From contig DBRB01000003.1 in NCBI GenBank assembly GCA_002305475.1, positions 111,844 to 175,843 on the forward strand: DNA of 64,000 bases. The letters run 5' to 3'. The notes under the pieces are model-generated. The model was not told the DNA's origin. It saw nothing but the letters and a program-made list of their open reading frames with translations, and ran no database searches. The stretch comes from a candidate division WWE3 bacterium UBA1379 (GTDB taxonomy: Bacteria; Patescibacteriota; WWE3; UBA101185; UBA10185). The position numbers and the translations under genes are program-made. Numbering within the stretch: the first letter of the stretch is position 1; each line of letters starts with the position of its first letter. This document shows positions 1-64,000 of this stretch, one piece after another.

Positions 1-183
1 AAATTCCTCCCATTTATCGGGATCATGACCGAACCATTTTCGTAATTCAGTAGAGGGAGAGATATCTTTAAGCCATAAGTCTATATGAGCTTTTTCTTTA
101 GAAACTCCCCGTGGCCATAATCTATCAACAAGTATTCTATAACCATCTTCCTTATCGTATAGGTCATAGATTCTTTTAAGCAT
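1..183 (-). CDS. DUF488 (YeaO-like) family protein, partial; the start codon is at 183 and the C-terminus runs off the left edge of the window
   Basis: The reverse-strand translation from the ATG (plus-strand cat at 181-183) reads [61 protein letters not shown]. This matches the DUF488 pattern recalled from memory ([14 protein letters not shown]...[22 protein letters not shown]). It is not in the ORF track because it is truncated by the window edge. Confidence 0.55.
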
Positions 184-246
184 TATTTGCATGTGTATGT
201 GATAACAATTACGAGAAGGTTTGTCAAAAAAAAGTGCATGAATATT

Positions 247-1209
247 TTATTTTGATAATTGCTCAATGCTACTGGGTAAGGTTACATAGAAGTAATCATC
301 AGGACTATGAAAGATACCGATGACACCAAAGGGTTTTCCCCTATAGACTATCTCATCCTTTAGAACTTTAGCCGGGTCTTTTTCATCTAAAGTCAGTTTA
401 TGCACACTCCCTTCGTTGAAACTGCCAAAGTAGAAATCATTACCTACAAATGTGCATTGGGTGGGTGTGATAACGGGTGTATAAGTTTTAATAGGGTTGA
501 TATAACGATTATCCTTTGAAATTCCCATTACCTCAGGCCACCCGTAATTTCCCCCCTTTTCTATGATATTAATTTCGTCATTATTATCAGGACCTACATC
601 ACATATATAAAGCTTTTTTGTTTTCGGATGAAAGGCAAGTCCAAATGGGTTTCTGTGACCGTATGAGTACACAGGTGAGTTAGGATAGGGATTATCCTGT
701 GGGATACTTCCGTCAGAGTTTATCCGTAGAATCTTACCTCCTAGCCAGTTTATATCCTGAGCTTTAACTTTAATTTCATTCGGGATGCCAACTCCAATAT
801 AGAGGGTTTTATCTTCGGCAAAAGTAATAATACCGCCGTTATGGATCATGCCAGCCGGGATGTTATCTAGAATAATCTGTTCGTTACTTCCGTCATCCTT
901 TATTCTCACTACTCTGTTGTAAAAGTCTTTATTATTAGTCCCTGTCGTATAGTAGCAATAAATATATGAGTTAGACTCAAAATCCGGATCCAGAGCAATT
1001 CCTAACAGCCCTGTTTCATGATGTCCGATTAAAGGTACAATCGGAAAAGTTTTAATTAATCTATAATTTTCATGATCGATCTGCCATAAACGACCCGTAA
1101 TTCTTTCACTTAAGTAAACTCTATTATCTTGTGAAAATGCCAACGTTATAGGAAAGCCAAAATCTTCAATGGACTCGGGTAAAATCATAGAAGTATTATT
1201 GGCGCTCAT
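247..1209 (-). CDS. PQQ-dependent sugar dehydrogenase (soluble glucose/sorbosone dehydrogenase-like beta-propeller); no obvious signal peptide
   Basis: Motifs GLLGIALDPDF and YSYGHRNPFGLAF are typical of the soluble glucose/sorbosone dehydrogenase family. It is a paralog of the ORF at 52931..54067 (GLLGMVLHPDF, YSYGHRNPQGLTW). Confidence 0.7.
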   Translation of the reverse strand: MSANNTSMILPESIEDFGFPITLAFSQDNRVYLSERITGRLWQIDHENYRLIKTFPIVPLIGHHETGLLGIALDPDFESNSYIYCYYTTGTNNKDFYNRVVRIKDDGSNEQIILDNIPAGMIHNGGIITFAEDKTLYIGVGIPNEIKVKAQDINWLGGKILRINSDGSIPQDNPYPNSPVYSYGHRNPFGLAFHPKTKKLYICDVGPDNNDEINIIEKGGNYGWPEVMGISKDNRYINPIKTYTPVITPTQCTFVGNDFYFGSFNEGSVHKLTLDEKDPAKVLKDEIVYRGKPFGVIGIFHSPDDYFYVTLPSSIEQLSK

Positions 1210-1273
1210 GCAGATACAATAGTGGTTAATCTACAAAGATAGGTATTTTATTGCATAAAGGTATGTAAGAATA

Positions 1274-1361
1274 TGGTGGGCGAAGAGGGAGTCGAACCCT
1301 CACGAGCTTAGAAGCCCAGCAGATTTTAAGTCTGCCGCGTATACCATTCCGCCACTCGCCC
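1274..1361 (-). tRNA. tRNA-Leu, anticodon TAA; type II long variable arm; CCA encoded
   Basis: The reverse complement folds as a cloverleaf. The acceptor stem is GGGCGAG/CTCTTCGCCC. The anticodon stem is GCAGA/TCTGC around the loop CTTAAAA, giving anticodon UAA. It has a long variable arm and a GGTTCGACTCC T-arm, and ends in ACCA. Confidence 0.85.
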
Positions 1362-1377
1362 AAAGTATAATAATATT

Positions 1378-1770
1378 TTAGCTTCGAATAATGTCTGCAA
1401 TTCTTGAAAGTTCTTCATCCGTAGCTCTATCCCCTACCCCTTCTACTTCAATCTGACCCTTGTACATCGGTAAAAGTTTAGCATGAAGGTGGTCAACGTC
1501 AACGCCTTCAAAAACCACTTTAGTCCTATAAATATTTTCCAGTTTATTGTCTAGAAGTTTTCCGACTTTCTGAACTGCTTCCATCAGTTTGCATGCCACA
1601 TCCGTATCTGTATCAACAATATAGCTTGAGTGATGTTCTTTAGGTATTACCAAAGTCATACCTTCAGCTGCCGGTTTAATATCCAGGAAAGCAATATGGT
1701 TTTCATCTTCCCAAATTTTATAACTAGGCGCTTCACCTCGAACTATTTTACAGAAAATGCAGTCTTCCAT
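1378..1770 (-). CDS. HIT (histidine triad) family hydrolase; the triad region reads VDVDHLHAK and looks partly degenerate
   Basis: The N-terminus CIFCKIVRGEAPSYKIWEDENHIAFLDIKPAAEGMTLVIPKEHH is a textbook HIT N-terminal region. The C-terminal motif DHLHAKLL has two of the three canonical His residues. Confidence 0.8.
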   Translation of the reverse strand: MEDCIFCKIVRGEAPSYKIWEDENHIAFLDIKPAAEGMTLVIPKEHHSSYIVDTDTDVACKLMEAVQKVGKLLDNKLENIYRTKVVFEGVDVDHLHAKLLPMYKGQIEVEGVGDRATDEELSRIADIIRS

Positions 1771-1819
1771 AGGATTTTCCTTTTATAGTCTCTCGAACGA
1801 AATACAATTTGGCTGTATT

Positions 1820-3121
1820 TTAACTTATAATAGTATGTTTGGTAAAGGATCTATTTCTATGAGAATGAATACTGATTACTTCATCCTCATCAACTGATTC
1901 AAGTTCTTTATTAGGCATTCTGATTTTTCTAGGTACTACTGTATAACTGGCTATGGATATAGATGCTAGAAATATTCCCACTGCGGCAAAAGACCCATGG
2001 CGACCCATTATTGATGCAAAATACCCGGATAATATTGGACCAAATATGTAGCCTATACTAGCTGAGGATTGTTCCAGGCCGATCATGTCATTACCAAACC
2101 CCTTCAATCTTGTGATGTATTCTTCATATGTGGCAAATAGGGCTGGTGCAGCAATTGCCCGAAAAGTTGCAGCTAGAATAACGAAAAACAGCATCATGTA
2201 AATACTGGTAGAGAAACTAACCAATATTAGGAATAATCCTGCTAAGGTTCCGCTGATAAATGCCGTTTTCTTTTTACCAAATTTCGGAGATATTCTTCCG
2301 GCCAGTAATCCCATAACCATATGGGGAAACATATATGCACTCATAAATGCAGCACCAAGAGCATTAGTATTTTTTATCTGTTCAGCAAAAACAATACCTA
2401 CTGTCCAGAAGAATGCATCTGTCATGACTAGTGCTACAGTAAATATCCATAACGGCCAGATATGTTTGAGAAGTATTTTCCAGATCTTTAGTTCGGCCTT
2501 AATTCCTGGTTTTACTATAGATGGTTTTTCTACCTTAACTTTTTCACATTTAAAAAGGAATGCTAAACCGCAGACACTAGCTAACAGAAAGATGGCAAGC
2601 GAGACCTCATAAGAAAGAATAATATTTATTGTTAATGCAAAAGTAGCTATTGCAGGACCGATTAAATACGCTAGAGACGAATTTGCAGATAGAATTCCCC
2701 AGACTTTAGAATAGTCAGCTTTATGGGTGTTTTCCTTAATGTAATTGAAAAGCGTAAATCCGATGGTTTCATAATAAATTCCCCATAGTGCTAGCCCTAT
2801 TACTGCTGTTACTACATGAGAAGGAAACACCATGTATACAATCGGTAGGACGATGGAAGCAAGCAATGTTATGTATAAGAAAAATCTGAAATTTTTTGTT
2901 CTAAATTTATCTCCTGCAAAAAAATCAAATATCAAACCGACTAATGAAGATAATGAAAAAATTATCCCCAAAAGAAATGCGTCATGGAGAATATTTTCCA
3001 GATACATGGGTGTGGCGTAAGAAATAATGGCATCCCCCAGTGAAATTAAGAAAATTACAACAATAAATGATGGTAAGGATTTGGATATTAGAAGTGGTGG
3101 GTTTCTTCTTGTCAATAACAT
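1820..3121 (-). CDS. MFS transporter (about 12 TM)
   Basis: The 433-aa protein has alternating hydrophobic helices. It carries an MFS-like loop motif AGRISPKFGKKKT between TM2 and TM3, and repeated N and C halves. Confidence 0.65.
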   Translation of the reverse strand: MLLTRRNPPLLISKSLPSFIVVIFLISLGDAIISYATPMYLENILHDAFLLGIIFSLSSLVGLIFDFFAGDKFRTKNFRFFLYITLLASIVLPIVYMVFPSHVVTAVIGLALWGIYYETIGFTLFNYIKENTHKADYSKVWGILSANSSLAYLIGPAIATFALTINIILSYEVSLAIFLLASVCGLAFLFKCEKVKVEKPSIVKPGIKAELKIWKILLKHIWPLWIFTVALVMTDAFFWTVGIVFAEQIKNTNALGAAFMSAYMFPHMVMGLLAGRISPKFGKKKTAFISGTLAGLFLILVSFSTSIYMMLFFVILAATFRAIAAPALFATYEEYITRLKGFGNDMIGLEQSSASIGYIFGPILSGYFASIMGRHGSFAAVGIFLASISIASYTVVPRKIRMPNKELESVDEDEVISIHSHRNRSFTKHTIIS

Positions 3122-3133
3122 GGCAGATACATA

Positions 3134-3209
3134 TGGAGCGGTGGACCGGATTCGAACCGGCGACCTTCTCCTTGGAAGGGAGACATTCTACCAACTGAAC
3201 TACCACCGC
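3134..3209 (-). tRNA. tRNA-Gly, anticodon TCC; CCA encoded
   Basis: The reverse complement is GCGGTGGTAGTTCAGTTGGTAGAATGTCTCCCTTCCAAGGAGAAGGTCGCCGGTTCGAATCCGGTCCACCGCTCCA. The acceptor stem is GCGGTGG/CCACCGC and the anticodon loop CTTCCAA gives anticodon UCC. Confidence 0.85.
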
Positions 3210-3456
3210 ACTACCACTTAATTCTAACAGATTACCAACCTATTAGAATACGTCCTTTTTATAGGGATTAAATTTATCCCTTGCGTTCTTTGGACTTCGG
3301 GGACATTTTATATGATTTAAAGTAAAAAATATAGTCCTCTAATCAGTGAGTACCTTTGAAAGAATAGAAAGGGTATGCTTTACATTCCTGGACAAGTACA
3401 CCCTATTTTATCTACCAGCATTCGGTTTCTCTGAGTGATTCCGGTATATTGAATCT

Positions 3457-3831
3457 TTAATCTGATACAAAGCTACTACGGACATAAAACTCGTAACCCT
3501 TTCCCATGTTAGCTTCAAAATTTTCTAATGCATCCTGGGTTCCGACATTTAATGCGTAGCTACCATCACTGTCGTCCAAAATAACAAAGAATTCATTTTC
3601 TCTTGGAACAGGGATAGGTATGTCCCCCACTTTGAGAGTCGGGTTCTTGACTTCCCAACCTGTTCCTCTGATTTCTCTTAATGCCGTCTCACCATTTTTT
3701 GTTGTGACACCGATACTTTTATACCACACAGCACCGTTTACTTTACCAGAAGATCTCGGTAAACAGGATGTTAAGACGGATGCAGAAAGAAGTGAGATTG
3801 CAATTAAGAGTATGCAAGACTTACTTAACAT
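3457..3831 (-). CDS. small secreted lipoprotein-like protein (hypothetical)
   Basis: The N-terminal signal peptide MLSKSCILLIAISLLSASVLTSC carries a lipobox-like LTSC. The rest is a soluble domain with no recognisable catalytic motif. Confidence 0.45.
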   Translation of the reverse strand: MLSKSCILLIAISLLSASVLTSCLPRSSGKVNGAVWYKSIGVTTKNGETALREIRGTGWEVKNPTLKVGDIPIPVPRENEFFVILDDSDGSYALNVGTQDALENFEANMGKGYEFYVRSSFVSD

Positions 3832-3945
3832 TTTGCTCCCTCCTATATTATTATTCTTTGGTTATTGGATAAATTGATTATACAATAATCCTTGTGATTT
3901 AGTAGAAAAGGTATATCAATATAATAAAAAAAGTGTAATTAATTA

Positions 3946-4022
3946 TGGCGCTCCCGGGGTGATTCGAACACCCGACCTCTTCCTTAGAAGGGAATTGCTC
4001 TATCCAGCTGAGCTACGGGAGC
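3946..4022 (-). tRNA. tRNA-Arg, anticodon TCT; CCA encoded
   Basis: The reverse complement is GCTCCCGTAGCTCAGCTGGATAGAGCAATTCCCTTCTAAGGAAGAGGTCGGGTGTTCGAATCACCCGGGAGCGCCA. The anticodon loop CTTCTAA gives anticodon UCU, which reads AGA, the preferred Arg codon in AT-rich genomes. Confidence 0.85.
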
Positions 4023-4052
4023 AAAATGCTACAACCTAAATCAGACGCTATT

Positions 4053-4499
4053 TTACCTCAATTTTTTCAACAAGTCAGCCTTTTTGCGGCTGTATTCTTT
4101 TTTGGTCAGTTTTCCCCTATTCAGCAATTCGTTTAATCTACCCAGGGATCGTTCGTAATCCAATGATATACTGGAAACCTTTTCTTCCTCTCCTTTATGT
4201 TTGGAAGCAGAATATATTTTCTGATCAATTATTTTCTTTGCCTTAATTGCATCCTTTTTTCCGATAAATTTTACTGTTATATGTTCATGGGCATGTGTGA
4301 AGATATTTAGAGTGGCAAAGAACAACCCTCTCTCCAGATCTATTCTAACAATATGACTGTATGCCATTGTCACTTCCTTCAGCCGGAAAAATTTCCGTTT
4401 TCTATACACCAGCAAGTCATCATAAACATATAAGTAGGGAGGCCAGGGGGTATGGTTTAATTCCCGGTTCCCATGCAATACCATCAATAAAGTAGACAT
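4053..4499 (-). CDS. SHOCT-domain protein (N-terminal PH-like region with a C-terminal SHOCT-like oligomerisation motif)
   Basis: The C-terminus RLNELLNRGKLTKKEYSRKKADLLKKL matches the SHOCT pattern (L..L...G.IT.EEY...K..LL). Confidence 0.5.
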   Translation of the reverse strand: MSTLLMVLHGNRELNHTPWPPYLYVYDDLLVYRKRKFFRLKEVTMAYSHIVRIDLERGLFFATLNIFTHAHEHITVKFIGKKDAIKAKKIIDQKIYSASKHKGEEEKVSSISLDYERSLGRLNELLNRGKLTKKEYSRKKADLLKKLR

Positions 4500-4547
4500 A
4501 GTACAGTCAGTTTACGCTCAAAAACGTATTTGTAAAAATTGACTAGT

Positions 4548-4817
4548 TTAGAACCAGTCGTCCCCGTTTTCTGCACTTTCCAGCTCTCTGTCTATGAGCC
4601 AGTTATCTATGTCATGCTTTTCTACTTTTTTTGGTTTTTGTGGTTTTGTGAGAAGTTGGGCAATTTCCTGTTCTTCAGGATCAAATTCTTCAGGTTTGAC
4701 TATTTCTACTTCGTCGTCAAGCTCCTCAAGATTTACATCAACTTTTTTATTTGATTTATTTTTTGAGTTTTTAACGGATTTAGTACCGTTTTTTGTTTCC
4801 TTATTAGGCATGATCAT
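4548..4817 (-). CDS. hypothetical small protein with a Lys-rich N-terminus and a strongly acidic C-terminus
   Basis: The 89-aa ORF has no recognised motif. It is placed only because it fits the coding strand between its neighbours. Confidence 0.35.
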   Translation of the reverse strand: MIMPNKETKNGTKSVKNSKNKSNKKVDVNLEELDDEVEIVKPEEFDPEEQEIAQLLTKPQKPKKVEKHDIDNWLIDRELESAENGDDWF

Positions 4818-4912
4818 TATTATGCATATCTGAGAAATGTTGTCTAGTAGTTAATGAGTTAAAAAAGTAGAACGGAGTAGGAATAACCCTTTTACTCCGT
4901 TCGTATACTTTA

Positions 4913-5185
4913 TTAGCACATCTTTAGATTTTGCTCAGTCTGTACATCTGTATATCCCTCTGTGGCTATAAGAATCAACTTTTTCCAATTTTGCACAATA
5001 AACGATGCCGTATCCTTCGCTGATGAAAACGTACGGGCAGTATCAATAGGACCAAACTCAATCGGGTCGTAAATATTCCCTTGGAGGTATTCACCACTAA
5101 CCATGTGACGTAATCTATACATTCTACTTTTATCAATTTCAATAATAACTGGGATTCTTTTAAAATTACTGGTAACCGTTGTCAC
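4913..5185 (-). CDS. hypothetical protein
   Basis: The 90-aa ORF lies upstream of and divergent from trxB. No motifs were recognised. Confidence 0.35.
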   Translation of the reverse strand: MTTVTSNFKRIPVIIEIDKSRMYRLRHMVSGEYLQGNIYDPIEFGPIDTARTFSSAKDTASFIVQNWKKLILIATEGYTDVQTEQNLKMC

Positions 5186-5227
5186 GTTAAACTCCTTTCT
5201 TTTTGGAGAGGCTGATATAATAAGTAT

Positions 5228-6172
5228 ATGAATGATAACAAAATTTACGACACTTTAATAATCGGCGGAGGACCGGCTGGTTTAACCGCATCCATATATA
5301 CATCCAGAGCAATGTTATCCACGTTGGTTATTGCAGGACAACCTAGCGGAGGTCAGTTAACCTTAACCAGTGAGGTGGAAAACTACCCGGGATTTCCTAG
5401 GGGAATTATTGGACCGGAATTGATCAGTAATTTTAAAGATCAGGCTCAAAGATTTGGAGCAGTCATGGTAGAAGAAAATGCGGTGGAAATTTCTGGATCA
5501 TATGATGAATGTTTTACGGTGAAAACTGATGCTGGAAATATATATACAGGAAGAACTGTAATATTAGCTATGGGAGCATCCGCTAAATGGTTGGGTCTGG
5601 AAAGTGAACAAAGACTCCGAGGTAAGGGAGTGTCAGCTTGTGCCACTTGTGACGCATTTTTCTTCAAAGATAAAGTTGTGGCTATAGTAGGTGGTGGAGA
5701 TGCTGCCATGGAAGAAGCAACCTATCTAACAAAATTCGCAGGCAAAGTATATGTATTAGTCAGAGGTAGTCAGCAGGAGATGAAAGCTAGTAAGTTCATG
5801 CAGAACAAAGCACAAAATGAACCTAAAATTGAGTTTATGTTCAATACGGAAGTAACAGAAGTGTTGGGTCAGGATAAAGTACAGGGATTAAAGGTAAAGA
5901 ATAATCTGACCGGTGAAGAAAAAACATTGAATGATGTAGAGGGATTATTTATTGCGATCGGACATAAACCAAATACCGATTTCTTGGAAGGATTTGTTGA
6001 GCTTGGAAAGTTTGGATACATCCATGTCATGGAAAATACCAGAACTTCAAAAGAAGGAGTGTTTGTGGCAGGAGATGTATCGGATTTCAAATACCGACAG
6101 GCAGTTACAGCTGCAGGCTTGGGATGCATGGCCGCCATAGACGTTGAGAAGTTTTTAACCAAGAAAGAATAA
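5228..6172 (+). CDS. trxB: thioredoxin-disulfide reductase
   Basis: It has the FAD motif GGGPAG, the NADPH motif GGGDAAMEEA and the redox-active CATCD (CxxC). The length of 314 aa is typical of low-Mr thioredoxin reductase. Confidence 0.92.
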   Translation: MNDNKIYDTLIIGGGPAGLTASIYTSRAMLSTLVIAGQPSGGQLTLTSEVENYPGFPRGIIGPELISNFKDQAQRFGAVMVEENAVEISGSYDECFTVKTDAGNIYTGRTVILAMGASAKWLGLESEQRLRGKGVSACATCDAFFFKDKVVAIVGGGDAAMEEATYLTKFAGKVYVLVRGSQQEMKASKFMQNKAQNEPKIEFMFNTEVTEVLGQDKVQGLKVKNNLTGEEKTLNDVEGLFIAIGHKPNTDFLEGFVELGKFGYIHVMENTRTSKEGVFVAGDVSDFKYRQAVTAAGLGCMAAIDVEKFLTKKE

Positions 6173-6182
6173 AAAGAAAAAA

Positions 6183-6213
6183 CCAGCCTAAAATGTTCTA
6201 GGCTGGTTTCTTT
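6183..6213. terminator. bidirectional rho-independent terminator between trxB and the convergent Cys-rich gene
   Basis: The hairpin CCAGCCTA-aaatgttc-TAGGCTGG is followed by TTTCTTTT. It is preceded by AAAAAGAAAAAA, which gives a T-run on the minus strand. It sits 11 nt after the trxB stop. Confidence 0.6.
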
Positions 6214-6497
6214 TGGCCCTTCTTCGGTTTATCAATAACCACTTCACCCATGAATATTCCACAGTATGGGCAAAAAAAGCACAATACTTTTTCACCATTT
6301 TTATTGATGACTTTGATATTTTTTGTCTTAGTTCCACACCTTCCGCAATACACAACTTTCTGATTGTTAGAAAGCGTGGGTGACGTGTCCTTTGGTCTTA
6401 GGTTCTTGTTGTGAAAACCATCGTTACATCTCTTGCACAATTCGTCATCTCCTGCTTTATTATGGCAAACACAAACGCCACACTTACAATATTCCAT
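6198..6497 (-). CDS. cysteine-rich small protein (multi-CxxC, zinc-ribbon-like)
   Basis: The 99-aa protein carries many Cys pairs: CKCGVCVC, CKRC, CGRCG and CFFCPYCG. Confidence 0.45.
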   Translation of the reverse strand: MEYCKCGVCVCHNKAGDDELCKRCNDGFHNKNLRPKDTSPTLSNNQKVVYCGRCGTKTKNIKVINKNGEKVLCFFCPYCGIFMGEVVIDKPKKGQKKPA

Positions 6498-6646
6498 GAC
6501 TTCCTCCTTATTTTATTCTATGTGACGAAACCTATAGTATTATAAGTTATTTTACAGATTTCTTCAAGTTATTTAACTCTCCTCTAAACATAGTAAATGA
6601 AAAGTAGGATTTTATAAATACTATATTTTAGGAATTTTCAATTTGG

Positions 6647-6677
6647 GAAAAAAAGTCCATGGCAAAAGTCATGGACT
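6647..6677 (-). terminator. rho-independent terminator for the minus-strand gene 6694..6948
   Basis: Read on the minus strand, the hairpin AGTCCATG-acttttgc-CATGGACT is followed by TTTTTTT. It lies 17 nt downstream of the stop. Confidence 0.6.
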
Positions 6678-6693
6678 ATATGGGTTGAGCATA

Positions 6694-6948
6694 TTATCTT
6701 AGTAAGATACCCTGATTGCTTAATTCATTAAATAATCTGTTAGTTGCTATCCATCCATTACCTTCTCTACAGACTAAGTCGAGATAAAGCAGGTTTTCTA
6801 ATTCAGCTTCCATATTGATATTTGTAATATCAATTCGTTCTTTATCAAAACTATCCGTAATCTCCTTAATACTTAAAGGTCTTGATTTTATTCTATGGTA
6901 CAGATAACTCAGTTGTTCCTCTGTAAGTTTTACGTCAACCCTTGGCAT
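6694..6948 (-). CDS. hypothetical small protein
   Basis: The 84-aa ORF is followed by a clean terminator. No motif was recognised. Confidence 0.4.
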   Translation of the reverse strand: MPRVDVKLTEEQLSYLYHRIKSRPLSIKEITDSFDKERIDITNINMEAELENLLYLDLVCREGNGWIATNRLFNELSNQGILLR

Positions 6949-6984
6949 GATTTTCTCCTTAACAACAGATTGTGATTTGATTAC

Positions 6985-7917
6985 CTATTTATATGCTCTC
7001 CTTCTTAGGAGTGTTCTGACAATGATGAAAACCAGAATAGCCGGAATCCAGATTATTGAGTATACCCCTATCCAGATGAATGCATTTCCCACTCCTCTTA
7101 GTGTTCCGAGTAGGGCTCTTACAGCTTGTTTAAACACAACTTCAGGTCTCCAAGCTTTGTCAGGAGCATAAGGCAGTGATAATTCATCCGTAGACAGATT
7201 CATTGTCACCAGTGATGTGGAAGAGATTCCGTCCATGTACTGAAGCTGTCCTTTTAATGAATCTATTTGTGATTGGATATCAAAAATCTGTTTCTGCACT
7301 CTTAGCATTTCATCAGATGTATTAGCGCTGGTCATAATAGACATAAACTGGGTTTTCAGCTCGTTTAGTACTTCCAGTCTGGCTTCTGCATCCATATACT
7401 GGTCTGTGATGTCTCTTCCGTATGTATTTTCATAGACGACTTTTACGGATTTTGAGCGGGCAAATTGCATAAAGTTTTCCAGTTCACTGGTAGGAATTCT
7501 TACGGATATATGTCCGGTTGCTCCTTCTTCTGGTCTGGAGATTGAAGAATTAACAACGTATCCTTTTTTTACTGATGTCTCATTTTTTATTTCATCCATG
7601 GTACTTTTTACATCCTTAACCAGAAGGGACATATTGGCATCCGTGGCGGTTTTTCTATCTATTGCATCCGGATGAGGGATATTTTGTGGTATAGGCACGG
7701 GCATGTCACTACCGGTATCAGATAAACGTTTTGCAGATGGGCTAAATCCCATTTCTCCGGATATACCCTCGGATGGTACGTATGAAACTACATCCGATGA
7801 ATATTTATTAGCGGATATACTAGAAGTTAAGTTATTGAAATAAGGGAATAATGCAATTAAACCAATAAATAGTAATAGTGCATTCTTTTTTATAAAAGAG
7901 ATTAGTCTTTCCAACAT
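6985..7917 (-). CDS. membrane-anchored protein with an N-terminal TM, a coiled-coil centre and C-terminal TMs; a DUF4349-like architecture is possible
   Basis: It has an N-terminal hydrophobic helix, a central charged and coiled region, and the C-terminal helices FIWIGVYSIIWIPAILVFIIV. The domain name is only a guess. Confidence 0.45.
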   Translation of the reverse strand: MLERLISFIKKNALLLFIGLIALFPYFNNLTSSISANKYSSDVVSYVPSEGISGEMGFSPSAKRLSDTGSDMPVPIPQNIPHPDAIDRKTATDANMSLLVKDVKSTMDEIKNETSVKKGYVVNSSISRPEEGATGHISVRIPTSELENFMQFARSKSVKVVYENTYGRDITDQYMDAEARLEVLNELKTQFMSIMTSANTSDEMLRVQKQIFDIQSQIDSLKGQLQYMDGISSTSLVTMNLSTDELSLPYAPDKAWRPEVVFKQAVRALLGTLRGVGNAFIWIGVYSIIWIPAILVFIIVRTLLRRRAYK

Positions 7918-7974
7918 CTAGATAAATTCTATGCCCATGGATTAGTTTGAGTCAACAAGTTTAAGAAATTATTT

Positions 7975-8487
7975 TTATATTTTTTCTATGGTTGTAACCT
8001 GGGAATTAGGGATGATGATGATTCTATCGTTTTCCCCTTTTATAACGGTGGTTCTCAGATTCATTTCAATTACCGTACCCTCAATTCCGGCAATTTTCAC
8101 TTTATCTCCTACATTGTATTGATTTTCAAAAAGGACAAAGAATCCGGTTACGATATCTTTAACAAGAGCCTGTGACCCAAATCCTACTGCTAGTCCGATT
8201 ATTCCTGCACCTGTAATGATGGGAGCAATATTAATTCCCCACTCGGACATAATCATAATAGCTGCCGTACCTACTATTAAAACGTTCACAATATTGTTGA
8301 ATAAGCTGCCCAAAGTCTGTGCTCTTTTTTCTATACTGCTAACTGAATCGGGATTATTATCCTGAAACCTTTTAACAAAGGTATTAATTAAAATTCCTGC
8401 AAATATCTTTGCCAGGAATGCTATTCCGATAATAATTAACGTAATTATTATGCTTTTAGTTGCTTGCATTGTAGAGTTGATCCACAT
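7975..8487 (-). CDS. MscS-family mechanosensitive-channel-like protein; a short mini-MscS with one or two TMs and the conserved beta domain
   Basis: The motif GDKVKIAGIEGTVIEMNLRTTVIKGENDRIIIIPNSQV matches the MscS beta-domain signature. The protein is only 170 aa. The start may instead be the second Met at 8469. The gene overlaps the 3' end of sodA. Confidence 0.55.
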   Translation of the reverse strand: MWINSTMQATKSIIITLIIIGIAFLAKIFAGILINTFVKRFQDNNPDSVSSIEKRAQTLGSLFNNIVNVLIVGTAAIMIMSEWGINIAPIITGAGIIGLAVGFGSQALVKDIVTGFFVLFENQYNVGDKVKIAGIEGTVIEMNLRTTVIKGENDRIIIIPNSQVTTIEKI

Positions 8488-9064
8488 ATTCCCAGTTTAC
8501 TACATTCCACCAGTTTTCGATATATTCCTGTCTGCGGTTATGATATTTCAGATAATAGGCATGCTCCCAAACGTCCAGACCCAGGACAGGTTTTTTACCT
8601 TCTGATATTGGGCTGTCCTGATTAGCAGTGGACATTATTTCCAGTTGTTTATTTTCATTTATTGCTAACCATGCCCACCCGCTCCCAAATCTATTAAGTG
8701 CTGCCTGGCTGAATTGCTGTTTGAAATTATCGAATGAACCGAATGTATTTTCTATAGCTGTTTTAATATCTTTGATGGGTTCTTTTGTACTCTCCGGTGA
8801 CATTACTTCCCAGAATAATGCATGATTGACATATCCCCCGCCGTTGTTGCGTACTGCAGTTCTGATTTCTTCTGGAACCAGATTTAAATCGATTAATAGT
8901 TCTTCTACATATTTTGTCTGCAGATCCGGATATTTCTCCAGTGCCTTATTTAAATTATCCAGATATGCCTGATGATGTTTCGAATAATGGATTTCCATAG
9001 TCTGCGCATCTATGTAAGGTTCAATAGCACTAAATGAGTATTTTAAAGTTGGCAATGCAAACAT
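8456..9064 (-). CDS. sodA: Fe/Mn superoxide dismutase
   Basis: The start was chosen at MFALPTLKY because an AGGAGG Shine-Dalgarno lies 6 nt upstream. Motifs EIHYSKHHQAYLDNLN and DVWEHAYYL are present. Confidence 0.9.
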   Translation of the reverse strand: MFALPTLKYSFSAIEPYIDAQTMEIHYSKHHQAYLDNLNKALEKYPDLQTKYVEELLIDLNLVPEEIRTAVRNNGGGYVNHALFWEVMSPESTKEPIKDIKTAIENTFGSFDNFKQQFSQAALNRFGSGWAWLAINENKQLEIMSTANQDSPISEGKKPVLGLDVWEHAYYLKYHNRRQEYIENWWNVVNWEYVDQLYNASN

Positions 9065-9183
9065 TTTTCCTCCTAATAAATATTTATGTATGTCTATATG
9101 AAACACTATCATAGAAGCGGATAGTATTTCAAGACGCAGGTATATGTATGATACATTTAGATGAGTAGGTTGTTAGATCTGAT

Positions 9184-10725
9184 ATGGACATCTGTAAGAG
9201 AAATATTTTAATATTTTTTGGTATATCGATTCTTCTTTTCACATTAATGTTTCCCCTTTCTTATTCGATCTCATTTATCCAAAATGATGAATGGGTACAT
9301 TACCTGGTTTTAAATAATTTTCTGGGTGGAAATTTTTCCCTGCATCCCAGAATAGGTTCAACATTTTATACACAGGGTATCCTGGCATATTTGTTTTCTT
9401 TAATCTGGTCCGTGGAAAGAATTCCCATCCTTACCCTATTTATATCTGTATTAAATTTTTATCTTACAGCATTAATTGTTCTCGTAAGGATGAAAAAAAG
9501 CCTTCTTATTTCCATCATAAGCGGATTATTTATTCTACTAAATCCTATCCATGTCTATTCACAATGGGGATTTATGACGGAAAACTACTTCCTGTTTTTC
9601 TTTCTATTATCACTGTATTTCAGTTTCGGATTTTTAAGTAATAATAAGTTTAATAACTTTTTCTTAGCTAATCTTTTTATGATCTTAGGTTTTTTCATCA
9701 AACAGTATGGATTGGTTCTGCCTGTATCATTCTCTTTTGCACTATTTGTTAAAAAACAATATAAACATGCAGTTATTCAATTTGTATTATCCGCAGTTCT
9801 ATTTCTTTTTTACAAAACATTATTCCCCATTACTCCTATAATGGAGAATCAGAGTTTAAGTTTTGATCATATATTTAACCTTAAATATATGGTTTCATAT
9901 TCTGCTGGGATTATGGTTTATTTATGTGCTTTTGTTCTTCCTTTAGTGTTTTCAGCTTCACTTAAAGGTTTATCCAGATCAAAACTGATAATTTCAGGAA
10001 TATTATCCCTCATATTATTATTTCTTCTTTTAAGTTTTTTTGATCGTTTGCAGTTTGAAAAAAGAGAATTTCCTTACTTTGAAAATACATTTGAGAGAAA
10101 TGGCTTTTTTACCATTGATATAACGGGATCCAAATACCCCCTTCCTTATGTGGATAATATTTTTAACTTATGGGAAATTATATCTTTTATTGTATTGGTT
10201 ATCGGGTTACCTCTTATACTTATGCGAAGAAAAGTGAATGATCCGGTATTTGTTCAACTGGGTTCCTGTATTCTTTTGTATTTTTCTTTCCTTTTACTGT
10301 CACCTATGTTATACGATCGATATCTTCTTCCTTTGGTTCCGTTATTTATTCTGATTGTTGTATTACCGCATCAATCGTTTTCAAAATCATCAATAAGTGT
10401 ATTTATGGCTTTTCTCATATTTCTGTTTTTTTTGAATTATCAATTCTCCATGGATTTTTTGGGACGGAATAATTACACCTGGCAGAAATCGGAGTCATTA
10501 TATAATTCAGGAATATCAAAAACTGATATAAATCCCGGTCATTCGTGGCGTATGCTTTCTTTGGACGAAGAACAAGTTGAACGTTGGGATTATATCTTCC
10601 GATATGATCCCATCAGTAAACGTCCGAAAGATATCGGGGATTGGGAAGTAATAGAAACTTATGAAGTGAAGTATCCGTTTAATATGTTTGAAGACCCATA
10701 CATCTATTTGTATAAACGGTTGTAA
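9184..10725 (+). CDS. polytopic membrane protein, putative GT-C-fold glycosyltransferase (paralog of 20877..22412)
   Basis: At least 10 TM helices are predicted. The motif FIQNDEWVHY directly after TM1 is a DE motif in the first outer loop, as in ArnT/PMT. It shares long stretches with 20877..22412 (NPIHVYSQWGFMTENYFLFFFLLSLYF versus NPLNIYSMWGFMSENYFLLFFLISVYF). Confidence 0.5.
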   Translation: MDICKRNILIFFGISILLFTLMFPLSYSISFIQNDEWVHYLVLNNFLGGNFSLHPRIGSTFYTQGILAYLFSLIWSVERIPILTLFISVLNFYLTALIVLVRMKKSLLISIISGLFILLNPIHVYSQWGFMTENYFLFFFLLSLYFSFGFLSNNKFNNFFLANLFMILGFFIKQYGLVLPVSFSFALFVKKQYKHAVIQFVLSAVLFLFYKTLFPITPIMENQSLSFDHIFNLKYMVSYSAGIMVYLCAFVLPLVFSASLKGLSRSKLIISGILSLILLFLLLSFFDRLQFEKREFPYFENTFERNGFFTIDITGSKYPLPYVDNIFNLWEIISFIVLVIGLPLILMRRKVNDPVFVQLGSCILLYFSFLLLSPMLYDRYLLPLVPLFILIVVLPHQSFSKSSISVFMAFLIFLFFLNYQFSMDFLGRNNYTWQKSESLYNSGISKTDINPGHSWRMLSLDEEQVERWDYIFRYDPISKRPKDIGDWEVIETYEVKYPFNMFEDPYIYLYKRL

Positions 10726-10783
10726 TGGGTATTAGTACTATAGTTACATTATCCGTAATTGCATTGTATAATTTGTTAGTTAC

Positions 10784-12118
10784 ATGAAGCTGTTAAAATT
10801 AAGAAACAATCTTATTGTTCAGGCACTTATTGTATTTATAATATTTTTCATCGCATACCTATCTAATCTTCGTTACGATTATTTCAAGAATCTAGAAACA
10901 CATTCTCCCAGGCGACTTATGACTTCCAGAGATTATGTCGGTAATACATTTCTTCCGTATCTGATCATTAAAAAAGGCACGTTTAATTTTGCAGATGATT
11001 TAAAGGTTATAAATAAATACATCCAGGGAAAACCATACTATGTGATAGACGTCAATGGAGGTTATTATGGTAAGTATCCCGTGTTTACAGGAGTATTAGC
11101 TGTACCGATATATCTAATTCCCGTGATCCTAAAAATACCACAACTTGAAACTATGCTGGATGTTTATAAAATTCTAGCGCTTGGTAGAATTGCTGCCTCT
11201 TTTTATACTGCTCTTTCAGTCGCAATCTTATACATGATTATTAGAAAATTATGGGATAAAAATAATTACGGTATATTTCCATTTCTATTTATAACTGCAT
11301 ATGCTCTTGGTACAAATGTATTATCCATAGCTAGTAGAGGGTTATGGCTTCATACCAGTTCGATATTGCTTATCAGTTTAGGGATTTTACTTATGGTATT
11401 AAGCATCAAAAACCCGAAATACATTCCATTTCTAAGTCTAATTGCCGGACTGTCCGTTATCGCCAGAACTACAAATATATTTTTTGCTGCCACGTTGTTT
11501 TTATATGTACTACTTCATTATAGGAAGTATTTGATAACATTCATTCTTTTTACCACTCCTACGGTAATCCTGTATTTTCTGCAAAACAAATTATTATATG
11601 GGGATTTTTTTCTGGAAGGATATCAGCTAAATGACAAAATTGAGTTTGTGACACCGCTTTTTGATGGTTTACATGGTCTGTTGTTCAGTCCCGGAAAAGG
11701 TTTTTTGTTTACGACTCCACTAATGTTTATAGGTATCATCTATATGATATTTTTCTATATATTGAGACTTCAGAAAAACGATATGGATGAAAAGAAGAGG
11801 TTAATGGCATATTTAGGTATTGTGTTTTTATGTGGTTTATTATTAAATGCGAAATGGCGGGACTGGCATGGGGCTGACAGATTCGGGCCTGCCTTATTAA
11901 CGGAGTTTTTGCCCATAACCGCGCTATTCAGTTATGATTTATTTGATAAATTTATCAGACGGAATAAAGTTCTTGCCTTATCAATATTCGTGATCATCTC
12001 TCTATATAGTATGTATGCACATGTAAATACAGTTCATTTCCGTAAGTCACGTTGTTCAGCAGATCATGTATGGACTTTTTACTGTCTGACAAAACCAAGT
12101 AAAGAATTGTTATATTAA
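10784..12118 (+). CDS. polytopic membrane protein, possibly GT-C-like
   Basis: The 444-aa protein has more than 10 TM helices and is co-directional and adjacent to GT-C genes. No clear DE motif was found. Confidence 0.4.
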   Translation: MKLLKLRNNLIVQALIVFIIFFIAYLSNLRYDYFKNLETHSPRRLMTSRDYVGNTFLPYLIIKKGTFNFADDLKVINKYIQGKPYYVIDVNGGYYGKYPVFTGVLAVPIYLIPVILKIPQLETMLDVYKILALGRIAASFYTALSVAILYMIIRKLWDKNNYGIFPFLFITAYALGTNVLSIASRGLWLHTSSILLISLGILLMVLSIKNPKYIPFLSLIAGLSVIARTTNIFFAATLFLYVLLHYRKYLITFILFTTPTVILYFLQNKLLYGDFFLEGYQLNDKIEFVTPLFDGLHGLLFSPGKGFLFTTPLMFIGIIYMIFFYILRLQKNDMDEKKRLMAYLGIVFLCGLLLNAKWRDWHGADRFGPALLTEFLPITALFSYDLFDKFIRRNKVLALSIFVIISLYSMYAHVNTVHFRKSRCSADHVWTFYCLTKPSKELLY

Positions 12119-12122
12119 TATT

Positions 12123-13580
12123 ATGAGTATTATGGGAATTAAGAATTCTAAAATTGAAATAGTATTTTTTATTCTACTAGCAGTAATATCTGCGATTCCC
12201 CGGTTTACACAGCTAGGATATTCTCATTTCTATGGTGATGAAACAAAAGCCATGTATGTGAAGAAAAACTTCTCGGCAACAGAGTTTTTTTTCAATCAGA
12301 GAAAGGGTCCGATGCAGGGATTGATCAGCTGGTTAACGGAAAAAGTATCAGGAGGTTTTAGTGAAAGAGATATGAGAATACCTTTTGCTATCAGCGGATT
12401 TCTCTCTGTAATTTTATTCTACTTTATTGTTCGTGCAGCAATAAATTGGCAAACCGCAGCTGTGAGTTCATTCCTGTTTTCTTTAAACGGGTTTTATTTA
12501 GCATTTAGTAGGACAGTGCAGTATCAAAGTTTACTCTTATTCTTCGGATTGTTCTCCATACTACTATGTGTACTCATATCAAAAACTGCTAATCAGCGAT
12601 TAAAAATTCATTTGTTGATAGGTGCTGGTTTATTTATGGGTTTGAGCTTTTTAACTCATTATGATGCTGTATTCTTTATGGTTCCCTCAGTACTGCTTCT
12701 ATGGAGTGGCGGTAATAGGATCCGAAATATATTTATTTATGGTGCTACTACTGCAATTATGGCTTCACTTTTTTATGTTCCATATATTTTCAAAGGGTTT
12801 TTCTACTTCAACACCAGCATCTATATGATAAACCGGTTTGCAGGTATCGACTCCCTGCCCAATAACAGTCTTTTTACCTATAATGTATACAATCCTTTTT
12901 ATATAACTTTTGCATTTGTTGTATTTATCATCATGGCACTTCTCAGACTGCATAAGAATTATATTGTCAGAATTACACTTGTCTGGTTTTTAGTTCCATT
13001 TGTGGCATTTGAAGTGGTGTTTTCCAACCCCGGTACGCATATTCATAATTATGTTATTCCGCTGTTTATATTTGCTGGATATGGAGTGTATCTTGTGTAC
13101 TGCTATTTGAAAAACAAAATAGTGAGGTCGGTATTTTCCTTTGTTGTAGTTGCTGCTTTAGCACTGATAACTACCATAGGTTATTCATTGTATATTCCCG
13201 CATTTCACACCGGTTATCCCTGGAAACAGTCAAAGTTTCTGACGATGGATATTCCTGCCGTAGATAGAAATACATTTCAATTATTTATATATGGATTCCC
13301 ATATTACAGAGGATGGGATCAGGTTAGAAATTTTGTATTTAACCAAAAAGCAGAGTTAGCGAGAAACTTTTCCACTAATGATAATGTGACGGTGGCTGAA
13401 TACTATCTATCTCCACTGCTGGCATATCATGCTAAACCGCAGTTCTATATCTATGTAGTGGACGGTATGCTTGCAAAACCAAAACTACCTGAAACCGAAG
13501 ATATATTTACGTACTTTTTAATGAAAGAAATTATGGTAGACGATGAAGTGACCGCCCAGATCTATAGAAGAATCATTTAG
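12123..13580 (+). CDS. GT-C glycosyltransferase, ArnT/PMT_2-like (GT39/GT83-type); paralog of 15823..17310
   Basis: The motif YGDETKAMYV...NQRKGPMQGLISW...RIPFAISGFLSVILFYFIVR matches the ArnT/PMT_2 pattern (DEa.Y...KPPL.YWl...RLPSAL.G.L.VLL.Y). Its paralog carries KDEH...SQRKGPMQVFVSY. Confidence 0.6.
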   Translation: MSIMGIKNSKIEIVFFILLAVISAIPRFTQLGYSHFYGDETKAMYVKKNFSATEFFFNQRKGPMQGLISWLTEKVSGGFSERDMRIPFAISGFLSVILFYFIVRAAINWQTAAVSSFLFSLNGFYLAFSRTVQYQSLLLFFGLFSILLCVLISKTANQRLKIHLLIGAGLFMGLSFLTHYDAVFFMVPSVLLLWSGGNRIRNIFIYGATTAIMASLFYVPYIFKGFFYFNTSIYMINRFAGIDSLPNNSLFTYNVYNPFYITFAFVVFIIMALLRLHKNYIVRITLVWFLVPFVAFEVVFSNPGTHIHNYVIPLFIFAGYGVYLVYCYLKNKIVRSVFSFVVVAALALITTIGYSLYIPAFHTGYPWKQSKFLTMDIPAVDRNTFQLFIYGFPYYRGWDQVRNFVFNQKAELARNFSTNDNVTVAEYYLSPLLAYHAKPQFYIYVVDGMLAKPKLPETEDIFTYFLMKEIMVDDEVTAQIYRRII

Positions 13581-15108
13581 TCAGAGTACCGATATATAAT
13601 AGTGGTGCATTTTCTCTTTTAATCTCCCCAAGAATATTTAATTTCATATCCCTTTGTTTTGTCCTTTCGTAATCACATAGAATCAGATCAGCATCCCTTG
13701 ATTCATTCACCATCTCAAAACTTCCCTTTCCAAAGTACCATACAGAATTTGATACATTACAAGGGTATACTTTTAAAACTTTTGGAAATTCTTTGCGGTG
13801 ATCAATAACCCACTGCGTTCCCTCTTTATACGAGGCACCCCAGTAGTCGGTTTCGTATGCATCATAAGTGTTTTTAAGTCCTCCTGTTAATTCATTGAAA
13901 TATATGTATTCAAAAGGGTGCAGATGAATCATCCTGATAAGAGTGAATAGCAGATAAATGGTGAAGATGGATACTACTGTAATAAATAATTTACGATTGT
14001 TTGTTGAATATAAGTCATTAAGAAATATTACGGCTAACATGATAAAAATGGGAACTAAAAAGAGAAAATGACGGATACCGTTATATATTATCGGATTGAT
14101 GGAAAAATAAACAGTGAAATTAATCAATACAGAAATAAGTAGTAAAAAATATATGGGTATTTTTATAAACCTCTTAACATAGATCACAGACAGTATTAAA
14201 GGTATTAATGTGTGTAGTGGTGTGGTGATAAGAAACCAAATAGGAAGATAAATGATCGGATGATTATATTTATCCAACATACTTCCCATGAATAGAATTT
14301 CATGATTCCATAGATCAAATGTTGAGGATACTGCGATAAGTCGGATGAAATTTCTTACCGGAGATTCCCACAAACTGGGAAGAAATCCCACCATAACTAT
14401 GATTGATCCGATTCCTACAAAGATAGTGCTATATGTGGTTTTCATCAGGGATTTTTTAATATTATCCAAAGTTAAACTGTCTTTTAATCCCATCTTAAGG
14501 TTAAAGACCGCATATATAATTAAGAGTGTAAGTCCTAATATCCGGGTGCTTTGCGTTATTCCTATTAATACTGCTAAGCTTAAATATTCAATGATGGGTT
14601 TATTCTTAGTTGTTCCAAAGTAATATATTGCAAAAAGACTGAGAGTATACATAATGGCAAAAGGTATATCTTTAGGGTTACCCGGAAGATCACCTGTAAA
14701 TCTAGGGGTGAGAAATAAAAGTAGTACTGCGGATATAGCAGCAAATTTACTTTTAAGAGCCTTATATATAAAAAGATAGATTAATATGAAAGCTGCAGAT
14801 CCTAATATCAGATTGATCAGGTGATTCCATTCATAATAGTTTTTGGTATTGATTAATATATGTATCAGAAGATGAGCGCGTGAATAAGGAGCTTCAAGAG
14901 GATTATAATTCCATCCCTTAGAATAAAGATAATCACGTGATGCATTATCAAATAACATCTGTTTAAGTAGTCTGGTTGAAATATATTCTGTATCTTCATC
15001 CGCTGTTATTCCAAAGTCCTTATAGAATAGAAATGATAAAACCAGATAAAAAACTAAGAATATAAAAATCGGGTAATGTTTTCTAATAATATTTATAATC
15101 ACCGTCAC
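13573..15108 (-). CDS. GT-C-like membrane glycosyltransferase; paralog of 23870..25426
   Basis: The motif ITADEDTEYIS follows TM1. The protein has more than 10 TMs, and its architecture matches 23870..25426 (YADEPEIAELA). Confidence 0.5.
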   Translation of the reverse strand: MTVIINIIRKHYPIFIFLVFYLVLSFLFYKDFGITADEDTEYISTRLLKQMLFDNASRDYLYSKGWNYNPLEAPYSRAHLLIHILINTKNYYEWNHLINLILGSAAFILIYLFIYKALKSKFAAISAVLLLFLTPRFTGDLPGNPKDIPFAIMYTLSLFAIYYFGTTKNKPIIEYLSLAVLIGITQSTRILGLTLLIIYAVFNLKMGLKDSLTLDNIKKSLMKTTYSTIFVGIGSIIVMVGFLPSLWESPVRNFIRLIAVSSTFDLWNHEILFMGSMLDKYNHPIIYLPIWFLITTPLHTLIPLILSVIYVKRFIKIPIYFLLLISVLINFTVYFSINPIIYNGIRHFLFLVPIFIMLAVIFLNDLYSTNNRKLFITVVSIFTIYLLFTLIRMIHLHPFEYIYFNELTGGLKNTYDAYETDYWGASYKEGTQWVIDHRKEFPKVLKVYPCNVSNSVWYFGKGSFEMVNESRDADLILCDYERTKQRDMKLNILGEIKRENAPLLYIGTLTK

Positions 15109-15197
15109 TATTTTACACTATATAAATCTATCCTTTAAGCAATAAATCTCCAATGCAAATACTTGCATATAAAATATATACCCTCTATGATTAAGCT

Positions 15198-15815
15198 ATG
15201 GGTGATAAGATTACCCGTCATTACCAGCCCAGAGGTAGTAAGGATAAACTGATAACCTCTAAAGAGAAAACCAGCGGAGCTGCAGCGGTTATTTCAAAAT
15301 TTCTCAGCACCAGTGAATCAGATGATCCAGAGACCATAATCGATATTAAAATAACCAATCCCCTAAAAAGAATCTATGAGTTAATACAGGAAATTAAAAA
15401 GCATCAGACTACTACCTTTAATCTGAAGTTTACTATTCCTCTTATTGCTTTACCTATATTTCTATTTGCGGCATTTAAAATTGGGCAAGGTCAGGGTGCC
15501 TGCCGGCAGTTTTATAAGTCAAAAACTGGGTTAGTAAGGGTGCTGAGTATTGATGTTCCGCAGGAATCTAAGGATAGAATTACTTTCTTATCATCTCTAC
15601 TATCATTCATTCCCTCTTTTGAACCGACAACATATTATATTGAGGAAAGCAGAACAATCTTAATTGACAATAATGGGAATACGACAACGATTTTACATCC
15701 TAAGTATATTAACTTTTCTCTGCTGGATAATAAGAAAGTAATAATTACAGGTGAATACTCTTCCTGTGCAAGTGTATTAAGTGTAGTATCAGAAAAGAAT
15801 GTGATGGAACTTTAA
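15198..15815 (+). CDS. hypothetical protein with one TM
   Basis: The 205-aa ORF has one central hydrophobic helix (IPLIALPIFLFAAF). No motif was recognised. Confidence 0.4.
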   Translation: MGDKITRHYQPRGSKDKLITSKEKTSGAAAVISKFLSTSESDDPETIIDIKITNPLKRIYELIQEIKKHQTTTFNLKFTIPLIALPIFLFAAFKIGQGQGACRQFYKSKTGLVRVLSIDVPQESKDRITFLSSLLSFIPSFEPTTYYIEESRTILIDNNGNTTTILHPKYINFSLLDNKKVIITGEYSSCASVLSVVSEKNVMEL

Positions 15816-15822
15816 GTATGAT

Positions 15823-17310
15823 TTATGGGTTTTCCACCCGATAAATTCTCACAACCGTTTCTCCGTTAATTTCAATCTCTTTTACAGTTCTTTTGTTTTT
15901 TATTTGAGGTGCTTTCCAGTCATTGACAAAACTTAACGGCTGTTTTACAGCTATGTAGTAATAAGCAGGAGTACTTGTCCCATATGAAGCATCCATATAA
16001 AAATTACTGGTGGATGCATCTTCATTGGTAATATATTTTAGATTCTCGTTATTGATCCTGTTTTGTTCATTGACGAATTCATTTATTTGATCCCAATCTC
16101 TACGCAATGGAAAACCGAATAAAGGTAGTACTGGGTAATCCTCATAATTAATTGTTTCATATTTACCCAGTATTTTTTCCTGTCTCCAAGGATACTCTAC
16201 CGTATGATCTACAAAAAGTATGTAGGTCTGATAGTAGAAGAAAGAAAAAAGAGCAAGAAAAGAAAGGATGATAACTCCTCTGATTAATTTCGGAGAATAA
16301 CAAAGTATTCTTTCAATGCCGATAGCACAAACTACCAGTGCCGGTATTACAAAATTATAGATATGGGTTCCCGGTTTAATAACAAAGAAATTGAACACCA
16401 GGTAAGTAAATACTGCCCAGCTTAAAAAGTAATAATTCTTTTTAATAAAGATACCTCCGATTGCAGTTCCTATGATCAGAAACCAGTAGAATACGAAAGG
16501 ATGATACAGTTCAATAAGAGTTCTTATACTATGGTCTTTCTCACCAACTCCAACCCTTCTGAATAAATAGCGTTGATTATCAGAAGATTCTAATTGATAC
16601 AAAATATATGGAATAAGATATGGCAGAAGAAGAAGGCAACCCAGCAGAAAGTTAATTACCAATACTTGTATTTTGTATTTAGTTTCATGTCGTTTATTAA
16701 ACAAGAATTGAGCCAAGATAATAGCTATTGGTAGGACAGCAAATACTGCATCCCAATGGGAAAGAATTGATAAACAGTAAAAAAATGTTCCTAGCAGGGT
16801 TTTAAAGAAAGTCTTTTTCCTGTCTTTTATATCAAGAAGGTCGCTATACAAGTATAGAGACAGAAAAGTAAATATAAGATTCAGATTTTGGTATTGAACT
16901 ATCCTACCAAAAGCTGAGACAAAACCGTTAACCAGATATAGCAAAGCTGAGATAAATCCTATCATGCGATTTTTGGTGAGTTTGGAAATCATTAGATAGA
17001 AAAATACTACTGAAGCAATATTAATTAATGCATATGGGATACGTTCTGCAAGTTCATTATGAAAATCATGGGTAAATAAATATGGTATATAGGATACAAA
17101 GACCTGCATTGGCCCTTTACGCTGTGAGATGAAAAATTGTACAGGTGACACTGTAACTCTGTGATCAAAAAAGGTCCTATGTTCATCCTTAACATAATCT
17201 GAATATCCTAAATTGATGAATCTTAGGGGGAGGGTTAATATTATCAACAATACGATGATAATCCATTCTTTTGTGACTATTCTCATTAAAGCATTAAATG
17301 AGTTTTTCAT
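15823..17310 (-). CDS. GT-C glycosyltransferase, ArnT/PMT_2-like; paralog of 12123..13580
   Basis: The motif GYSDYVKDEHRTFF...SQRKGPMQVFVSYIPY is present. The TM topology matches its paralog. Confidence 0.6.
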   Translation of the reverse strand: MKNSFNALMRIVTKEWIIIVLLIILTLPLRFINLGYSDYVKDEHRTFFDHRVTVSPVQFFISQRKGPMQVFVSYIPYLFTHDFHNELAERIPYALINIASVVFFYLMISKLTKNRMIGFISALLYLVNGFVSAFGRIVQYQNLNLIFTFLSLYLYSDLLDIKDRKKTFFKTLLGTFFYCLSILSHWDAVFAVLPIAIILAQFLFNKRHETKYKIQVLVINFLLGCLLLLPYLIPYILYQLESSDNQRYLFRRVGVGEKDHSIRTLIELYHPFVFYWFLIIGTAIGGIFIKKNYYFLSWAVFTYLVFNFFVIKPGTHIYNFVIPALVVCAIGIERILCYSPKLIRGVIILSFLALFSFFYYQTYILFVDHTVEYPWRQEKILGKYETINYEDYPVLPLFGFPLRRDWDQINEFVNEQNRINNENLKYITNEDASTSNFYMDASYGTSTPAYYYIAVKQPLSFVNDWKAPQIKNKRTVKEIEINGETVVRIYRVENP

Positions 17311-20300
17311 TGTATACTACCAATAATATGGGTGATAAAGAAAATCGGCAAGTCCCGGCGATTAACATCAGAGAGGTTGTAACTTTAATAATATTTTCTT
17401 TAATATTTTTATTTGTTTATAGATTTGATTATTTTTTCAGCGGAAAAATTGTTAAGGGAGGAGATCCAGAAGGGTTTTTCTATCCCTCTGCCTATTATCT
17501 TTATCAGCAATTAATTTCAGGAAAGTTTCCTTTTTGGACAGAACGGATATTTTTAGGTTTCCCTGCTTTCGCAATGTCCGAATTTGCTTATCTTAATCCC
17601 TTACGTATTATCGGTGTTTTGGTTTTTGGTCCTTTTGCAGTTTTTAAATTTGAACATATACTTTTTTATCTATTGGGTGTCATCGGAATATACGGAATAT
17701 TAAAAAAAACAGGTGTCAACATTTTGGGAATATTCGTCAGTATCATTACCTACTACTTTTCTTTTTTTCACATATACCGCACTATACATTTTAATTTTCT
17801 TCTCACCACATATCTATTGCCTATTAACATATTCTTAATATGGTCATTTATAACTTCGAATCGCCTAAGGTATTTATTAATTAATGCACTATTGGTATCA
17901 ATTACTATATATTATGGAAACTACAATGCAGTGGCATTATGTCTGATTCCTCAGATATTGTTGTTTGCTGTATATATAACCAAAGTTAAAATTCTTGAAC
18001 TGGTTAAAGGTTTAATGGTGATGTTGTTTTTTATTTCCATGTTTTCTATGCCTGCAATTATGTCAACATATTCTTTGTATTCTCAGAGCACACGGGGATC
18101 AGGAAATTTAAATTTTGTGGATGGATCAATAGCCCCCATACTATCATTATCTGTAGTTTATCCGTTTCTGTTAGGATACGGTGAAAATTTTATCGGTCAG
18201 ACGATAAATAATAATTATTATGAGCATGAAATCTACTTTTATTTCGGAATAGTGTCGGTATTATTAGCAATAATAGGTTATGTGTTTCAAGAGAGAAACA
18301 GTCGGGTTAGATTATTTCTATCTCTGAATATAGCAATATTTTTTATCTTTGGTTTTTTGGAATACTTGCCGTTTAAAACCCTGTTGAATGTCTTTCCGGT
18401 AAATCTTTTCAGATATTATGTCAGAACGTCCTTTTTAGGGTTATTATCTGTATCGATTTTTTCCGCAATTGGACTGCATATTTTAATCACTAATACAGAC
18501 TTTAAGCTGACAAAAACACGAATAATTCGAATACTTGTCTTATGCATTATTCCTTTCTATTATCTACTCTTGGATCTGATTAACCCCGGTCTAATTTATT
18601 CTAAGCAGATACTTGCTTTTATTATTAGAGGAGGTGCATTATATGAAAAAATTTGGTTCACCATTTTAGTTTCCTCTATTATTATTTTTGTGTTTTTCCT
18701 GAAACAAAAGAAATTTAGAAAAATATATACCGGTGTAATTATTTTTCTTGTTATTGCAGATTTGTATTTTTTTACCGGTATCGTTGGAAATGAGTTGTTA
18801 ATAGAAAAATATATACCGGATGCCCCTGAGTTAGGAAATACCAGGGTACTTTATACAAATCCCGAAATCATAGGTAATATGCCATTGTATTGGAATAATT
18901 GGAGTGTTTATGGCACATCCACCACTTTTGAATCTGGTTTGCAAAAAGAACTCTACAAATCTCATGGTTTAAAAAGTATAAGAAGATTTGATGATTCATT
19001 TCGCATGGATCAATTGCCAGCGTATTCCGAGAACCTGACCAAGCTAGGAATAGAAAAGGTAATCGTGGATGATAATACTGTTTTAGATTTAAACAATGAA
19101 AATAATGTTTTTGACAAAAGTATATATGGACTAACTGGAAACGTTATTGAAGCTGAAGAGGGTCATATTAAATATGAGATAGATAGTGATAAACGCCAGG
19201 AGATAACAACAAAAATAAAGAACTTTACCGGATGGAGAGTGTTTATAAACAATATAGAACGAAAAGTTACTTCTACTAAGGATGATCTGTTTATAAAGTT
19301 TTATCTGGACATGGGTAAAAATATAGTAGAAATGCAATACTTTCCCCTACCCTTATATAGAGGTTTACTTATCTCATTCTGTTTATTACTAGTTTATTTG
19401 TATTTTAGGTTAGTAAGACTGGATAAAATAAAAAAATTTATTCTATTTATTTCCATAGTACTATCTCTTGCTGTTTTTCTTTATAAATCCGATTACAAAT
19501 CAGTATTTACTGATGAGGTGCTGTATTTAGAATCAGGAAGAGAGTATCTGTCGGGTAATTTTGAAAACAATCTTCAGCACCCGCTTATTGGAAAATATAT
19601 TGCAGGGATATCCGATTTCACCAGATCAAGAGATTTATCAATATTAAGACTGCCGTTTGTTTTGTTATCCTTTGGCACAGCTATAGTGACTTTTATGATT
19701 ATAAGTCCTGTATATGGCTTTTATTTTGGCATATTAGGGATGCTTCTATACACCACAATGCCATTTACATATATCTCGGGGAGAATGATTCTTTTTGAAT
19801 CCCCTATGCATTTCTTCTGGTCATTGTTTCATCTGTATTTTCTGAAATACCTGAAAAACAGAAATTTGAAAACAGCACTAGTTGCAGGATTTTTTATCGG
19901 GCTGAGTATGGGAACAAAGTATACTTCTATTATTTTATATCCGTTTTCTTTACTAATAGTATTAATGGTATGTGGTAAGAAGATCAATATAAGACAATTA
20001 CTCACTATGTATATATCATCTGCGTTTGTATTCGGTATTACTTGGCTTCATATGGTAATAAAGTTAGGTATGCCATCATTGATTATCGCTGCCAAGGAAG
20101 CTAAGAATATATTTTTCGGAAGAAATGAGGAAGGAAAAATCCATGTTGTTAACGGTAAGTTATATGAGAAGTCTCCTTTTTGGTTCTATTTTTATTATAT
20201 ATACCATCAGTATAATCCTGTTCAAATGATAGTATCAGGGTTATCAGTATTGGCTGCTCTGTTCAGAAGAAAATATTTTGAGAATTACTGGTTGATATTT

Positions 20301-20858
20301 CTTCTATTTACGTTCGTATTTCATCAACTATTATCTTTGAAAAATGATCGTTATATCTCCTCACTTGAATTACCTTTGACAATTCTGATAGTGTCATTGT
20401 TTTATTATTTATACACCAGACTGAATAATTATAAATGGGTGGTGCTTATCCTAGTCTTGTCTCTTTTTATCTGGCGTACATTTGATTTGTTACAACTTAA
20501 ACCAGATAAATATAATGAATTACGAAATTACTTATCACAACAGACAAATGATTTTACTGACGGGCAAAGGTCATATATTTACGGCTCAATCAGGAGCGGG
20601 AGATGGACATTCGCAGATCTTCCCGATACAGTAGTCACCAGAAAAGACTTTTTAATAAAATGTGATTTTCCAAACTTCAACTACATAGTTTTTGATCAGG
20701 AAGAGTTGCTTAAATCAGATAAGAATGAATTGATGGATTTTGTTCAATTGAATAAAGTTAGGTTTAATTACACAGAGATTGGAAATTTTGATATTTACGA
20801 AAAGATAGAGGGGGAATCACCGGAAGTTGTAGATAAGGTTTTTTGTAAAGTTATTTAG
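17298..20858 (+). CDS. 1186-aa fusion protein: an N-terminal YfhO-like GT-C module joined to a C-terminal PMT/GT39-like GT-C module
   Basis: The N-terminal half carries FFYPSAYYLYQQLISGKFPFWTERIFLGFPAFAMSEFAYLNPLRII. This resembles the YfhO family pattern as recalled from memory, not checked against a model (lksGelPfWs..lglG......y...sPf). The C-terminal half carries DEVLYLESGREYLSGNFENNLQHPLIGKYIAG, which matches PMT-family DE...HPPLgK. The true start may be the Met at 17328, because 17298 overlaps the divergent neighbour. Confidence 0.6.
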   Translation: MSFSLYTTNNMGDKENRQVPAINIREVVTLIIFSLIFLFVYRFDYFFSGKIVKGGDPEGFFYPSAYYLYQQLISGKFPFWTERIFLGFPAFAMSEFAYLNPLRIIGVLVFGPFAVFKFEHILFYLLGVIGIYGILKKTGVNILGIFVSIITYYFSFFHIYRTIHFNFLLTTYLLPINIFLIWSFITSNRLRYLLINALLVSITIYYGNYNAVALCLIPQILLFAVYITKVKILELVKGLMVMLFFISMFSMPAIMSTYSLYSQSTRGSGNLNFVDGSIAPILSLSVVYPFLLGYGENFIGQTINNNYYEHEIYFYFGIVSVLLAIIGYVFQERNSRVRLFLSLNIAIFFIFGFLEYLPFKTLLNVFPVNLFRYYVRTSFLGLLSVSIFSAIGLHILITNTDFKLTKTRIIRILVLCIIPFYYLLLDLINPGLIYSKQILAFIIRGGALYEKIWFTILVSSIIIFVFFLKQKKFRKIYTGVIIFLVIADLYFFTGIVGNELLIEKYIPDAPELGNTRVLYTNPEIIGNMPLYWNNWSVYGTSTTFESGLQKELYKSHGLKSIRRFDDSFRMDQLPAYSENLTKLGIEKVIVDDNTVLDLNNENNVFDKSIYGLTGNVIEAEEGHIKYEIDSDKRQEITTKIKNFTGWRVFINNIERKVTSTKDDLFIKFYLDMGKNIVEMQYFPLPLYRGLLISFCLLLVYLYFRLVRLDKIKKFILFISIVLSLAVFLYKSDYKSVFTDEVLYLESGREYLSGNFENNLQHPLIGKYIAGISDFTRSRDLSILRLPFVLLSFGTAIVTFMIISPVYGFYFGILGMLLYTTMPFTYISGRMILFESPMHFFWSLFHLYFLKYLKNRNLKTALVAGFFIGLSMGTKYTSIILYPFSLLIVLMVCGKKINIRQLLTMYISSAFVFGITWLHMVIKLGMPSLIIAAKEAKNIFFGRNEEGKIHVVNGKLYEKSPFWFYFYYIYHQYNPVQMIVSGLSVLAALFRRKYFENYWLIFLLFTFVFHQLLSLKNDRYISSLELPLTILIVSLFYYLYTRLNNYKWVVLILVLSLFIWRTFDLLQLKPDKYNELRNYLSQQTNDFTDGQRSYIYGSIRSGRWTFADLPDTVVTRKDFLIKCDFPNFNYIVFDQEELLKSDKNELMDFVQLNKVRFNYTEIGNFDIYEKIEGESPEVVDKVFCKVI

Positions 20859-20876
20859 GACTGCTAGAATTTTTCT

Positions 20877-22412
20877 ATGCTTCATAAAAGCGAAAATAAA
20901 CTATTCATTACCAGCGTTATATTATTTATCTTGTTATTACCCTTGTCATTATCTATTGATTTTATGCAGAATGATGACTGGGTTTATTATCGGATGGTAC
21001 AAAATTTTCTAAATGGTGATTTTATACTTGATCCAATATCAGCACCCACATTTTATTTACAGGGTATATTAGCAGCGTTATTTGCATTGTTATTCGGAAT
21101 AACAAAACTACCTGTTCTCACTTTGCTTATATCAGTAATTTCTTTTTATGTATTAGGTATAATTTTAATAAAGAGATTAAATCGAAAATTCTCGGATTCT
21201 CTACTTCTCTCTCTGCTTTTTTTCTTCAATCCGTTAAATATATATTCAATGTGGGGGTTTATGTCAGAGAATTACTTTTTATTATTTTTTCTGATTTCTG
21301 TTTATTTTATCTTGGGTTATGAACAGACAGGACACAAAAAGGATTTTATATTAGCTAATATCTTTATTATCCTGGGATTTTTTATCAGGCAGGTCTCATT
21401 TGTATTATCACTTACCTGGGCTGTTTATTTAGTTTTAAAAAAGCAATACAAAACAGCAATAATTCAATTTGGAATATTTGTCGGCCACTATATTTTTTAT
21501 CTTTACTTATTTCCCAAAACAGCGGAAATGTATGAAAAACCTCTGCAGTTTAAACATATATTAGAGCTTAATTATTCGTATTCATTAATTTATTCGATGT
21601 ATATGTATATATGTGCTTTACTTCTGCCTGTGGTGTTAATACTTATTTACCGTACCGTAATGAGTGATAAAAAAGTAATCAAAGTAATCATTTTTATCGG
21701 GTTGAGTGTATTTGCATACTACCTACTAAATAAATTCTTTAACCCGTCTCATCTTGCCTGGGGAGAATTTCCATATCTGGAAAATGTATGGGAAAGAAGA
21801 GGTTATTATCCAAGAAGCATAGGGGGAACAAAGTATTATTTTTATGGGATATTTGACCTGTATAGATATTGGGAAATATCTGCAAAAATTACTGTATCAG
21901 GATTAGTAGCTGCGATACTATTTAATTTCAAAAAACTAATCAATTATCCTTTCATTTTTATGATTGGTTACTTTGGTTTGATGATAGTAACCGAAAAAGT
22001 TTACGATAGATATCTGACAGTATTAATACCTATGTTTATTTTATTTGGAATTACAATAATACAAAGGTTAGAACGTATTGATTTACTACTATTATTACCT
22101 TTTATACTGTTCATGATGTTTTATACATATCAGTTTTCAATGGATTATATTTTTTTAAATAAATATATCTGGGATAAAAGCAGAAATATCGTAAACACAG
22201 AAAATATTCTTCCCGAAAAAATTCAGGGTGCAAATGCCTGGAAACTAAATTACAGAAATGAATCCAGAGAATATCTATATGATTTCTCATATGATTCACC
22301 GGATATTAATGAAGGCTATAAAAAGATATATGATTTAAAAGAGATTCATGAGATTGATTATCCATTAAATTTCTTTATTGATTCCAAGGTTTATTTATAT
22401 AGAAAAAAATGA
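20877..22412 (+). CDS. putative GT-C-fold membrane glycosyltransferase; paralog of 9184..10725
   Basis: The motif FMQNDDWVYY follows TM1. The protein is largely collinear with 9184..10725. Confidence 0.5.
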   Translation: MLHKSENKLFITSVILFILLLPLSLSIDFMQNDDWVYYRMVQNFLNGDFILDPISAPTFYLQGILAALFALLFGITKLPVLTLLISVISFYVLGIILIKRLNRKFSDSLLLSLLFFFNPLNIYSMWGFMSENYFLLFFLISVYFILGYEQTGHKKDFILANIFIILGFFIRQVSFVLSLTWAVYLVLKKQYKTAIIQFGIFVGHYIFYLYLFPKTAEMYEKPLQFKHILELNYSYSLIYSMYMYICALLLPVVLILIYRTVMSDKKVIKVIIFIGLSVFAYYLLNKFFNPSHLAWGEFPYLENVWERRGYYPRSIGGTKYYFYGIFDLYRYWEISAKITVSGLVAAILFNFKKLINYPFIFMIGYFGLMIVTEKVYDRYLTVLIPMFILFGITIIQRLERIDLLLLLPFILFMMFYTYQFSMDYIFLNKYIWDKSRNIVNTENILPEKIQGANAWKLNYRNESREYLYDFSYDSPDINEGYKKIYDLKEIHEIDYPLNFFIDSKVYLYRKK

Positions 22413-22454
22413 GGGAGTATAAATCATAGATTCATACCCCCAATTGAATTTTAT

Positions 22455-22760
22455 TTAACTGTGATCATGATGACCATGAAATACGATGGCCTCTAAGGTT
22501 TCATTAGAAGTGAGTTTTCCTCCTGTGGAAATGAAATCCATAAGAGATAAATTTAAATGTTCCTCACAATCAGGAGTGAATCTGAATCTTATATCCTCAC
22601 CGACTTTTTGACCGTTATCATTCACCACTAAAGTGATAATATGCATGTGGTGTGGTTCTTCTTTTAATACCTGGCCAGCTGTGTCAAGTAAATCACTCAT
22701 CTTTTTGTGGGGATCGGGAAATTCTAATTTAAACCTTGGTGATGTAAACCTTATATGCAT
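22455..22760 (-). CDS. hypothetical protein
   Basis: The 101-aa ORF is His-rich at both ends (HHMHI, HGHHDHS). No motif was recognised. Confidence 0.4.
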   Translation of the reverse strand: MHIRFTSPRFKLEFPDPHKKMSDLLDTAGQVLKEEPHHMHIITLVVNDNGQKVGEDIRFRFTPDCEEHLNLSLMDFISTGGKLTSNETLEAIVFHGHHDHS

Positions 22761-23117
22761 GACACATCTTCTCCTTAATGCTGATTTGTATTATATTGTC
22801 TTTTCCTGAGAGATTAACCACTTAATATGGTTTATTAAAGTGTATGAGGGAATAGAATTAGAATCCACTAAAATTCATAGGAATACTGATGCTAAAATGT
22901 CCAATCATATATAAATCTATATATTTCAATGATAGAAGCTCGTATCCGATAATGACGAAAATGATAATCTATTTATAATGGTAAATGTACCTGAAGGAAA
23001 TTCCATAATTGGTATGAAATTTATACCTCTGATAATATAATACTCACTGTAAATCAGTGCGGTAATGACTGGAATGACTTCTATCTATCTTTATGTATTT
23101 GTGAGAAAGCACACAAA

Positions 23118-23864
23118 ATGAATATTAACGAATATAAAATAATGGCAGATCTCGAGAAGGAATATTGGTGGCATAAAGGAAAAGTACATCTGATTGAAGC
23201 AATGATAAAAAAGTATTTCGGATCAAATCGGGAAAATCCTATAGAAATAATGGAAATAGGATGTGGTACCGGCGGTGTAACATCAATCCTGCTTAATTAT
23301 GGCAATGTGACAGCCATTGATATATCAGAGGAAGCAGTAACTCTTAATAAAGAGTCAGGGGTTAAAAATGCTTTTTGCGGTGATGTTAATGATATGGATT
23401 TATCACCTTATGAGAAGAAATTTGATTTGATTCTAGCATTAGATGTATTGGAACATATACAGGATGATATAGAAGCCATGAGAAGAGTTCATTATATGCT
23501 TAAGGATAACGGAATGTTTTTCATTAATGTTCCGGCTCATAAATTTTTGTGGAGTGAGCATGATGAAGCTTTGCATCATAAACGCAGATATCATTCATTC
23601 GAAATGATAAGTAAATTGAAGGATACATCTTTCACCATCTTAAAGAAATCATACTTTGTAACTTTTACCTCTCCGATAATAATTCTTTATAGAATATGGG
23701 GTAATTTATTCGGGAAATCTGCCTATCCAAAAACATCATATGTAATGCTGCCAGAAATTATTAACAATTTTTTTATTAACATTTTGAAGTTGGAAGTAAA
23801 GATGGTTGAAAAATTTAATCTGCCCTTTGGTGTAACGCTTACCGTTGTTGCTCGAAAAAAATAA
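23118..23864 (+). CDS. class I SAM-dependent methyltransferase
   Basis: Motif I IMEIGCGTGG is present, as is the post-I acidic residue (AIDISEE) and motif II LILALDVLEH. Confidence 0.8.
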   Translation: MNINEYKIMADLEKEYWWHKGKVHLIEAMIKKYFGSNRENPIEIMEIGCGTGGVTSILLNYGNVTAIDISEEAVTLNKESGVKNAFCGDVNDMDLSPYEKKFDLILALDVLEHIQDDIEAMRRVHYMLKDNGMFFINVPAHKFLWSEHDEALHHKRRYHSFEMISKLKDTSFTILKKSYFVTFTSPIIILYRIWGNLFGKSAYPKTSYVMLPEIINNFFINILKLEVKMVEKFNLPFGVTLTVVARKK

Positions 23865-23869
23865 TATCA

Positions 23870-25426
23870 CTATTTTTTCTTATATATGGTTACATCCGAC
23901 AACGGGATTAGATTAGGCTTTGGAAGTTCAAATACTTTTTCTAACTGATACTCACCTGAATAAACCACAGTATATTCGAACTCATCCCATCTACTGACAT
24001 AAAACGGGTATGCTTTACGAACTTCTTTTCTCTTAAAGTTTTCCATCGGTCTGGATGACAGAATTATATAATCATAACCGATGGGATATTCCGGCATGAA
24101 AAATTGAGCGGACTCGGAAGTATATACCTGATATCGGATAACTCTTGCACCGGGTAGTTTATTCATCGGATCCAGCCCTTCTTCTGTATAGATCAGTTTA
24201 TTTGCAGAAGTCGGTACATTATCCCTCATCCAAAGATATGCTTCCGATTTTGGTGTGTGTCTTTGAAATTGAAAAAGAAGCAATGTTGGGAAGTAAAGAT
24301 AAGTAATCAAAGTCATTATTCCTCCCGTAATAGCTGCAGCTTTTAAATATCCGTTATTTTCTTTTAGTAAATCCCAGATTCTGATAAATCCATAAGAAGC
24401 ATACACCATTACAATTGGAATAATCGGTAGTAGCCAACGGTCTACTCTTCTGGACTGTATGGAGTAAAACAGAAGATAGAAAATTATGTGCCCTATTAAA
24501 AAGATGTGAATGGGAAATATTTCATTATTCTTTTCCTCTTTTATTTTGATGTAAGTTCCGTAAATAGATGAAATCAAAATAGGTATGGTAGATATAAATC
24601 CAAGGGCAAAAATATATTTGAATGGGTTTGAATCTACCGAATCAAAAACCATACCCGCTTCTTTAAAAAGCATCTCATAAATTCTAAAAACAAAATTATT
24701 GGCAAATATAAGGGCAAACGGATTGGTGATAACAAAAACTCCGTATATGAGAAAAAGAAAACCAAACATACCCCTGGGATCTTTTCTTTTTACATAGAGA
24801 TAAATGTATAAAGGTAATGTTAGTAAAGCCGTAATTTTTGTACCAACAGCCAGTCCGACAAGAAGACCATTAAACCAGGTATATCTAGATTTTTGAGGAT
24901 TTTCATAGTACAAGAGTGCAGAAACAAATGAGAGTGATAATAAAATAGTAAGTATTATATCTGCATTAATATAGTGAGCATGCACGATTAGTTTCCAGTT
25001 AAGAGTAGTAAGAATGAAAGATATAAAGGCAACCTTTTTATTTTTAGTGAGTATCCATGCTATAAGAGATGTAACAGGCATTATTGATAGTGAAAGAATT
25101 GAATTAATTACACGCATAAAGACATAAAGCGTGGTTTTATCAAACGATATATTAAAAAGATTCAAACCTTTACTAAAAAGCATTACTGTAATGGTGAAAA
25201 AGTATGAGGGAAAAGAACCGTATACATAAGAGATGGGTATCAGTTTGTAGTAGTCCTTTTTTTCAACAATACTTCTGATTTCATAAGTATATTTTATGGC
25301 CAGTTCTGCAATTTCCGGTTCATCAGCATAAAAACTATGAGGAAGACCAAATTCTATATGCCACAACCTAAAAAATATTCCGAGGAGAGATATTAATAAT
25401 ATGATTAAGAGGATGCTTTTCCTCAT
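23870..25426 (-). CDS. GT-C-like membrane glycosyltransferase; paralog of 13573..15108
   Basis: The motif FYADEPEIAELAIKY follows TM1. The 518-aa protein has more than 10 TMs. Confidence 0.5.
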   Translation of the reverse strand: MRKSILLIILLISLLGIFFRLWHIEFGLPHSFYADEPEIAELAIKYTYEIRSIVEKKDYYKLIPISYVYGSFPSYFFTITVMLFSKGLNLFNISFDKTTLYVFMRVINSILSLSIMPVTSLIAWILTKNKKVAFISFILTTLNWKLIVHAHYINADIILTILLSLSFVSALLYYENPQKSRYTWFNGLLVGLAVGTKITALLTLPLYIYLYVKRKDPRGMFGFLFLIYGVFVITNPFALIFANNFVFRIYEMLFKEAGMVFDSVDSNPFKYIFALGFISTIPILISSIYGTYIKIKEEKNNEIFPIHIFLIGHIIFYLLFYSIQSRRVDRWLLPIIPIVMVYASYGFIRIWDLLKENNGYLKAAAITGGIMTLITYLYFPTLLLFQFQRHTPKSEAYLWMRDNVPTSANKLIYTEEGLDPMNKLPGARVIRYQVYTSESAQFFMPEYPIGYDYIILSSRPMENFKRKEVRKAYPFYVSRWDEFEYTVVYSGEYQLEKVFELPKPNLIPLSDVTIYKKK

Positions 25427-25513
25427 AGAGATATTATAACCTTAATTTTGAAAAACTATTTAATAGAAAAAATAAATCCCCGCCTGATATTACATTGGCG
25501 GGGTTAATAATTT

Positions 25514-25935
25514 TTAAGGATCTGAAATTATCGTTACAATAACACACTGGACATATTTACTTTCTTTTAAGTTGGATCGTTTATGAACACCAGGTATCTG
25601 GTTTTGTTTGAGATCCTTTCCATCTACGCCAAAGCATTTTCTAGTTCTCATAATTCTGACGCAATATCCACTCGTATTGTTTGTACATACTATAGCCTCG
25701 GTGTTGATCCAAACAGTACCTTCTATTCCAAATCTTAATGCATCAGGTTGTACATACGCGACTTCATTTATTTTTAATTGACTCAAATTAAAATATTCAA
25801 TTTTTGCTGTACTTCTCCTGCCACTATTTAAAGGGATCGGATCTCCGATAAAGTGTTTTTCACAGAGAATACCTGATTTTATATCTATGCCGCAATGAAC
25901 ACACTTGCCATTGTCGAATATTTTTCTCCGTCCAT
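25514..25935 (-). pseudogene. probable frameshifted gene for a zinc-ribbon-containing small protein; the frameshift sits in a T5/A5 homopolymer at 25921..25925
   Basis: An ATG at 25933..25935 (minus strand) has a GAAAGGAG Shine-Dalgarno 6 nt upstream and begins MDGEK. After a -1 shift in the A5 run, the reading frame continues without a stop as IFDNGKCVHCGIDIKSGILCEKHF...RRSTAKIEYFNLSQLKINEVAY... into the annotated 90-aa ORF. That ORF would otherwise need a TTG start. Confidence 0.35.
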
Positions 25936-25979
25936 GTCTACTCCTTTCATAATTACGATAATTCCACTATTATGATGAT

Positions 25980-27413
25980 ATGACTAGAAGAACACAGATA
26001 GGATTTATTGTGCTGCTTCTTCTCTTTCTAGCTCTTAGAATACCATATTTGGGGTGGGATTTATCAAATTCCGATGCAGCTAGATGGCATCGAAGATCCG
26101 AACGCTTCTTAACAGCAGTCAAGCAAATGTCCTTTGGTGATACATACCAGCATTATCAGCCGGGAGTTACCTTGATGTGGCTGGGTGCGGTAATTAAACA
26201 GGTCACACATACGTATTCATTAACTGAAAATGCTGATTACTATCCAATAATACACGGTTATATAAAGACAGCCTTAGTTATTATTCTCTTTATTATATTA
26301 ATTATTCAATCACTATTAATCCGTAAACTTTTCGGAAATGAGACGTCGTTATTCTATATAGGTCTAATGGCAGTAGAACCGTACTTAATAGGAATAGACC
26401 GGTGGATGCATCTTACTTCATTAGAAACGTATCTGGCTTTCACAGCATTTCTCCTTATTCTGTACTGGAGAAAAAACAGTAAAACATGGTATCTAGTTCT
26501 ATCCTCTGTCTTTTTATCTTTAGCCTTTTTGTCAAAACTGACTTCTCTTTCGGTATTACCTCTCATCTTTCTTGTGATCTATTTTAGGGAAAGAAAAATT
26601 AATGGAAAATTTATACAGCAAGGTCTTTTATTTTTAGCAGGATTTTTTGTGACATCGATATTATTGTTCCCAGCATTATGGGTGCAGCTAATTGAAGTAC
26701 TGATGAAACTGTTTTCTGCAATTTCCGGAGCTGTAGGAGATGATATCAGAGGTCAATATTTCACTGGTTGGTTCTCACTTGTTTATTATGTGGTTATTCT
26801 GGCATTCAAATTATCACCAATTACTTTATCCTTGCTGTTGTTTGCATTGTTAATAAGAAAACATCTTTGGAAAAACTATCAATGGATTTATATCTACTTC
26901 CTATTCTCTCTGCTTGTCCTGACGGTATCAGAGAAAAAAATTGATCGATACAGCATCTTTCTCTTCCCTTCTCTGATTCTGCTTTCTGCAGCAGCTATGT
27001 CACTGCTAAATAAGTATCGATACATATTGTATGCTGGTATCTTTCTTTATACGGTGTGTGTAGTATATTTCTTCTATCCCGTTTATTCGGCATACTACTC
27101 CCCTGCTTTTGGTGGTACACAACAGGCAATAAAAGTTGGAGTATATGAAAATAGCGGAGAATATTTTTCCGATGCTGCTTTCTACTTAAATACTTTAGGA
27201 AGGGACAACTATCTGTATGTTCCGAATAATTATGAGTCTATCTCATATTTCTATAAAGGAAAAATGCAAAGAGAATACAATGATCAGACAACTCATATGG
27301 TAACTTCCCTGGATTTTGACAGACCACTGGCAGAAAACAGACTATGCCCACAACTTGTCAAGTCTTTTGGGTCAAGGGATATGGAAGTTGTGTTTGTCTG
27401 GAAGTGTCGGTAA
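25980..27413 (+). CDS. GT-C glycosyltransferase, ArnT/PMT_2-like
   Basis: The motif GWDLSNSDAARWHRRSERFLTAV...QHYQPGVTLMWLGA aligns with the ArnT DEARY...KPPLLYWL pattern. The 477-aa protein has more than 10 TMs. Confidence 0.55.
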   Translation: MTRRTQIGFIVLLLLFLALRIPYLGWDLSNSDAARWHRRSERFLTAVKQMSFGDTYQHYQPGVTLMWLGAVIKQVTHTYSLTENADYYPIIHGYIKTALVIILFIILIIQSLLIRKLFGNETSLFYIGLMAVEPYLIGIDRWMHLTSLETYLAFTAFLLILYWRKNSKTWYLVLSSVFLSLAFLSKLTSLSVLPLIFLVIYFRERKINGKFIQQGLLFLAGFFVTSILLFPALWVQLIEVLMKLFSAISGAVGDDIRGQYFTGWFSLVYYVVILAFKLSPITLSLLLFALLIRKHLWKNYQWIYIYFLFSLLVLTVSEKKIDRYSIFLFPSLILLSAAAMSLLNKYRYILYAGIFLYTVCVVYFFYPVYSAYYSPAFGGTQQAIKVGVYENSGEYFSDAAFYLNTLGRDNYLYVPNNYESISYFYKGKMQREYNDQTTHMVTSLDFDRPLAENRLCPQLVKSFGSRDMEVVFVWKCR

Positions 27414-27422
27414 ACTAGGATT

Positions 27423-28331
27423 ATGCCGTTATTATCAACCATTATCGTAAATTACAACACAAAAGATTTACTTGAAAAATGTGTCAGAAATTTATTGGAA
27501 GTGTATCCTGATCAGGAAATTATTGTAGTGGATAACGGATCATCGGATGGTTCAGCGGATATGTTATCACTCGAATTTTCTTCTAAAATATCCTCTAATA
27601 AATTATGTCTGATAAGAGCTGAAAATAATGGTTTGGCATCAGGACAAAATCTTGGTTTAAAAAAAGCTGGCGGGAAATATATTCTATATATCGGTACTGA
27701 TGCTTTTCCAAAAAAAGGTGATATAGATGGGATTATTCAATACATGGATGAACATTCTGATGTGGGTATTGTTACACCAAAACTTGTTTTAAGAAACGGG
27801 GAGGTTGATATGCATGCACATAGAGGATTTCCTACTCCCTGGGCATCATTAACATACTTTTCCAGACTGTCAAAAATATTTCCTAAATCGCGTCTTTTTA
27901 ATCAGTACTATCTGGGATATCTGAATATGGACGAACCGCATGAAATTGATTTATGTATATCTCACTTTATGGTAGTAAACCGTAAAGTACATGAAATAAT
28001 CGGAGAATGGGATGAAAGTTTTTTCCTTTACGGTGAGGATGTGGATTTTTGCTACCGGACAAAAGAAGCCGGATTTAAAATCATGTACTTACCTAATTTT
28101 GAAGTTCTCCATTATAAAGGAGCAAGTGTTGGAATTCGAAAAGAGACACAGGATATATCCTCCGCTTCAGCAGAAACGAGAAAAAGAATGAAACTGGAAA
28201 CTACTAAAGCCATGAGAATATTTTATGAAAAACATTATTTGAAGAAATATCCCATGTGGTTAAACAGAATGGTACTGTTAGGAACGGATGTTCTGCGCTG
28301 GGCACGGATGAGAGGATGGTTTCTAAGTTAA
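27423..28331 (+). CDS. GT2-family glycosyltransferase with a GT-A fold (rhamnosyl/galactofuranosyl-transferase-like)
   Basis: The N-terminus TIIVNYNTKDLL...IIVVDNGSSDGS is present, as are a DxD-like YIGTDAF and the acidic motif YGEDVDFCYR. Confidence 0.8.
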   Translation: MPLLSTIIVNYNTKDLLEKCVRNLLEVYPDQEIIVVDNGSSDGSADMLSLEFSSKISSNKLCLIRAENNGLASGQNLGLKKAGGKYILYIGTDAFPKKGDIDGIIQYMDEHSDVGIVTPKLVLRNGEVDMHAHRGFPTPWASLTYFSRLSKIFPKSRLFNQYYLGYLNMDEPHEIDLCISHFMVVNRKVHEIIGEWDESFFLYGEDVDFCYRTKEAGFKIMYLPNFEVLHYKGASVGIRKETQDISSASAETRKRMKLETTKAMRIFYEKHYLKKYPMWLNRMVLLGTDVLRWARMRGWFLS

Positions 28332-29344
28332 TTATTATTAATTACTGTGGGCTGTCCGTAATTTTCAATATAAACAGGTATCATTTCCTTTTCAATCATT
28401 CTAACTTTTTTACTATCAGTATTTTTCTCAAAGGAATATACTCCAATCACTCCCCTTTTTGTTTCTTCGGACCACATTTGATCGAAGACAAAATTACCGT
28501 GTGAATATTTGATATAAACATCCCGATAATATTCTTCTGATTGTTCCCAATGCGGATGATTGCCTATTATCAGATCTGCTCCGTTTTCTACAGCCAGACG
28601 CGCCAAATAGATCTGTTGAGCATTCGATTGGTTAGTATACTCTATACCCCAATGGAACGAAGCAACTACCAGATCAGCATTTTTATCTGCTTCCGATACC
28701 AATTTGGTAATTATACTTGGATCAGCAGGAGCTATCCCTTTTGGAGAGCTGCCTACTTCATTGAAACCTAAAAAAGCGATTTTAATTCCGTTTCTTTCTA
28801 TATATGTAGGTTGTTCTACACCTGTATACAAAATACCGTAAGAAGTGAGGATTTTTTTAGTTTCCTCTATTCCCTCAAGACCGTAGTTGCCTATATGATT
28901 ATTGGCTAGATTTGCCACGTCAATTCCTGCATAAACCAAACCTTCTGCGTTTTTTGCTTCTCCGCAGAATTTAAATCCTTCCACAGTAACTGGACAATTT
29001 TTTATCAACGGAGATTCAAGATTAATAAGAGTGATATCAGCACTGATGAGGATATCCTTTGTATAAAGAAATGGCCAATTGGGATTGCTGTTTTTTTGAA
29101 TTTGATAATTGACTGATCTAGATAAACCAACATCACCTGTAGCGATAATTTTTATTCTGTTGTTTTCTTTATTCTGCGAAGTACTGTTTTCATTACTGGG
29201 ATTTCTCTGAATCAGTAATGTAATATCTTGTTGTGTCAGCAAATAAAGAAATAGAAGAAAAGCAAGAATTGAACTGATGGACAGAATGAACAGTAATAGT
29301 TTTCTCATAACTTGATTATGCCATAAAAAACGGGACATTAGCAT
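28328..29344 (-). CDS. CapA/PGA_cap family metallophosphatase-like protein (poly-gamma-glutamate capsule synthesis-type), membrane anchored
   Basis: It carries the motifs IIATGDVGLSR, LANNHIGNYG, SFHWGIEY and GNHPHWEQ. The N-terminus is a TM anchor. Confidence 0.75.
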   Translation of the reverse strand: MLMSRFLWHNQVMRKLLLFILSISSILAFLLFLYLLTQQDITLLIQRNPSNENSTSQNKENNRIKIIATGDVGLSRSVNYQIQKNSNPNWPFLYTKDILISADITLINLESPLIKNCPVTVEGFKFCGEAKNAEGLVYAGIDVANLANNHIGNYGLEGIEETKKILTSYGILYTGVEQPTYIERNGIKIAFLGFNEVGSSPKGIAPADPSIITKLVSEADKNADLVVASFHWGIEYTNQSNAQQIYLARLAVENGADLIIGNHPHWEQSEEYYRDVYIKYSHGNFVFDQMWSEETKRGVIGVYSFEKNTDSKKVRMIEKEMIPVYIENYGQPTVINNN

Positions 29345-29367
29345 ATAGCCTTTGTCCCATATTCTGA

Positions 29368-29619
29368 CTACTGTTTCCGTAGTATTATGGTAGAGACTGC
29401 AGTAATGACATAGATTGCAATAGATATCCCCAAACCCCCCAAAACAATTAATATGTCAACTTGAAACGATTGTGTGGGTGAGATAGGAACCAGAGGATCA
29501 CCCTGGTATATAAAACCAAACTCAAAAAACATACTGATGCCGATCATCCCTGAAATAACAGAAATTAGGATCAGAAACAGATTTAACCGAACAGGAAGAT
29601 TTAAAATATCCCGTAACAT
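29368..29619 (-). CDS. small membrane protein (hypothetical, 2 TM)
   Basis: The 83-aa ORF has two hydrophobic helices. Confidence 0.35.
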   Translation of the reverse strand: MLRDILNLPVRLNLFLILISVISGMIGISMFFEFGFIYQGDPLVPISPTQSFQVDILIVLGGLGISIAIYVITAVSTIILRKQ

Positions 29620-29710
29620 ATTTCTCCTTTTTTCTATTATCTCTCTGAAATATTATCTGTATATTCTAAAGAGCATAATATAATAATAAATATTAGCAGA
29701 CAATTTTAAG

Positions 29711-30229
29711 CTATCTTTTTACAAAAAACCTCCATGGTACATCCTTATACTCATCTGCATAATCAATACCGATTCTTGGTGAAGTGCATATGTCAAAAGA
29801 TTGAGGATTTAGATTTTTAGTTATATATAAATAGTCACTTGTGGTTACGTCGATATTGTAATGCTCTTTTGTAATACCAAGAGCTCTTGTCAGCTTTCCC
29901 GGACCGTTTGTTTTATCATTAATGTTTTTTATCGGTACTATAGTTCTTATTAATACTCCAGCAGGGAATCCTTCTCTCTCTGTGGAAATATTTAACATGT
30001 AATACATTCCGTAGATCAGATAAATGTAGGTAAAACCACCGGAACCCCATAGAGGTGCACATGTTTCTTTTCTTCTGAATGATGCATGGCATGCTTTATC
30101 TTCTGTACCAATGTAGGCTTCAGTTTCCGTTATCATTCCCTCTTTGTCATAAAATACAAGTATTTTCCCCAAAAGTTCTCGGGCAACACTCAGGGTATCT
30201 CTTTCAAAAAAATCTCTGGTCAGTTTCAT
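29711..30229 (-). CDS. DNA-3-methyladenine glycosylase (Mpg/AAG family)
   Basis: The motifs MKLTRDFFERDTLSVARELLGKIL...ITETEAYIGTEDKACHA match the AAG-family pattern, and the 172-aa length fits. Confidence 0.8.
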   Translation of the reverse strand: MKLTRDFFERDTLSVARELLGKILVFYDKEGMITETEAYIGTEDKACHASFRRKETCAPLWGSGGFTYIYLIYGMYYMLNISTEREGFPAGVLIRTIVPIKNINDKTNGPGKLTRALGITKEHYNIDVTTSDYLYITKNLNPQSFDICTSPRIGIDYADEYKDVPWRFFVKR

Positions 30230-30309
30230 AGACGTATTGTACCTGATACAAATAATTCTATCTGTTCTATATTATTGGTTATACGGGGTATTTTGTGTAT
30301 CATTAAAAT

Positions 30310-30732
30310 ATGAATTGGGTATTTTATGCTCTTTTATCTGCGCTTTTTGCCGCATTAACTGCTATTCTTGCCAAGGTAGGCGTAAAAGATGTCAATTCCA
30401 ATCTGGCTACAGCTATTAGGACTATTGTTATTCTTATATTTGCCTGGGCGATTGTATTTTTTCAGCAGACTCATAAACAACTTCCAAATATAAATAAAAC
30501 ATCCCTTGCTTTTTTGCTGGCATCCGGTCTAACTACAGCTGCATCCTGGATATTTTACTTTAGAGCGTTGCAGCTTGGTGATGCATCAAAGGTTGCCCCT
30601 GTGGATAAAATGAGTTTAATATTTACCATACTATTAGCATTAGTATTTCTTCATGAAAAATTAACTCTTAGTGTATTTATCGGTGCCGTACTCATGACCG
30701 CAGGAGTTTTAGTTATTACGATTATTAAATAA
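30310..30732 (+). CDS. EamA-like (DMT superfamily) small transporter
   Basis: The 140-aa protein has 4 TM helices and an EamA-type motif, ILAKVGVKDVNSNLATAIRT. Confidence 0.65.
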   Translation: MNWVFYALLSALFAALTAILAKVGVKDVNSNLATAIRTIVILIFAWAIVFFQQTHKQLPNINKTSLAFLLASGLTTAASWIFYFRALQLGDASKVAPVDKMSLIFTILLALVFLHEKLTLSVFIGAVLMTAGVLVITIIK

Positions 30733-30817
30733 ATTTTTCTTCTTTTTTACTCCAACCCTGGTTTGACCTATAACAATTTTAACAGTATAATAACAAAGTC
30801 GCCTGCCAGCCTTTTTT

Positions 30818-31498
30818 ATGGCCTTAGAAACCTTATTTGCGTCTCTTTTAGCGGCTTCCCTGGCGGTAAATCCCGTAACCAGCGATAGCCCGGAGCTTGC
30901 CCCGCAGGACAATTCCATATACTACGATCAAAGATTCATATACAAAAATGAGTCTACTATTGTATTGAATGTGCCATATGTTCATCAGATTGATGACTTA
31001 CCGGAAGATAAAAAGGATTTAATCAGAAATACGGCTTGTGGTCCGTCTGCTTTGGCAATGGTTTTAAACTATGTCGGACATGATTACAGTCTGTGGGACG
31101 TTATATCCACCGTACCTGATTCAGTATATGTAAAAGGAAAAATGTATTATGCCCTGCAGGAAGGTCCGAAATATTTTGGTGAAGAAGCTACAGAGTTTGA
31201 ATATTCTCAGGCAGCATTATTTGATAAGTTAAGTCAGGGACTTCCCGTAGTATTAAACGTGCAGAATTATGATGGAATAACCGGTCATGCTCTGGTTGTA
31301 GTTGGTATGAGAAACTTTGATGGTGAAAATGCTGATTCTTTGATTGTGCATGATCCGTTCAGAGAAGGTTACCGGGAATTTAAATATTTAAACCCAATGG
31401 TATTAGAACAGCCCGAGGGTTATGATAACTATATCGGTCATCGTGACCCCTTCTATGTCGCAAAGAAAGAAGTCTTGGCATCCGGACACGTTGATTAA
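30818..31498 (+). CDS. secreted peptidase C39-like (papain-fold) domain protein
   Basis: It has a signal-like N-terminus. The motif NTACGPSALAMVLNYVG matches the catalytic-Cys region of C39-like peptidases, and a downstream His is present (GHALVVVG). Confidence 0.6.
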   Translation: MALETLFASLLAASLAVNPVTSDSPELAPQDNSIYYDQRFIYKNESTIVLNVPYVHQIDDLPEDKKDLIRNTACGPSALAMVLNYVGHDYSLWDVISTVPDSVYVKGKMYYALQEGPKYFGEEATEFEYSQAALFDKLSQGLPVVLNVQNYDGITGHALVVVGMRNFDGENADSLIVHDPFREGYREFKYLNPMVLEQPEGYDNYIGHRDPFYVAKKEVLASGHVD

Positions 31499-31597
31499 AG
31501 TTGTTCCTCGTCTTTAATATGAGGAAACTTCAGAATTAAGATTAATTTTTCATTTTTTGTCTGTTTGCTATTCTGTTTTTCCTGCTTCTTATGTGAT

Positions 31598-31807
31598 TTA
31601 GACCTTACCTCCCGTAATCTTTTCAACAGCAATTTTAGTAGCCTGATTAGTTATATCAAGCACTAAAACTAAATACTTTTTACCCTTCATTCCGAACACG
31701 GCATACGATCCGTTTTCGTCCGTCAGGCTCATACTATTTGGAATATGGGTATCTGCGGGTTGATTTTGTAACAATATTTCTTTTAAGGAGATTGGTTCCC
31801 ATTCCAT
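31598..31807 (-). CDS. hypothetical small protein
   Basis: The 69-aa ORF shows a weak resemblance to a carboxypeptidase-regulatory-like beta-sandwich fragment. It may not be a real gene. Confidence 0.3.
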   Translation of the reverse strand: MEWEPISLKEILLQNQPADTHIPNSMSLTDENGSYAVFGMKGKKYLVLVLDITNQATKIAVEKITGGKV

Positions 31808-31952
31808 TAATGATAATTTAATAGACGTGTTTTATCCTGCGATTAAGGTAGTGTAAATGTCGTGTAATATAAAATCCTGATTTAATAAGATATTTACTTT
31901 TTTTCGAAAAATCATATTGAATTCGGGTATTATTTGGTAGTATAGTAATTAC

Positions 31953-33158
31953 ATGGCTATAGAAAATATTCCTCTTCCTGAATTACTCAGACCAAAAACC
32001 CTTGATGAGTTTTTAGGACAGGAGCATTTAGTCGGACCGCAGGGTCCGATAAGAAAACTGCTAGAAAACAGAACTATCAACTCAATGATTTTTTGGGGTT
32101 CTCCCGGTGTAGGAAAGACAACTCTGGCAAGAATTATCGCTTCTGAATTAAAAGCAAACTTTATAGAGATATCCCCGACCGTTTCTGGTGTGAAAGACAT
32201 TAAAATGGCGGTTGATAATGCAAAAAAGGAATTCTTCGGAGAAAAAACTCTGACTGTACTCTTTGTAGATGAAATCCACAGATTTAATAAAGCACAGCAG
32301 GATTATCTGCTTCCTCACGTGGAAAACGGTACGCTTATTCTTATAGGTGCAACTACCGAAAACCCATCCTTTGAAGTTGTGGCACCTCTTCTTTCCAGAA
32401 CCAGGGTATATAAATTTACACCTGTTAGTGCTAAGGATATGGAGTTGATGCTTCATAAAGCAATGGACTTTCTCAAAAACAAAGGAGTTGTTCTTAATAT
32501 TTCTTACGAAATAAAGGAGTTTTTAATTCAGCTATCAAACGGTGATGTGAGAAATCTTTTAAACTCCCTGGATACTTTAACCCGGGCTGGACTATCATCT
32601 AAACATTCGGATGAAATCAAACTTGAACAAGTTAAAAATATCCTACAACAAAATCCAAATCGATATGATAAAAAAGGTGATGAACACTACGACACCATAA
32701 GCGCATATATTAAAAGTATGCGTGCTTCCCAACCTGATGCTGCACTGTATTATCTGGCACGAATGGTGGATGCGGGTGAAGATCCGAAATTTATAGCCAG
32801 AAGGATGGTGGTATTTGCTTCCGAAGATGTAGGTATTGCAGATCCTACGGCTCTTCAGGTTGCTATCAGTGTTTTTAAAACCTGTGAAGTGATCGGATAT
32901 CCAGAATGTCAGTTTAATCTGGCACACGGTACTGTATATATGTGCAAAGCTCCAAAGAACCGTTCATCATATGATGCCTATTTTTCAGCTTTAGAAGATG
33001 TAAAAAAATTCGGTAATCTTCCGATCCCGTTAGATATAAGAAATGCTCCGACAAAACTAATGAAGGAATTTGGATACGGTAAGGGATATCAGGCATATCC
33101 AGATAAAGATGTATCTTATCTTCCGGATAAATTAAAAGGTAAGAAGTACTTACGCTGA
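31953..33158 (+). CDS. rarA: replication-associated recombination protein A (AAA+ ATPase)
   Basis: It has the Walker A motif GSPGVGKTTLARIIA, the Walker B motif LFVDEIHRFNK, and the MgsA C-terminal region YLARMVDAGEDP...RRMVVFASEDVG. Confidence 0.9.
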   Translation: MAIENIPLPELLRPKTLDEFLGQEHLVGPQGPIRKLLENRTINSMIFWGSPGVGKTTLARIIASELKANFIEISPTVSGVKDIKMAVDNAKKEFFGEKTLTVLFVDEIHRFNKAQQDYLLPHVENGTLILIGATTENPSFEVVAPLLSRTRVYKFTPVSAKDMELMLHKAMDFLKNKGVVLNISYEIKEFLIQLSNGDVRNLLNSLDTLTRAGLSSKHSDEIKLEQVKNILQQNPNRYDKKGDEHYDTISAYIKSMRASQPDAALYYLARMVDAGEDPKFIARRMVVFASEDVGIADPTALQVAISVFKTCEVIGYPECQFNLAHGTVYMCKAPKNRSSYDAYFSALEDVKKFGNLPIPLDIRNAPTKLMKEFGYGKGYQAYPDKDVSYLPDKLKGKKYLR

Positions 33159-33518
33159 TTCCTTTTTAAAATACTTTCTTAGGATTTTCAGATTTTTGGT
33201 ATTTGATCTGAAAAATATATCACCGATATCCCCTAATACCGGTACGCTTCCGATGGCAAAATCAAATATAATATTCAAAAACATTCTGTACAAATCTTTC
33301 TGGGGAAGTTCCATTCTTATTCCTATACTGAATATATACAGTGAAAGAATCAAGGCAATAAGATCTCCGATACCCGGAACCAGACCAAGAATAGGATCCA
33401 AACCAAAACTTACTCCTCCTATCTTGAACTGATTTTCCAATAAATCCGTCAGGAACTCCGCACGTCTGTATTCTTCCTGAAAGTCGCGAACTGGTGGTAA
33501 TTTGTTAATTCTGTTCAT
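33150..33518 (-). CDS. DUF4112-like small membrane protein
   Basis: The motif GLDPILGLVPGIGDLIALILSLYI is duplicated in a second half, VPVLGDIGDIFFRSN. Confidence 0.5.
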   Translation of the reverse strand: MNRINKLPPVRDFQEEYRRAEFLTDLLENQFKIGGVSFGLDPILGLVPGIGDLIALILSLYIFSIGIRMELPQKDLYRMFLNIIFDFAIGSVPVLGDIGDIFFRSNTKNLKILRKYFKKESA

Positions 33519-33709
33519 ATCCTCACCTTACTAAAATATTGAAGTAATATCAAACAATATTGATATAAGTTAACCTACCTTTAACTTATCTCTAATTTCC
33601 ATATCAAACTATAAACATATTCTTCCAAGTAATTGTAATAAGATTGCTTTCCTAAAAAAGAAGCACATCAATATTTATATTGATTATAAATTTCATGGAG
33701 AACAATTAA

Positions 33710-34966
33710 ATGATTAATACCCTTTCGAATAAAAAGGTAATACTAATAATGAGCTTTTTGTCCCTGCTTTTAATCTCTTTTGGTGTTTTTATCATTCTCA
33801 GGGATAAATATCTTGCGGACAAAATCGGTTCCACCGTAAAACAGATGCCTGATACGATTCAGGAGAACCTGGATAAAAGCGTTTTTACCGAGCGATACCC
33901 TTATGCTACTTTGGAAAATACCTGGATAGCATATAAAGAAAATGACATACAAAATGACGGAAGAACTGTAGATAAGTCTGCAAATTTGCTTACCACATCC
34001 GAAGGGCAGTCGTATTCATTATTAAGAGCAGTATGGGTTGATGATAAAGCAACATTTGACGAAGTATTAACCTGGACTAAAAATAATTTGCAAAAAAGAC
34101 CCAATGATAATCTATTATCCTGGAAATGGGGTCAGAGAAGTGATGGCTCCTGGGGTGTCCTGGAAGAAGATGGCGGTTTAAACACGGCCAGTGATGCTGA
34201 TTTGGATATTGCACTGGCATTAATCTTAGCCAGTGAGAGATGGAATGATGACTACTATATGAGTGAAGCACGAAAAATTCTCACGGATGTTTGGATGGTG
34301 GAGGTGATAGAGATCCAGGGTAGACCTTATCTGACTGCCGGGAATTGGGCTAAGCTTGAAGAGAACCCTGCCATTAATCCCTCATATTTTAATCTTGCAG
34401 GCTACCCTCTTTTTGCTGGAGTTGACCCTGTTCATGACTGGATGGCATTAAAAGATACATCTTATGAAATATTAAACTCATCCACAGATATGTTACCTCC
34501 TGATTGGATACGCATTAACAGGAATACCGGTGAGCTTATTCCTGATGCGGAAGTAAATGGAAACAGTGAAAAATTTTCCGATGATGCAGTTAGAATTCCT
34601 TGGAGAGTAGGTCTGGATTGGGAATGGCATAAAGATCCAAGGGCCGAGCAGTATATGAAGAAACTGGATGCCATTAATGAACTATGGAGTCAGCACCGAG
34701 CAATCTTTCGTGAATACAAAACAGACGGAACTCCCTTATCAAATAATGAAACACTGAGTACATATGGTGCGGTACTCCCCTATTTTGTTGTTCGTAACCC
34801 ACAAGCAGCTTCAGAAATTTTCAGAAATAAACTGGCTAAAAACTACAATGTGGATCAGCTGGATTTTTCCGGTGATGCAAATTATTACTCAAAAAACTGG
34901 GCTTGGTTTGGTATGGCATTTTATCAGGACTTTTTAAAAAATTACTATGAGGAGGATACTAATTGA
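33710..34966 (+). CDS. glycoside hydrolase family 8 endo-beta-1,4-glucanase (BcsZ-like), N-terminal TM/signal anchor
   Basis: The sequence ASDADLDIALALILASERW is a perfect match to the GH8 active-site signature A-[ST]-D-[AG]-D-x2-[IM]-A-x-[SA]-[LIVM]-[LIVMG]-x-A-x3-[FW]. The motif TTSEGQSYSLLRA is also present. Confidence 0.8.
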   Translation: MINTLSNKKVILIMSFLSLLLISFGVFIILRDKYLADKIGSTVKQMPDTIQENLDKSVFTERYPYATLENTWIAYKENDIQNDGRTVDKSANLLTTSEGQSYSLLRAVWVDDKATFDEVLTWTKNNLQKRPNDNLLSWKWGQRSDGSWGVLEEDGGLNTASDADLDIALALILASERWNDDYYMSEARKILTDVWMVEVIEIQGRPYLTAGNWAKLEENPAINPSYFNLAGYPLFAGVDPVHDWMALKDTSYEILNSSTDMLPPDWIRINRNTGELIPDAEVNGNSEKFSDDAVRIPWRVGLDWEWHKDPRAEQYMKKLDAINELWSQHRAIFREYKTDGTPLSNNETLSTYGAVLPYFVVRNPQAASEIFRNKLAKNYNVDQLDFSGDANYYSKNWAWFGMAFYQDFLKNYYEEDTN

Positions 34967-36564
34967 TGACAAACACAGAGCCGATCAAATTAAACAATAG
35001 AGGAAAGATCGGAACATTTACCCTGTCCGTAATCAGCATATTCACAATCGGATATTTTACATGGTGGCTGAACCTTAATCATGCAGGGCATCCGGTATTA
35101 TATGCCCTGCTTTTTGTTGGTGAAGTATTTCACGTCTGGCAGGCTCTCGGATATATTTTTACCGTCTGGTCCCAAAAGGAAGTGGTTTCACCAAAGATTA
35201 CAAAGTATTACCCCGTTGATATATTTATAACGGTGTGTGGAGAACCTGCTGAGATAGTTGAAAAGACAATTCAGGGAGCATTATCCATCGATTATCCGAA
35301 TTTTAAAGTATATATATTAAATGACGGAAAAGGAGCGGGTAAACATAACTGGAGAGAAATTGATGAATTGGCATTAAGATACGGAGTTATCCCGATCACA
35401 AGAGAGCGAAATGGAGGTTTTAAAGCCGGTAATCTGAATAATGCCCTCCGACAAACAAAAGGAGAATTTTTTGCTGTATTTGATGCCGATCAGATACCCG
35501 AGAAGAATTTCCTCACAAAGACCATCGGATTTTTTAAAGATCCACTGATGGCATTGGTACAGACTCCTCAGTATTATGCTAATAAAGATGAGAATTCTCT
35601 TACCAAAGCTGCCTGGGAACAGCAAGAGCTATTTTTCGGACCGATTTGTGTGGGGAAAAACAGATACAATGCTACATTATGGTGTGGTACAAATGCGGTA
35701 GTGAGAAAAAATGCCATCTATTCCATAGGCGGTGTGCCGGAACATAATATTGCCGAAGATTTTTTGGCCAGTCTTTTTCTTCATGAAAAAGGTTGGAAGA
35801 GCATCTATGTTCCAGAAATACTTGCCAAGGGTCTGGCTCCACACAATCTGAGTGACTATGTTAATCAGCAGTTTAGATGGGCTAGAGGTTCTTTGGAAGT
35901 GATATTTAAATACAATCCCCTTTTTCGAAAAGGCTTATCATGGGCTCAGAAAATACAGTATCTCTATTCATCCGGTTATTATCTTAACGGATTGATTGTC
36001 ATTATTGATGCAGTAATTCCTCTTGCGGCATTGACATTTAATGTGCTTCCTGTGAATGCTTCCACCAGTGATTTTATGATTTACTTTTTCCCGTTTATTT
36101 TCTCAACAATTTATCTTCTGATGATGTCTACCAGAAATCAGATTACATTTAATGCTATACAGCTGTCTATGAGTTCATTCTTTGTTTTTTTTATTGCCAC
36201 TTTGTCTACGGCTTTTGGAATAAAAGCAGCATTTAAAGTCACTAATAAATCCAAAGAAACCGGTAATTTCTTAAATCTGGTAATTCCCCATGCTTTATAT
36301 ACGATAGCGGCCATAATTTCAATTGTGGTAGCGGTGATTAGGGATGGAATAGTACCATCAGTAGTAACAAATGCGGCGTGGGCAGTTTTTAATATCACAT
36401 TCTTTTCGGCGTTTTTTAAAGTGGCATATCCCTGGGATGAATTATGGAGTAGGGTAACATCTCTGTTTCATTCCGAAAAAGAGGATGTGGTATCTCCTAG
36501 TACAAAGCTGGCATATACATTTGTCGAAGCAGCAAGGGATCCAGAATTTGATTTTGAGGAATAA
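34963..36564 (+). CDS. processive GT2 beta-glycan synthase, cellulose-synthase (BcsA)-like, lacking a PilZ domain
   Basis: It has the motifs DGKG, FDADQIP (DxD), NIAEDF (TED-like) and QQFRWARG (QxxRW), with 2 N-terminal and at least 4 C-terminal TMs. At 533 aa it has no C-terminal PilZ (no RxxxR/DxSxxG). Its start overlaps the GH8 stop (ATGA). Confidence 0.8.
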   Translation: MMTNTEPIKLNNRGKIGTFTLSVISIFTIGYFTWWLNLNHAGHPVLYALLFVGEVFHVWQALGYIFTVWSQKEVVSPKITKYYPVDIFITVCGEPAEIVEKTIQGALSIDYPNFKVYILNDGKGAGKHNWREIDELALRYGVIPITRERNGGFKAGNLNNALRQTKGEFFAVFDADQIPEKNFLTKTIGFFKDPLMALVQTPQYYANKDENSLTKAAWEQQELFFGPICVGKNRYNATLWCGTNAVVRKNAIYSIGGVPEHNIAEDFLASLFLHEKGWKSIYVPEILAKGLAPHNLSDYVNQQFRWARGSLEVIFKYNPLFRKGLSWAQKIQYLYSSGYYLNGLIVIIDAVIPLAALTFNVLPVNASTSDFMIYFFPFIFSTIYLLMMSTRNQITFNAIQLSMSSFFVFFIATLSTAFGIKAAFKVTNKSKETGNFLNLVIPHALYTIAAIISIVVAVIRDGIVPSVVTNAAWAVFNITFFSAFFKVAYPWDELWSRVTSLFHSEKEDVVSPSTKLAYTFVEAARDPEFDFEE

Positions 36565-36567
36565 TAT

Positions 36568-38148
36568 ATGCACACAACAAAACTGACCACTATCAATAAA
36601 TACTCCTCATATTTTTTCAATGCCGTAGTATTATCTGCTATTGCAATAGGCGCCGCTCTTCGTTTATACGGGTTGGGACAAGAAAGTATGAGACTTGATG
36701 AAGCACAGAGTGTGTGGCAGGCTTCTCATTCCATTAATTTTATTAAAAGTTATATGGTTCAGAATATTCATCTTCCTTTGCACAATGTTTTATTACACTG
36801 GTGGATGAAGTTTGTAGGGACGGAGGAAGTATCAGTTAGATTGATGTCAGCCATACCTGGCATATTATCCCTACCTGCATTATATCTTTTAGCTTGGGAA
36901 ATATTTCAGGATAAAAAGAAGGCATTAATTACTCTTCTGATAGCCGCTATTTCACCTTTCTGGATCTGGTACAGCAGGGAAATCCGAATGTATACCTTAC
37001 TGACATTGGTCAGTTCTTTGTCTTATTACTTTTATCTTAGGATTCTAAAAGAAAACAGACCTGTTCTTTTTACTTTCTTTATTGCTGTTAATGTTCTTGG
37101 CATCTATACACACTACTTTTTTAATTTTGTTTTATTGATTCAGGCTTTATTTTTTATAATCGCAAAAAGACAGATGTGGTTTAGGAAGGTTAAATATAAC
37201 GCAAAAGAGCTTTTTATAAGGTTTACTTTATCCGCTGCTGTTGTATATTTAGTGTTTCTACCTTGGGTATTGTATTTCATTGTAAACCATGCACAGGGAG
37301 GTAGTTTTGCACCGGAATTGGAAAAACCCAGCAGTTTTAACGTCGTTCTCAGCTTTTTTGAATTTGCTTTGGGATATCAGCCGGAAAATCTAACTGCGGC
37401 GATTATTGCCTTATGGCCTTTGAGTGTTTTGATCGGATTTATATTTCTGACAAAAAGAAAAAACCCACTAACACCTGGTGTCTATCTGGCATTTTTCGGA
37501 ACTGTTGTACCGGTGGTACTTGTATACCTGATAAGTATTTTTATCAGTCCGATCTATCTTACTCGATATCTGATACATACTACTCCTCTTTTTATGGTGG
37601 CAGTTGCTTGGTTATTAACTGAAATGCAAGGCTCAATACGACAGCTATCAATGGGTGTGTTTTTCGTAATAATAATGCTTGCTTTGTATAACCAGAAAAA
37701 AAATCCCGAAAATCCAGCTCGGGAGAACTATCGGGATGCTGTTGCCTATGTTAATAGTGTGGCTACGGATCGGGATGTCATTGTCGTCAGTCCTCCGTAT
37801 ACTCTGTATCCGGTTTACTACTATTATGATCTTCCAAATAAAGTTGTATCCATGCCTATTTGGGATAAAAGAGAGTTAAGTCTTCCTCCACTTACTCCTC
37901 AGAATCTGGAAACGGATTCAACATTAATTCAGGAGGGACACAGAAGAATATTTTTAATCACTACTTTAAATCTGGCCGGGGGGTATGATGTGGAAAGATA
38001 TCTGGATCTTAACTACACCCGTCTTGATAAAAAACAATTTTCCAAATTTGTCTGGGTAGAAACATATCAGGCTGAATATCCGGATTTGGCGGAAGAAACT
38101 AATACATCTGGAACAGAAGAGATTGTGTCTCAAATTAACGCGGAGTAG
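36568..38148 (+). CDS. GT-C glycosyltransferase, ArnT/PMT_2-like
   Basis: The motif LGQESMRLDEAQSVWQASH...LPLHNVLLHWWMKFVGTEEVSVRLMSAIPGILSLPALYLLAWEIF matches the PMT_2/ArnT pattern well. Confidence 0.65.
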   Translation: MHTTKLTTINKYSSYFFNAVVLSAIAIGAALRLYGLGQESMRLDEAQSVWQASHSINFIKSYMVQNIHLPLHNVLLHWWMKFVGTEEVSVRLMSAIPGILSLPALYLLAWEIFQDKKKALITLLIAAISPFWIWYSREIRMYTLLTLVSSLSYYFYLRILKENRPVLFTFFIAVNVLGIYTHYFFNFVLLIQALFFIIAKRQMWFRKVKYNAKELFIRFTLSAAVVYLVFLPWVLYFIVNHAQGGSFAPELEKPSSFNVVLSFFEFALGYQPENLTAAIIALWPLSVLIGFIFLTKRKNPLTPGVYLAFFGTVVPVVLVYLISIFISPIYLTRYLIHTTPLFMVAVAWLLTEMQGSIRQLSMGVFFVIIMLALYNQKKNPENPARENYRDAVAYVNSVATDRDVIVVSPPYTLYPVYYYYDLPNKVVSMPIWDKRELSLPPLTPQNLETDSTLIQEGHRRIFLITTLNLAGGYDVERYLDLNYTRLDKKQFSKFVWVETYQAEYPDLAEETNTSGTEEIVSQINAE

Positions 38149-38154
38149 GAATAT

Positions 38155-39672
38155 ATGGATTTACATGACAAAATAAACGCGAGAAATAAAGAGATAATTC
38201 TTATTATTACCGCCCTGATAATATCTTTTCTGGCTCATGCTGTTAATATGTTCGGTTATCCGTATTATGAAAGTGACGAGGGAACATATATTTCTCAGGC
38301 ATGGTCAATCTTAAAGTTAAACCAGCTTGCGCCATATGAATATTGGTATGACCATCCTCCTTTTGGATGGCTTCTGATTGCATTATGGATGCTATTAACG
38401 GGTGGGATGTATGTTTTCGGATTATCAGTAAATTCCGGAAGGGTCTTAATGCTGGTGATGCATTTGTTTTCCTCCTTGCTTTTATATCTGATTACAAAAA
38501 AATTTACAAGATCGGCTTTTACTGGAACAGTCTCCGTATTGATATTTTCAGTTTCTCCTTTGGCTGTCTTTTTTCATCGCAGAGTACTTCTGGATAATAT
38601 TGCCGTATTCTGGCTCCTTTTATCTATTACGATAATTTTATACAGAAGATCTAATTTTGCTGTTTTATTAAGTGCAGCATCTTATGGTTTTTCTTTTCTT
38701 ACTAAAGAATCTATGCTAGTTTTTTCACCTGTGATGCTTTATCTGGTTTATGTAATATTTACTAGTAAAAAAAGAAAAACTGTACTGTGGTTTGTTATAG
38801 CGTCATTAATCATTCTAACCTATCCCCTGTTTGCGCTTTTTAGAGGACAGTTGTTTCCTAATGACACTGGAATAAGTCTGTGGCAGTCAGTTATGACTCA
38901 GGTAACCAGAAGGAATGCTGAGATAGCGGGAACTCAAATCAGTGCATTTTGGTTTACTTTCTCTGAATGGATTAAGGAGGATCCCGTACTCATTTATCTG
39001 GGGATTGGATCTATATTTTTAAATATTATGCTGGGACTTAAAAGCCTATACGCAAGAATTATCGCATTGTTTAGCGTGGTCTTTGTCACATTTTTGTATT
39101 TCAATAGTTTAGTATTGGAGTTTTATATTGTTCCTATTCTACCCTTTTTTGCATTAAATATTTCCTACTTTATGGAACGGTTGAAAAATGTATTTTACAA
39201 CCGCGTACCTGCGAAACTAAGAAAAATTTCATATCTACCGTATTTTGGGATTGTTGTATCACTTTTAGTGATGTTTTTTAGGTATTCAAACAGTTCAAAG
39301 GATTTCTATAACATATACAGAACCGATCAGACTACCGGTCAGAGACAGGCAATTTCGTGGATGGTCAAAAATATTCCACCGGGTTCCAAAACGATATCGG
39401 ACAGTTATGCATATGTGGATCTAAATGACGGGAATAAAAACAGAAGATTTGACTACTATTGGAAAGTTGATTTTGATCCTGATATCAAAGAGACGATTTA
39501 CGGTAATTCCTGGAATAATGTTGATTATATTGCAATGACTCCTCAGATGGAGCGCGATCTGGAAAACAATTCCGGATTTGCACTCACCTCGACCGCTCTA
39601 AAAAATTCCAAAGAAATCCAACGTTTCTTTTCAAACGGATGGGGTGTGAGAATATTCAAGGTTAATCAGTAA
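38155..39672 (+). CDS. GT-C glycosyltransferase, protein O-mannosyltransferase (PMT/GT39)-like
   Basis: The motif YYESDEGTYISQAWSI...YWYDHPPFGWLLIALWM matches the DE...HPPLgKlLiA hallmark. Confidence 0.7.
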   Translation: MDLHDKINARNKEIILIITALIISFLAHAVNMFGYPYYESDEGTYISQAWSILKLNQLAPYEYWYDHPPFGWLLIALWMLLTGGMYVFGLSVNSGRVLMLVMHLFSSLLLYLITKKFTRSAFTGTVSVLIFSVSPLAVFFHRRVLLDNIAVFWLLLSITIILYRRSNFAVLLSAASYGFSFLTKESMLVFSPVMLYLVYVIFTSKKRKTVLWFVIASLIILTYPLFALFRGQLFPNDTGISLWQSVMTQVTRRNAEIAGTQISAFWFTFSEWIKEDPVLIYLGIGSIFLNIMLGLKSLYARIIALFSVVFVTFLYFNSLVLEFYIVPILPFFALNISYFMERLKNVFYNRVPAKLRKISYLPYFGIVVSLLVMFFRYSNSSKDFYNIYRTDQTTGQRQAISWMVKNIPPGSKTISDSYAYVDLNDGNKNRRFDYYWKVDFDPDIKETIYGNSWNNVDYIAMTPQMERDLENNSGFALTSTALKNSKEIQRFFSNGWGVRIFKVNQ

Positions 39673-40346
39673 TTAATAAAGTAATTAATTTCTGATTTAT
39701 TCTTAAGTTCTGCCAGCCAGTTGTTATATTCCTGAGCAAACTTTTCTTGCTGAATCTGTTCTTTTACCTGTTGTCTGACGATTTCATCCCCTATAGCATT
39801 TTCCGGCATATATTTTTCGTTAGCTGTAATAAACTCATTAATTTCATTTTCTTCCACTGAGATATTGCCCAAAAGCATTTTTTCCAGCTGCTTTTGGAGA
39901 ACTATCTGATCTATCATATCGTTTCTGGTCATTTTTCTCAGCTGTAACACTTCATCTATAGTTTGATTCTGAGATTTGAGAAGTTCTTCAACTTTTGATA
40001 TTTCAGCATTTATTTCATCCTGAGTCACAACTATATTCTGTCTTTTAGCTTCCTGCCTGATCAATGCCATTGATACCAGTCCGTCCAGTGCCTTTCCACC
40101 GCTTGCTCTCTCTAAATCTCTGATGACTGAAAATCTGGTGATAGGCTCACCATTGACAGTTGCAGCAATTAAATAATTTTTGGCAAGATAAGCAAAACTT
40201 CCGGTAACAGCTATCAGTAAAACTATTAAAAATATTTTTCTTGGCATTTTGACAGAAGGAAGTTTAATTCTTCTTTTTTCCGAATTATTTTCCAATGTCT
40301 TCTCGTTGCTAACTTCATTTATTGTATTTTCTTTTTCATTAATCAT
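39666..40346 (-). CDS. membrane-anchored SurA N-terminal-domain-like chaperone protein
   Basis: An N-terminal TM is followed by VNGEPITRFSVIRDLE...LIRQEA, which is SurA-N-like. Confidence in this call is low. Confidence 0.4.
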   Translation of the reverse strand: MINEKENTINEVSNEKTLENNSEKRRIKLPSVKMPRKIFLIVLLIAVTGSFAYLAKNYLIAATVNGEPITRFSVIRDLERASGGKALDGLVSMALIRQEAKRQNIVVTQDEINAEISKVEELLKSQNQTIDEVLQLRKMTRNDMIDQIVLQKQLEKMLLGNISVEENEINEFITANEKYMPENAIGDEIVRQQVKEQIQQEKFAQEYNNWLAELKNKSEINYFINY

Positions 40347-40468
40347 GGGAAAAGTATATCACACCATTAAATATTTTATTCAAAGAAAAAAATAAACTTA
40401 ATAACAATGTGATATTTTTTTAACATTAGAATAACTATCTGTTTATACATTCCAACCAGAATTTAATT

Positions 40469-41119
40469 ATGGCTGAAGAACGATATTTCTCTAACAGAAG
40501 TGAAGCCGGTAAGCAATTAGCTTTATATTTATCCAGGTTTAAAGAAGAATCAGTACATGTATTCGCCCTTCCCAAAGGAGGTGTACCCGTTGCCTATGAA
40601 GTAGCTGAAGTACTTCATTGTCCGTTGGATGTATTTATTGCCAGAAAAATCGGATCACCGTTTGATCCTGAATTCGGGATAGGAGCTGTAGCGGAGGGTG
40701 ATGTTCTTATTTTAAATAATGAAGTGATTGAACAGCTGAATATCGATCAGGATGCTATTGATATAGTTGTATCAAATCAGCTTAAGGAAATAGAAAGGCA
40801 GATTAATTTGTATAGAAAAGGAAAAACTCTGCCGGATATTAAGGGAAAGACGGTGATTTTGATTGATGACGGGGTGGCAACCGGTTTGACGGCTCAAGCT
40901 GCATTAACCTCCCTGGATAATATGGAACCAGAAAAGCTAATATTTGCATCTCCTGTTTGTTCCTATTATTCTTCTGAAGGATTAAGTGAGTTTGCCGATG
41001 AACTATACTTTGTATTAAAACCTTTCGATTTAACGGCTGTTGGGGTCTATTATGAGAATTTTGATCAGGTAACTGATGATGAAGTGATAAAATTGCTAAA
41101 ACTCGCACAAATTACCTAG
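40469..41119 (+). CDS. phosphoribosyltransferase-family protein (COG1926-like)
   Basis: A PRPP-binding loop, VILIDDGVATGLTAQAAL, is present. The N-terminus reads ERYFSNRSEAGKQLA. Confidence 0.7.
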   Translation: MAEERYFSNRSEAGKQLALYLSRFKEESVHVFALPKGGVPVAYEVAEVLHCPLDVFIARKIGSPFDPEFGIGAVAEGDVLILNNEVIEQLNIDQDAIDIVVSNQLKEIERQINLYRKGKTLPDIKGKTVILIDDGVATGLTAQAALTSLDNMEPEKLIFASPVCSYYSSEGLSEFADELYFVLKPFDLTAVGVYYENFDQVTDDEVIKLLKLAQIT

Positions 41120-41144
41120 TTTGTGGTATATTAATGCCTGTATT

Positions 41145-41747
41145 ATGGGTAGATATACTGGACCTAAAGATAAATTATCCAGACGGGAAGGCAAGGAGCT
41201 TTTCGGAAGAACCAGAGCATCCTTGCTAAGGCGTTTGAGACAGGCTCCCGGTCAGCACGGAACATCAAGAAGCCGTGCATCTGTTTATGGTCGTCAATTA
41301 AGGGAAAAACAGAAAGTTAAAAGAATTTACGGGCTTAGGGAAAAACAGTTTAAAAATCTGTATGAGAAAGCTTTAAAGGCAAAAGATGTACCTACAGGAA
41401 CGGCATTGCTTCAGACACTGGAAATGAGGTTGGATAATGTGGTTTATCGCTTAGGACTTGCTCGAACCAGACCGCAGGCCAGACAGTTTGTGACTCAGGG
41501 TAGAGTTTTAGTTGACGGAAAGAAAGTGGATATTCCTTCATATGAAGTAAAAGAAGGTCAGAAAGTTTCCCTACAACCGGAAGCATTCCAATCCCCTTTT
41601 ATTCAGTCAATACTTGCCAGAGAGATTGTTCTTCCCGCATGGCTTCAAGTCAAGGAAGGTATCGGCTCAGTACTGCGAAAACCCGAACGTGAAGAAATGG
41701 ATCAAGATATTGATGAAAATATGATTGTTGCTTTTTACTCCAGATAA
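41145..41747 (+). CDS. rpsD: 30S ribosomal protein S4
   Basis: The N-terminus MGRYTGPKDKLSRREGKELFGR is the canonical S4 N-terminus. The S4 RNA-binding domain motif LDNVVYRLGLARTRPQARQFVTQGRVLVDGKKV is present. Confidence 0.9.
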   Translation: MGRYTGPKDKLSRREGKELFGRTRASLLRRLRQAPGQHGTSRSRASVYGRQLREKQKVKRIYGLREKQFKNLYEKALKAKDVPTGTALLQTLEMRLDNVVYRLGLARTRPQARQFVTQGRVLVDGKKVDIPSYEVKEGQKVSLQPEAFQSPFIQSILAREIVLPAWLQVKEGIGSVLRKPEREEMDQDIDENMIVAFYSR

Positions 41748-41939
41748 TTAGCTCAGTGTTGCACTTACGTCTGCCGCAGACTCGAACTCCTCATCATCGG
41801 GAAGATTCTGTTCAAGATAATCTATAACATCAGGTGGTGCACCGTTCTCTTTTGCTGTATCAATAAGAGTCTGTTTATCGCAGGGATATGCTACTCCGCT
41901 TAAATATTTCTGAACCTGGACGGGGTTAATTTCATCCAT
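41748..41939 (-). CDS. DUF2795-like small protein
   Basis: The 63-aa sequence VQKYLSGVAYPCDKQTLIDTAKENGAPPDVIDYLEQNLPD fits the DUF2795 pattern. Confidence 0.55.
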   Translation of the reverse strand: MDEINPVQVQKYLSGVAYPCDKQTLIDTAKENGAPPDVIDYLEQNLPDDEEFESAADVSATLS

Positions 41940-42115
41940 AGAAATTTCTCCAATTAAATAGACTGTTGTATGGGAAAAAGTTTAAATATGAATAGTTATG
42001 GTGAATTGAATTTGAAGTAAAAGGCTCGTAAATATATGTATAACGGATTTATATATCAGCTCGACAAAAGCAACTTTTTGTCCTGACTGCGGAAATAAGT
42101 TAGAATAAATTATCT

Positions 42116-42709
42116 ATGAAAAGATATCTGCCATTAATTATCGTTTCAGTTATTGTATTCGGGTTAGCTTATATCATCTATACTTTCAATCAACCAAAAA
42201 ATAACACACCAATTCAAGTTCCCGTTGATGATATAAAAAACACTGTAATATTCCCTGTACAGGGAGATATATTGGTGAAAGGATTTCCGTATCATTTGGA
42301 ATGGGAAATAATTGATGCACCTAAGGAGTCTATAGCAATATTTTTGATAGATGCTTCTTTAGAGCAACAAGGTGAATCCGTCAGTATATCCGATCGTGTA
42401 TATGATATTCCTAATATTGGAACTTATGACTATTCAATTCCGACAAATCTTCCTGAGGGAACATACAAGCTGCGTATTGGTAAAATGGATAGTGGATACT
42501 TTAGAGTATTATCATTAAGAGATGCCATTTCGGATTGTATGCCGAAAAGTGATATTAAAAGCAAGACACAATGCGATGAGCTGATCAGTATGATTGATGA
42601 TTATGAGAAATGTACCCAAGCCGGTTTTCCTGTTATAGAATCGTATCCTCAACAGTGCAGAACTCCCGACGGTAGAACATTCACACAGGACATAACTGCA
42701 GATAACTAG
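42116..42709 (+). CDS. secreted hypothetical protein
   Basis: An N-terminal signal or TM (LPLIIVSVIVFGLAYIIY) is followed by a soluble domain with 4 Cys. Confidence 0.4.
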   Translation: MKRYLPLIIVSVIVFGLAYIIYTFNQPKNNTPIQVPVDDIKNTVIFPVQGDILVKGFPYHLEWEIIDAPKESIAIFLIDASLEQQGESVSISDRVYDIPNIGTYDYSIPTNLPEGTYKLRIGKMDSGYFRVLSLRDAISDCMPKSDIKSKTQCDELISMIDDYEKCTQAGFPVIESYPQQCRTPDGRTFTQDITADN

Positions 42710-42711
42710 CT

Positions 42712-45066
42712 CTACATCGCACCCATCTGTGTGCTGAGTTTTGCGAATTCAATAAACAGAAGTGTGAATATTACGGCAATAATTATCGGAGTCATTATTG
42801 ATAGATAATTTCTCTTTCCGGGCTGATAGGCCTTTAGAGTTAGTGAATTTGAAACCACGGATATTGAACTTAAAGCCATGGCAAGTCCTGCAAGTTCAGG
42901 TTTTAATACCAGACCAAAATCCGAAAAGACTCTGGCGGCAATCGGAATACCGATAATATTATAGAAAAGAGCAAAGAACATATTCTGTCTAATTTTTCCT
43001 ACTGTTGCTTTTGATAAATCTATAGCTGTTGAGACATCTCTTAAATCATTTTTGATAATGACAATACCTCCGGTTTCCATCGCTACATCAGTCCCCGAAC
43101 CCATGGCAATACCAAGATCTGCTTGTGCCAGTGCTGGAGCGTCATTGATACCATCACCCACCATTGCCACTTTATATCCCTTTTTCTGGAGCATCTTTAC
43201 TTCGTTGGCTTTCTCTTCAGGTAGAACTTCAGCCAAGACATGATCTATCCCTGCCTGTTTGGCTATAGCATCTGCCGTCTTTTTATTGTCACCCGTGATC
43301 ATATAGACTTTGATACCTAGTTTTTTTAGGTTTTTTATTGCTTCGTATGATGTATCCTTGATAGTATCCGCTACTGCTACCGCACCAAGTAAGGTATCTA
43401 CGGTAGACAGAATCATAGCTGTTTTCCCCTGTTCCTCAAGTTTTGATAGAGGTTCATTAATATCCTGAAGCGATAGCTTAAGCTCTTCAGATATTAATTT
43501 TCTATTTCCCAAATAATATTTCGTATCTCTGATATTTCCTGAAACCCCGTGACCTGGTATTACTTTAAAGGACTCCGTTGCAGGCAGATTTATAGATTTT
43601 GTTTTTGCATGTGAGTAAATAGCTTCCGCGAGAGGGTGTTCGGAATGTTTTTCCAGACCTGCTGCAATACTTAGAATTTCATCTTTTGTGTAATCGGTGA
43701 ATGAAATGACATCAGTAACTTCAGGTTTACCTTTAGTAATGGTGCCGGTTTTATCAAAAATAATTGTGTTTATTTTTAAAGCACTTTCCAATGGTTCCCC
43801 TCCTTTAATGAGGATACCGTTTTCTGCTCCCTTGCCGGTTCCCACCATCAGAGACGTCGGGGTGGCAAGACCCAAAGCACATGGACAGGCAATAACAATT
43901 ACTGAGGTGAAAGCCATTAATGAGTATGATAAGGATGAATTAAAAATGAAGAACCATGCGATAAATGTTAAAGCTGCAATAAATAAAACGCTAGGTACAA
44001 ATACTGCGGATATTTTATCGGCAAACTCCTGGATAGGTGCTTTTGAACCCTGAGCTTCTTCTACCAGTCTTATAATCTGTGCCAGAGTTGTTTCCTGACC
44101 GATTCGGACAGCTTGGTATTCAAAACTTCCCGTTTTATTAATGGTACCTCCGATTACCTGATCACCTTCAAATTTTTCTACAGGAAGACTTTCACCTGTG
44201 ATCATAGATTCATCTACGCCTGAGCTACCTTTGATAATTATTCCATCTACCGGGATTTTTTCACCCGGACGAACCACTATGTTATCCCCTTTTACTACCT
44301 GATCAATCGGGATATCCATTGTTTCTTCTCCCCTGATCACTCTGGCTGTTTTTGCATGAAGCCCCATCAATTTTTTGATTGCATCCGAGGTTCTGCCTTT
44401 TGCTTTAGATTCCAGCCACTTTCCTAGAAGAACGAAAGTAATTAAAAAAGCAGATGTTTCAAAATATATTTCAGTTACTTTTTCGCCTTTTATACCTGCT
44501 ATGGAACCGGTATTTATATAGTGAATAATTAAATTTGCCAGGCTGTAAAAATAGGCTACTGATGTGCCGATGGCTATCAGACTATCCATATTAAACGTCT
44601 TCATCTTCAGAGCGGACCACATTCCTTTATAAAATCCTTTGCCGATTATAAACTGGACGGGAGTAGCAAGAATAAAGGAAATGAATGCAGCATAAGGAAG
44701 GATCTCATTCCGCCCCCAAAGACCGGTGAAGAAATCGTAAAGCATGAAATATAGCATCGGTAAACTTAAGAGTAGTCCAAATAAAAATTTACTTAAGTAC
44801 CCTGCTTCCTGTTTCTTCTTGTTTTGTGTGGTGGTGTCAGTAGTGCCGCCGATTACTGCTTCTTTAGCTTTATATCCGGCGCTTTCTACGGCATTAATCA
44901 AATCCTTTACATCTACTGTTTCTTCTACTACTACTCCTGCTTTTTCGGAAGAGAAATTAACATTGGCAGACTGAACACCACCAACTTTATTCAGTGATTT
45001 TTCAATTAAATTTGCACAGGATGCACAGTGCATACCTTCAATATTAAGATTAACTTTCTTAGACAT
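42712..45066 (-). CDS. copA: copper-translocating P1B-type ATPase
   Basis: It has an N-terminal HMA domain ([15 protein letters not shown]), the TM metal-binding CPC motif ([11 protein letters not shown]), [17 protein letters not shown], and 8 TM helices. Confidence 0.92.
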
Positions 45067-45074
45067 CTTATTTT

Positions 45075-46589
45075 TTATTGGACTGTAAGTGTTCCTCTGG
45101 GAACACCCATCGCACAGGTAATTTGATACTTTCCTTTTTTAGTAGGAGTAAATTCCATTACAACCGTTTTTCCTTTTCGGAATACTTCATATTTATTTAC
45201 CAGACCGGGAAGGGCAAGGCTTCCCATGCATCCGTATCCATCATCTTTTGCTTCCACTTCCATACGTACCGGTTTTCCTACCTCGACTGTAAAGGACGCC
45301 GGACGCATATCATCTCTTGCGGTATATACTGCTTTAAGAATTTGAACAACACCTTGATTTTCCGATGCACCGTTAGGATAATTATTGCTGTTAGGCTTTG
45401 CACTGGTGCATAAACTTGTTCCGTATTTCTCTTCATAAGCTTTTGCAACTTCAGGGTCCATATCTGTACTGCAGTTTGTACTTGTACCTTCTGCGGAGGC
45501 GATAGAATTACTTAAATTTACTCCGGTAAGATTAAGTCCGTTTTGAATATTGTAAAAAGAAAACATTATCACTAAAAGACCTACAAACTTAAACAGTGGT
45601 TTGGTAAATGAACCTTTTGACCAGGAAGTCAATCCTCCGATTCCGAGAAGCCCCGGTGTCGTACCTAAAGCAAAGACTGACATTGTAATAGCTCCTGTAA
45701 CTAAACTTCCGCTGGACATGGCAAACAACTGCATGACCTGTGTAAAGCCGCAAGGCAGAAAGAAGGTTAACCCGCCTGCTATCAATGCCCCGCTATGCGA
45801 ATACTCATTATTTCCTTTTTTGCTTATACCCAGTACATTATTTATACTCTTAGGTAATGTAAAACGGATTTTAGATAATATGGGGAATAAACCGATAGTC
45901 TGTATTCCCATCAATAGCATAACAGCTCCTACAAAGACGGTAAGGTAACCCAGCGTAGTTGTGGAAAATTGCAAGGCAGATCCAACAAACCCTAATATCC
46001 CCCCGAATAACGCAAAGAATAATACTCTTCCTAAATTAAAGTATATGTGGGGTATAAATTTTTCAGCAGGTTTTAAGTTTTTATGTTTTTCAGAAAATCT
46101 GGCGGAGACAGCAAGGACAATTCCCCCCACTAATGCCATACAAGTGGATAATCCTGCGGTCAGACCTACTAAAAATACTACCGGGATTTTTGAATAATCA
46201 CTGGATTTTGTAAATGAATAGTCTGCTACACCGGAAGAACGAAATATCAGAAAGAGGAACAGGAGAATGCCTGCTGAATAAAGCAGATGTTTATAATCAA
46301 TAATATCAGTAGAAATCCATTTTACTTCATTTTTTCCGACTGAATAACCGGCAGCGGATACTGCATCATTTATATCCCCGTCACTGATCTCTTTTGCTGA
46401 AAATATTTCTGCAGTCCCCTTCTTTTCACTGATGATTACATTTTTAATTCCCGAAATTTTTTTTAGTTCGTCTTCAATTACAATTTCACATGAACGACAG
46501 TGCATGCCTTTTATGGGTATTGTTTTCCTTATGTTATTGGTCATATTGTTATGATAGATAACAGATATTAGAAAGTTATTAACGGGCAA
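45075..46589 (-). CDS. three-part fusion: an HMA metal-binding domain, a polytopic permease (TauE/CcdA-like, with conserved Cys in TM helices) and a C-terminal cupredoxin-like domain
   Basis: The N-terminus [17 protein letters not shown] is an HMA CxxC domain. The central part has about 8 TM helices with [11 protein letters not shown] and FFLPCGFTQ. The C-terminus [26 protein letters not shown]...[19 protein letters not shown] is a cupredoxin-like beta-sandwich. The start may be the Met at 46544. Confidence 0.55.
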
Positions 46590-47889
46590 GATTGAAAATT
46601 ACTCTGAAAGTACTACCTTTTCGTTTTTCACTATGTACTTCAATTTTACCTTTATGTGCTTTGATAATGGAATATGCAATAGCCAGGCCTAATCCATAAC
46701 CGGTAATTTTTTCGCCTGAATCACTTCTATAAAAACGCGAGAATAAATTTGGAAGATCCTTTTTTTCAATGCCCATGCCGTTATCCGTGATTTCAAAAAT
46801 TGCATGTTTTTCAGTATTTTTTAAATTTATTTTAATTAACCCGCTACCGTCATTGCCGGTGAATTTTACTGCGTTGGATGCCAGATTATAAAAAACCTGA
46901 AGGAGTTTATCCCTTCTTCCAAGTGTTTTAATGCCTTTATTAATATGGCATTCGACTTTAATATTTCTGCTTCCTGCCATATAAGTAATTGTTTCTGCAA
47001 TTTCTTCAGTCAGTTTTGACAGATTAACTTTTTCAAACTGTTTTTCAACGTCTTCCGATTGAGCCCAGGCATAGTCAATCAGACTTCCCAGCCTATTAGT
47101 AAGTCTGTCGGTCTGTTGGATGGTTTGGGACAAAGCTTGTATATATTCATCCGCGTTGCGTTCTTTGGAAAGAGCTACTTCTGCACCTGTTTTAATAACT
47201 GAGAGAGGGGTTTTTACTTCATGGGCAACATCTGCAATGAATTGCCTTTCCCTGATAAAAGAGGTGTGTATTCGTTTTAATAGCTCATTAAAACTTTTAA
47301 TCAGAATTGCGGATTCTGATGAACGGGTATCCATCATAATACCATCATTCATATTTTCTGTACTGATGTCTTTCATTCTTGTAGACAATCTGATGATCGG
47401 ATTTAGAGCACCACCTGCCATAAGATATCCGGCTAATATGGAAGGTATTATTAGGAGCAGTGTTATTAACATAAGGTTGTTTTTTAGCTGATTGAGAGCG
47501 TTTACATAGTTGTCTACCGGATGACCCATAATCAACACGCTGCTAATAACTCCCCCATCAATCAGCGGATATGCAATAATTCTTAGTTCGTCATTTCCCA
47601 GTTTATAATTCCTATACTGTGGTTCTTGTTTATCAAAGACCATAGTAACGATGTCCACAAAATCTCCAGCATCCTGTTTTGTGGCAGTCATAAGCAACAT
47701 ATTAGGGAACTGTTGATGATTAGGATTTTCCGCTATTTCCATGGCATGGGTAAGAAGTGAGCGATCAGTTTCTGATATCAGGTATTTTTTTGTTGATGAA
47801 TAAAAACTTGTAAATAAAACCGCCGACAGGATAAATATGACTAATGAATACCAGAGAGTTATTTGTGTTTTGATACTGATTTTGTTCAT
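46579..47889 (-). CDS. sensor histidine kinase (HisKA + HATPase_c), 2 TM, probably metal/copper-responsive
   Basis: It has the H-box DVAHEVKTPL, the N-box NLASNAVKFT, G1 ITDNGMGIE and G2 GYGLGLAI. Confidence 0.8.
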   Translation of the reverse strand: MNKISIKTQITLWYSLVIFILSAVLFTSFYSSTKKYLISETDRSLLTHAMEIAENPNHQQFPNMLLMTATKQDAGDFVDIVTMVFDKQEPQYRNYKLGNDELRIIAYPLIDGGVISSVLIMGHPVDNYVNALNQLKNNLMLITLLLIIPSILAGYLMAGGALNPIIRLSTRMKDISTENMNDGIMMDTRSSESAILIKSFNELLKRIHTSFIRERQFIADVAHEVKTPLSVIKTGAEVALSKERNADEYIQALSQTIQQTDRLTNRLGSLIDYAWAQSEDVEKQFEKVNLSKLTEEIAETITYMAGSRNIKVECHINKGIKTLGRRDKLLQVFYNLASNAVKFTGNDGSGLIKINLKNTEKHAIFEITDNGMGIEKKDLPNLFSRFYRSDSGEKITGYGLGLAIAYSIIKAHKGKIEVHSEKRKGSTFRVIFNLAR

Positions 47890-47893
47890 ATGT

Positions 47894-48568
47894 TTAGGAA
47901 GGATCTTTCATAGAAAAACCGACACCGAATACTGTATGAATTAGTTTATTTGATTTGTCGATCTCTATCTTTTTTCTTAAAGATGCAATGATCACATCAA
48001 TAATGTTACTCATTCCCTCATAACTGTAATCCCATACATGTTCCAGAATCATGGATCTGGTTACAACCTTATTTTTATTTCTTAAAAGGTATTCTAATAC
48101 TGCAAATTCTTTTGGAGTAAGATCTATAACTTTATCTCCTGCTAAAACTTCATGCTTTTGGATATTCATTACTAGATTTCCAATTTTTAATACCGGAAGT
48201 TCTATGTTTTCCTTTCGTCTTAATAAGGCATTTATTCTGGCTTTCAGTTCTTCGAAGGAAAACGGTTTGGTTAAGTAATCATCAGCTCCTGTATTTAGAC
48301 CCAATACTTTATCTTCTGTTTGTGATCTTGCTGTCAGCATTAATATCGGGGTGCGGTTGCCCTGTGACCTGATTTCTTTACAGATAGTCAGACCGTCAAT
48401 TTTAGGAAGAGATAAATCAAGAATAATCAGGTCATACGGTTCATGCTGGGCATAGTATAACCCCTCTTCTCCATCATAAGCAGTGTCTATGGCATATCCC
48501 TGCTCACTAAGGCCTTTTTTTAAGGTACTTACTAAATTTAGTTCATCTTCAATCATTAATATTCTCAT
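47894..48568 (-). CDS. OmpR-family response regulator
   Basis: The receiver domain has MRILMIEDE...LIILDLSLP...TARSQTEDK. A winged-helix C-terminus is present. The start was taken at the Met giving MRILMIEDE. Confidence 0.85.
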   Translation of the reverse strand: MRILMIEDELNLVSTLKKGLSEQGYAIDTAYDGEEGLYYAQHEPYDLIILDLSLPKIDGLTICKEIRSQGNRTPILMLTARSQTEDKVLGLNTGADDYLTKPFSFEELKARINALLRRKENIELPVLKIGNLVMNIQKHEVLAGDKVIDLTPKEFAVLEYLLRNKNKVVTRSMILEHVWDYSYEGMSNIIDVIIASLRKKIEIDKSNKLIHTVFGVGFSMKDPS

Positions 48569-48661
48569 AGTATTTGCAGCCATCTATATATATCTCATAA
48601 AATCACCAAAATGTGAAGTGGTATTGTAGAATGATCGGATAATTTCAGGTATACTGATTAT

Positions 48662-48997
48662 ATGAAGCTGATTTTAAGAATCATTGCATCAACAATTGCG
48701 GTTTTTGTAACAGCAAATATTATTCCAGGTGTAAATGTGGAGGATCTAGTTACTGCCCTCATAGTAGCTATTGTTTTAGGTCTTCTGAATACTTTTCTGA
48801 AACCGATTCTGGTGATATTAACTCTTCCTGTAACAATATTTACTCTTGGTTTTTTCTACCTGATAATAAATGCATTGATAGTACTGCTAGCTGCGCAGAT
48901 TGTTCCTGGATTTACGGTAGATTCCATTATTGCCGCGTTACTGTTTAGCTTTGTCAGCGCTGTAATCAACTTTTTCTTAAATGCATTTACTAAATAA
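48662..48997 (+). CDS. Phage_holin_4_2 / DUF360 family membrane protein
   Basis: The motifs IVLGLLNTFLKPILVILTLPVTIFTLGFFYLIINALIVLLAAQIVPGFTVDS match the DUF360 family. Confidence 0.6.
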   Translation: MKLILRIIASTIAVFVTANIIPGVNVEDLVTALIVAIVLGLLNTFLKPILVILTLPVTIFTLGFFYLIINALIVLLAAQIVPGFTVDSIIAALLFSFVSAVINFFLNAFTK

Positions 48998-49781
48998 ACC
49001 GGTGAAAATCGTCAGCTGGAATGTTAACGGTATACGGTCTGCCTATTTTTCAGGTCTAGGTGAATATATTAAGTCTTATCAACCCGATATCCTATGTCTG
49101 CAGGAAATAAAAGCCAATGAAAACGATATTCCAGATGAAATCAGAAATCCCGCAGGGTATCGGTCATACTTTAATTCTGCAATAAAAAAAGGATATGCAG
49201 GAACTGCACTTTACTATAAGGACAATATTTCAAAATCTGTGGATATTAAAACGGATATTGGATTTGATGACTTTGATAAATCGGGAAGGATAATTCGAGT
49301 GGATTTTAGGGATTTTACGCTGATTAACGTATACATGCCCCACGGAGGAAGATTTAAAGAAAAGCTTGGATTTAAAATAGAGAGTTATCAGAATCTTTTT
49401 AAATATCTATCAAAAATAAATAGACAAAACGTAATTCTGGTTGGAGATTTTAATATTGCTCACAGCGAGATAGATTTAGCAAGACCAAAACAAAATATAA
49501 ATAACATTATGTTTACTAGGCAAGAAAGAGATATGCTTGATGAATTGATAGGCTTAGGATATACGGATGTATTCAGGAAATATTGTTCTGTACCTGGATA
49601 TTATACCTGGTGGTCGTATGCTCATGATGCAAGAATAAAAAACATTGGCTGGAGAATAGATTATATCTTTGCGTGCGGACAAATATTGAATCAGGTTAAA
49701 TCAATAAATATACTAAAGAGTGTGACTGGATCGGATCACTGTCCTGTGATGTTAGAACTATCTGATGACTACGGTATTTAG
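48981..49781 (+). CDS. xth: exodeoxyribonuclease III (AP endonuclease, EEP fold)
   Basis: The motifs VKIVSWNVNGIRS, ILCLQEIKA, VGDFNIAH and SDHCPV are present. Confidence 0.85.
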   Translation: MHLLNKPVKIVSWNVNGIRSAYFSGLGEYIKSYQPDILCLQEIKANENDIPDEIRNPAGYRSYFNSAIKKGYAGTALYYKDNISKSVDIKTDIGFDDFDKSGRIIRVDFRDFTLINVYMPHGGRFKEKLGFKIESYQNLFKYLSKINRQNVILVGDFNIAHSEIDLARPKQNINNIMFTRQERDMLDELIGLGYTDVFRKYCSVPGYYTWWSYAHDARIKNIGWRIDYIFACGQILNQVKSINILKSVTGSDHCPVMLELSDDYGI

Positions 49782-50714
49782 AATGGTATTAAAAATATCC
49801 TGATTCAGTTCTGAATTTACGGAATTATTATCAATATACCCCCCGAATATTATAGTATTGTCCGAAGTGGCGAATATATATCTGTATTCTATAGTACCGT
49901 CCGGAAATTCCCATGGTTTCTGATTCACATACACCATGGCATTTCTTCCGTTTATATTCACATTTGATTTCCTCTCATACATATACCAGTCATCCTGTTG
50001 AGTGTTGTCACTGACGGATCTGATTTGTCCGACAGGTATTCTTGTCAGTTTTTTGTGTATTTCAGAATTGTAGTTATAGATATCGGATGACTGTTCAGGA
50101 TATCCTGTGGGAATTACTGAGATATAAACAAAACTTGTTTTTATGGCTGAAGGAGTTGTTTCCATTGGTCCTGCCATGAAGCTGTTTTTTCCGTTTGTTG
50201 TGATTTCAAATTTTTCGGGAACTGAAAAACTGATGCCTAATGATTCATCCTTATAACTTTTCCATCCCTGTTTGGTTTGTATGTTAATCGGTGTGTTTGC
50301 GTCCTGGACTACTATAGTTCCTTCCATACCCATCTGTCTGTGATTACCAACGCTACAGTAAAAAGTGTATGTCCCGGGTTTTACTGCAAACTCAAACTCC
50401 GTCCCGTCTTCCATTGGTTGCCTGATATCAAGTTCATCAATCACAAAATCATGAAACCCTCCGCTATTGGTAACTCTTACTTTGACTGTGCCGGCATTGA
50501 CAACAATTTGGGCAGGTCTGAAGTAAAAATTACCTGCTTCAAGTTCTATAGTTGTTACATTACTCTGTTCTTCGGATAGTGGGTCAATTGTATTTGATTG
50601 GGGAGAACTAGTGTTGTTTGTGTTATTTGATCTTAAAGAAATTGCATAAATCAGACCGGCAAATAATAATAAGGGAACTAAAATTACAATAAATTTAGTA
50701 TTTTTGATCTGCAT
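49758..50714 (-). CDS. membrane-anchored type-1 copper protein (plastocyanin/amicyanin-like cupredoxin) with an uncharacterised C-terminal domain
   Basis: The copper ligands are in place: His in GGFHDF, then Cys-x4-His-x2-Met in YCSVGNHRQMGM. An N-terminal TM anchor and a Ser/Thr/Asn-rich linker are present. Confidence 0.7.
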   Translation of the reverse strand: MQIKNTKFIVILVPLLLFAGLIYAISLRSNNTNNTSSPQSNTIDPLSEEQSNVTTIELEAGNFYFRPAQIVVNAGTVKVRVTNSGGFHDFVIDELDIRQPMEDGTEFEFAVKPGTYTFYCSVGNHRQMGMEGTIVVQDANTPINIQTKQGWKSYKDESLGISFSVPEKFEITTNGKNSFMAGPMETTPSAIKTSFVYISVIPTGYPEQSSDIYNYNSEIHKKLTRIPVGQIRSVSDNTQQDDWYMYERKSNVNINGRNAMVYVNQKPWEFPDGTIEYRYIFATSDNTIIFGGYIDNNSVNSELNQDIFNTILNTVVIR

Positions 50715-50819
50715 ATAAACATACTATCAGACATATTTATATGTGTGAATATCATTCATACGAAATATTTACAGTAAATATACGGATATAAAAAGGAGAA
50801 ATAGAATGTGTATTCAGAA

Positions 50820-51527
50820 TTAGTCCTCTGATTCGTCAAGTTTAGTAAATACCACTAGTCGGTCAGTATAATCTTCGAAATGTTCATCAAAAGCACCGGT
50901 ACAGGTAATTAAATTTAGATAAGCTTCATTTGAACTACCGAATATGGTATTGATAGGAAATCCTCTTTCGCTATAGACACTTACTTTATATACCTTAAAA
51001 GTACGGTTATTTCCTAGATTATCCGTAACTATCACCTCATCTCCTGTTCTTAACTCATGAAGTCTGCTGAATATTGCCGGTCCGGTTTTAGTATCAAGAT
51101 GACCTGCAATCACAGAATTGCCATTTTCTCCCGGTAATGCCCCATATTTATACCACCCGGTATTAAAGGGATCTACCGGTACATCCATATTTCCCACCGG
51201 ATCAAGACCCACATGTTCCACCAGTGTATTTACTTTTATTTTGGGTATAGATATCCGTGCAGGAGTACCCGGTTTGTTTTCTGTAATTACATCCTCAATA
51301 TCAGAAAAATCTCTATCATCTCTGATAACTTCTTTTTGCTGATCTTCATTTTGACGATTAGGTGTGATTTGAGGAATATCGGAAATTTTTGTGATAACTG
51401 CCTGATCGTATATCTTTTTGGTCTGCAATGCATCTGAAACCTTTGTATAAATAAATCCGCCTAAAAGGAGATTCAGCACTAATAACAGGGGTATTAGAAT
51501 GTCATTTACTCTTTTGTTTTTTAGCAT
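50820..51527 (-). CDS. sortase-family transpeptidase
   Basis: An N-terminal TM is present. The catalytic His is in SVIAGHLDT, the TLxTC-type catalytic Cys is in LNLITCTG, and a downstream Arg is present (DRLVVF). Confidence 0.7.
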   Translation of the reverse strand: MLKNKRVNDILIPLLLVLNLLLGGFIYTKVSDALQTKKIYDQAVITKISDIPQITPNRQNEDQQKEVIRDDRDFSDIEDVITENKPGTPARISIPKIKVNTLVEHVGLDPVGNMDVPVDPFNTGWYKYGALPGENGNSVIAGHLDTKTGPAIFSRLHELRTGDEVIVTDNLGNNRTFKVYKVSVYSERGFPINTIFGSSNEAYLNLITCTGAFDEHFEDYTDRLVVFTKLDESED

Positions 51528-51668
51528 ATCTTTTACAGGTCTTTGATGGTTTATTTAAAAACCACCGCATTCTACTAATCAGATAGAAGCGGATCAAGCG
51601 ATAATAATTATCTCAAGTTATACAAATATCATAATGTCCGGTTTAAAACATTACATTTTGGTAAAAGG

Positions 51669-51700
51669 AACTACCTAGGCAACGTACCTAGGTAGCTCGG
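51669..51700 (-). terminator. stem-loop between the small secreted-protein gene and the sortase gene; a possible terminator or attenuator
   Basis: It is a perfect 9-bp inverted repeat CTACCTAGG-caacgta-CCTAGGTAG. On the minus strand it is followed by CCTTTTACC, a short T-run. Confidence 0.35.
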
Positions 51701-51748
51701 TATCTAAGAAATATTATTAATATTAATCATATTCATCAAACTGTTTAA

Positions 51749-51991
51749 TTATTTGTATAATCCGCCCATACCAGTTCTCGGAGCTCCCTCAGGTGTAGGA
51801 GATGGTGTGGGAGTCGGAGAAGGTGTTGGTGTGGCTTCCTGTGCCTGTATGATTTGATTTTCAGTCGTAGTAATTACATAACCGTCATTTGCCAGAGCAA
51901 TTGCCGATCCTGTCAGGCCCATCATCAGTACTGATAATCCTAAGATTATTGATTTTTTAACCATATCTATCACCCCCTTTGATATGCTCAA
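51749..51991 (-). CDS. small secreted Pro/Thr/Ser-rich protein (hypothetical) upstream of the sortase
   Basis: The signal peptide is KKSIILGLSVLMMGLTGSAIALA. The mature part of about 50 aa contains the TPTPSPTPTPSPTPEGAPRTGMGGLYK repeat. There is no LPXTG plus TM sorting signal. Confidence 0.45.
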   Translation of the reverse strand: MSISKGVIDMVKKSIILGLSVLMMGLTGSAIALANDGYVITTTENQIIQAQEATPTPSPTPTPSPTPEGAPRTGMGGLYK

Positions 51992-52028
51992 TAATGAAAT
52001 ATTGACATTATTTTTGGATTAGAATGTT

Positions 52029-52934
52029 TTAAGATTTGGGTAAACTTAGGTTTCTCTTTTTTATTAATTCAGCAGCCTTTTTAACTTTTCCCATGACCAC
52101 CAGACTACAATAAGGGTTATTCGGATTGTTTTCATAAAAATTCATGTGATAATCTTCTGCCTGATAAAACACCATATAAGGTATAACTTGGGTTACTGCC
52201 ATTATTCCGGTATTTTTTAATACTTCTATATATCTCTTGGTTTTTTGTTCCTGTTCTATAGTTGTAAATAATATTATAGAACGGTATTGTTCTCCTACAT
52301 CATTACCTTGTCTGTTTAGGGTTGTCGGATCATGAATTTCAAAAAATATTTGAAGCAGATCATCAAAAGTCACTATAACGTTGTTAAATTCTATCCGTAC
52401 TACTTCCGCATGATGAGTGTTTCCTTCGGATACATCCTCATACGAAGGATTATCTTTTGATCCTCCGGAATAACCGGATATTACACTGATAACTCCCGGA
52501 ATTAGTTTAAAGACAGCTTCAGTGCACCAGAAACATCCCCCTCCGAAATATGCAACCTCAATATTTCCTTCATTAGATTTTGGTATAAATTTGATTGATA
52601 GTGAATTGACACAATGGCGGGTATCTTTTTCCGTCATTTTTTCCCCCTCAAATACATGTCCTAAATGACCCTTGCAGTTTGAACAAATTATTTCTGTTCT
52701 TATTCCGTCAGAGTCAGGTTTTCTTACCACGGATCCGGGAAAATGTTCATCAAAACTTGGCCATCCGCATCCGGAATTAAATTTGGCTTCAGCTGAAAAC
52801 AGCGGTTGGGAACATTGTCTGCAGTAAAACACCCCATCTTTAAACATTGAATCATATTCATTCGTAAATGGATTCTCGGTTTTCTTATTTATTATCACCT
52901 GTTTTTCTTCTTTAGTAAGCGGATTTTTAATCAT
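52029..52934 (-). CDS. msrBA: bifunctional peptide-methionine sulfoxide reductase with an N-terminal MsrB and a C-terminal MsrA
   Basis: The MsrB part has the Zn site CRQC...CSNC and RTEIICSNCKGHLGHVF. The MsrA part has the active site GGGCFWC. Confidence 0.9.
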   Translation of the reverse strand: MIKNPLTKEEKQVIINKKTENPFTNEYDSMFKDGVFYCRQCSQPLFSAEAKFNSGCGWPSFDEHFPGSVVRKPDSDGIRTEIICSNCKGHLGHVFEGEKMTEKDTRHCVNSLSIKFIPKSNEGNIEVAYFGGGCFWCTEAVFKLIPGVISVISGYSGGSKDNPSYEDVSEGNTHHAEVVRIEFNNVIVTFDDLLQIFFEIHDPTTLNRQGNDVGEQYRSIILFTTIEQEQKTKRYIEVLKNTGIMAVTQVIPYMVFYQAEDYHMNFYENNPNNPYCSLVVMGKVKKAAELIKKRNLSLPKS

Positions 52935-54067
52935 AAATTATTAGGATTAACCTTAATTAATTTGTCATCATTATCTCTTGCCTGTCCTCTGCCGTCTCTG
53001 TTGCTTGTAGTCAGATAAAATTGGTTGTTGGGTCCTATCTTCAGACCTCTTAATCTTCCGAATGTATTATCAAGATGAACCGTAAATTCACTGACATTGT
53101 TGTTTTGTATACGTGCTTCATAAAGAGCAGTACCACGTAACCCGGTAAAATAGATGGATCCGTTGAAATAGACGGTAGAACCGGGGGCCCATGTGTCGGA
53201 TGCCCCAGAATGGATTACGGGAGGAATCATTCCTTCGCGGGTCTGATCTCCGCGTATAATCGGCCATCCGTAATTACCTCCCTTAGTAATCAGATTTAAT
53301 TCGTCAAATCCTGACTGGCTGCCTGACGGACCGTGTTCCGTTTCCCAGAGATTACCATTTTCGTCCCAGGTAAGACCCTGTGGATTTCTATGCCCGTATG
53401 AATATATTGCATTATTAAAGGGATTATCTTCAGGAATACTGCCGTCATCAGCAATTCTTAGGATTTTTCCATTAAGGGATGAGAGATCTTGGGCAAGATT
53501 TTGACTACCAGCATCCCCTGTAGTGATGTATAAGTAACCATCAGGAGCGAACGCCATCTTCCCCCCATCATGATTTGATGCACCTGCGATTCCATCAAGT
53601 ATCACTTCCCTATCAGTCAACCTGTTATCAGTAAGAACATATCTTTCTACTCTGTTTTCCAATCCAGTTTCAGTTCTGACGGTTAAGTATAAATATATAT
53701 ATCTATTGTTTTCAAAATCTGGATGCAGAACCATTCCTAATAGTCCACCCTCTCCTATATGAGCAACGCCATCAATTCTTTGAGAAGTTCTGGTTTCCTG
53801 ATTAATCCTTATCACATTTCCTACTCTTTCGGTAATCAGAAGATCTCCATCAGAAAGAAACACTAATTCCCATGGGATATTCAGATTATCTGCAATTACA
53901 GTTATGGGTTCATTACTTTGTGTAGAGTCATTAGCAGGATTATTAAATACCGTATCTTGGGAAGATGATTGCAAACTATCTATATCTACAGTTTCATTTC
54001 TAATTAAATATAGGGTAATTCCAATAAGTAATGCAATAGGTAAAACTATTAATAATTTATTTCTCAT
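52931..54067 (-). CDS. PQQ-dependent sugar dehydrogenase (soluble glucose/sorbosone dehydrogenase-like), secreted
   Basis: A signal peptide is present. The motifs GLLGMVLHPDF and YSYGHRNPQGLTW match the paralog at 247..1209. Confidence 0.75.
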   Translation of the reverse strand: MRNKLLIVLPIALLIGITLYLIRNETVDIDSLQSSSQDTVFNNPANDSTQSNEPITVIADNLNIPWELVFLSDGDLLITERVGNVIRINQETRTSQRIDGVAHIGEGGLLGMVLHPDFENNRYIYLYLTVRTETGLENRVERYVLTDNRLTDREVILDGIAGASNHDGGKMAFAPDGYLYITTGDAGSQNLAQDLSSLNGKILRIADDGSIPEDNPFNNAIYSYGHRNPQGLTWDENGNLWETEHGPSGSQSGFDELNLITKGGNYGWPIIRGDQTREGMIPPVIHSGASDTWAPGSTVYFNGSIYFTGLRGTALYEARIQNNNVSEFTVHLDNTFGRLRGLKIGPNNQFYLTTSNRDGRGQARDNDDKLIKVNPNNL

Positions 54068-54133
54068 ATCATCATCTTATATAAAAATTGTTAAATATGT
54101 GTTGGATTATGACAGTATGAAAATGTAAAGATT

Positions 54134-54643
54134 TTAATGAATTATATTAATCAAAGAATTCCCAAATGAGAAAGCCGGATTATGTTCAACAATGTAGAAA
54201 TTAAGTAGCACTGAAAAACCAACCCAATACATATAGGGAACCATTAAATATGTAGCGGCTTTGCTGATACCGTTAAATAATAATTCCAAAAATACGATAG
54301 TCGCAAGTAATAAAAGAATATCCAACAAAGCCAGAACCGGACTTCTGAGTACAAAAAACAGAATTGGCCAGAGGATATTTAGTACTAGTTGAACTGCAAA
54401 TAAGCCAAGAACTTTTAACTGATGTTGTGGATCGGTTTTCTGCCAGACGATATAAAGGGATATACCCATCAAAAAGTACAGGAATATCCATATAGGACAA
54501 AAAACCCATTTCTGAGGAGTAAAGTATGGTTTTATAAGTGAGTCATACCAGATTGAAGATGAAGTAGATATGAATATGGCAGCAAACATGCCGATGAGTT
54601 GAGGTATCGTGACTGCGATAGTTAATTTGAGCAGTTTAGTCAT
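54134..54643 (-). CDS. tspO: TspO/MBR (tryptophan-rich sensory protein) family
   Basis: The 169-aa protein has 5 TMs and is Trp-rich. The motif LIKPYFTPQKWVFCPIWIFLYFLMGISLYIVWQ matches the TspO pattern. Confidence 0.7.
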   Translation of the reverse strand: MTKLLKLTIAVTIPQLIGMFAAIFISTSSSIWYDSLIKPYFTPQKWVFCPIWIFLYFLMGISLYIVWQKTDPQHQLKVLGLFAVQLVLNILWPILFFVLRSPVLALLDILLLLATIVFLELLFNGISKAATYLMVPYMYWVGFSVLLNFYIVEHNPAFSFGNSLINIIH

Positions 54644-54770
54644 ACATATTTAGTGTACCACCGCAATATATTAAGTAAATATGGTAATACCTGTATTTTA
54701 ACATTAAATTTCAATTTTTAAATTGTGTCTATAAATGGAGAAGTATATATATAAATGTTATGATTCATAA

Positions 54771-55304
54771 ATGAATAATAAAAGAAAAATTATCCAAATA
54801 ATTTTATTAATAATTATCGGAGGGGTAGCCATATTATTAGTCCGTATGAATACCGGAAACAGTCTTAACCTCCAGAATGTCGAACACAACGATATCCACT
54901 ACCATACCGGTGTAAACATATATATTGATGGTGAATTACAGGATTACTCGAATTCTCAGTATATGTATGCCAGTCCTTGTGATTTAAACCAGAAACAGGA
55001 AACTGATCTTTCTGATCCCAGAGCAAGAGTACATTTACATAATAATATCGGGGATGTAGCTCATGTTCATGCTGAAAATATTGTATGGGGAGATTTCCTG
55101 GAATACCTGAATATTGACGGCGATGATCAGAAAATAGTTGGTTATAACAAAGATGGGGATATTGAAAATATTACTTTGGCACCTATTACACCTGACGACA
55201 GCGTGGTAATTGTTATCGGAGATGCCATGCCAAAGTCTATAACTTTCGTATCTTCCGAGAGAATTATTGAAGCGGAAAAGTCAATTGAAAACTGTGGGAA
55301 GTAA
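54771..55304 (+). CDS. membrane-anchored hypothetical protein
   Basis: An N-terminal TM is present. No motif was recognised. Confidence 0.4.
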   Translation: MNNKRKIIQIILLIIIGGVAILLVRMNTGNSLNLQNVEHNDIHYHTGVNIYIDGELQDYSNSQYMYASPCDLNQKQETDLSDPRARVHLHNNIGDVAHVHAENIVWGDFLEYLNIDGDDQKIVGYNKDGDIENITLAPITPDDSVVIVIGDAMPKSITFVSSERIIEAEKSIENCGK

Positions 55305-55310
55305 TATAAG

Positions 55311-56024
55311 TTAATGACCCTTTGCCTTTAGTATACTTCTTACGGATTTCCATGCGGGATAATGTCGGTCAAGTAAATTATAGAATTTTTTGCTGTGATT
55401 TAGCTCTATCAGATGACAGAATTCATGGATAATCACGTAATCAATACACTTTGGGTCATATTTAATCAGATCTTTATTTATTTTAATAATACCCCGTGCA
55501 GAACACTGTCCCCATTTATTCTTCATGGAACAAATTGATATTTCAGGCACAGACAGGCTGTATTGATTAAACTCTGAAAATATAATAAAAGCTCTCTCAC
55601 TGATTATTTTTCTAGCCTGGTTATAATACCAGTTATATAATAGATGTCTGACCAAAAGCTCATTGTCCGTATTGATACAACTAACAATCAGATTACAGTC
55701 AAAAATTTCTACCAAAGCATTATCTGATTTAACCAATTGTAGTGTGTAGTCTTTGCCTAAATATGGGTGAATTTCTCCTTGTTTAAAGAGTTTGTTATTG
55801 CTTTGTTTTTTCTTAATATACTCAAGTTTATTTCTGATCCATCTTTCTTTTTCCTTAAGTATATTGAAAATAACCTCATCACTGATGTGGTTAGGTGAAG
55901 ATACAACTATTAGATTGATGTCTTTAACCGAAATTCCGATAGTATGTTTCCTCTTAGTTCTCTTGATTTTAATGGAAGCAGTTGTGTCGTTTCCAAGTTT
56001 TATAACGGATGTTTTGTCAGTCAT
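55311..56024 (-). CDS. DUF45/YgjP-like M48-family zinc metallohydrolase
   Basis: The HExxH motif sits in DYVIIHEFCHLIELNHSKKFYNLL, which matches the YgjP signature HElcHL...NHs..Fw. Confidence 0.7.
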   Translation of the reverse strand: MTDKTSVIKLGNDTTASIKIKRTKRKHTIGISVKDINLIVVSSPNHISDEVIFNILKEKERWIRNKLEYIKKKQSNNKLFKQGEIHPYLGKDYTLQLVKSDNALVEIFDCNLIVSCINTDNELLVRHLLYNWYYNQARKIISERAFIIFSEFNQYSLSVPEISICSMKNKWGQCSARGIIKINKDLIKYDPKCIDYVIIHEFCHLIELNHSKKFYNLLDRHYPAWKSVRSILKAKGH

Positions 56025-56433
56025 TACTCATTTTATGGTACAGGTTTTTTACTAATAACGGAGTCAGAAACATAGTAATAAGAAAAAGCAGCCAAATTCT
56101 ACCTTTAAATATGTTGTAATCGTTTAATAACCTTATCCAGGAAGCTCCGTCAATAATGTGACCGAACCCAAACTCAAATATTATAGTCATTAATACCCAC
56201 AATGTGCCTATTTTTATTAATGTAAGACTGCTTAAGTCTTTAACTGTGTTATTGAGAATTAAATAACATAATAAAAAGAATGCTACTGAACCGGTTAGTG
56301 TACTAATCTGATGGGCTGTCAGTTCCCCTACATAATGCTGATAGACTAAATTTCTGATAATTCCATTAAGTATTGCTATAGGTGTGAATAACAGCCAGAT
56401 AATCAATGCTTTTTTATAAACTGTATCGAGCAT
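56017..56433 (-). CDS. small membrane protein (4 TM, hypothetical)
   Basis: The 138-aa ORF has four hydrophobic helices. Its stop overlaps the start of the DUF45 gene. Confidence 0.4.
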   Translation of the reverse strand: MLDTVYKKALIIWLLFTPIAILNGIIRNLVYQHYVGELTAHQISTLTGSVAFFLLCYLILNNTVKDLSSLTLIKIGTLWVLMTIIFEFGFGHIIDGASWIRLLNDYNIFKGRIWLLFLITMFLTPLLVKNLYHKMSND

Positions 56434-56605
56434 ATATTAATTCTATCATGAGAAAAATTGGTCATAGATTGTGTGATTTTGAACATTAATACCACTTTTA
56501 CACGAAATTGAATTCAGGCTTACTTATTATTCGTACTATAAGTAGCACATTGCCTTACCAGTGTGCAGTAATAAAGTTTAATTAATAGGAGGTGAGCCAT
56601 CACTT

Positions 56606-56752
56606 ATGTGCTACGACGAATACTATAGCTACTACGCAAATCAGAAAAGGGAAGCTGCTAAAAAGGAATTAGAAAAGAAAGCAGAACAGAATAAGAAACA
56701 GGAAATCAAAGTAGATATTCCTGTACCGGCTGATTCAGAAGTAAGAAGTTAA
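56606..56752 (+). CDS. unannotated small ORF (48 aa, Lys/Glu-rich)
   Basis: A strong AGGAGG lies 8 nt upstream of the ATG. The translation is MCYDEYYSYYANQKREAAKKELEKKAEQNKKQEIKVDIPVPADSEVRS. It falls below the ORF-track length cutoff. Confidence 0.3.
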   Translation: MCYDEYYSYYANQKREAAKKELEKKAEQNKKQEIKVDIPVPADSEVRS

Positions 56753-56845
56753 AAATGAAAATAAAAACAAATAATAAGTAGATAAGGTCCTGAAAACAAA
56801 TATCGGGGCCTTTTCTACTATAAACTTAGTATTAAAATAGGTTGG

Positions 56846-58060
56846 TTAATATCTGAGGATTGCCGCGAGAGGAGAATCAAGCTGTTTACCGTTCTCAACA
56901 GAGTACACCATACCCCCATTTTTTAATGTATTTATAGCCGTATAGTTAGTTAATTCAGTAATGTTATTATTACTGCCATTATTAATCCGTTCGGCTTTCA
57001 ATAGTCCGTTTTCCATTTTTATATTTACTTTCAGTTCATCCTCCGGCCTGACCAAAAGTGTGTCTACCTGTCCGTAATAGGCTTTATTTAACACTTCTTG
57101 CGAATTTCTGGAAGATTTTTCGTACTCCAGTTTCTGTAGATTTTGGGATATTTCATCATTAATATCCTGCTGTTGGATTTCTTTCATAACTTCCCAAGCT
57201 CTTTTTCCAAGAAGATCAGGATGCAGACTGCGTTTATCAAGTCTCACATATTGATTCAGAATACCTTTAATTTTTGATAGTTTAGAAAATATTGAGTATG
57301 TTTTAATATCCGAAGCTATTAATAGTGGGGTATTTTGTGAAGATATTTTTTGGGATGCCGCGTTATCCACACTAGTGCAAAATCTAATAAGGTTGTCATT
57401 TTTTGCATCAATATATGCCCCGTGTCCGTGATAGATCATTGCACCTGATAAACCTGGTCCGGTTTTTGATGACGTTTTATTCTGGATTGACTTTTCAGGA
57501 TCATCAAATTCCATTATTTCATCCATATTAATAGGCATATCAGGAACATTAATTTCAAAAAGTTTTGCTTCCCTTCCCCTGTATAAAGATACCTGTTTTT
57601 GAGAGAGCAACAACAAATAGTAGTCATAATTGCGGGATAGGATATTAATTAAAGGTTTAATATAGAAAGCACAGTCTTGATGAATCTGATTACCCATTTC
57701 ATCGGATACTGTAAAAACACATTCCTGATTCTTCTCCATCATAATTACCAATGTATCTTGAACGTGTTTCCAGAATTGTTCATCATCAATAAGATGGGCG
57801 AGAAATTTTCTATGATAATCATCAACATCATTTGCGTAATTCTTCAGTTGAATTTTTGCTTCTTCATTCTGGTCCCATACCGGACTTGTCTGAAGATATA
57901 TTGTGGTTGAATCAATGTTGTTTTCGGAAAAATTTTTAGCATATTGAAAAATGAAATCTTTGATATCTGCAGAAGTACTGGTTAATTCCATATATAAAAT
58001 ATGCTCTTGTAATTTATGGGATATATTAAAAGAATGTTTGCGGTTTATCACAGCCCACAT
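56846..58060 (-). CDS. eRF1/Pelota-like (bacterial baeRF-type) release-factor-fold protein
   Basis: The C-terminus GGMVYSVENGKQLDSPLAAILRY matches the eRF1 domain-3 signature (GGIGGILRY). The central glycine-rich segment GPGLSGAMIYHGHGAY is compatible with an RNase-H-like domain 2. No GGQ is present. Confidence 0.45.
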   Translation of the reverse strand: MWAVINRKHSFNISHKLQEHILYMELTSTSADIKDFIFQYAKNFSENNIDSTTIYLQTSPVWDQNEEAKIQLKNYANDVDDYHRKFLAHLIDDEQFWKHVQDTLVIMMEKNQECVFTVSDEMGNQIHQDCAFYIKPLINILSRNYDYYLLLLSQKQVSLYRGREAKLFEINVPDMPINMDEIMEFDDPEKSIQNKTSSKTGPGLSGAMIYHGHGAYIDAKNDNLIRFCTSVDNAASQKISSQNTPLLIASDIKTYSIFSKLSKIKGILNQYVRLDKRSLHPDLLGKRAWEVMKEIQQQDINDEISQNLQKLEYEKSSRNSQEVLNKAYYGQVDTLLVRPEDELKVNIKMENGLLKAERINNGSNNNITELTNYTAINTLKNGGMVYSVENGKQLDSPLAAILRY

Positions 58061-58398
58061 AATTAGTTGATAAAATTAAATCTCTATGTATTTAGCCAGA
58101 TTGTTTTTCACATTGAGAATAATATTTATATTATTGAGTGCACTTTACTATCTATTTAATAGGTTATCTCCGTTCAATGAGTTGCCCAGTGATATTATTA
58201 TTCGCAGAGGTAATTATATCTTTTATTTTCCTATAGTATCAATATTACTTCTAAGTTTAATACTCAGCATTGTTATTAATCTTTTTATTAGAAAGTAATC
58301 ATAAGTAATAGGATTGTTAGAAAGTAAGGCAGTAGATTATTTTTTATGGTATAAATCATTCTGAGACTAAAGAATCCAGATACAGGAGGGAGAGAAAA

Positions 58399-58848
58399 AT
58401 GAAAAAAATTAGCTGGAATCACATCAATTTAGGTGGGGATATCGAATTAATAAACCGTATAGCTGCTATTTTTATCAAGTTGATGAAAGACAAAAATGTA
58501 GAATGCAAATTTGTCTGCGCAAGGATTAATTGTAAAGAAGAGTTTGGTGGTAGTTTGACAATCAAAATAAAACCGCCTTGGAGTGCTTCTGAATTTTATA
58601 GTAATCTAAATATTTTTGTATGTAGAGAGAACAACGGATTTAATTTACTGGATATTAAAGAGTTCGAAGGAAACATACTTTGGCCTAATATTGTCGAAAC
58701 AAATGCAATTTCATTTAAGTTAGGTCAGAGGACGCAGGAATACAGATTACGTTTAGTTGATTTGTTGCAACTGATACAACTTATATCAGCGCATGACAGT
58801 ACAAATACTATGAGAGTGAAAGAAATAATCATGAGGTTGAAATTATAG
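58399..58848 (+). CDS. hypothetical protein
   Basis: The 149-aa ORF is followed by a clean terminator. No motif was recognised. Confidence 0.4.
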   Translation: MKKISWNHINLGGDIELINRIAAIFIKLMKDKNVECKFVCARINCKEEFGGSLTIKIKPPWSASEFYSNLNIFVCRENNGFNLLDIKEFEGNILWPNIVETNAISFKLGQRTQEYRLRLVDLLQLIQLISAHDSTNTMRVKEIIMRLKL

Positions 58849-58857
58849 TCAGTACTA

Positions 58858-58900
58858 AGTGTCCGTCTTACAACAAAGCCGGACACTATTTTTATTTTTC
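58858..58900 (+). terminator. rho-independent terminator after 58399..58848
   Basis: The hairpin AGTGTCCG-tcttacaacaaagc-CGGACACT is followed by ATTTTTATTTTT. Confidence 0.55.
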
Positions 58901-59122
58901 ACGATCTGTGATATCAAATATCTTGTATCTATACTTTTCACCGGATAATAATCGGATATAGGATTTTGGTACATTAAATAACTCTGAAAGTGATTTTATT
59001 GCATCCTGGTTAGCCTTACCTTCGATGGCAGGAGAAGATACATAAATGTGAAGCATTTGATACTCATCTTTTTTTATCCGGGGGTTTTTTGAATTTGGGT
59101 GAACAAAAACCTTTACTTTCAT
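58892..59122 (-). CDS. DUF167 (YggU-like) family protein
   Basis: The motifs KVKVFVHP...LHIYVSSPAIEGKANQDAIKSLSELFNVPKSYIRLLSGEKYRYKIFDI match the DUF167 pattern (G.AN.al...l...l.v.ks.v.i..G..sr.K.v.i). Confidence 0.65.
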   Translation of the reverse strand: MKVKVFVHPNSKNPRIKKDEYQMLHIYVSSPAIEGKANQDAIKSLSELFNVPKSYIRLLSGEKYRYKIFDITDREK

Positions 59123-59233
59123 ATATACAGTATACTTTATGCTTTCAAATAAATAATTGTATTAATATAAATAGAAGTAATTTCTTACAGAAGTATAACT
59201 TTTTTCCAAATTAACAGATTAAAATTATGTTGT

Positions 59234-60301
59234 ATGTTTAATACTAAACTGGCATATTTTTTGCAAATAGGTGCCCTATTAGTATTTATAGTGATCACAA
59301 TAATTAGTAGATTTGGCGATAAAATACCTAAGTCTGATTATTCTTTTGTTTTAATGGAAAACCCTGAAATCTCAGGATGGGTCGCGTGGTGGAAAGAGGA
59401 TGAGGGGATGGATTTAATTAACAGACACAACAGCCAGATATCGTCAATATCGCCTTTCTGCTTTATCGTGAATGACAGTTTAGAAGTGGAAAATAAATGC
59501 AAAAAACTTCTCAATAAAGATGTGGTGCTACAATATAAGGACGCAGGTATAAAAGTAATTCCTACCTTAGGCTCAGATATTCGTTATGAACAATGGACTC
59601 CTCTACTTACCAATGATACTGGTATTAAACAATTAGCCGAATACCTATCTACGCAAATTGCGGATATTGGAGCTGACGGTATAGATTTGGACATTGAGGG
59701 TATAGAAGAATCAGATAGGGATAGGTTTACTAGAATGGTAGAAATATTTAATGACGTATTTTCCAGTCGCGGGCAGCATTTATCTGTTACTATCCATGCC
59801 CAGGACGGTAAGAATTTCTACAAAATAACAAAAGGTCAGGATATTAGAGCAATTGGAAGATTGGCGGATGAAGTGAGAATTATGGCGTATGACCAACACG
59901 GTACTTTTTCGGGTCCTGGTCCTATCACCTCACTAAACTGGCTGAAGGATACGGTTAACTATAATCTATCTCTAATACCAAGAGATAAATTAGTGATAGG
60001 TCTTCCATCGTATGGATATATCTGGGAACAAACTGGATATTCTAAAGGATATTTGTATAGTGAATTTATGGACTATCTGAATAAAAGCACAGAAAAATAT
60101 TATGTTGATCGGGATTCTTCATCAAAAGAGCTAGTATATAAAACCTCATTGTATGAGGGATGGTTATCCGATGCCTTTTCTGTTATTGCCAAGATTAATA
60201 CTGTCAGATTCCTTGGGGTGAACAGATTCGTAATTTGGAATCTTAGCGGTATTGATGAACGCCTGTTTGATCATAATTGGACTTTTCCTGATAATGGATG
60301 A
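59234..60301 (+). CDS. membrane-anchored GH18-like (chitinase-fold) protein
   Basis: An N-terminal TM is present. The catalytic-type motif DGIDLDIEGIE is close to the GH18 motif DGxDxDWE but has Ile in place of Trp. Confidence 0.5.
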   Translation: MFNTKLAYFLQIGALLVFIVITIISRFGDKIPKSDYSFVLMENPEISGWVAWWKEDEGMDLINRHNSQISSISPFCFIVNDSLEVENKCKKLLNKDVVLQYKDAGIKVIPTLGSDIRYEQWTPLLTNDTGIKQLAEYLSTQIADIGADGIDLDIEGIEESDRDRFTRMVEIFNDVFSSRGQHLSVTIHAQDGKNFYKITKGQDIRAIGRLADEVRIMAYDQHGTFSGPGPITSLNWLKDTVNYNLSLIPRDKLVIGLPSYGYIWEQTGYSKGYLYSEFMDYLNKSTEKYYVDRDSSSKELVYKTSLYEGWLSDAFSVIAKINTVRFLGVNRFVIWNLSGIDERLFDHNWTFPDNG

Positions 60302-60391
60302 TCCCAGTTTATTTAAAAGACTAAGTATGATCATAACTAAATGAAACAGTATGGATATACTTCCTAACTGGCTGTTTAACATTGCCATATT

Positions 60392-61462
60392 TTAATCTCC
60401 TTTATTAATCTTATATCTAGTGGTATCCCATGAGTAATTTTTCTCATAGCTCAGATAGCCTTGGAAAAAACTTCTGATAAAAACTAAGCTAGACAAGAAA
60501 CGTAAGAAGTAAAAATGAAATATGTAAGGAAACAGTTTAAAGCTTCTGATTCTTATGGAAACCCAAAGTAGACTTGGAATAAAAAATAATCCCAGATCCA
60601 GTAGTATCGGATATTTTAGAACATGAATATAGTTAAAAACTAGAACTGAAGGAAAAAAGAAGATCAGCATAAATGCTAGTATGCTGTTGTATAACCCTTC
60701 TATAGCCATCAAAGTCACTTCAAAATCCAGAGTCTGACCGCCCCAAGGAATATTATGTTTCTTAACCGCCTGCCAGAAACCTGTATACCAACGGGTTATT
60801 TGTTTTAAAAAATCTTTAAGGTTGTTGGGGTCCTGAGTATATACTACCGCTTGTGGTACAAATACCATGTGATTATACCCTCTTCTGTGCAGTTGAAAGG
60901 TAAAGTCCATATCTTCGGTCAGGGTGCCGGTAGGAAATACGTTATTCCTCAGAATTTTGCTTCTGTAGACAGTAGCACATCCCGGCACAACTATGATTGC
61001 AGACATAAATGCTTGTGCCTGTTTATGTATGAAGTGTGAAATCTGGTATTCCCAGATCCGGTATTTTTCCACCCAGCTGTTTCCCCTACCCTCAACTCTC
61101 CCTACAGCAATCTGTACCTTTTTGTTTTTTTCCATAATTGGAATAATGTATTTAAGAAATTTCTTATCCGGTCTGGTGTCCGCATCCATTAGCAAGATAT
61201 AATGATAATTGTGTGCAATATTAAAATGAGCAATTCCCTGGTTTAATGCTGAAGCTTTGCCGGAGTTGGGCAGAATTAAAACATTGTCGGTGTATCTTAA
61301 TGCGATTTTTGACGTTTTGTCTTTAGACCCGTCATCAATCACATAGATATGTTCTTTTTTAACGATATTTTTAACTGCTTTTAGAGTATCAGATAGCACC
61401 AGTGCTTCATTATATGCTGGTATTATTACGGCTGTTTTATCGTCTACGGATTTTCTTGCCAT
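60392..61462 (-). CDS. processive GT2 beta-glycosyltransferase (PgaC/IcaA/NodC/chitin-synthase-like) with C-terminal TMs
   Basis: The motifs AVIIPAYNE, VIDDGSKD, LMDADT (DxD), TEDMD and QITRWYTGFWQ (QxxRW) are present, followed by 3 to 4 C-terminal TMs. Confidence 0.8.
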   Translation of the reverse strand: MARKSVDDKTAVIIPAYNEALVLSDTLKAVKNIVKKEHIYVIDDGSKDKTSKIALRYTDNVLILPNSGKASALNQGIAHFNIAHNYHYILLMDADTRPDKKFLKYIIPIMEKNKKVQIAVGRVEGRGNSWVEKYRIWEYQISHFIHKQAQAFMSAIIVVPGCATVYRSKILRNNVFPTGTLTEDMDFTFQLHRRGYNHMVFVPQAVVYTQDPNNLKDFLKQITRWYTGFWQAVKKHNIPWGGQTLDFEVTLMAIEGLYNSILAFMLIFFFPSVLVFNYIHVLKYPILLDLGLFFIPSLLWVSIRIRSFKLFPYIFHFYFLRFLSSLVFIRSFFQGYLSYEKNYSWDTTRYKINKGD

Positions 61463-62337
61463 ATGATGTCCTCGAAGATCTGACTGGGCGTAACAACCGC
61501 AAGTCCAGAATTATTTATTTCCTCTATCAGCTGCCGAAAGGTTGATTCCTCAATACCATACTGTTCGTCCTTATCATTATTGATTTCGGCTCCTATCTGA
61601 TGAAATACAATTATGAGCCAATAACGGTTTTGTTTTGATTCATCAATCCACGACTTGATTTCATCAAAGGTTGTATTGATCTGAATATTTTTCACTTTCA
61701 AGTGATAAGAATCCAGATTATTTAAATCATTAAAACCTGGTTCAACCGTCCTATATGCAGAAAACTGCCTTGTAGCTTCCTCTTCGAGATCCGTACTGTT
61801 AACACCACAAGGACTAACAAAGACATCTGATGCCAGATCTTGATTCCACATTTCCATAGTTGCATATCTTAGTTCGTTTCTGATTTTGGTGCGACTCCAA
61901 TCTTGCATGGTACAGTCATGAAAGCGGCTGTGATTGGTTATTTCCCATCCTAGCTCCTGAAGAATTTTTACCTGTGCCCAGTTCATATAATTTGGTTTGC
62001 CGACTGCTTGTGTAGGTACTGCCAGTGTTCCGACATATCCGTATTCGTTTAGGATTTGTGCACCTTTGAGATATTGAGAAATCCAGGCGTCATCAAACCA
62101 GAAGGTGATATATCCAGAATCCGAAGGAGGAAGGGGCGGGTAGTCTATATCACCAACAGGAGCAGCATTAATTACACTGTTATCTGCAGATGCGATCTGA
62201 GGATTGTTGGTGATAAAAAGCAAAGTTCGGACATAGTTGAATGCCAACCATGCAATAAGACACGGAACTATCAACCAGAATAGAAAAGTATGATCTGATT
62301 TATTATTATTTCTTTTCATAAATACTGAAATCTCCAA
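61444..62337 (-). CDS. polysaccharide deacetylase (CE4 / NodB-homology), membrane anchored
   Basis: It has an N-terminal TM. CE4 motif 1 is present as TFWFDDAW, and motif 2 (H[ST]xxH) as TNHSRFHD. It overlaps the GT2 start by 19 nt. Confidence 0.65.
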   Translation of the reverse strand: MEISVFMKRNNNKSDHTFLFWLIVPCLIAWLAFNYVRTLLFITNNPQIASADNSVINAAPVGDIDYPPLPPSDSGYITFWFDDAWISQYLKGAQILNEYGYVGTLAVPTQAVGKPNYMNWAQVKILQELGWEITNHSRFHDCTMQDWSRTKIRNELRYATMEMWNQDLASDVFVSPCGVNSTDLEEEATRQFSAYRTVEPGFNDLNNLDSYHLKVKNIQINTTFDEIKSWIDESKQNRYWLIIVFHQIGAEINNDKDEQYGIEESTFRQLIEEINNSGLAVVTPSQIFEDIIWQENP

Positions 62338-63745
62338 CTTGATATACTAGGTTGTACTGCTTCTCCACTTCCGGTAAAAGAATCTCTCTTAATGATTCTT
62401 TTTTTGGTGTATCGTCTGCAGTATTAAGCTCGATATATTGGAAGTACTTATCTTTGACCGCCTGCAGATAGCCATTTTCATCTGTGAATCCGGAATAATT
62501 TATCCAGTCAAAAGTTGTGATATTCACGGGATGATTTTTCTCATATAAGGCAAGCATCGTGGATGCACCTGCCTGAGTAAGTATTTTATCCCCCTGCTTG
62601 GAATTTTCAGAAAGAAATGAATCGATCATTGTGGTGTCAGGCCATGAGTGTTCCAGCTGTTTAAAAGTTATGATCGAACTGACAAGAAAATAGAGAATTC
62701 CGTAATATGCCGTGGCTTTTAGGAAAATAGAAGGAAAGGATTGAGAGTGGATTATATAAGACAGACCATAACCAATAATCGGAGAAAGAAAAACGACGGA
62801 AAAGTAGAGATGTTTATCCAGTGTAGTAAATCGATGGTAATAAAGATGAAAAGCCGGAAGTACTGATGCAAGAAACACAAGCATAGAAGCAGCATAGAAT
62901 TTCTTTTTAAGGATTAAAATAATTGCTGATATTAACCCGAATATCAGAACCAGTTTCATGTCATTCCATATTGTTTCAATAATTTCAGTTAGTGGATATA
63001 TTTCATAATCTATTTGTCCTGATACATAAGCCTTAAGGCTTTCCATATCAAAGACTAAGTAGACGGCAAATCCGGATAGCAAAGGTATTAAAAAATATTT
63101 AAACCAGATGTGAAGATTTTGTTTTTGGTACTTTCTTGTAAATATATAGGAAGCTACGACAATAAACGGAAAATAGATAGCAGTAACAATTTTGCAGAAA
63201 TATGAAAGAAGTAATCCTAAAGCTGATAAGAAATAATGTTTTCCCGTGCTTGTTTTTCCTGCTTTTATCATTTCGTTTATGGAAAAAATCAACAGAAAAA
63301 AGCTCGGAATATCATATGTAGCAAGACGGCTTGAGTATATGCCCACCCCGGAAAATCCTGCGATAATTACTGCTAGATACGCTGCAGTTTGATTAATCTT
63401 TTTTGAGAAAAGATTAAGGTGTCTGGTTAATATAAAAACCTCTTCTACTATCAACAGACTAAACATAATATTTAATAGCCTAGAGGCAGTGATTCCTCCG
63501 GTTTGAAAAACCAGGGATGTCATGATGGGATATACAAGCGGGGATCCTGCCATCCAAGACCGGGCTCCGAACGTGACAAAGTCATTTTCTAACAATCCCA
63601 TCTTGCCTACTACAATATATATGGCTTCATCGTTAAACGGAGAGTTATAATTCAGGTTGAATATCCGTAGGAAAGTTATTACGGCAATAAGCATATAAAA
63701 CAATATTAACGGGTGTTTTTTATTATAAATTTCAAAATTTATCAC
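62306..63745 (-). CDS. GT-C-like membrane glycosyltransferase (ArnT/PMT_2-like)
   Basis: The motif YNSPFNDEAIYIVVGKMG follows TM1. The 479-aa protein has more than 10 TMs. Its 3' end overlaps the CE4 gene by 32 nt. Confidence 0.5.
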   Translation of the reverse strand: MINFEIYNKKHPLILFYMLIAVITFLRIFNLNYNSPFNDEAIYIVVGKMGLLENDFVTFGARSWMAGSPLVYPIMTSLVFQTGGITASRLLNIMFSLLIVEEVFILTRHLNLFSKKINQTAAYLAVIIAGFSGVGIYSSRLATYDIPSFFLLIFSINEMIKAGKTSTGKHYFLSALGLLLSYFCKIVTAIYFPFIVVASYIFTRKYQKQNLHIWFKYFLIPLLSGFAVYLVFDMESLKAYVSGQIDYEIYPLTEIIETIWNDMKLVLIFGLISAIILILKKKFYAASMLVFLASVLPAFHLYYHRFTTLDKHLYFSVVFLSPIIGYGLSYIIHSQSFPSIFLKATAYYGILYFLVSSIITFKQLEHSWPDTTMIDSFLSENSKQGDKILTQAGASTMLALYEKNHPVNITTFDWINYSGFTDENGYLQAVKDKYFQYIELNTADDTPKKESLREILLPEVEKQYNLVYQVGDFSIYEKK

Positions 63746-63878
63746 TAAAATCGATATCTCTTTAACTATTTATATAGGTCTAAAGTATACGTAGAAAAGT
63801 ATTAGAAGCGTTAGTATTATGTTAAAGGAATAATATTTAAAATAAGTTATTCTATTAATTATTATAATATGAATGAGA

Positions 63879-64000
63879 CTACCTGTTTCTCTCGTTTTTA
63901 ACAAACAACCAGGTACCGATGGTGATGAATATAATTGTAAGTATTGCAATAATTAACAGATTAATAAAGTAATTATGAAGTACTATCTTGTTGTATTCCT
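63879..64000 (-). CDS. 3' end of a membrane-protein gene entering from the right edge (partial)
   Basis: The reverse strand has an open frame ...EYNKIVLHNYFINLLIIAILTIIFITIGTWLFVKNERNR, with a TAG stop at 63879..63881. Confidence 0.25.
   Translation of the reverse strand, partial: EYNKIVLHNYFINLLIIAILTIIFITIGTWLFVKNERNR

Follow-up and report, generated by a model that had tools for sequence, protein, structure and literature searches.

The closest described systems to the locus analyzed here are the multi-component transmembrane glycosylation systems of Gram-positive bacteria, which combine a CsbB/GtlA-type GT-A glycosyltransferase, a GtrA/GtcA flippase and a GT-C enzyme of the YfhO/GtlB/PMT_2 type (PMC8035078). 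They comprise one to three GT-C genes per genome, mostly as scattered GT-A/GT-C pairs. In the mycobacterial and corynebacterial set (EmbA/B/C, AftA-D, PimE and Pmt), which is partly clustered in the embCAB-aftA region, a large variety of GT-C enzymes draws on polyprenyl-phosphate monosaccharides to make a complex glycan outside the membrane. Further points of reference are ArnT (GT83), the lipid A L-Ara4N transferase, and the ER-lumen enzymes ALG3, 9, 12 and 6 (GT22, GT57 and GT58).

We analyzed a stretch of 64,000 nucleotides (the 64-kb window) from a tiny-genome bacterium of the candidate phyla radiation (CPR). The window contains 12 GT-C genes, named here by their first coordinate, and 13 GT-C modules, 17298 being a fusion of two GT-C units. 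By analogy, the main cluster (9184-27413) resembles both the Gram-positive systems and the mycobacterial envelope GT-C sets. It shares with the former the YfhO, PMT_2 and "no Pfam" types of GT-C, the pairing or fusion of the 13573 family with ArnC/GtrB/DPMS-type GT-A proteins in relatives and other phyla, and a host taken to be monoderm. It differs from them in carrying 10 modules in 18 kb, double GT-C fusions and an ALG12-like member, and in that the window has neither a lipid-phosphate sugar synthase nor GtrA. Likewise, AftA, AftB, AftD, Emb and PimE were among the structural matches of the cluster models, but there is no sequence-level orthology with the mycobacterial set, the window genome is far smaller, and the large C-terminal carbohydrate-binding domains of the Emb type are absent, the C-terminal tails measuring ~30-130 aa. 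In contrast to the ER-lumen pathway, the ALG12-like protein is bacterial (8-12% identity to the ALG enzymes) and the window contains no oligosaccharyltransferase (STT3/PglB) gene. ArnT has the same fold and a PMT_2 domain, and it was the top Foldseek match for both models, 10784 and 13573. However, the window lacks ArnC, and no NCBIfam ArnT-type model was matched at E up to 1 by ten of the window GT-C proteins or at E up to 0.001 by 36568 and 38155; CPR bacteria are not known to have lipid A. The resemblance of the cluster to ArnT is one of fold, not function.

Results

Extent and density of the GT-C cluster

The preliminary description had placed nine large polytopic GT-C proteins at 9184-27413, interleaved only by a SAM-dependent methyltransferase and small ORFs, with four additional GT-C units at 36568, 38155, 62306 and within 17298. 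The nine ORFs (444-1186 aa) were found as described and fill ~15.4 kb, or 85%, of the 18.2-kb span, and the four additional units proved to be real. Between the cluster GT-C genes lie a 205-aa ORF (15198), a 101-aa ORF (22455, minus strand) and the methyltransferase gene 23118, to which two non-coding gaps (22412-23118 and 25426-25980) have to be added. A simple hydropathy scan gave 9-15 hydrophobic peaks per GT-C protein and 24 in 17298. The cluster genes occupy both strands and form at least seven transcription units. The remaining window ORFs of at least 150 aa yielded no additional GT-C gene.

The GT-C density, previously called exceptional, was compared with that of 85 loci (1.36 Mb), each picked for already holding one related GT-C. 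Even so, 66 of the 85 contained just that one, and four contained at least four (L012, seven; L035, five; L006 and L017, four each), compared to 12 in the window.

Outside the main cluster, four co-directional plus-strand genes (33710..39672) encode a BcsZ-like GH8 protein (Glyco_hydro_8, 4.5e-43), a BcsA-like processive GT2 (Cellulose_synt/CelA, 4e-88) and two GT-C proteins of the PMT_2 type, 36568-38148 (50.1 bits) and 38155-39672 (36.1 bits). The third locus (60392..63745, minus strand) consists of a processive-type GT2 (60392-61462; Glyco_trans_2_3, Chitin_synth_2), a polysaccharide deacetylase (61444-62337; Polysacc_deac_1) and the GT-C protein 62306-63745. The latter has D39-E40 and no direct Pfam match, but 33 of its 41 homologues match PMT_2 (best 8.6e-15). 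That three window GT-C genes adjoin processive synthase genes suggests several acceptors. A sortase gene is also present in the window.

Assignment of the individual modules

The identity of each module was assessed by Pfam searches, scans of homologues and orthologs, profile comparison, and structure prediction with fold search. Together these confirmed all 13 modules as GT-C-fold proteins and predicted glycosyltransferases. Six modules scored above the Pfam PMT_2/PMT cut-offs and two slightly under, and no search returned a transporter family, an assignment that would have spoken against the original proposal. The ArnT/PMT/PMT_2 hallmarks ascribed to the proteins held for about half of the modules by Pfam; the remainder are other GT-C types: YfhO-like (one module), ALG12-like and a family without a Pfam model.

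The clearest assignments are 12123..13580 (plus strand, 485 aa; PMT_2 51.5 bits against a cut-off of 26.1, PMT 30.3 bits; D39-E40 after TM1), 15823..17310 (minus, 495 aa; PMT_2 29.8 bits, cut-off 26.1; D42-E43; orthologs in L006, L012 and L101) and the PMT/GT87-like 23870..25426 (minus, 518 aa; PMT 35.9 and GT87 26.4 bits, both over cut-off; D35-E36), whose orthologs in L012, L035 and L090 are 46-48% identical. The PMT_2-like 25980..27413 (plus, 477 aa; DAAR at residue 32) reached 25.3 bits, just short of the cut-off of 26.1.

The 1186-aa fusion 17298 (plus strand) has a YfhO-like N-module (17298..19382) with ~16 hydrophobic peaks and an extracytoplasmic domain of ~180 aa, and a PMT_2-type C-module (19383..20858; 42.2 bits over residues 761-897) with TDE after its own first TM and RLPFVLL at residue 784. 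Pfam YfhO was matched by three of five orthologs of the N-module (best 1.9e-8), though not by the window copy itself; the N-module matched a PMT_2-type profile at 91% (hhalign), and its D56 is invariant. In most relatives the YfhO-like module is a standalone gene of 670-730 aa. The orthologs of 25980 in L012, L035 and L090 are the C-terminal halves (44-46% identity) of 1185-aa YfhO-like fusions, and in L100 the ortholog is the adjacent gene downstream of a YfhO-like gene. Fusion or adjacency of these two module types thus recurs in other Patescibacteria.

Neither Pfam nor NCBIfam has a model for the families of 10784 and 13573, and in both cases the predicted structures, a check proposed at the outset, matched GT-C folds. 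The ALG12-like 10784..12118 (plus, 444 aa) was assigned by structure prediction and fold search; its family is small, restricted to Patescibacteria and devoid of a large C-terminal domain, with D50 invariant and D32 near-invariant. The family of 13573..15108 (minus, 511 aa) is widespread, with 706 homologues; its T35, D37 and E38 are invariant. Its model (AF2, pLDDT 94) gave GT-C-fold chains as all of its best 36 PDB matches (Foldseek; ArnT 1.5e-6), and the protein matched a PMT_2-type profile at 93% (hhalign). Overall, all the Pfam-less families matched such a profile at 82-93% probability.

The remaining pair, 9184..10725 (plus, 513 aa) and 20877..22412 (plus, 511 aa), belongs to one LA_3751/PMT_2-related family (36% identity, blastp 2e-94). 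For 20877, PMT_2 was matched under the cut-off (E 2e-3) and the NCBIfam LA_3751/LA_3752 putative glycosyltransferase model at 6e-7, and orthologs of 42-44% identity occur in L006, L012, L035, L093 and L100. 9184 carries NDE at residues 34-36, after TM1, but has no direct Pfam match. It is the weakest-supported of the predicted GT-C members; its assignment relies on this paralogy and on a match of the family profile (A5) to the PMT_2-type profile (A4) that fell from 82% (hhalign, E 1e-5) to 26% with other settings.

Divergence and motifs

The modules fall into at least six deeply diverged families. They share the GT-C fold, but their earlier description as paralogs overstated their relatedness, since similarity was detectable in two pairs only, 9184/20877 (36%) and 12123/15823 (28%). 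Neither DNA-level repeats nor recent duplicates were found among the cluster genes. Given the low identity of the two pairs (28-36%) and the lack of DNA repeats, we take the proteins to have distinct predicted functions rather than to be redundant.

An acidic motif soon after the first TM, noted earlier for most of the proteins, was found 8-20 residues past TM1 as D[ED], DxE or DxAR in 11 of 12; the exception is 10784, and counting its D50/D32 every module has one. All families examined show conservation, in some cases invariance, of these loop residues. Clear KPPL/HPPL-like motifs are confined to four proteins (12123, 15823, 36568 and 38155) and R[LIV]P-type motifs, partly by reading of the sequences, to about five, so that the "several" claimed for KPPL/HPPL- and RLPSAL-like elements is fair.

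Accessory genes and related clusters

The class I methyltransferase 23118..23864 (plus, 248 aa; Methyltransf_23/11/12, ~1e-17) had been proposed to act on the glycan. This link gains support from conserved adjacency: nine loci of other phyla have a homologue at most 1.5 kb from a 13573-family GT-C, and a 51%-identical copy is located between a YfhO-like and a 9184-like gene in L089. The best-conserved cluster partner is the GT2 (GT-A fold) 27423..28331 (plus, 302 aa; Glycos_transf_2, 5e-23), which has no obvious TM segment and has 53-56%-identical copies inside the L012, L035 and L017 clusters. Among solved structures, those nearest to it are GalT1, chondroitin synthase and 5tze/5tz8, the last named only "Glycosyl transferase" in the match table and presumably S. 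aureus TarS; GtrB, ArnC and DPMS are not among them. 27423 is more like a Leloir polymer or lipid-intermediate transferase than a lipid-phosphate sugar synthase. The half-size EamA (DMT-superfamily) membrane protein 30310..30732 (plus, 140 aa; EamA 2.3e-24, four hydrophobic segments) may be considered a weak candidate for a lipid-linked sugar flippase. The single-TM protein 15198..15815 (plus, 205 aa) was also predicted as a gene in a separate, independent assembly and has no Pfam or NCBIfam match and no homologue in loci L001-L085.

Orthologous clusters occur in other Patescibacteria (L012, L035, L006, L017, L090, L100 and L089), with reshuffled gene order and variable content; L012 has seven consecutive GT-C genes and the GT2. 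Cluster orthologs are kept at 31-48% identity across distant genomes. In Bacteroidota loci (e.g., L054, L067, L046 and L056), the 13573-family GT-C carries a fused GT2 domain whose seven best PDB matches are ArnC, GtrB and DPMS. Of 83 loci, 15 have a GT2 of this type no more than 1.5 kb away from a 13573-family GT-C, and the L035 cluster itself includes a copy of 249 aa. These fusions and adjacencies in other genomes support the suggested use of polyprenyl-phosphate sugar donors. The system is incomplete as seen in the window, which contains no ArnC/GtrB/DPM1-type synthase and no GtrA-type flippase.

Discussion

We propose, with a probability of roughly 0.7, that this conserved patescibacterial cluster encodes a battery of functionally distinct GT-C enzymes that make a surface glycan from polyprenyl-phosphate-sugar donors. 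Following the general model of GT-C glycosylation (PMC8035078), each enzyme would reside in the cytoplasmic membrane, its catalytic Asp/Glu loop exposed to the outside, and would take a single sugar from a polyprenyl-phosphate carrier made on the cytoplasmic face and then flipped. The sugar would be added to a cell-surface acceptor, likely a wall- or membrane-anchored glycopolymer and less likely surface proteins. Since the cluster unites ten modules from no fewer than six deep families, these may perform successive or branch-specific steps in building or decorating a single complex surface glycan or a small number of them. The soluble GT2 27423 could supply a cytoplasmic glycosylation step, and the methyltransferase 23118 could modify the sugar or a lipid-linked intermediate on the cytoplasmic side. 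For families other than that of 13573 we infer the donor, as we do the acceptor, the step order and a single shared product; a single pathway is weakened by the distribution of the genes over two strands and several transcription units and by their reshuffling in relatives.

The same arrangement, together with the variable cluster content, makes it possible, if less probable, that independent systems are co-located, serving several unrelated acceptors with a donor each. The two separate GT-C loci tied to different processive synthases fit this reading, as does the precedent of Lactococcus and Bacillus GT-A/GT-C pairs that serve different polymers (PMC8035078). However, the same orthologous families co-localize repeatedly in at least six genomes, the clusters retain the GT2, and fusions join some of the modules, which argues against this reading. 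Protein O-glycosylation by enzymes like PMT, TMEM260 or actinobacterial Pmt, with paralogs dedicated to individual acceptors (pili, S-layer or sortase substrates), is unlikely. CPR cells depend on surface appendages, the window has its sortase gene, PMT (PF02366) scored over cut-off for 12123, 23870 and 36568, and 23870 shows a weak TMEM260-like match. Nevertheless, the cluster shows no evident gene for an acceptor protein, and the presence of six deep families, an ALG12-like one among them, speaks for elongation of a glycan and not just for protein priming. In addition, window GT-C genes adjoin BcsA-like and PgaC/chitin-synthase-like genes, and teichoic acids or wall polysaccharides are the substrates of most characterized bacterial PMT_2 and YfhO enzymes (PMC8035078).

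It is improbable that some members are not glycosyltransferases and act instead as scaffolds, in lipid-carrier handling, in association with a flippase (Agl23-like) or as transporters. 25980 and 36568 weakly match the NCBIfam "flippase activity-associated protein Agl23", and the non-catalytic GT-C-fold proteins PIG-U and GAB1 were among the fold matches; against this stand the conserved loop acidic residues of every family examined and the lack of any transporter match. We consider least probable a variable repertoire for host or phage interaction in which paralogs are switched or exchanged, the form taken here by the combinatorial use suggested initially. Their high number and the differences in content among relatives would suit it, but the window showed no phase-variation signals, with no notable tandem repeats, promoter-flanking long inverted repeats or recent duplicates, and orthologs retained at 31-48% identity fit stable functions. 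For the preferred reading, a battery of distinct enzymes for a surface glycan, similar clusters in related uncultured bacteria suggest that these organisms possess a large, uncharacterized system that builds or decorates surface sugars outside the membrane.

Identification of the GT-C modules

The window contains 12 genes for membrane glycosyltransferases of the GT-C fold, which together encode 13 modules; no further GT-C gene was found among ORFs of 150 aa or longer. The nine large polytopic ORFs that the preliminary description had placed between 9184 and 27413 are all real, with the coordinates claimed for them, and fill about 85% of that span; the remaining genes, named like the others by their lower coordinate, are 36568, 38155 and 62306. 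Each protein has 9–15 hydrophobic peaks, with 24 in the double GT-C fusion 17298, where at least 8 TM helices are expected of the fold, and the AF2 models of 10784 and 13573 show wholly helical membrane bundles that match the core of solved GT-C enzymes. An acidic motif (DE, DD, DxE or DxAR) lies 8–20 residues past the first TM segment in 11 of the 12 N-termini, and again in the C-module of 17298 after its own first TM segment. KPPL-like and RLP-like elements are present in some of the proteins and absent from most. The protein 10784 has an invariant D50 in place of the acidic motif. Family alignments revealed invariant loop acids in 13573 (D37/E38) and in the N-module of 17298 (D56); the 62306 family has an invariant E40 and a nearly invariant D39.

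The family models used were Pfam PMT_2 (PF13231) and PMT (PF02366), which are GT83/GT39-like, and YfhO (PF09586). Matches to PMT_2, PMT or GT87 above the gathering cut-off were obtained for 12123, 15823, the C-module of 17298 (residues 761–897), 23870 (PMT), 36568 and 38155. The PMT_2 score of 25980 was just under the cut-off (25.3 vs. 26.1 bits), and 20877 also remained under the Pfam cut-off (18.7 bits, E 2e-3) while matching NCBIfam LA_3751/LA_3752 at 6e-7. No Pfam match (E up to 10) and no NCBIfam match (E up to 1) was found for 9184, 10784, 13573, 62306 or the N-half of 17298. Searches of PDB by sequence or profile with 10784, 12123 and the profiles A1–A4 produced no meaningful match; profile A4 matched only V-ATPase subunit e, at chance level (E about 0.5). 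Since these searches were uninformative, a fold search was needed.

Homologues, profile comparisons and structural models place the proteins that lack direct matches. A word-indexed search recovered 706 homologues of 13573, almost none of them with a Pfam domain. The model of 13573 has a pLDDT of 94, its best 36 Foldseek matches in PDB are GT-C-fold chains throughout, and its family profile aligns with a PMT_2-type profile at an hhalign probability of 93%, with the DE motifs aligned. The 62306 protein could be rescued as PMT_2-type because PMT_2 was matched by 33 of 41 sampled homologues (best 8.6e-15). For the N-half of 17298, the databases yielded a single homologue, which stands alone at 685 aa, and the comparator loci yielded further orthologs; three of five orthologs matched Pfam YfhO (best 1.9e-8), with no direct match for the window copy itself. 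In its alignment, the C-terminal domain is conserved, with a TM segment after it, and its profile aligns with the PMT_2-type profile at 91%. The 9184 protein is 36% identical to 20877, and its family profile aligned with the PMT_2-type profile at 82%, but at 26% under another hhalign setting, which makes it the weakest-supported member of the set. A transporter or permease identity, the outcome that would have counted against the GT-C assignment, was ruled out, as none of the proteins matched such a family in any search. An assignment to ArnT, the lipid A Ara4N transferase, was also rejected, with no ArnT-type NCBIfam match at E up to 1 for ten proteins and at E up to 0.001 for 36568 and 38155.

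Relatedness of the copies

At least six deep families are represented. The classic PMT_2 family includes 12123, 15823, the C-module of 17298, 36568, 38155 and 62306; a PMT/GT87-like family includes 23870 and 25980; and an LA_3751-like family includes 9184 and 20877. The 13573 family and the ALG12-like 10784 family have no Pfam or NCBIfam model, and the YfhO-like module forms the sixth. Clear similarity within the window is limited to the pairs 9184/20877 and 12123/15823 (28%), with three further pairs giving marginal BLAST matches, and no DNA-level repeats were found. Recent tandem duplication was ruled out, given that just two pairs exceed 25% identity and that DNA repeats are absent. The set is an assembly of different enzymes, not the product of recent amplification.

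Organization and setting of the cluster

Between the GT-C genes of the main cluster lie the class I SAM methyltransferase gene 23118, the 205-aa single-TM ORF 15198, and a His-rich 101-aa ORF (22455–22760, minus strand). The otherwise tightly packed cluster has two non-coding gaps, one of about 700 bp (22412–23118), which begins with a strong hairpin with a 13-bp stem (22413–22441) and contains the 101-aa ORF, and one of about 550 bp (25426–25980). Because the comparator locus L035 has a DPM1-like GT2 gene at the position matching the second gap, the gap was probed by tblastn for a degraded GT2, and no trace was found. The NCBI gene models and the longest ORFs differ in start codon for 10784 (399 vs. 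444 aa), where homologue alignments favour the 444-aa start, and for 17298 (1176 vs. 1186 aa), where the 1176-aa start abolishes a 13-nt overlap with the divergently transcribed 15823. Promoter and terminator scans gave counts not above those in shuffles. Phase variation and invertible switches were rejected, the only repeats found being trivial and AT-rich.

The G+C content of the cluster is 0.31–0.33 vs. about 0.36, in a window of about 35% G+C; such a value would be expected where codons for Phe, Ile, Leu, Tyr, Lys and Asn abound, and it was not taken as a sign of horizontal transfer. The locus was found both in a 187,689-bp NCBI contig and in an independent Logan assembly. The nearest homologues of the window proteins are from MAGs of 'candidate division WWE3' and 'Patescibacteria group', which places the source among the CPR/Patescibacteria, and the gene content is typical of small-genome bacteria (rpsS4, tRNAs, SOD, thioredoxin reductase, sortase, and a copper-handling block). 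The copper-handling block (42712–50714) encodes a CopA-type P-type ATPase, an HMA/DsbD_2/cupredoxin fusion, a histidine kinase with a response regulator, and a second cupredoxin protein. Two paralogs of soluble glucose/sorbosone dehydrogenase (247–1209 and 52931–54067, both on the minus strand), together with SOD, an MsrA-MsrB fusion, thioredoxin reductase and TspO, make an unusually rich oxidative-stress and periplasmic redox set for a CPR genome. A 404-aa protein with bacterial archaeo-eukaryotic release-factor-like domains (baeRF family 7/3/6) is encoded at 56846–58060 (minus strand).

Candidate partners in the window

No GT2 of the ArnC/GtrB/DPM1 type, i.e., a polyprenyl-phosphate sugar synthase, is encoded in the window; ArnC, which with ArnE/F would be an arn operon partner of ArnT, is absent. 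Likewise, no GtrA- or Wzx-type flippase was found among the scanned window ORFs, the sole flippase candidate being a half-size EamA protein at 30310. The synthase and the flippase would be encoded elsewhere in the genome, or be replaced by non-canonical proteins. The GT2 27423, just past the end of the cluster, is without an obvious TM segment; the solved structures nearest to it are GalT1, chondroitin synthase and 5tze/5tz8, which we take to be S. aureus TarS. It is thus unlikely to be a lipid-phosphate sugar synthase; a cytoplasmic role, with a lipid-linked or polymeric acceptor, is more likely. Immediately downstream is a gene for a PGA_cap (CapA-like) protein (28328–29344, minus strand), with a weak NCBIfam match to the lasso-peptide epimerase MslH.

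The other GT-C genes are found beside polymer synthase genes. At 33710–39672, four co-directional genes on the plus strand encode a BcsZ-like GH8 protein, a BcsA-like synthase, and the PMT_2-type GT-Cs 36568 and 38155; no BcsB-like gene was seen. The BcsA-like synthase (533 aa; CelA 4e-88) apparently lacks the C-terminal PilZ part. Within 59234–63745, GT-C 62306 is followed on the minus strand by genes for a polysaccharide deacetylase and for a GT2 of the processive type (Chitin_synth_2/Glyco_trans_2_3), an arrangement that resembles a locus for a PNAG- or chitin-like polymer, with a GT-C as partner. A GH18 chitinase/EndoS-like gene (59234–60301, plus strand) converges on this group. The position of GT-C genes beside cellulose-synthase-like and PNAG/chitin-synthase-like genes suggests that some of the enzymes decorate secreted beta-glucan-like or PNAG/chitin-like polymers.

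Conservation in other genomes

Synteny was not conserved around the first homologues of 10784 (loci L001–L005), and conserved clusters surfaced only through genome and metagenome scans. At least 581 genomic stretches were confirmed as belonging to the 13573 family. When genomes were scanned with the 13573 profile, 80 loci were obtained, in most of which the 13573 homologue is the sole GT-C related to the window's set. Locus L012 is an exception: its 13-kb run of seven consecutive GT-C genes, with orthologs of 12123, 15823, 23870, 25980, 13573 (twice) and 20877, is followed by an ortholog of GT2 27423 (56% identity). Loci L035, L006 and L017 have four to five related GT-C genes each, and scanning metagenomes with the YfhO-like module revealed further combinations in L089, L090, L091, L093, L100 and L101. 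Across genomes the gene order varies and the same families recur, with GT2 27423 as the best-conserved cluster partner (53–56% identity).

Gene fusions and a probable link to lipid-phosphate donors

In three loci (L012, L035 and L090), the YfhO-like module and the 25980 ortholog form a single protein of 1185 aa, and in L100 they are encoded by adjacent, overlapping genes; at least 13 other loci have the YfhO-like module as a standalone protein (670–730 aa). In the window, the fusion 17298 has another PMT_2-type module as its C-half, and 25980 stands alone. This pattern of fusion and adjacency predicts that YfhO-like and PMT_2-like modules work together. A Chloroflexi MAG (L068, 5198–11392) has a 2064-aa ORF with 24 hydrophobic peaks that contains a 13573-family module and may fuse two or three GT-C modules.

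A second kind of fusion was found in Bacteroidota (for example in L054, L067, L046 and L056), where a 13573-family GT-C is preceded by an N-terminal GT2 domain with a DTQCGFK motif. The best seven PDB matches of this domain are ArnC, GtrB (sll0501) and DPMS, all polyprenyl-phosphate glycosyltransferases, and the protein looks like a self-contained donor synthase and transferase from a family without a Pfam model. The same fusion also occurs in L060, L063 and L083, likewise from Bacteroidota, with a length of about 960–1060 aa where complete. In 15 of 83 loci, including L014 and L024 from Roizmanbacteria, an ArnC/GtrB/DPMS-type GT2 gene lies within 1.5 kb of a 13573-family gene, and a 249-aa copy lies within the L035 cluster. 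Synthase fusion and adjacency in other genomes are the strongest available evidence, albeit indirect, that the 13573-family GT-Cs may use lipid-phosphate monosaccharide donors. In nine loci from Bacteroidota and Chloroflexi, a homologue of methyltransferase 23118 is encoded no more than 1.5 kb from a 13573-family gene, and the L089 cluster has a copy of 51% identity. In L054, L067 and L046, a class I methyltransferase gene was observed within about 1.3 kb after the fusion gene.

Discussion

The genomes of CPR/Patescibacteria are minimal, and their lifestyle is presumed to involve attachment to other cells; to our knowledge, almost nothing has been established about their envelope chemistry. 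The GT-C genes of the window (about 20 kb) would represent about 2% of a genome of roughly 1 Mb (cf. an 878-kb WWE3 genome), an investment which suggests that the surface glycan is important to these bacteria. GT-C enzymes and their three-component logic are already well known. What is new is that 10 modules are packed into 18 kb and that this density is conserved in a CPR lineage; also new are the double GT-C fusion, the recurrent synthase–GT-C–methyltransferase module, and two GT-C families (one pan-bacterial) for which neither Pfam nor NCBIfam has a model. We found no account of GT-C clusters in CPR in our literature searches; a Microgenomates genome paper only mentions '29 genes of glycosyl transferases' (PMC7143001).

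In the mechanism that we propose, modeled on multi-component transmembrane glycosylation systems as described in a review (PMC8035078), the GT-C battery would glycosylate on the extracytoplasmic side with flipped polyprenyl-phosphate sugars as donors. In scale and family diversity, the GT-C set of the mycobacterial envelope is closer to that of the window. The boldest reading is a conserved 'GT-C assembly line' peculiar to Patescibacteria, in which at least 10 modules from at least six families would build a complex, partly methylated surface glycan wholly outside the membrane from lipid-phosphate monosaccharides. We consider this reading tentative, with a probability of about 0.3. In the proposed mechanism, the acceptor would most likely be a wall- or membrane-anchored glycopolymer. 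Protein O-glycosylation is a live rival, and another is the reading of the region as a 'glyco-island', a set of independent systems.

The model-less GT-C families, the natural fusions, the recurrent methyltransferase partner, and the GT-Cs beside polymer synthase genes all provide leads, and the fusions, whether of synthase and GT-C or of two GT-Cs, predict functional partnerships. If the assembly-line reading is true, the system would be a bacterial analogue of glycan assembly in the ER lumen or in mycobacteria, and could have a central part in the epibiotic surface biology of the group.

Follow-up and report, generated by a model that had tools for sequence, protein, structure and literature searches.

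The 1186-codon open reading frame described here raises the question of whether a single bacterial polypeptide can carry two different and complete GT-C glycosyltransferases, or whether two adjacent genes have been merged in the sequence record. The gene lies in a contig of a candidate division WWE3 bacterium, and "the window" denotes the whole 64,000-nt stretch of DNA that was analyzed. An earlier note on this DNA had read the gene as a YfhO-like module joined to a PMT-like one. We examined the reading frame, the two modules and their junction, and considered the gene in the context of its relatives.

Two GT-C modules in one reading frame

The ORF is genuine, and its single frame codes for two GT-C glycosyltransferases, each of them complete (Table 1). 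As judged from stop-codon frequency, an open frame of 3.5 kb at approximately 31% GC would be far beyond chance, and the Logan assembly of SRR5321211 is 100% identical to the window over 9531 nt that include the entire gene. Homolog alignments start at approximately aa 22-30 of the fused protein. Promoter-like sites were not clearly above those of shuffled sequences, and the promoter/terminator scan revealed no internal terminator in the gene. When the two modules were modelled separately, each had a GT-C core, and their profiles are unrelated (hhalign probability 3%), in agreement with the proposal that two different GT-C modules share one chain. Internal duplication was considered as the origin of the halves and rejected on the basis of that same profile comparison and the lack of BLASTP similarity between them.

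Table 1. Features of the fused gene (window coordinates) and members of the second fusion family (coordinates of their own loci).
Feature	Coordinates	Strand	Basis
Entire fused ORF (1186 codons and stop)	17298..20858	+	uninterrupted translation from first ATG
Database-called alternative start, ATG = M11 (1176 aa)	17328	+	public gene calls
N-module TM core, aa ~22-499, ~13 TM helices, divergent YfhO-family GT-C	17361..18794	+	
D56, invariant Asp, first extracytoplasmic loop; candidate catalytic base	17463..17465	+	alignments and model
Extracytoplasmic mostly beta-strand domain, aa ~500-683	18795..19346	+	model secondary structure; stand-alone homologs
N-module terminal TM helix, aa 684-709	19347..19424	+	AF2 model; homolog C-termini
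Fusion junction, L705-F714 (LVRLDKIKKF), short basic cytoplasmic turn	19410..19439	+	
C-module TM core, aa 714-1065, ~11 TM helices, PMT_2-family GT-C	19437..20492	+	
D739-E740 of FTDE motif, first extracytoplasmic loop; candidate catalytic pair	19512..19517	+	
C-terminal extracytoplasmic alpha/beta domain, aa 1066-1186	20493..20855	+	model; stand-alone homologs
Family A members	L008 5198-8755; L009 3265-6822; P0094, P0124, P0133, P0155		

Profile, pairwise and fold evidence support the N-module as a distant member of the YfhO family. The earlier note had called this part YfhO-like, which holds at these three levels although Pfam YfhO (PF09586, gathering threshold 28.5 bits) matches neither the full window protein nor its aa 1-701, even at E <= 10; NCBIfam and Pfam scans of the N-half likewise gave no YfhO match. 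The family link is found through the homologs: 37 of 70 match Pfam YfhO at E <= 0.01, with the matches falling on model positions 770-835 of 835, at the C-terminal end, and two of the N-module homologs, P0003 (33.5 bits) and P0004 (46.3 bits), score above the gathering threshold. A profile built from the 70 homologs matches 65 proteins (best E 1.8e-37); PF09586 is present in most of these, and the name "YfhO family protein" is given to several. BLASTP aligned the window N-module with P0156, annotated as YfhO/PF09586, over 372 collinear residues (E 8e-9). The fold is GT-C according to the AF2 model and fold search; a search of solved structures with the N-family profile gave nothing relevant. 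In the model D56 is located just after TM1, and it is invariant in 81 aligned N-family homologs as well as in a second set of 70, which by analogy with GT-C enzymes generally makes it a candidate catalytic base. E311, R372 and R376, together with D56, are invariant in stand-alone relatives and retained in the N-module, and the quoted motif FFYPSAYYLYQQLISGKFPFWTERIFLGFPAF is present at aa 60-91 of the fused protein.

The soluble segment of 150-200 aa that had been taken as a linker between the catalytic modules does exist, at aa ~500-683, but it is YfhO's own outer domain and occurs in all stand-alone homologs of ~685 aa. It showed weak partial fold matches to CBM6/CBM35 and the GH127 beta-domain (ranks 28-50). 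Stand-alone homologs also have the helix that follows, close to their C-terminus, and stop 5-25 aa beyond it; in the model this helix would lead the chain back to the cytoplasm.

The C-module (aa ~713-1186) is a PMT_2/ArnT-like enzyme. PF13231 (gathering threshold 26.1 bits) matched aa 761-897 of the full protein with 42.2 bits (E 1.2e-10) and the C-half alone with 43.8 bits. The AF2 model has a pLDDT of 88.0 and a pTM of 0.88, and its top 48 Foldseek matches are all GT-C proteins, among them STT3, ALG12 and ArnT (TMq 0.59); a solved-structure sequence search with the C-module found no relevant match. The assignment of this part to PMT/GT39 was not sustained. At E <= 1 PF13231 was matched alone, with no PF02366, MIR or PMT_4TMC, and a true GT39 PMT is ruled out. 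The sequence on which that assignment had drawn, DEVLYLESGREY...HPLIGKYIAG, is present at aa 739-770. F-T-D-E is invariant across 19/19 aligned members of the C-family, and all 19 family-invariant residues are kept, including D739, E740, K766, R784 and R829 (C-module alignment positions are those of the fused protein shifted by 712). By analogy with ArnT/PMT-type GT-C enzymes, D739-E740 is a candidate catalytic pair; for this pair and for D56, the correspondence with catalytic positions in solved enzymes was drawn by inference and not by superposition. The C-terminal alpha/beta domain is kept in stand-alone C-module homologs.

The junction between the modules

The junction is the point at which homologs of the N-module stop and those of the C-module begin, and the true linker is approximately 10 basic cytoplasmic residues. 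The sequence that runs through it, within window positions 19300-19550, is GATAAAATAAAAAAATTT. There is no in-frame stop at the junction, and the other two frames are stop-rich at nt ~19410-19440. From the end of the N-module to the DE motif there is no ATG, GTG or TTG in frame, and the first in-frame GTG occurs downstream of D739-E740, in agreement with the note, which had seen neither an in-frame stop nor a plausible internal start in the linker. An A7 run (19430-19436) is located inside the junction. Reading it as A6 or A8 introduces an upstream stop, but the C-module would still lack an ATG, GTG or TTG ahead of TM1 and the DE motif; two working genes are not regained by any simple change of one base. 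Together with the identical Logan assembly, this lack of a start makes misassembly or a missed stop, raised earlier as the alternative source of the fusion, unlikely.

The exact fusion is a singleton, with no second copy among ~15 billion proteins, and no second genome or sample with a fusion of the window type was found. A metagenome scan with the junction region did not detect the fusion, and its sole match was one unfused C-module relative.

Relatives, gene neighborhood and origin

Both modules are found as stand-alone proteins in relatives. Stand-alone C-module homologs are 35-46% identical to the window module and begin exactly at the junction. In one locus (L022) a YfhO-like gene and an ortholog of the C-module are unfused, and the tail of the former (...YRDKIRTNA*) overlaps the ATG of its partner by 8 nt. 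In six others (L005, L006, L012, L014, L015 and L019) a stand-alone YfhO-like gene is followed directly by a PMT_2 gene. This recurrent adjacency and overlap suggests a functional link rather than chance. The partnership is not obligatory, however, as 5 of 6 examined stand-alone C-module orthologs do not adjoin a YfhO-like gene.

The window's own fusion was found in no other genome, but a similar one does occur. In a set of Patescibacteria tandem GT-C proteins (family A), a YfhO-like module is fused to a PMT_2-like module of the same length. These proteins resemble the window protein in N-module family, in overall length (1185-1193 aa) and in junction type, a terminal helix followed by a short basic turn and a PMT_2-like TM1. 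However, their N-modules are only 27-28% identical to that of the window and form a separate clade. Their C-modules, 51-69% identical among themselves, have no BLASTP match to the window C-module, to which hhalign relates them with a probability of 95.7% (E 1e-8), and the window C-family HMM (A5) matches other PMT_2 paralogs but misses family A. On sequence comparison, the C-partner of family A is non-orthologous to that of the window and only remotely related to it. Given this and the distinct N-clade, family A would represent a separate fusion event, and the fusion probably arose twice. The conservation of family A, as seen in its sequences, shows that the tandem architecture is viable.

In the window, the fused gene belongs to a dense array of GT-C paralogs, at least 8-10 in number, which are spaced 4-20 nt apart. 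The flanking GT-C genes were considered as recent paralogs of either module and rejected (best E just 0.002). No clear lipid-sugar synthase of the CsbB/GtrB type or GtrA flippase was identified adjoining the gene; a soluble-looking GT2 (27423-28331) and a 4-TM EamA protein (30310-30732) are encoded ~7-10 kb from it.

We propose that adjacent, overlapping YfhO-like and PMT_2 genes, in that order, were most likely fused by an in-frame loss, a deletion that would have taken the stop of the first gene and the start and ~12 N-terminal residues of the second. The product is a tandem GT-C protein with ~25 TM helices in all. Its front is a complete, divergent YfhO-family enzyme, in which the 13-helix core is followed by a beta-rich outer domain and then by an anchor helix. 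This last helix is predicted to return the chain to the cytoplasm, from where the basic turn of ~10 residues would lead into TM1 of a complete PMT_2 enzyme. In the predicted topology both first loops (D56; D739/E740) and both soluble domains are on the outer face.

Proposed function, alternative readings and known systems

With a probability of roughly 0.7, we consider the gene a genuine fusion in which both modules are probably active and most likely decorate the same cell-surface target. The retained family-invariant residues indicate that both modules probably transfer sugars. The donors would be polyprenyl-phosphate-linked sugars and the acceptor would be extracytoplasmic. The fusion is predicted to set the modules 1:1 and side by side, in which case one polymer or protein would most likely receive two different or successive sugars. 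Thus the fusion points to a common cell-surface target for the two modules, without proving it.

Alternatively, both modules may be active on unrelated acceptors or sugars, the fusion being a neutral deletion between packed paralogs in a streamlined genome. The tightly spaced GT-C array, the singleton status of the fusion and the lack of linkage of most stand-alone C-module orthologs to a YfhO-like gene are consistent with such an event, whereas family A, in which N-modules of this family are likewise joined to a PMT_2-like partner in a conserved and probably independent fusion, and the repeated cases of YfhO-like genes that overlap or directly precede PMT_2 genes, argue against it; we regard it as unlikely. 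Less probable still is a covalent pseudo-heterodimer in which one module is catalytic and the other serves as a scaffold or as a subunit that binds the lipid carrier or the acceptor. GT-C enzymes are often dimeric, as in Pmt1-Pmt2, EmbA-EmbB and the Pmt4 homodimer; dimeric GT-C enzymes are among the fold matches of both modules, and the CBM-like beta domain of the N-module, from its weak fold matches, could bind an acceptor, but each module keeps all of the residues that are invariant in its presumably active stand-alone relatives. The least probable explanation is an artefact, either an error in the reads or the consensus that joined two adjacent genes, or a rare population variant in the MAG consensus: the architecture is unique, the junction contains an A7 run, frameshift-split YfhO-like genes in the L013 and L022 assemblies indicate that indel errors or pseudogenes occur in such data, and the same reads probably underlie both the window and the Logan assembly, yet two assemblers agree at every base over 9.5 kb, the A6 and A8 variants and the late alternative start leave no complete C-module, its 19/19 family-invariant residues are intact, and conserved tight-junction fusions are known elsewhere in family A.

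If the favored reading of two cooperating enzymes is extended, YfhO-type and PMT_2-type proteins of Patescibacteria might be obligate partners in a machine of two enzymes that adds two different sugars in fixed order to a single surface acceptor, a proposal that we put forward only tentatively. Its two parts would be covalently joined in the window and in family A and would associate non-covalently in genomes that encode them in adjacent or overlapping genes, and the terminal anchor helix of YfhO may be the feature that allows head-to-tail GT-C fusions. If true, the recurrent independent fusions would be a Rosetta-stone signal for an undescribed class of heteromeric bacterial GT-C enzymes. Two GT-C types in one chain, a second fused lineage and overlapping gene pairs together argue that cooperation between such enzymes is possible. 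To our knowledge, the surface chemistry of Patescibacteria is almost unknown, and the gene provides a testable handle on envelope glycosylation in these organisms, whose genomes carry large GT-C paralog arrays. It would also give structural studies of GT-C heteromers a naturally occurring construct of fixed stoichiometry. The value of the gene is limited for now, as this precise fusion is known from a single instance and its activity, donor and acceptor are predicted. Our literature searches on tandem GT-C fusions found no description of one, which is not proof of absence.

Among known enzymes, GT39 O-mannosyltransferases resemble the C-module in the GT-C fold and the loop-1 DE motif, and Pmt4 and Pmt1/2 are among the fold matches, but the GT39 enzymes combine PF02366 with MIR and PMT_4TMC, whereas the C-module has no PF02366, no MIR and a different C-terminal domain. 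YfhO (PF09586) is the GT-C enzyme of the three-component CsbB/GtcA/YfhO system. This system modifies teichoic acids with GlcNAc, the target being lipoteichoic acid in B. subtilis and S. aureus but wall teichoic acid in L. monocytogenes (PMC5836110, PMC8035078). The N-module shares with YfhO profile-level and pairwise sequence homology, the GT-C fold, and the order of a multi-TM core, an extracytoplasmic C-terminal domain and a terminal TM helix. It differs in being shorter (~690 aa vs. ~800-860 aa), in falling below Pfam detection and in having no csbB- or gtcA-type neighbors identified by the gene; the acceptor of YfhO is teichoic acid, and teichoic acids in Patescibacteria are not established. 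Bacterial GT-C enzymes of the PMT_2 type (PF13231) include ArnT and the polymer glycosyltransferases of the GtlB/GacL/CsdD type (PMC8035078). The C-module resembles them in scoring above the PF13231 cut-off, in carrying D-E in its first outer loop, in having ArnT among its best fold matches and in size, its stand-alone form being ~475-500 aa long; unlike them, it has no start codon or N-terminal tail of its own and is translated within the fusion only. The GT-C enzymes of three-component glycosylation systems are described as single-module proteins, with YfhO-type and PMT_2-type enzymes as alternatives in different systems (PMC8035078), whereas in the window the YfhO-like module is fused to a second GT-C.

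Two GT-C modules in one reading frame

The fused ORF is uninterrupted and comprises 1186 codons when counted from its first ATG, while in public gene calls the identical database protein (P0001) begins at M11 (nt 17328) and is 1176 aa long. Either start is compatible with the homolog alignments, since these open at about aa 22-30. The first ATG lies in a stretch of 13 nt (17298-17310) shared with the start of a divergent PMT_2 gene, 15823-17310(-), and this overlap is abolished by the second ATG at 17328, the database start. Both peptide motifs quoted in the earlier note were found in the window protein.

We place the N-terminal module with YfhO on profile, pairwise and fold evidence rather than on a Pfam threshold reached by its own sequence, as Pfam and NCBIfam scans of the window N-module itself returned no match. 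Approximately 100 stand-alone homologs (660-735 aa, ~30-34% identity) span aa ~28-702. The Pfam YfhO gathering score was reached by two of the first five homologs, and 37 of 70 had a YfhO match at E <= 0.01 (best 2.5e-16). A profile built from the 70 recovered PF09586-bearing entries named "YfhO family protein" in several phyla, with E-values as low as 1.8e-37. When aligned pairwise with the annotated YfhO protein P0156, the window module matched over 372 collinear residues (E 8e-9), with a second collinear stretch inside the C-terminal domain. In its AF2 model (pLDDT 91.2, pTM 0.92), the helices of the membrane core extend to aa 499; residues 500-683 then form a soluble domain rich in beta-strands, followed by a long helix, the last of the module (684-709). 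D56 in the first loop, E311, R372, R376 and other residues are invariant in 70-81 homologs and kept in the window.

The domain HMMs gave a divided result on the window protein: PMT_2 (PF13231) matched at aa 761-897 with 42.2 bits (Pfam cut-off 26.1), whereas Pfam scanning found neither PF02366 (true PMT/GT39) nor YfhO, both also named in the earlier note. Among 1.84 billion cluster representatives, searched exhaustively, there were many stand-alone homologs of the C-module (465-500 aa, 35-46% identity), whose residues ~1-18 pair with window residues ~711-720, the alignment running on from there. The window retains all residues that are invariant across a 19-sequence C-family alignment, among them F-T-D-E (D739, E740), P762, K766, Y767, R784 and R829. 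The AF2 model (pLDDT 88.0, pTM 0.88) has ~11 TM helices followed by a C-terminal alpha/beta domain, and its best 48 Foldseek matches in the PDB were GT-C enzymes in 48 of 48 cases, including STT3, ALG12, ArnT (TMq 0.59), AglB and Pmt4. Comparison of the N- and C-family profiles gave an hhalign probability of only 3%, and BLASTP of the two modules detected no similarity. The profiles, alignments and folds thus bear out the central proposal of the earlier note, that two different GT-C modules, one YfhO-like and one PMT-like, are combined.

Features of the fused gene and its surroundings (nt unless marked aa)
Feature	Position	Strand	Basis or remarks
Fused ORF	17298..20858	+	uninterrupted
N-module (YfhO-like)	aa ~22-712	+	homolog profiles, pairwise alignment, AF2 model
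C-module (PMT_2)	aa ~713-1186	+	PF13231 match, model
Array genes matching PMT_2, PMT or GT87	12123, 15823(-), 20877 (weak), 23870(-), 25980 (weak), 36568		Pfam
Array genes with no Pfam match or outside scan	9184, 10784, 13573(-), 38155		look multi-TM GT-C-type
GT2 glycosyltransferase	27423-28331		302 aa, seemingly soluble; just downstream of GT-C array
PGA_cap/CapA-like protein	28328-29344	-	just downstream of GT-C array
EamA-family protein	30310-30732		140 aa, four helices; just downstream of GT-C array
GH8 glycoside hydrolase and cellulose-synthase-like GT2	33710-36564		4-nt overlap; followed by two more GT-C genes

Junction, topology and integrity of the fusion

A soluble segment of 184 aa is indeed present, as had been proposed, but it is not a spacer between the modules. 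It belongs to the N-module, because no stand-alone N-family protein lacks it; in each of them a terminal TM helix comes next, and the chain ends 5-25 residues beyond that helix. Segment and helix correspond to the C-terminal part of Pfam's YfhO model. Fold matches of the N-module to CBM6/CBM35 and GH127 beta domains were weak and partial (ranks 28-50); they give only a hint, in line with the published proposal of an extracellular domain in YfhO that binds carbohydrate (PMC8035078). The true junction, ...Y702-F-R-L-V-R-L-D-K-I-K-K713 / F714-I-L-F-I-S-I-V, is a basic turn of ~10 residues joining the last helix of the first module to TM1 of the second. The models contain ~14 and ~11 helices, respectively, and a head-to-tail fusion is topologically feasible thanks to the additional helix with which the YfhO family ends. 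With a cytoplasmic N-terminus, the models and the positive-inside rule would place the first loop and the soluble domain of each module on the outer face.

We consider it improbable that the fusion is an artefact of assembly or sequence. The NCBI record holding the gene (a 187.7-kb contig) and a 72.7-kb contig assembled by Logan from run SRR5321211 are identical across 9531 nt covering the gene, although the two probably share reads. Near nt 19410-19440, where the two modules would join, the coding frame is free of stops and the two remaining frames are crowded with them; no in-frame ATG, GTG or TTG occurs from the end of the N-module to the DE motif of the C-module, the earliest in-frame GTG being downstream of D739-E740. 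This agrees with the earlier observation of neither stop nor internal start, and leaves the C-module with no start codon of its own. By our reading of the sequence, a change of one base in the A7 run (19430-19436) would create a stop just upstream, yet the C-module would still have no ATG, GTG or TTG ahead of TM1. All invariant residues of the C-module are intact, and base composition is unbroken along the gene. In favor of an artefact, N-family YfhO-like genes are frameshifted into two overlapping or adjacent ORFs in related loci L022 (3899-6008) and L013 (5893-7952). These come from unrelated assemblies and are either pseudogenes or indel errors, and indels do occur in such data.

Unfused relatives, other fusions and genomic neighborhood

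Locus L022 provides the unfused pairing for the window type, its frameshift-split YfhO-like gene being followed by P0008, an ortholog of the window C-module (39% identity). The YfhO-like gene terminates in ...YLIYRDKIRTNA*, with an 8-nt overlap with the ATG of P0008. Comparing window ...RLDKIKK/FILFISIV with L022 ...RDKIRTNA* / MHKFLKNNWKLKLVIFIIS, the fusion would have originated by an in-frame deletion that took the stop, the start and ~12 N-terminal residues. The linkage is not universal, because five other C-orthologs have no adjoining YfhO-like gene; a metagenome scan added one further C-relative, unfused. At six loci (L005, L006, L012, L014, L015 and L019), other PMT_2 genes directly follow or overlap stand-alone N-family genes. 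At L019 (6001-9523), the stand-alone protein most closely related to the window N-module is P0017; a divergent GT87 gene precedes its gene, and a gene combining PMT_2 with TPR repeats overlaps it by 14 nt. Locus L021 (1-4114) holds a tandem pair of 688 aa each, one of them P0014.

A scan in which each species was represented by one genome gave 14 loci with N-family genes, in MAGs of Patescibacteria type (WWE3, Saccharibacteria, Moranbacteria) with one exception labelled Bdellovibrionales. The window itself thus probably stems from a Patescibacteria genome. Two of these loci, L008 and L009, encode fusions of 1185 aa. Together with P0094 (1193 aa) and the N-truncated P0124 and P0133 from the representative search, and P0155 from a cluster look-up, they form family A, which has the same junction type as the window fusion. 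Its C-halves are only 51-69% identical, so the fused state has been conserved across much divergence. The family A C-module is remote from that of the window (hhalign 95.7%, E 1e-8): BLASTP gave no match, and the window C-family HMM did not find family A, though it found many other PMT_2 paralogs. In a neighbor-joining tree, which is star-like and not robust, the N-modules of family A group in a separate clade. Locus L007 carries a stand-alone N-family gene and, two genes away, a stand-alone relative of the family A C-module. Given the remote C-modules and the separate N-clade, the window would most simply represent a further fusion event, independent of family A, that joined the YfhO-like family to a different PMT_2-type partner. 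The earlier note proposed a look for orthologs sharing the fusion; similar fusions exist in family A, but no second copy of the window type was found in the collections searched.

The fused gene sits within a dense array of GT-C paralogs (~9.2-27.4 kb, with two more at 36.6-39.7 kb), and none of the array genes in the window is a recent paralog of either module. The approximately 10 membrane proteins (440-530 aa) encoded at 9184-27413 and 36568-39672 are highly divergent among themselves and lie on both strands, unusually densely, with gaps of just 4-90 nt. Other window genes include those for a methyltransferase, a GT2, a PGA_cap protein, a small EamA transporter, and a GH8 with a cellulose-synthase-like GT2, a pair reminiscent of a minimal bcs-type exopolysaccharide module. 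Directly beside the fused gene there is no CsbB-type or GtrA-type gene; a three-component system might have its donor synthase and flippase in the GT2 at 27423-28331 and the small EamA protein. Outside the array, a 170-aa MscS-type fragment with TM and beta domain only (7975-8487(-)) may be a truncated mechanosensitive channel; it shares ~30 nt with the start of a gene for an Fe/Mn superoxide dismutase (8456-9112(-)).

Proposed function and comparison with known systems

Both modules are members of known families, while no description of the tandem YfhO-PMT_2 architecture was found in the literature searched. The architecture is already in databases, unannotated, in family A and possibly in P0218, a 1036-aa protein with PF10131 (PTPS-related membrane family) and PF13231 (PMT_2). 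If PF10131 is GT-C-like, as we presume, P0218 is another tandem GT-C combination. Tandem GT-C proteins may be commoner than the literature suggests.

The recurrence of fusions and the adjacency of the unfused genes lead us to prefer a reading in which the two modules modify one acceptor, cooperatively or successively. Alternatively, one module may serve as a scaffold, or the two may act on unrelated acceptors, the fusion being neutral. By analogy with YfhO and PMT_2 enzymes already characterised in three-component systems (PMC8035078, PMC5836110), each module would transfer a sugar from a polyprenyl-phosphate donor, at the outer face, to a surface polymer or protein. In the tandem protein, two such sites would sit side by side in 1:1 stoichiometry.

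Follow-up and report, generated by a model that had tools for sequence, protein, structure and literature searches.

Gene organization and the extent of the coding sequence

The window, meaning the whole 64-kb stretch of DNA that was analyzed, comes from a Patescibacteria (CPR) bacterium and carries a gene of the baeRF type in DNA of 33% GC, where its 404-codon frame is intact. The gene and the features around it are as follows:

56846..58060, minus strand: longest ORF of the baeRF gene, 404 aa, C-terminus SPLAAILRY
56846..57991, minus strand: core coding sequence from M24 to the stop (381 aa plus stop); relatives and profiles align from M24
57992..58060, minus strand: 23 further in-frame codons at the N-terminus of the longest ORF (M1 to Y23), covered by no homologue
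58213..58242, minus strand: candidate sigma-70-like promoter upstream of the baeRF gene (TTGATA-18-TATAAT, 11/12 match)
56777..56819, either strand: hairpin between the baeRF gene and the 48-aa ORF, located from fold energies on both strands
56606..56752, plus strand: 48-aa Lys/Glu-rich ORF, convergent with the baeRF gene
56017..56433, minus strand: 138-aa hydrophobic ORF with four transmembrane segments (4-TM)
55311..56024, minus strand: YgjP-like HExxH protein (Pfam PF01863, E = 2.3e-51)

Direct reading of the sequence bore out the length of 404 aa and the SPLAAILRY terminus given in the original prediction. The glycine-rich central region that it described is present as well, although modest, with 5 glycines in 26 residues (KTSSKTGPGLSGAMIYHGHGAYIDAK). 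The ORF is real, its length and profile scores exceeding chance by far (Pfam E = 1e-29; E = 6e-61 for an independent family HMM built without the window protein). Homology to every relative begins at the second methionine, M24, the ATG of which is at 57991, and just 25 nt separate the ATG of M1 from the start of the divergently oriented DUF2905 ORF (58086). The true product is therefore probably 381 aa in length, starting at M24, and the 23-codon extension probably belongs to the 5' leader and not to the protein. The promoter candidate falls within the DUF2905 ORF and is weak, as promoter-like sites are rarer in the region (6) than in shuffled sequence (12.2).

Family assignment

Profiles were needed in order to place the protein, since a single-sequence phmmer search against the PDB returned chance matches only, for example to the P22 tailspike. 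Pairwise blastp of the protein against Balon gave no detectable similarity (E = 0.23). The Pfam models baeRF_family7 (PF18849; 104.1 bits at a gathering cutoff of 27.2, E = 9.6e-30), baeRF_family3 (87.9 bits, cutoff 31.5, E = 1.3e-24), baeRF_family6 (77.1 bits, cutoff 27.5) and baeRF_family11 all scored above threshold, with family 7 covering residues 147–293 and family 3 residues 147–330 of the 404-aa ORF. A subfamily HMM from which both the window protein and its CPR relative had been left out gave 192 bits (E = 6e-61) for the window protein, above the 124 bits that Balon obtains on the same model. The alignment to this HMM does not begin until residue 88 of the 404-aa ORF, so that ~64 residues at the start of the mature protein stay unaligned. 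Homologue profiles matched Balon (8rd8_B, PDB 8RD8) over its full length, residues 2–369, at E = 4.8e-38 and 2.9e-39.

Helena-Bueno et al. 2024 delimited the Balon family by iterative HMMER searches starting from P. urativorans Balon, with a length above 300 aa and three domains. The window protein falls within this definition, with the profile search run in the opposite direction, from homologue profiles to Balon. The NCBIfam Balon model NF052287 matched residues 96–404 at 74.6 bits (E = 9.8e-21), which is far from its equivalog cutoff of 330 bits; by sequence, the protein is thus a relative of Psychrobacter Balon and not an equivalog. Pfam, the Balon profile match and the structural comparison below agree on the predicted homology to archaeo-eukaryotic release factors. 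The description of the family as rarely annotated needs updating: Balon is now a structurally characterized hibernation factor (PMC10901736) and an NCBIfam model exists, which the window protein matches weakly. The protein is a new, divergent member of the known Balon/baeRF family.

Predicted structure and domain architecture

An AF2 model was obtained from an alignment of 75 sequences (pLDDT 73.8, pTM 0.62); a first model from 8 sequences (pLDDT 57) was discarded in its favor. In Foldseek searches the best matches of the model were Balon 8rdv/8rdw (E ~6e-18, TM 0.67–0.70). Balon and Msmeg1130/Rv2629 were followed by aRF1/eRF1 (aRF1 4af1, E = 7.6e-13; several eRF1 entries, E = 1e-12 to 1e-8) and then by Pelota (3wxm and 3oby, E ~1e-7). 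The aRF1, eRF1 and Pelota alignments span more than 330 columns, pointing to a three-domain aeRF1 architecture. The fold, as modeled, comprises an N domain, an RNase-H-like M domain and a Pelota-type C domain. The profile and structure search against eRF1 and Pelota that had been suggested as a check therefore found the fold over all three domains, and the alternative that the LRY terminus is coincidental fails. Domains and motifs are listed below, with residues numbered from M24:

57632..57991, minus strand: N domain, residues 1–120, equivalent of the decoding-centre-binding domain of aeRF1/Balon
57116..57631, minus strand: middle domain, residues ~121–292, the RNase-H-like M domain of eRF1, to which the Pfam baeRF models match
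57491..57505, minus strand: DDPEK motif, start of the loop in the GGQ-loop position, from subfamily conservation
57419..57430, minus strand: HGHG motif, immediately ahead of the long helix of the M domain, within the segment standing in for the GGQ loop
56849..57115, minus strand: C domain, residues ~293–381, eRF1 domain-3/Pelota-like, aligned to the Balon C domain in profiles
56987..57031, minus strand: beta-hairpin insertion in the C domain, strands 321–327 and 330–335, from AF2 secondary structure
56849..56866, minus strand: C-terminal AAILRY motif, by direct reading

The absence of GGQ that had been reported was confirmed: neither GGQ, expected in the M-domain loop, nor NIKS, expected in the N domain, occurs as a string anywhere in the protein. 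The M-domain loop has DDPEK...HGHG instead, and the sequence is therefore not that of a canonical release factor. In the model, the M domain has three strands, a loop and a long helix. The loop (residues 171–193) is long and of low pLDDT, occupies the GGQ-loop position and is unlike Balon in sequence. Among 73 subfamily members the D, P and E of DDPEK are conserved at 95–99%, and H188, G189 and G191 of HGHG at 93–99% in the subfamily; all are retained in the window protein, as are R203 and, near the loop, the 86% conserved Q170. DDPEK is absent from P. urativorans Balon in the alignment.

The C-terminal ..AA(I/V)(L/F)RY is among the best-kept features of the subfamily (A376 95%, A377 90%, R380 100%, Y381 96%) and is shared with Balon, which ends in ALVTRY, so that the proposed likeness to eRF1/Pelota domain 3 stands. 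The C-domain hairpin aligns to the Balon segment RRGYIQAAKVDEDAQTLTM. In Balon the C-domain beta-hairpin touches EF-Tu(GDP) (PMC10901736), and the hairpin of the window protein may be its equivalent, a putative EF-Tu-contact element.

In the decoding-loop segment the aligned residues are T-S-P-V-W-D in the window protein, T-H-R-A-G-x in the subfamily and T-H-R-E-H-P in Balon. The HP motif in the N domain of Balon contacts A1492 and A1913 (PMC10901736); we infer that it corresponds to T-H-R-E-H-P, the only H-P in the N-domain loop of Balon, which is not found at the aligned position here.

Divergence from the subfamily

The subfamily holds ~11,000 cluster representatives, among which the window protein is an extreme sequence outlier, above all in its N domain. 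It keeps 54 of the 147 conserved positions (37%), against a median of 139 and at least 73% in all other sampled members. The N domain is the most divergent part, with 13 of 47 subfamily-conserved positions kept (28%); the C domain keeps 15 of 27. Near-invariant basic and aromatic residues have been lost (R48Q, R135S, R183G, H36S, H172K and W321K). Identity to the sampled baeRF_family7 members is 22–34%. The nearest relative, 34% identical, is encoded in a Saccharibacteria MAG and is the only one above 30% identity in a search of 5.8 billion proteins. Taxonomic placement was made by way of RarA homologues. Two metagenome scans added no relative: a scan for further members of the clade formed by these two proteins gave 249 pattern matches with none among them, and a DNA-pattern scan for IYHGHGAY gave 5 matches, each of them chance.

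These losses, the unaligned first ~64 residues and the near absence of close relatives could be read as those of a relic or a neofunctionalized protein, the N domain of which has drifted too far for Balon-like binding of the decoding centre and which is either losing its function or has adapted, through another mode of binding, to the unusual CPR ribosome. Against this stand an unbroken ORF in an AT-rich genome, the retention of the key loop and of the C-terminal motifs, and an AF2 model that keeps the full three-domain fold. Many of the derived residues are also common to the Saccharibacteria relative, which suggests from sequence a maintained clade rather than random decay. We therefore regard this explanation as unlikely, though it deserves some weight.

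Comparison with characterized relatives

Balon (P. urativorans AOC03_06830; PDB 8RD8/8RDV/8RDW; NF052287) is the closest solved relative, both as an end-to-end profile match (E ~1e-39) and as the best structural match. The two proteins share a three-domain aeRF1-like architecture and are similar in length (369 aa for Balon, 381 aa for the window protein); both lack NIKS and GGQ and end in ..RY. They differ in that the best Pfam match is baeRF_family3 for Balon and baeRF_family7 for the window protein, and in that the central loop of the latter is longer and carries DDPEK...HGHG, neither part of which is found in Balon. Balon has a lasso loop instead of a GGQ loop, plus a bL27 trap loop (PMC10901736).

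With baeRF_family7 (PF18849) and the baeRF-1 clade the window protein shares the full three-domain layout and the beta-hairpin insert in the Pelota-like domain described by Burroughs & Aravind 2019 (PMC6514570); relative to family 7 it has lost ~63% of the family-conserved positions. The mycobacterial Balon homologues Msmeg1130/Rv2629 (PDB 8V9J/8V9K/8V9L) adopt the same fold (TM ~0.6, with Foldseek E = 1e-13 to 1e-11) and a C-terminal ..AAVLR(W) motif that was counted as the same as that of the window protein, but are marginal at the profile level (E = 0.003 to 0.018) and belong to a different baeRF subgroup. The subfamily of the window protein is abundant in cyanobacteria. The Balon homologue of Synechocystis, ~30% identical to Psychrobacter Balon, has decoding-centre and PTC contact residues unlike those of the latter, binds hibernating, LrtA-bound 70S ribosomes and was seen without bound EF-Tu (10.64898/2026.07.03.736309). 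The CPR protein is far more divergent. The aeRF1/eRF1 and Pelota/Dom34 proteins share the three-domain fold (Foldseek E = 1e-13 to 1e-5) and an ILRY-type C-terminal motif; the window protein differs from them in lacking NIKS and GGQ, Foldseek identity is 10–15%, and TM-scores of 0.2–0.5 are lower than for Balon.

As Pelota and eRF1 also match the fold, the protein could act in ribosome rescue or peptide release, entering the A site of stalled ribosomes and either promoting, in the non-catalytic manner of Pelota, the splitting of the subunits or releasing the peptide via DDPEK...HGHG. Rescue has been proposed as one possible role of baeRF proteins (Burroughs & Aravind, PMC6514570). Most baeRF families show poor loop conservation according to the same study; in this subfamily conservation of the GGQ-position loop is strong, with D, P, E, H, G and G at 93–99%, and Q170 near it is retained in the window protein. 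There is, however, no GGQ or GxuQ-type motif, no RtcB, ABCE1-like or Hbs1-like partner lies adjacent, and the nearest relatives in sequence and structure are Balon proteins, which leave the PTC inert and release no peptide (PMC10901736). Adjacency to HPF within the subfamily, described below, favors hibernation instead. A rescue or release function is accordingly quite improbable.

Gene neighborhood and transcription unit

The 4-TM and YgjP ORFs are on the same strand as the baeRF gene and overlap each other by 8 nt, as originally described. The baeRF gene is nevertheless not contiguous with the pair, being set apart by a 412-nt spacer that holds the convergent 48-aa ORF and the hairpin. The strong Shine-Dalgarno sequence ascribed to the 48-aa ORF is real (AGGAGGTGA, 10 nt upstream of the ATG), but the ORF is on the plus strand and no functional tie to it is supported. 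Read on the plus strand, the hairpin has a folding energy of -25 kcal/mol (z = -5.9), with UUUUCU after it; for the minus strand the energy is -15.7 kcal/mol (z = -2.7), and a U-rich tract comes next. This structure is probably an intrinsic terminator for both directions that delimits the baeRF transcription unit on its 3' side, and the gene appears to be transcribed alone, without the 4-TM and YgjP genes.

A search for conserved context in 80 related loci found no homologue of the 4-TM protein or the 48-aa ORF and a single weak YgjP-like match ~4 kb away, and the neighbors of the nearest relative are Peptidase_M50 and a spermine synthase/M28 protein. An operon with YgjP and 4-TM was rejected on the basis of these contexts and of the convergent ORF and the terminator. 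The only recurrent translation-related neighbor in the subfamily is HPF/RaiA, encoded within ±6 kb on the same strand at 9 of the 80 loci. Balon genes tend to sit in stress and hibernation neighborhoods (RaiA/HPF, Hsp20, Osm and others), often beside RaiA, this being a tendency and not a requirement (PMC10901736). The 64-kb window yielded no HPF/RaiA; the neighbors there are DUF2905, DUF167, TspO, YgjP, GSDH and MsrAB, none of them obviously stress genes. Rfam models identified three tRNAs in the whole window, none near the gene.

PADLOC gave no match for the baeRF, YgjP, 4-TM or 149-aa proteins and no defence neighbors are present; the reading as a defence system was therefore dropped. Some release-factor-like families have been linked to ribosome-targeting conflicts (Burroughs & Aravind, PMC6514570) and the genes share a strand within 412 nt, yet the terminator, the convergent ORF, the differing contexts in relatives and the PADLOC result largely refute membership of a conflict system, or of a functional module shared with the 4-TM protein and the YgjP/DUF45 metallohydrolase, an explanation that is highly improbable.

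Interpretation

The protein is best explained as a non-catalytic, A-site-binding ribosome hibernation factor of the three-domain aeRF1 type, belonging to baeRF family 7/3 and forming a sister group of Balon, and we consider this reasonably likely. The homology and fold, the lack of GGQ and NIKS, the retention of the loop and C-terminal motifs and the enrichment of HPF beside subfamily members are in line with such a factor. For Balon and its homologues in mycobacteria, binding to the A site and inhibition of translation have been reported (PMC10901736). We infer ribosome binding, a role in hibernation and any involvement of EF-Tu for the window protein, the mode of action of which would be that of Balon. 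Upon starvation or stress it would enter the ribosomal A site with its N domain at the decoding centre, its middle-domain loop, with DDPEK...HGHG where eRF1 has GGQ, pointing to the peptidyl-transferase centre, and its C domain oriented to the factor-binding site. Translation would be blocked without peptide release and idle ribosomes would be protected.

Counted against the hibernation-factor explanation were the score of 74.6 against 330 bits, the lack of pairwise similarity to Balon, the 54 of 147 positions kept (13 of 47 in the N domain), the lost residues, an aligned position that lacks the H-P of Balon, the lack of HPF in the window and the presence of neighbors that are not obviously stress genes.

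A more specific proposal is that the window protein and its Saccharibacteria relative represent a Patescibacteria-specific Balon lineage, in which the decoding-centre domain was remodeled for the atypical CPR ribosome; this is rather unlikely. The remodeling would consist in the loss of the THR...DPIR loop residues of the subfamily and of several invariant arginines. If true, ultra-small episymbionts would have an A-site hibernation mode of their own, possibly without HPF.

The practical outcome is an annotation as a Balon-like baeRF7 protein with its start probably at M24, and the removal of a spurious operon hypothesis. Recognition of Balon-type factors dates only from 2024, and most genomes still list them as hypothetical proteins; the window protein is itself without a name in every source. 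For the family, a large family-7 subgroup carries a highly conserved DDPEK...HGHG in the GGQ position that the Psychrobacter Balon structures do not explain, and this loop may serve for a specific contact with the PTC, or for a chemistry, not seen in Psychrobacter Balon. To our knowledge, hibernation factors are unstudied in ultra-small host-dependent bacteria. Dormancy between hosts is plausible for Patescibacteria, and a Balon-like protein acting there as proposed would add such bacteria to those whose ribosomes hibernate by means of aeRF1 mimics.

Family assignment and predicted fold

The 404-aa ORF at 56846..58060 on the minus strand, which ends in ...SPLAAILRY, was recovered exactly as in the original prediction, and a string check of the protein returned neither GGQ nor NIKS. 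As all homologues align from the second methionine, M24 (ATG at 57991), and a divergent DUF2905 gene begins just 25 nt from the first ATG, the true product is probably 381 aa long; residues named individually below are counted from M24. The protein scored far over threshold with Pfam baeRF family 7 (104 bits, E = 9.6e-30), family 3 (88 bits) and family 6 (77 bits). Its single NCBIfam match was NF052287, 'AOC03_06830 family ribosome hibernation factor' (E = 9.8e-21), at 74.6 bits, far under the 330-bit equivalog cutoff of that model.

A PDB search with the single sequence returned no match. Profiles built from 8 and 75 homologous sequences matched the hibernation factor Balon of Psychrobacter urativorans (8rd8_B) over residues 2 to 369, with E = 4.8e-38 and 2.9e-39 respectively, and the M. 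smegmatis Balon (Msmeg1130) marginally. An AlphaFold2 model computed on the 75-sequence alignment (pLDDT 73.8, pTM 0.62) was ranked by Foldseek closest to Balon (8rdv_B and 8rdw_B; E ~6e-18, TM 0.67-0.70, ~390 aligned columns), which by structure titles is the structure best matching the family. Msmeg1130 and Rv2629 stood near the top, followed by archaeal and eukaryotic RF1 (E = 1e-13 to 1e-8) and then Pelota (E = 1e-7 to 1e-5). The profile and Foldseek matches thus bear out the eRF1/Pelota fold originally proposed and, together with Pfam, support the reading as a bacterial homologue of archaeo-eukaryotic release factors. Nor is the LRY C-terminus a coincidence, since the last residues are 90-100% conserved in the subfamily (A 95%, A 90%, R 100%, Y 96%) and Balon itself ends in ..ALVTRY.

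Unlike the window protein and its relatives, which score highly on both families 7 and 3, Balon has its best Pfam match in family 3 (105 bits) and is merely marginal in family 7 (28 bits), which on sequence grounds places the window protein in a sister group of Balon. The group is large: when 1.84 billion cluster representatives were searched exhaustively by HMM, 11,087 matched at E <= 1e-3, 5,133 of them at E <= 1e-30. Those members that carry a name come from Chloroflexota, Cyanobacteria, Bacillota, Planctomycetota, Desulfobacterota and other groups, and a typical member shares 25-27% identity with Balon along its full length (E ~1e-30). A DDPEK...(F)HGHG segment (57419..57505, minus strand, in the window) is nearly invariant in the subfamily alignment of this family-7 subgroup and, by the topology of the model, sits after the third M-domain strand and before the long helix, the position of the GGQ loop. 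P. urativorans Balon lacks the segment and has a shorter loop; its conservation also contrasts with most baeRF families, in which the loop is poorly conserved (Burroughs & Aravind, PMC6514570).

Divergence of the CPR copy

Among 5.8 billion proteins the best relative was a Candidatus Saccharibacteria MAG protein at 34% identity, all others being at most 29% identical. At 147 alignment columns with a conservation of 85% or more among 73 typical members, the window protein kept 54 residues and the Saccharibacteria protein 72, while every other member kept at least 108 (median 139). Losses in the window protein were concentrated in the N domain (13/47 kept) and included the near-invariant positions H36S, P46K, R48Q, R135S, H172K, R183G and W321K/G322V. 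Retained were DDPE, HGHG, R203, F73-W74, K112-P113-L114, L127/S130 and the C-terminal AA..RY. An independent subfamily HMM, built without the window protein and its CPR relative, scored the window protein at 192 bits (E = 6e-61), aligning only from residue 88 of the 404-aa ORF, compared with 124 bits for Balon. The many derived states common to the window and Saccharibacteria proteins (VW at 38-39, K46, Y187, Y193, G183, D228 and others) suggest a small clade specific to CPR, to which two metagenome scans added no other protein.

Immediate surroundings and neighbourhood across relatives

The gene is surrounded by the following features:

58086..58298, plus strand: two-TM DUF2905 ORF, 70 aa (Pfam E = 4.4e-16), divergent from the baeRF gene
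56777..56819, both strands: hairpin 3' of the 48-aa ORF, from fold energy and z-score
56606..56752, plus strand: 48-aa Lys/Glu-rich ORF (MCYDEYYSYYANQKREAAKKELEKK...), convergent with the baeRF gene
56017..56433, minus strand: hydrophobic 4-TM ORF, 138 aa, co-directional with the baeRF gene
55311..56024, minus strand: YgjP-like HExxH metallohydrolase, 237 aa (PF01863, E = 2.3e-51)

The DUF2905 ORF is missing from the public gene calls of the contig. Both co-directional neighbours originally described are present and share an 8-nt overlap, being translationally coupled; the 4-TM protein had no Pfam match, and the pair (55311..56433) may form a separate, membrane-associated unit. A 412-nt spacer between the baeRF stop and the 4-TM start contains the 48-aa ORF and the hairpin. 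The strong Shine-Dalgarno sequence claimed for this ORF was confirmed as near-perfect (AGGAGGTGA, 10 nt before the ATG), and its placement was corrected to the opposite, convergent strand. Probably a genuine small gene, it had no Pfam match and no homologue in 83 related loci. The hairpin (plus strand -25 kcal/mol, z = -5.9, then a U-tract; minus strand -15.7 kcal/mol, z = -2.7) looks like a bidirectional terminator.

ORFs were called in 80 related loci, and the Balon-like gene was located in 77. A functional link with the 4-TM/YgjP genes found no support: in the nearest relative the genes on either side encode a Peptidase_M50 and a spermine-synthase/M28 protein, and Pfam scans of the heterogeneous immediate neighbours in related loci returned no YgjP. 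Nor did the window's neighbours recur when its YgjP, 4-TM, 48-aa, 149-aa and DUF2905 proteins were searched against these loci by phmmer and tblastn, apart from a single weak YgjP-like match in one Nostoc locus, at a distance of ~4 kb. PADLOC returned no match. The single recurrent translation-related neighbour was HPF/RaiA (Ribosomal_S30AE), found on the same strand no more than 6 kb to either side in 9/80 loci (L016, L026, L035, L053, L057, L058, L063, L078, L080) and immediately adjacent in six of these, a frequency that we estimate to be far over chance for a single-copy gene. This agrees with the HPF associations described for baeRF families (PMC6514570) and for Balon (PMC10901736). Neither HPF nor a second baeRF paralogue was found in the 64-kb window.

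Other genes of the window

Envelope glycosylation genes are unusually dense in the 64 kb, with PMT_2-type and GT2 glycosyltransferases predominating:

12123..13580, 15823..17310, 23870..25426, 36568..38148, 38155..39672: at least five PMT/PMT_2-type membrane glycosyltransferase paralogues, ~500 aa
9184..10725, 10784..12118, 13573..15108, 25980..27413: similar-sized ORFs without Pfam match
33710..36564, plus strand: GH8 endoglucanase-like gene, then an overlapping cellulose-synthase-like GT2, a BcsZ/BcsA-like pair in a Patescibacteria genome
17298..20858, plus strand: largest ORF of the window, 1186 aa
247..1209 and 52931..54067, minus strand: glucose/sorbosone dehydrogenase (GSDH) paralogues
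52029..52934, minus strand: MsrB-MsrA fusion gene

The fusion gene, an oxidative-damage repair function, is overlapped by one GSDH paralogue by 4 nt, ~3 kb from the Balon-like gene. RarA of the window shares 70% identity with a protein of candidate division WWE3 and 66% with one of Saccharimonadales, its remaining named matches also being Patescibacteria. These matches place the host in Patescibacteria.

Proposed mechanism

Balon needs no mRNA to bind the A site, where its N domain touches the decoding centre and a loop wraps A2602 beside the PTC with no peptide release triggered; it traps the bL27 tail, and a C-domain beta-hairpin recruits EF-Tu(GDP) (PMC10901736). A Synechocystis homologue was seen on LrtA-bound hibernating 70S ribosomes, contacting the decoding centre and PTC via residues unlike those of Balon, with no EF-Tu seen (10.64898/2026.07.03.736309). 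On account of homology, fold and motif retention, a Balon-like mechanism of non-catalytic A-site occupancy is the most likely for the window protein, and we lean towards it with some confidence; for this protein we infer ribosome binding, regulation and any involvement of EF-Tu. The divergent N domain would also fit either an altered decoding-centre contact or a partial loss of function. Rescue or release activity, for which the conserved HGHG loop could speak, is given a small probability.

The protein is thus a new, unusually divergent member, from a CPR bacterium, of a known and recently characterised family and not a new kind of system. That it represents a Balon lineage specific to CPR whose ribosome interface has been remodelled, along with the related point of a specific DDPEK/HGHG-loop role across family 7, we regard as rather improbable. 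Under the favoured Balon-like mechanism, the protein would occupy the A site without catalysis, and ribosomes would thereby be silenced and protected.
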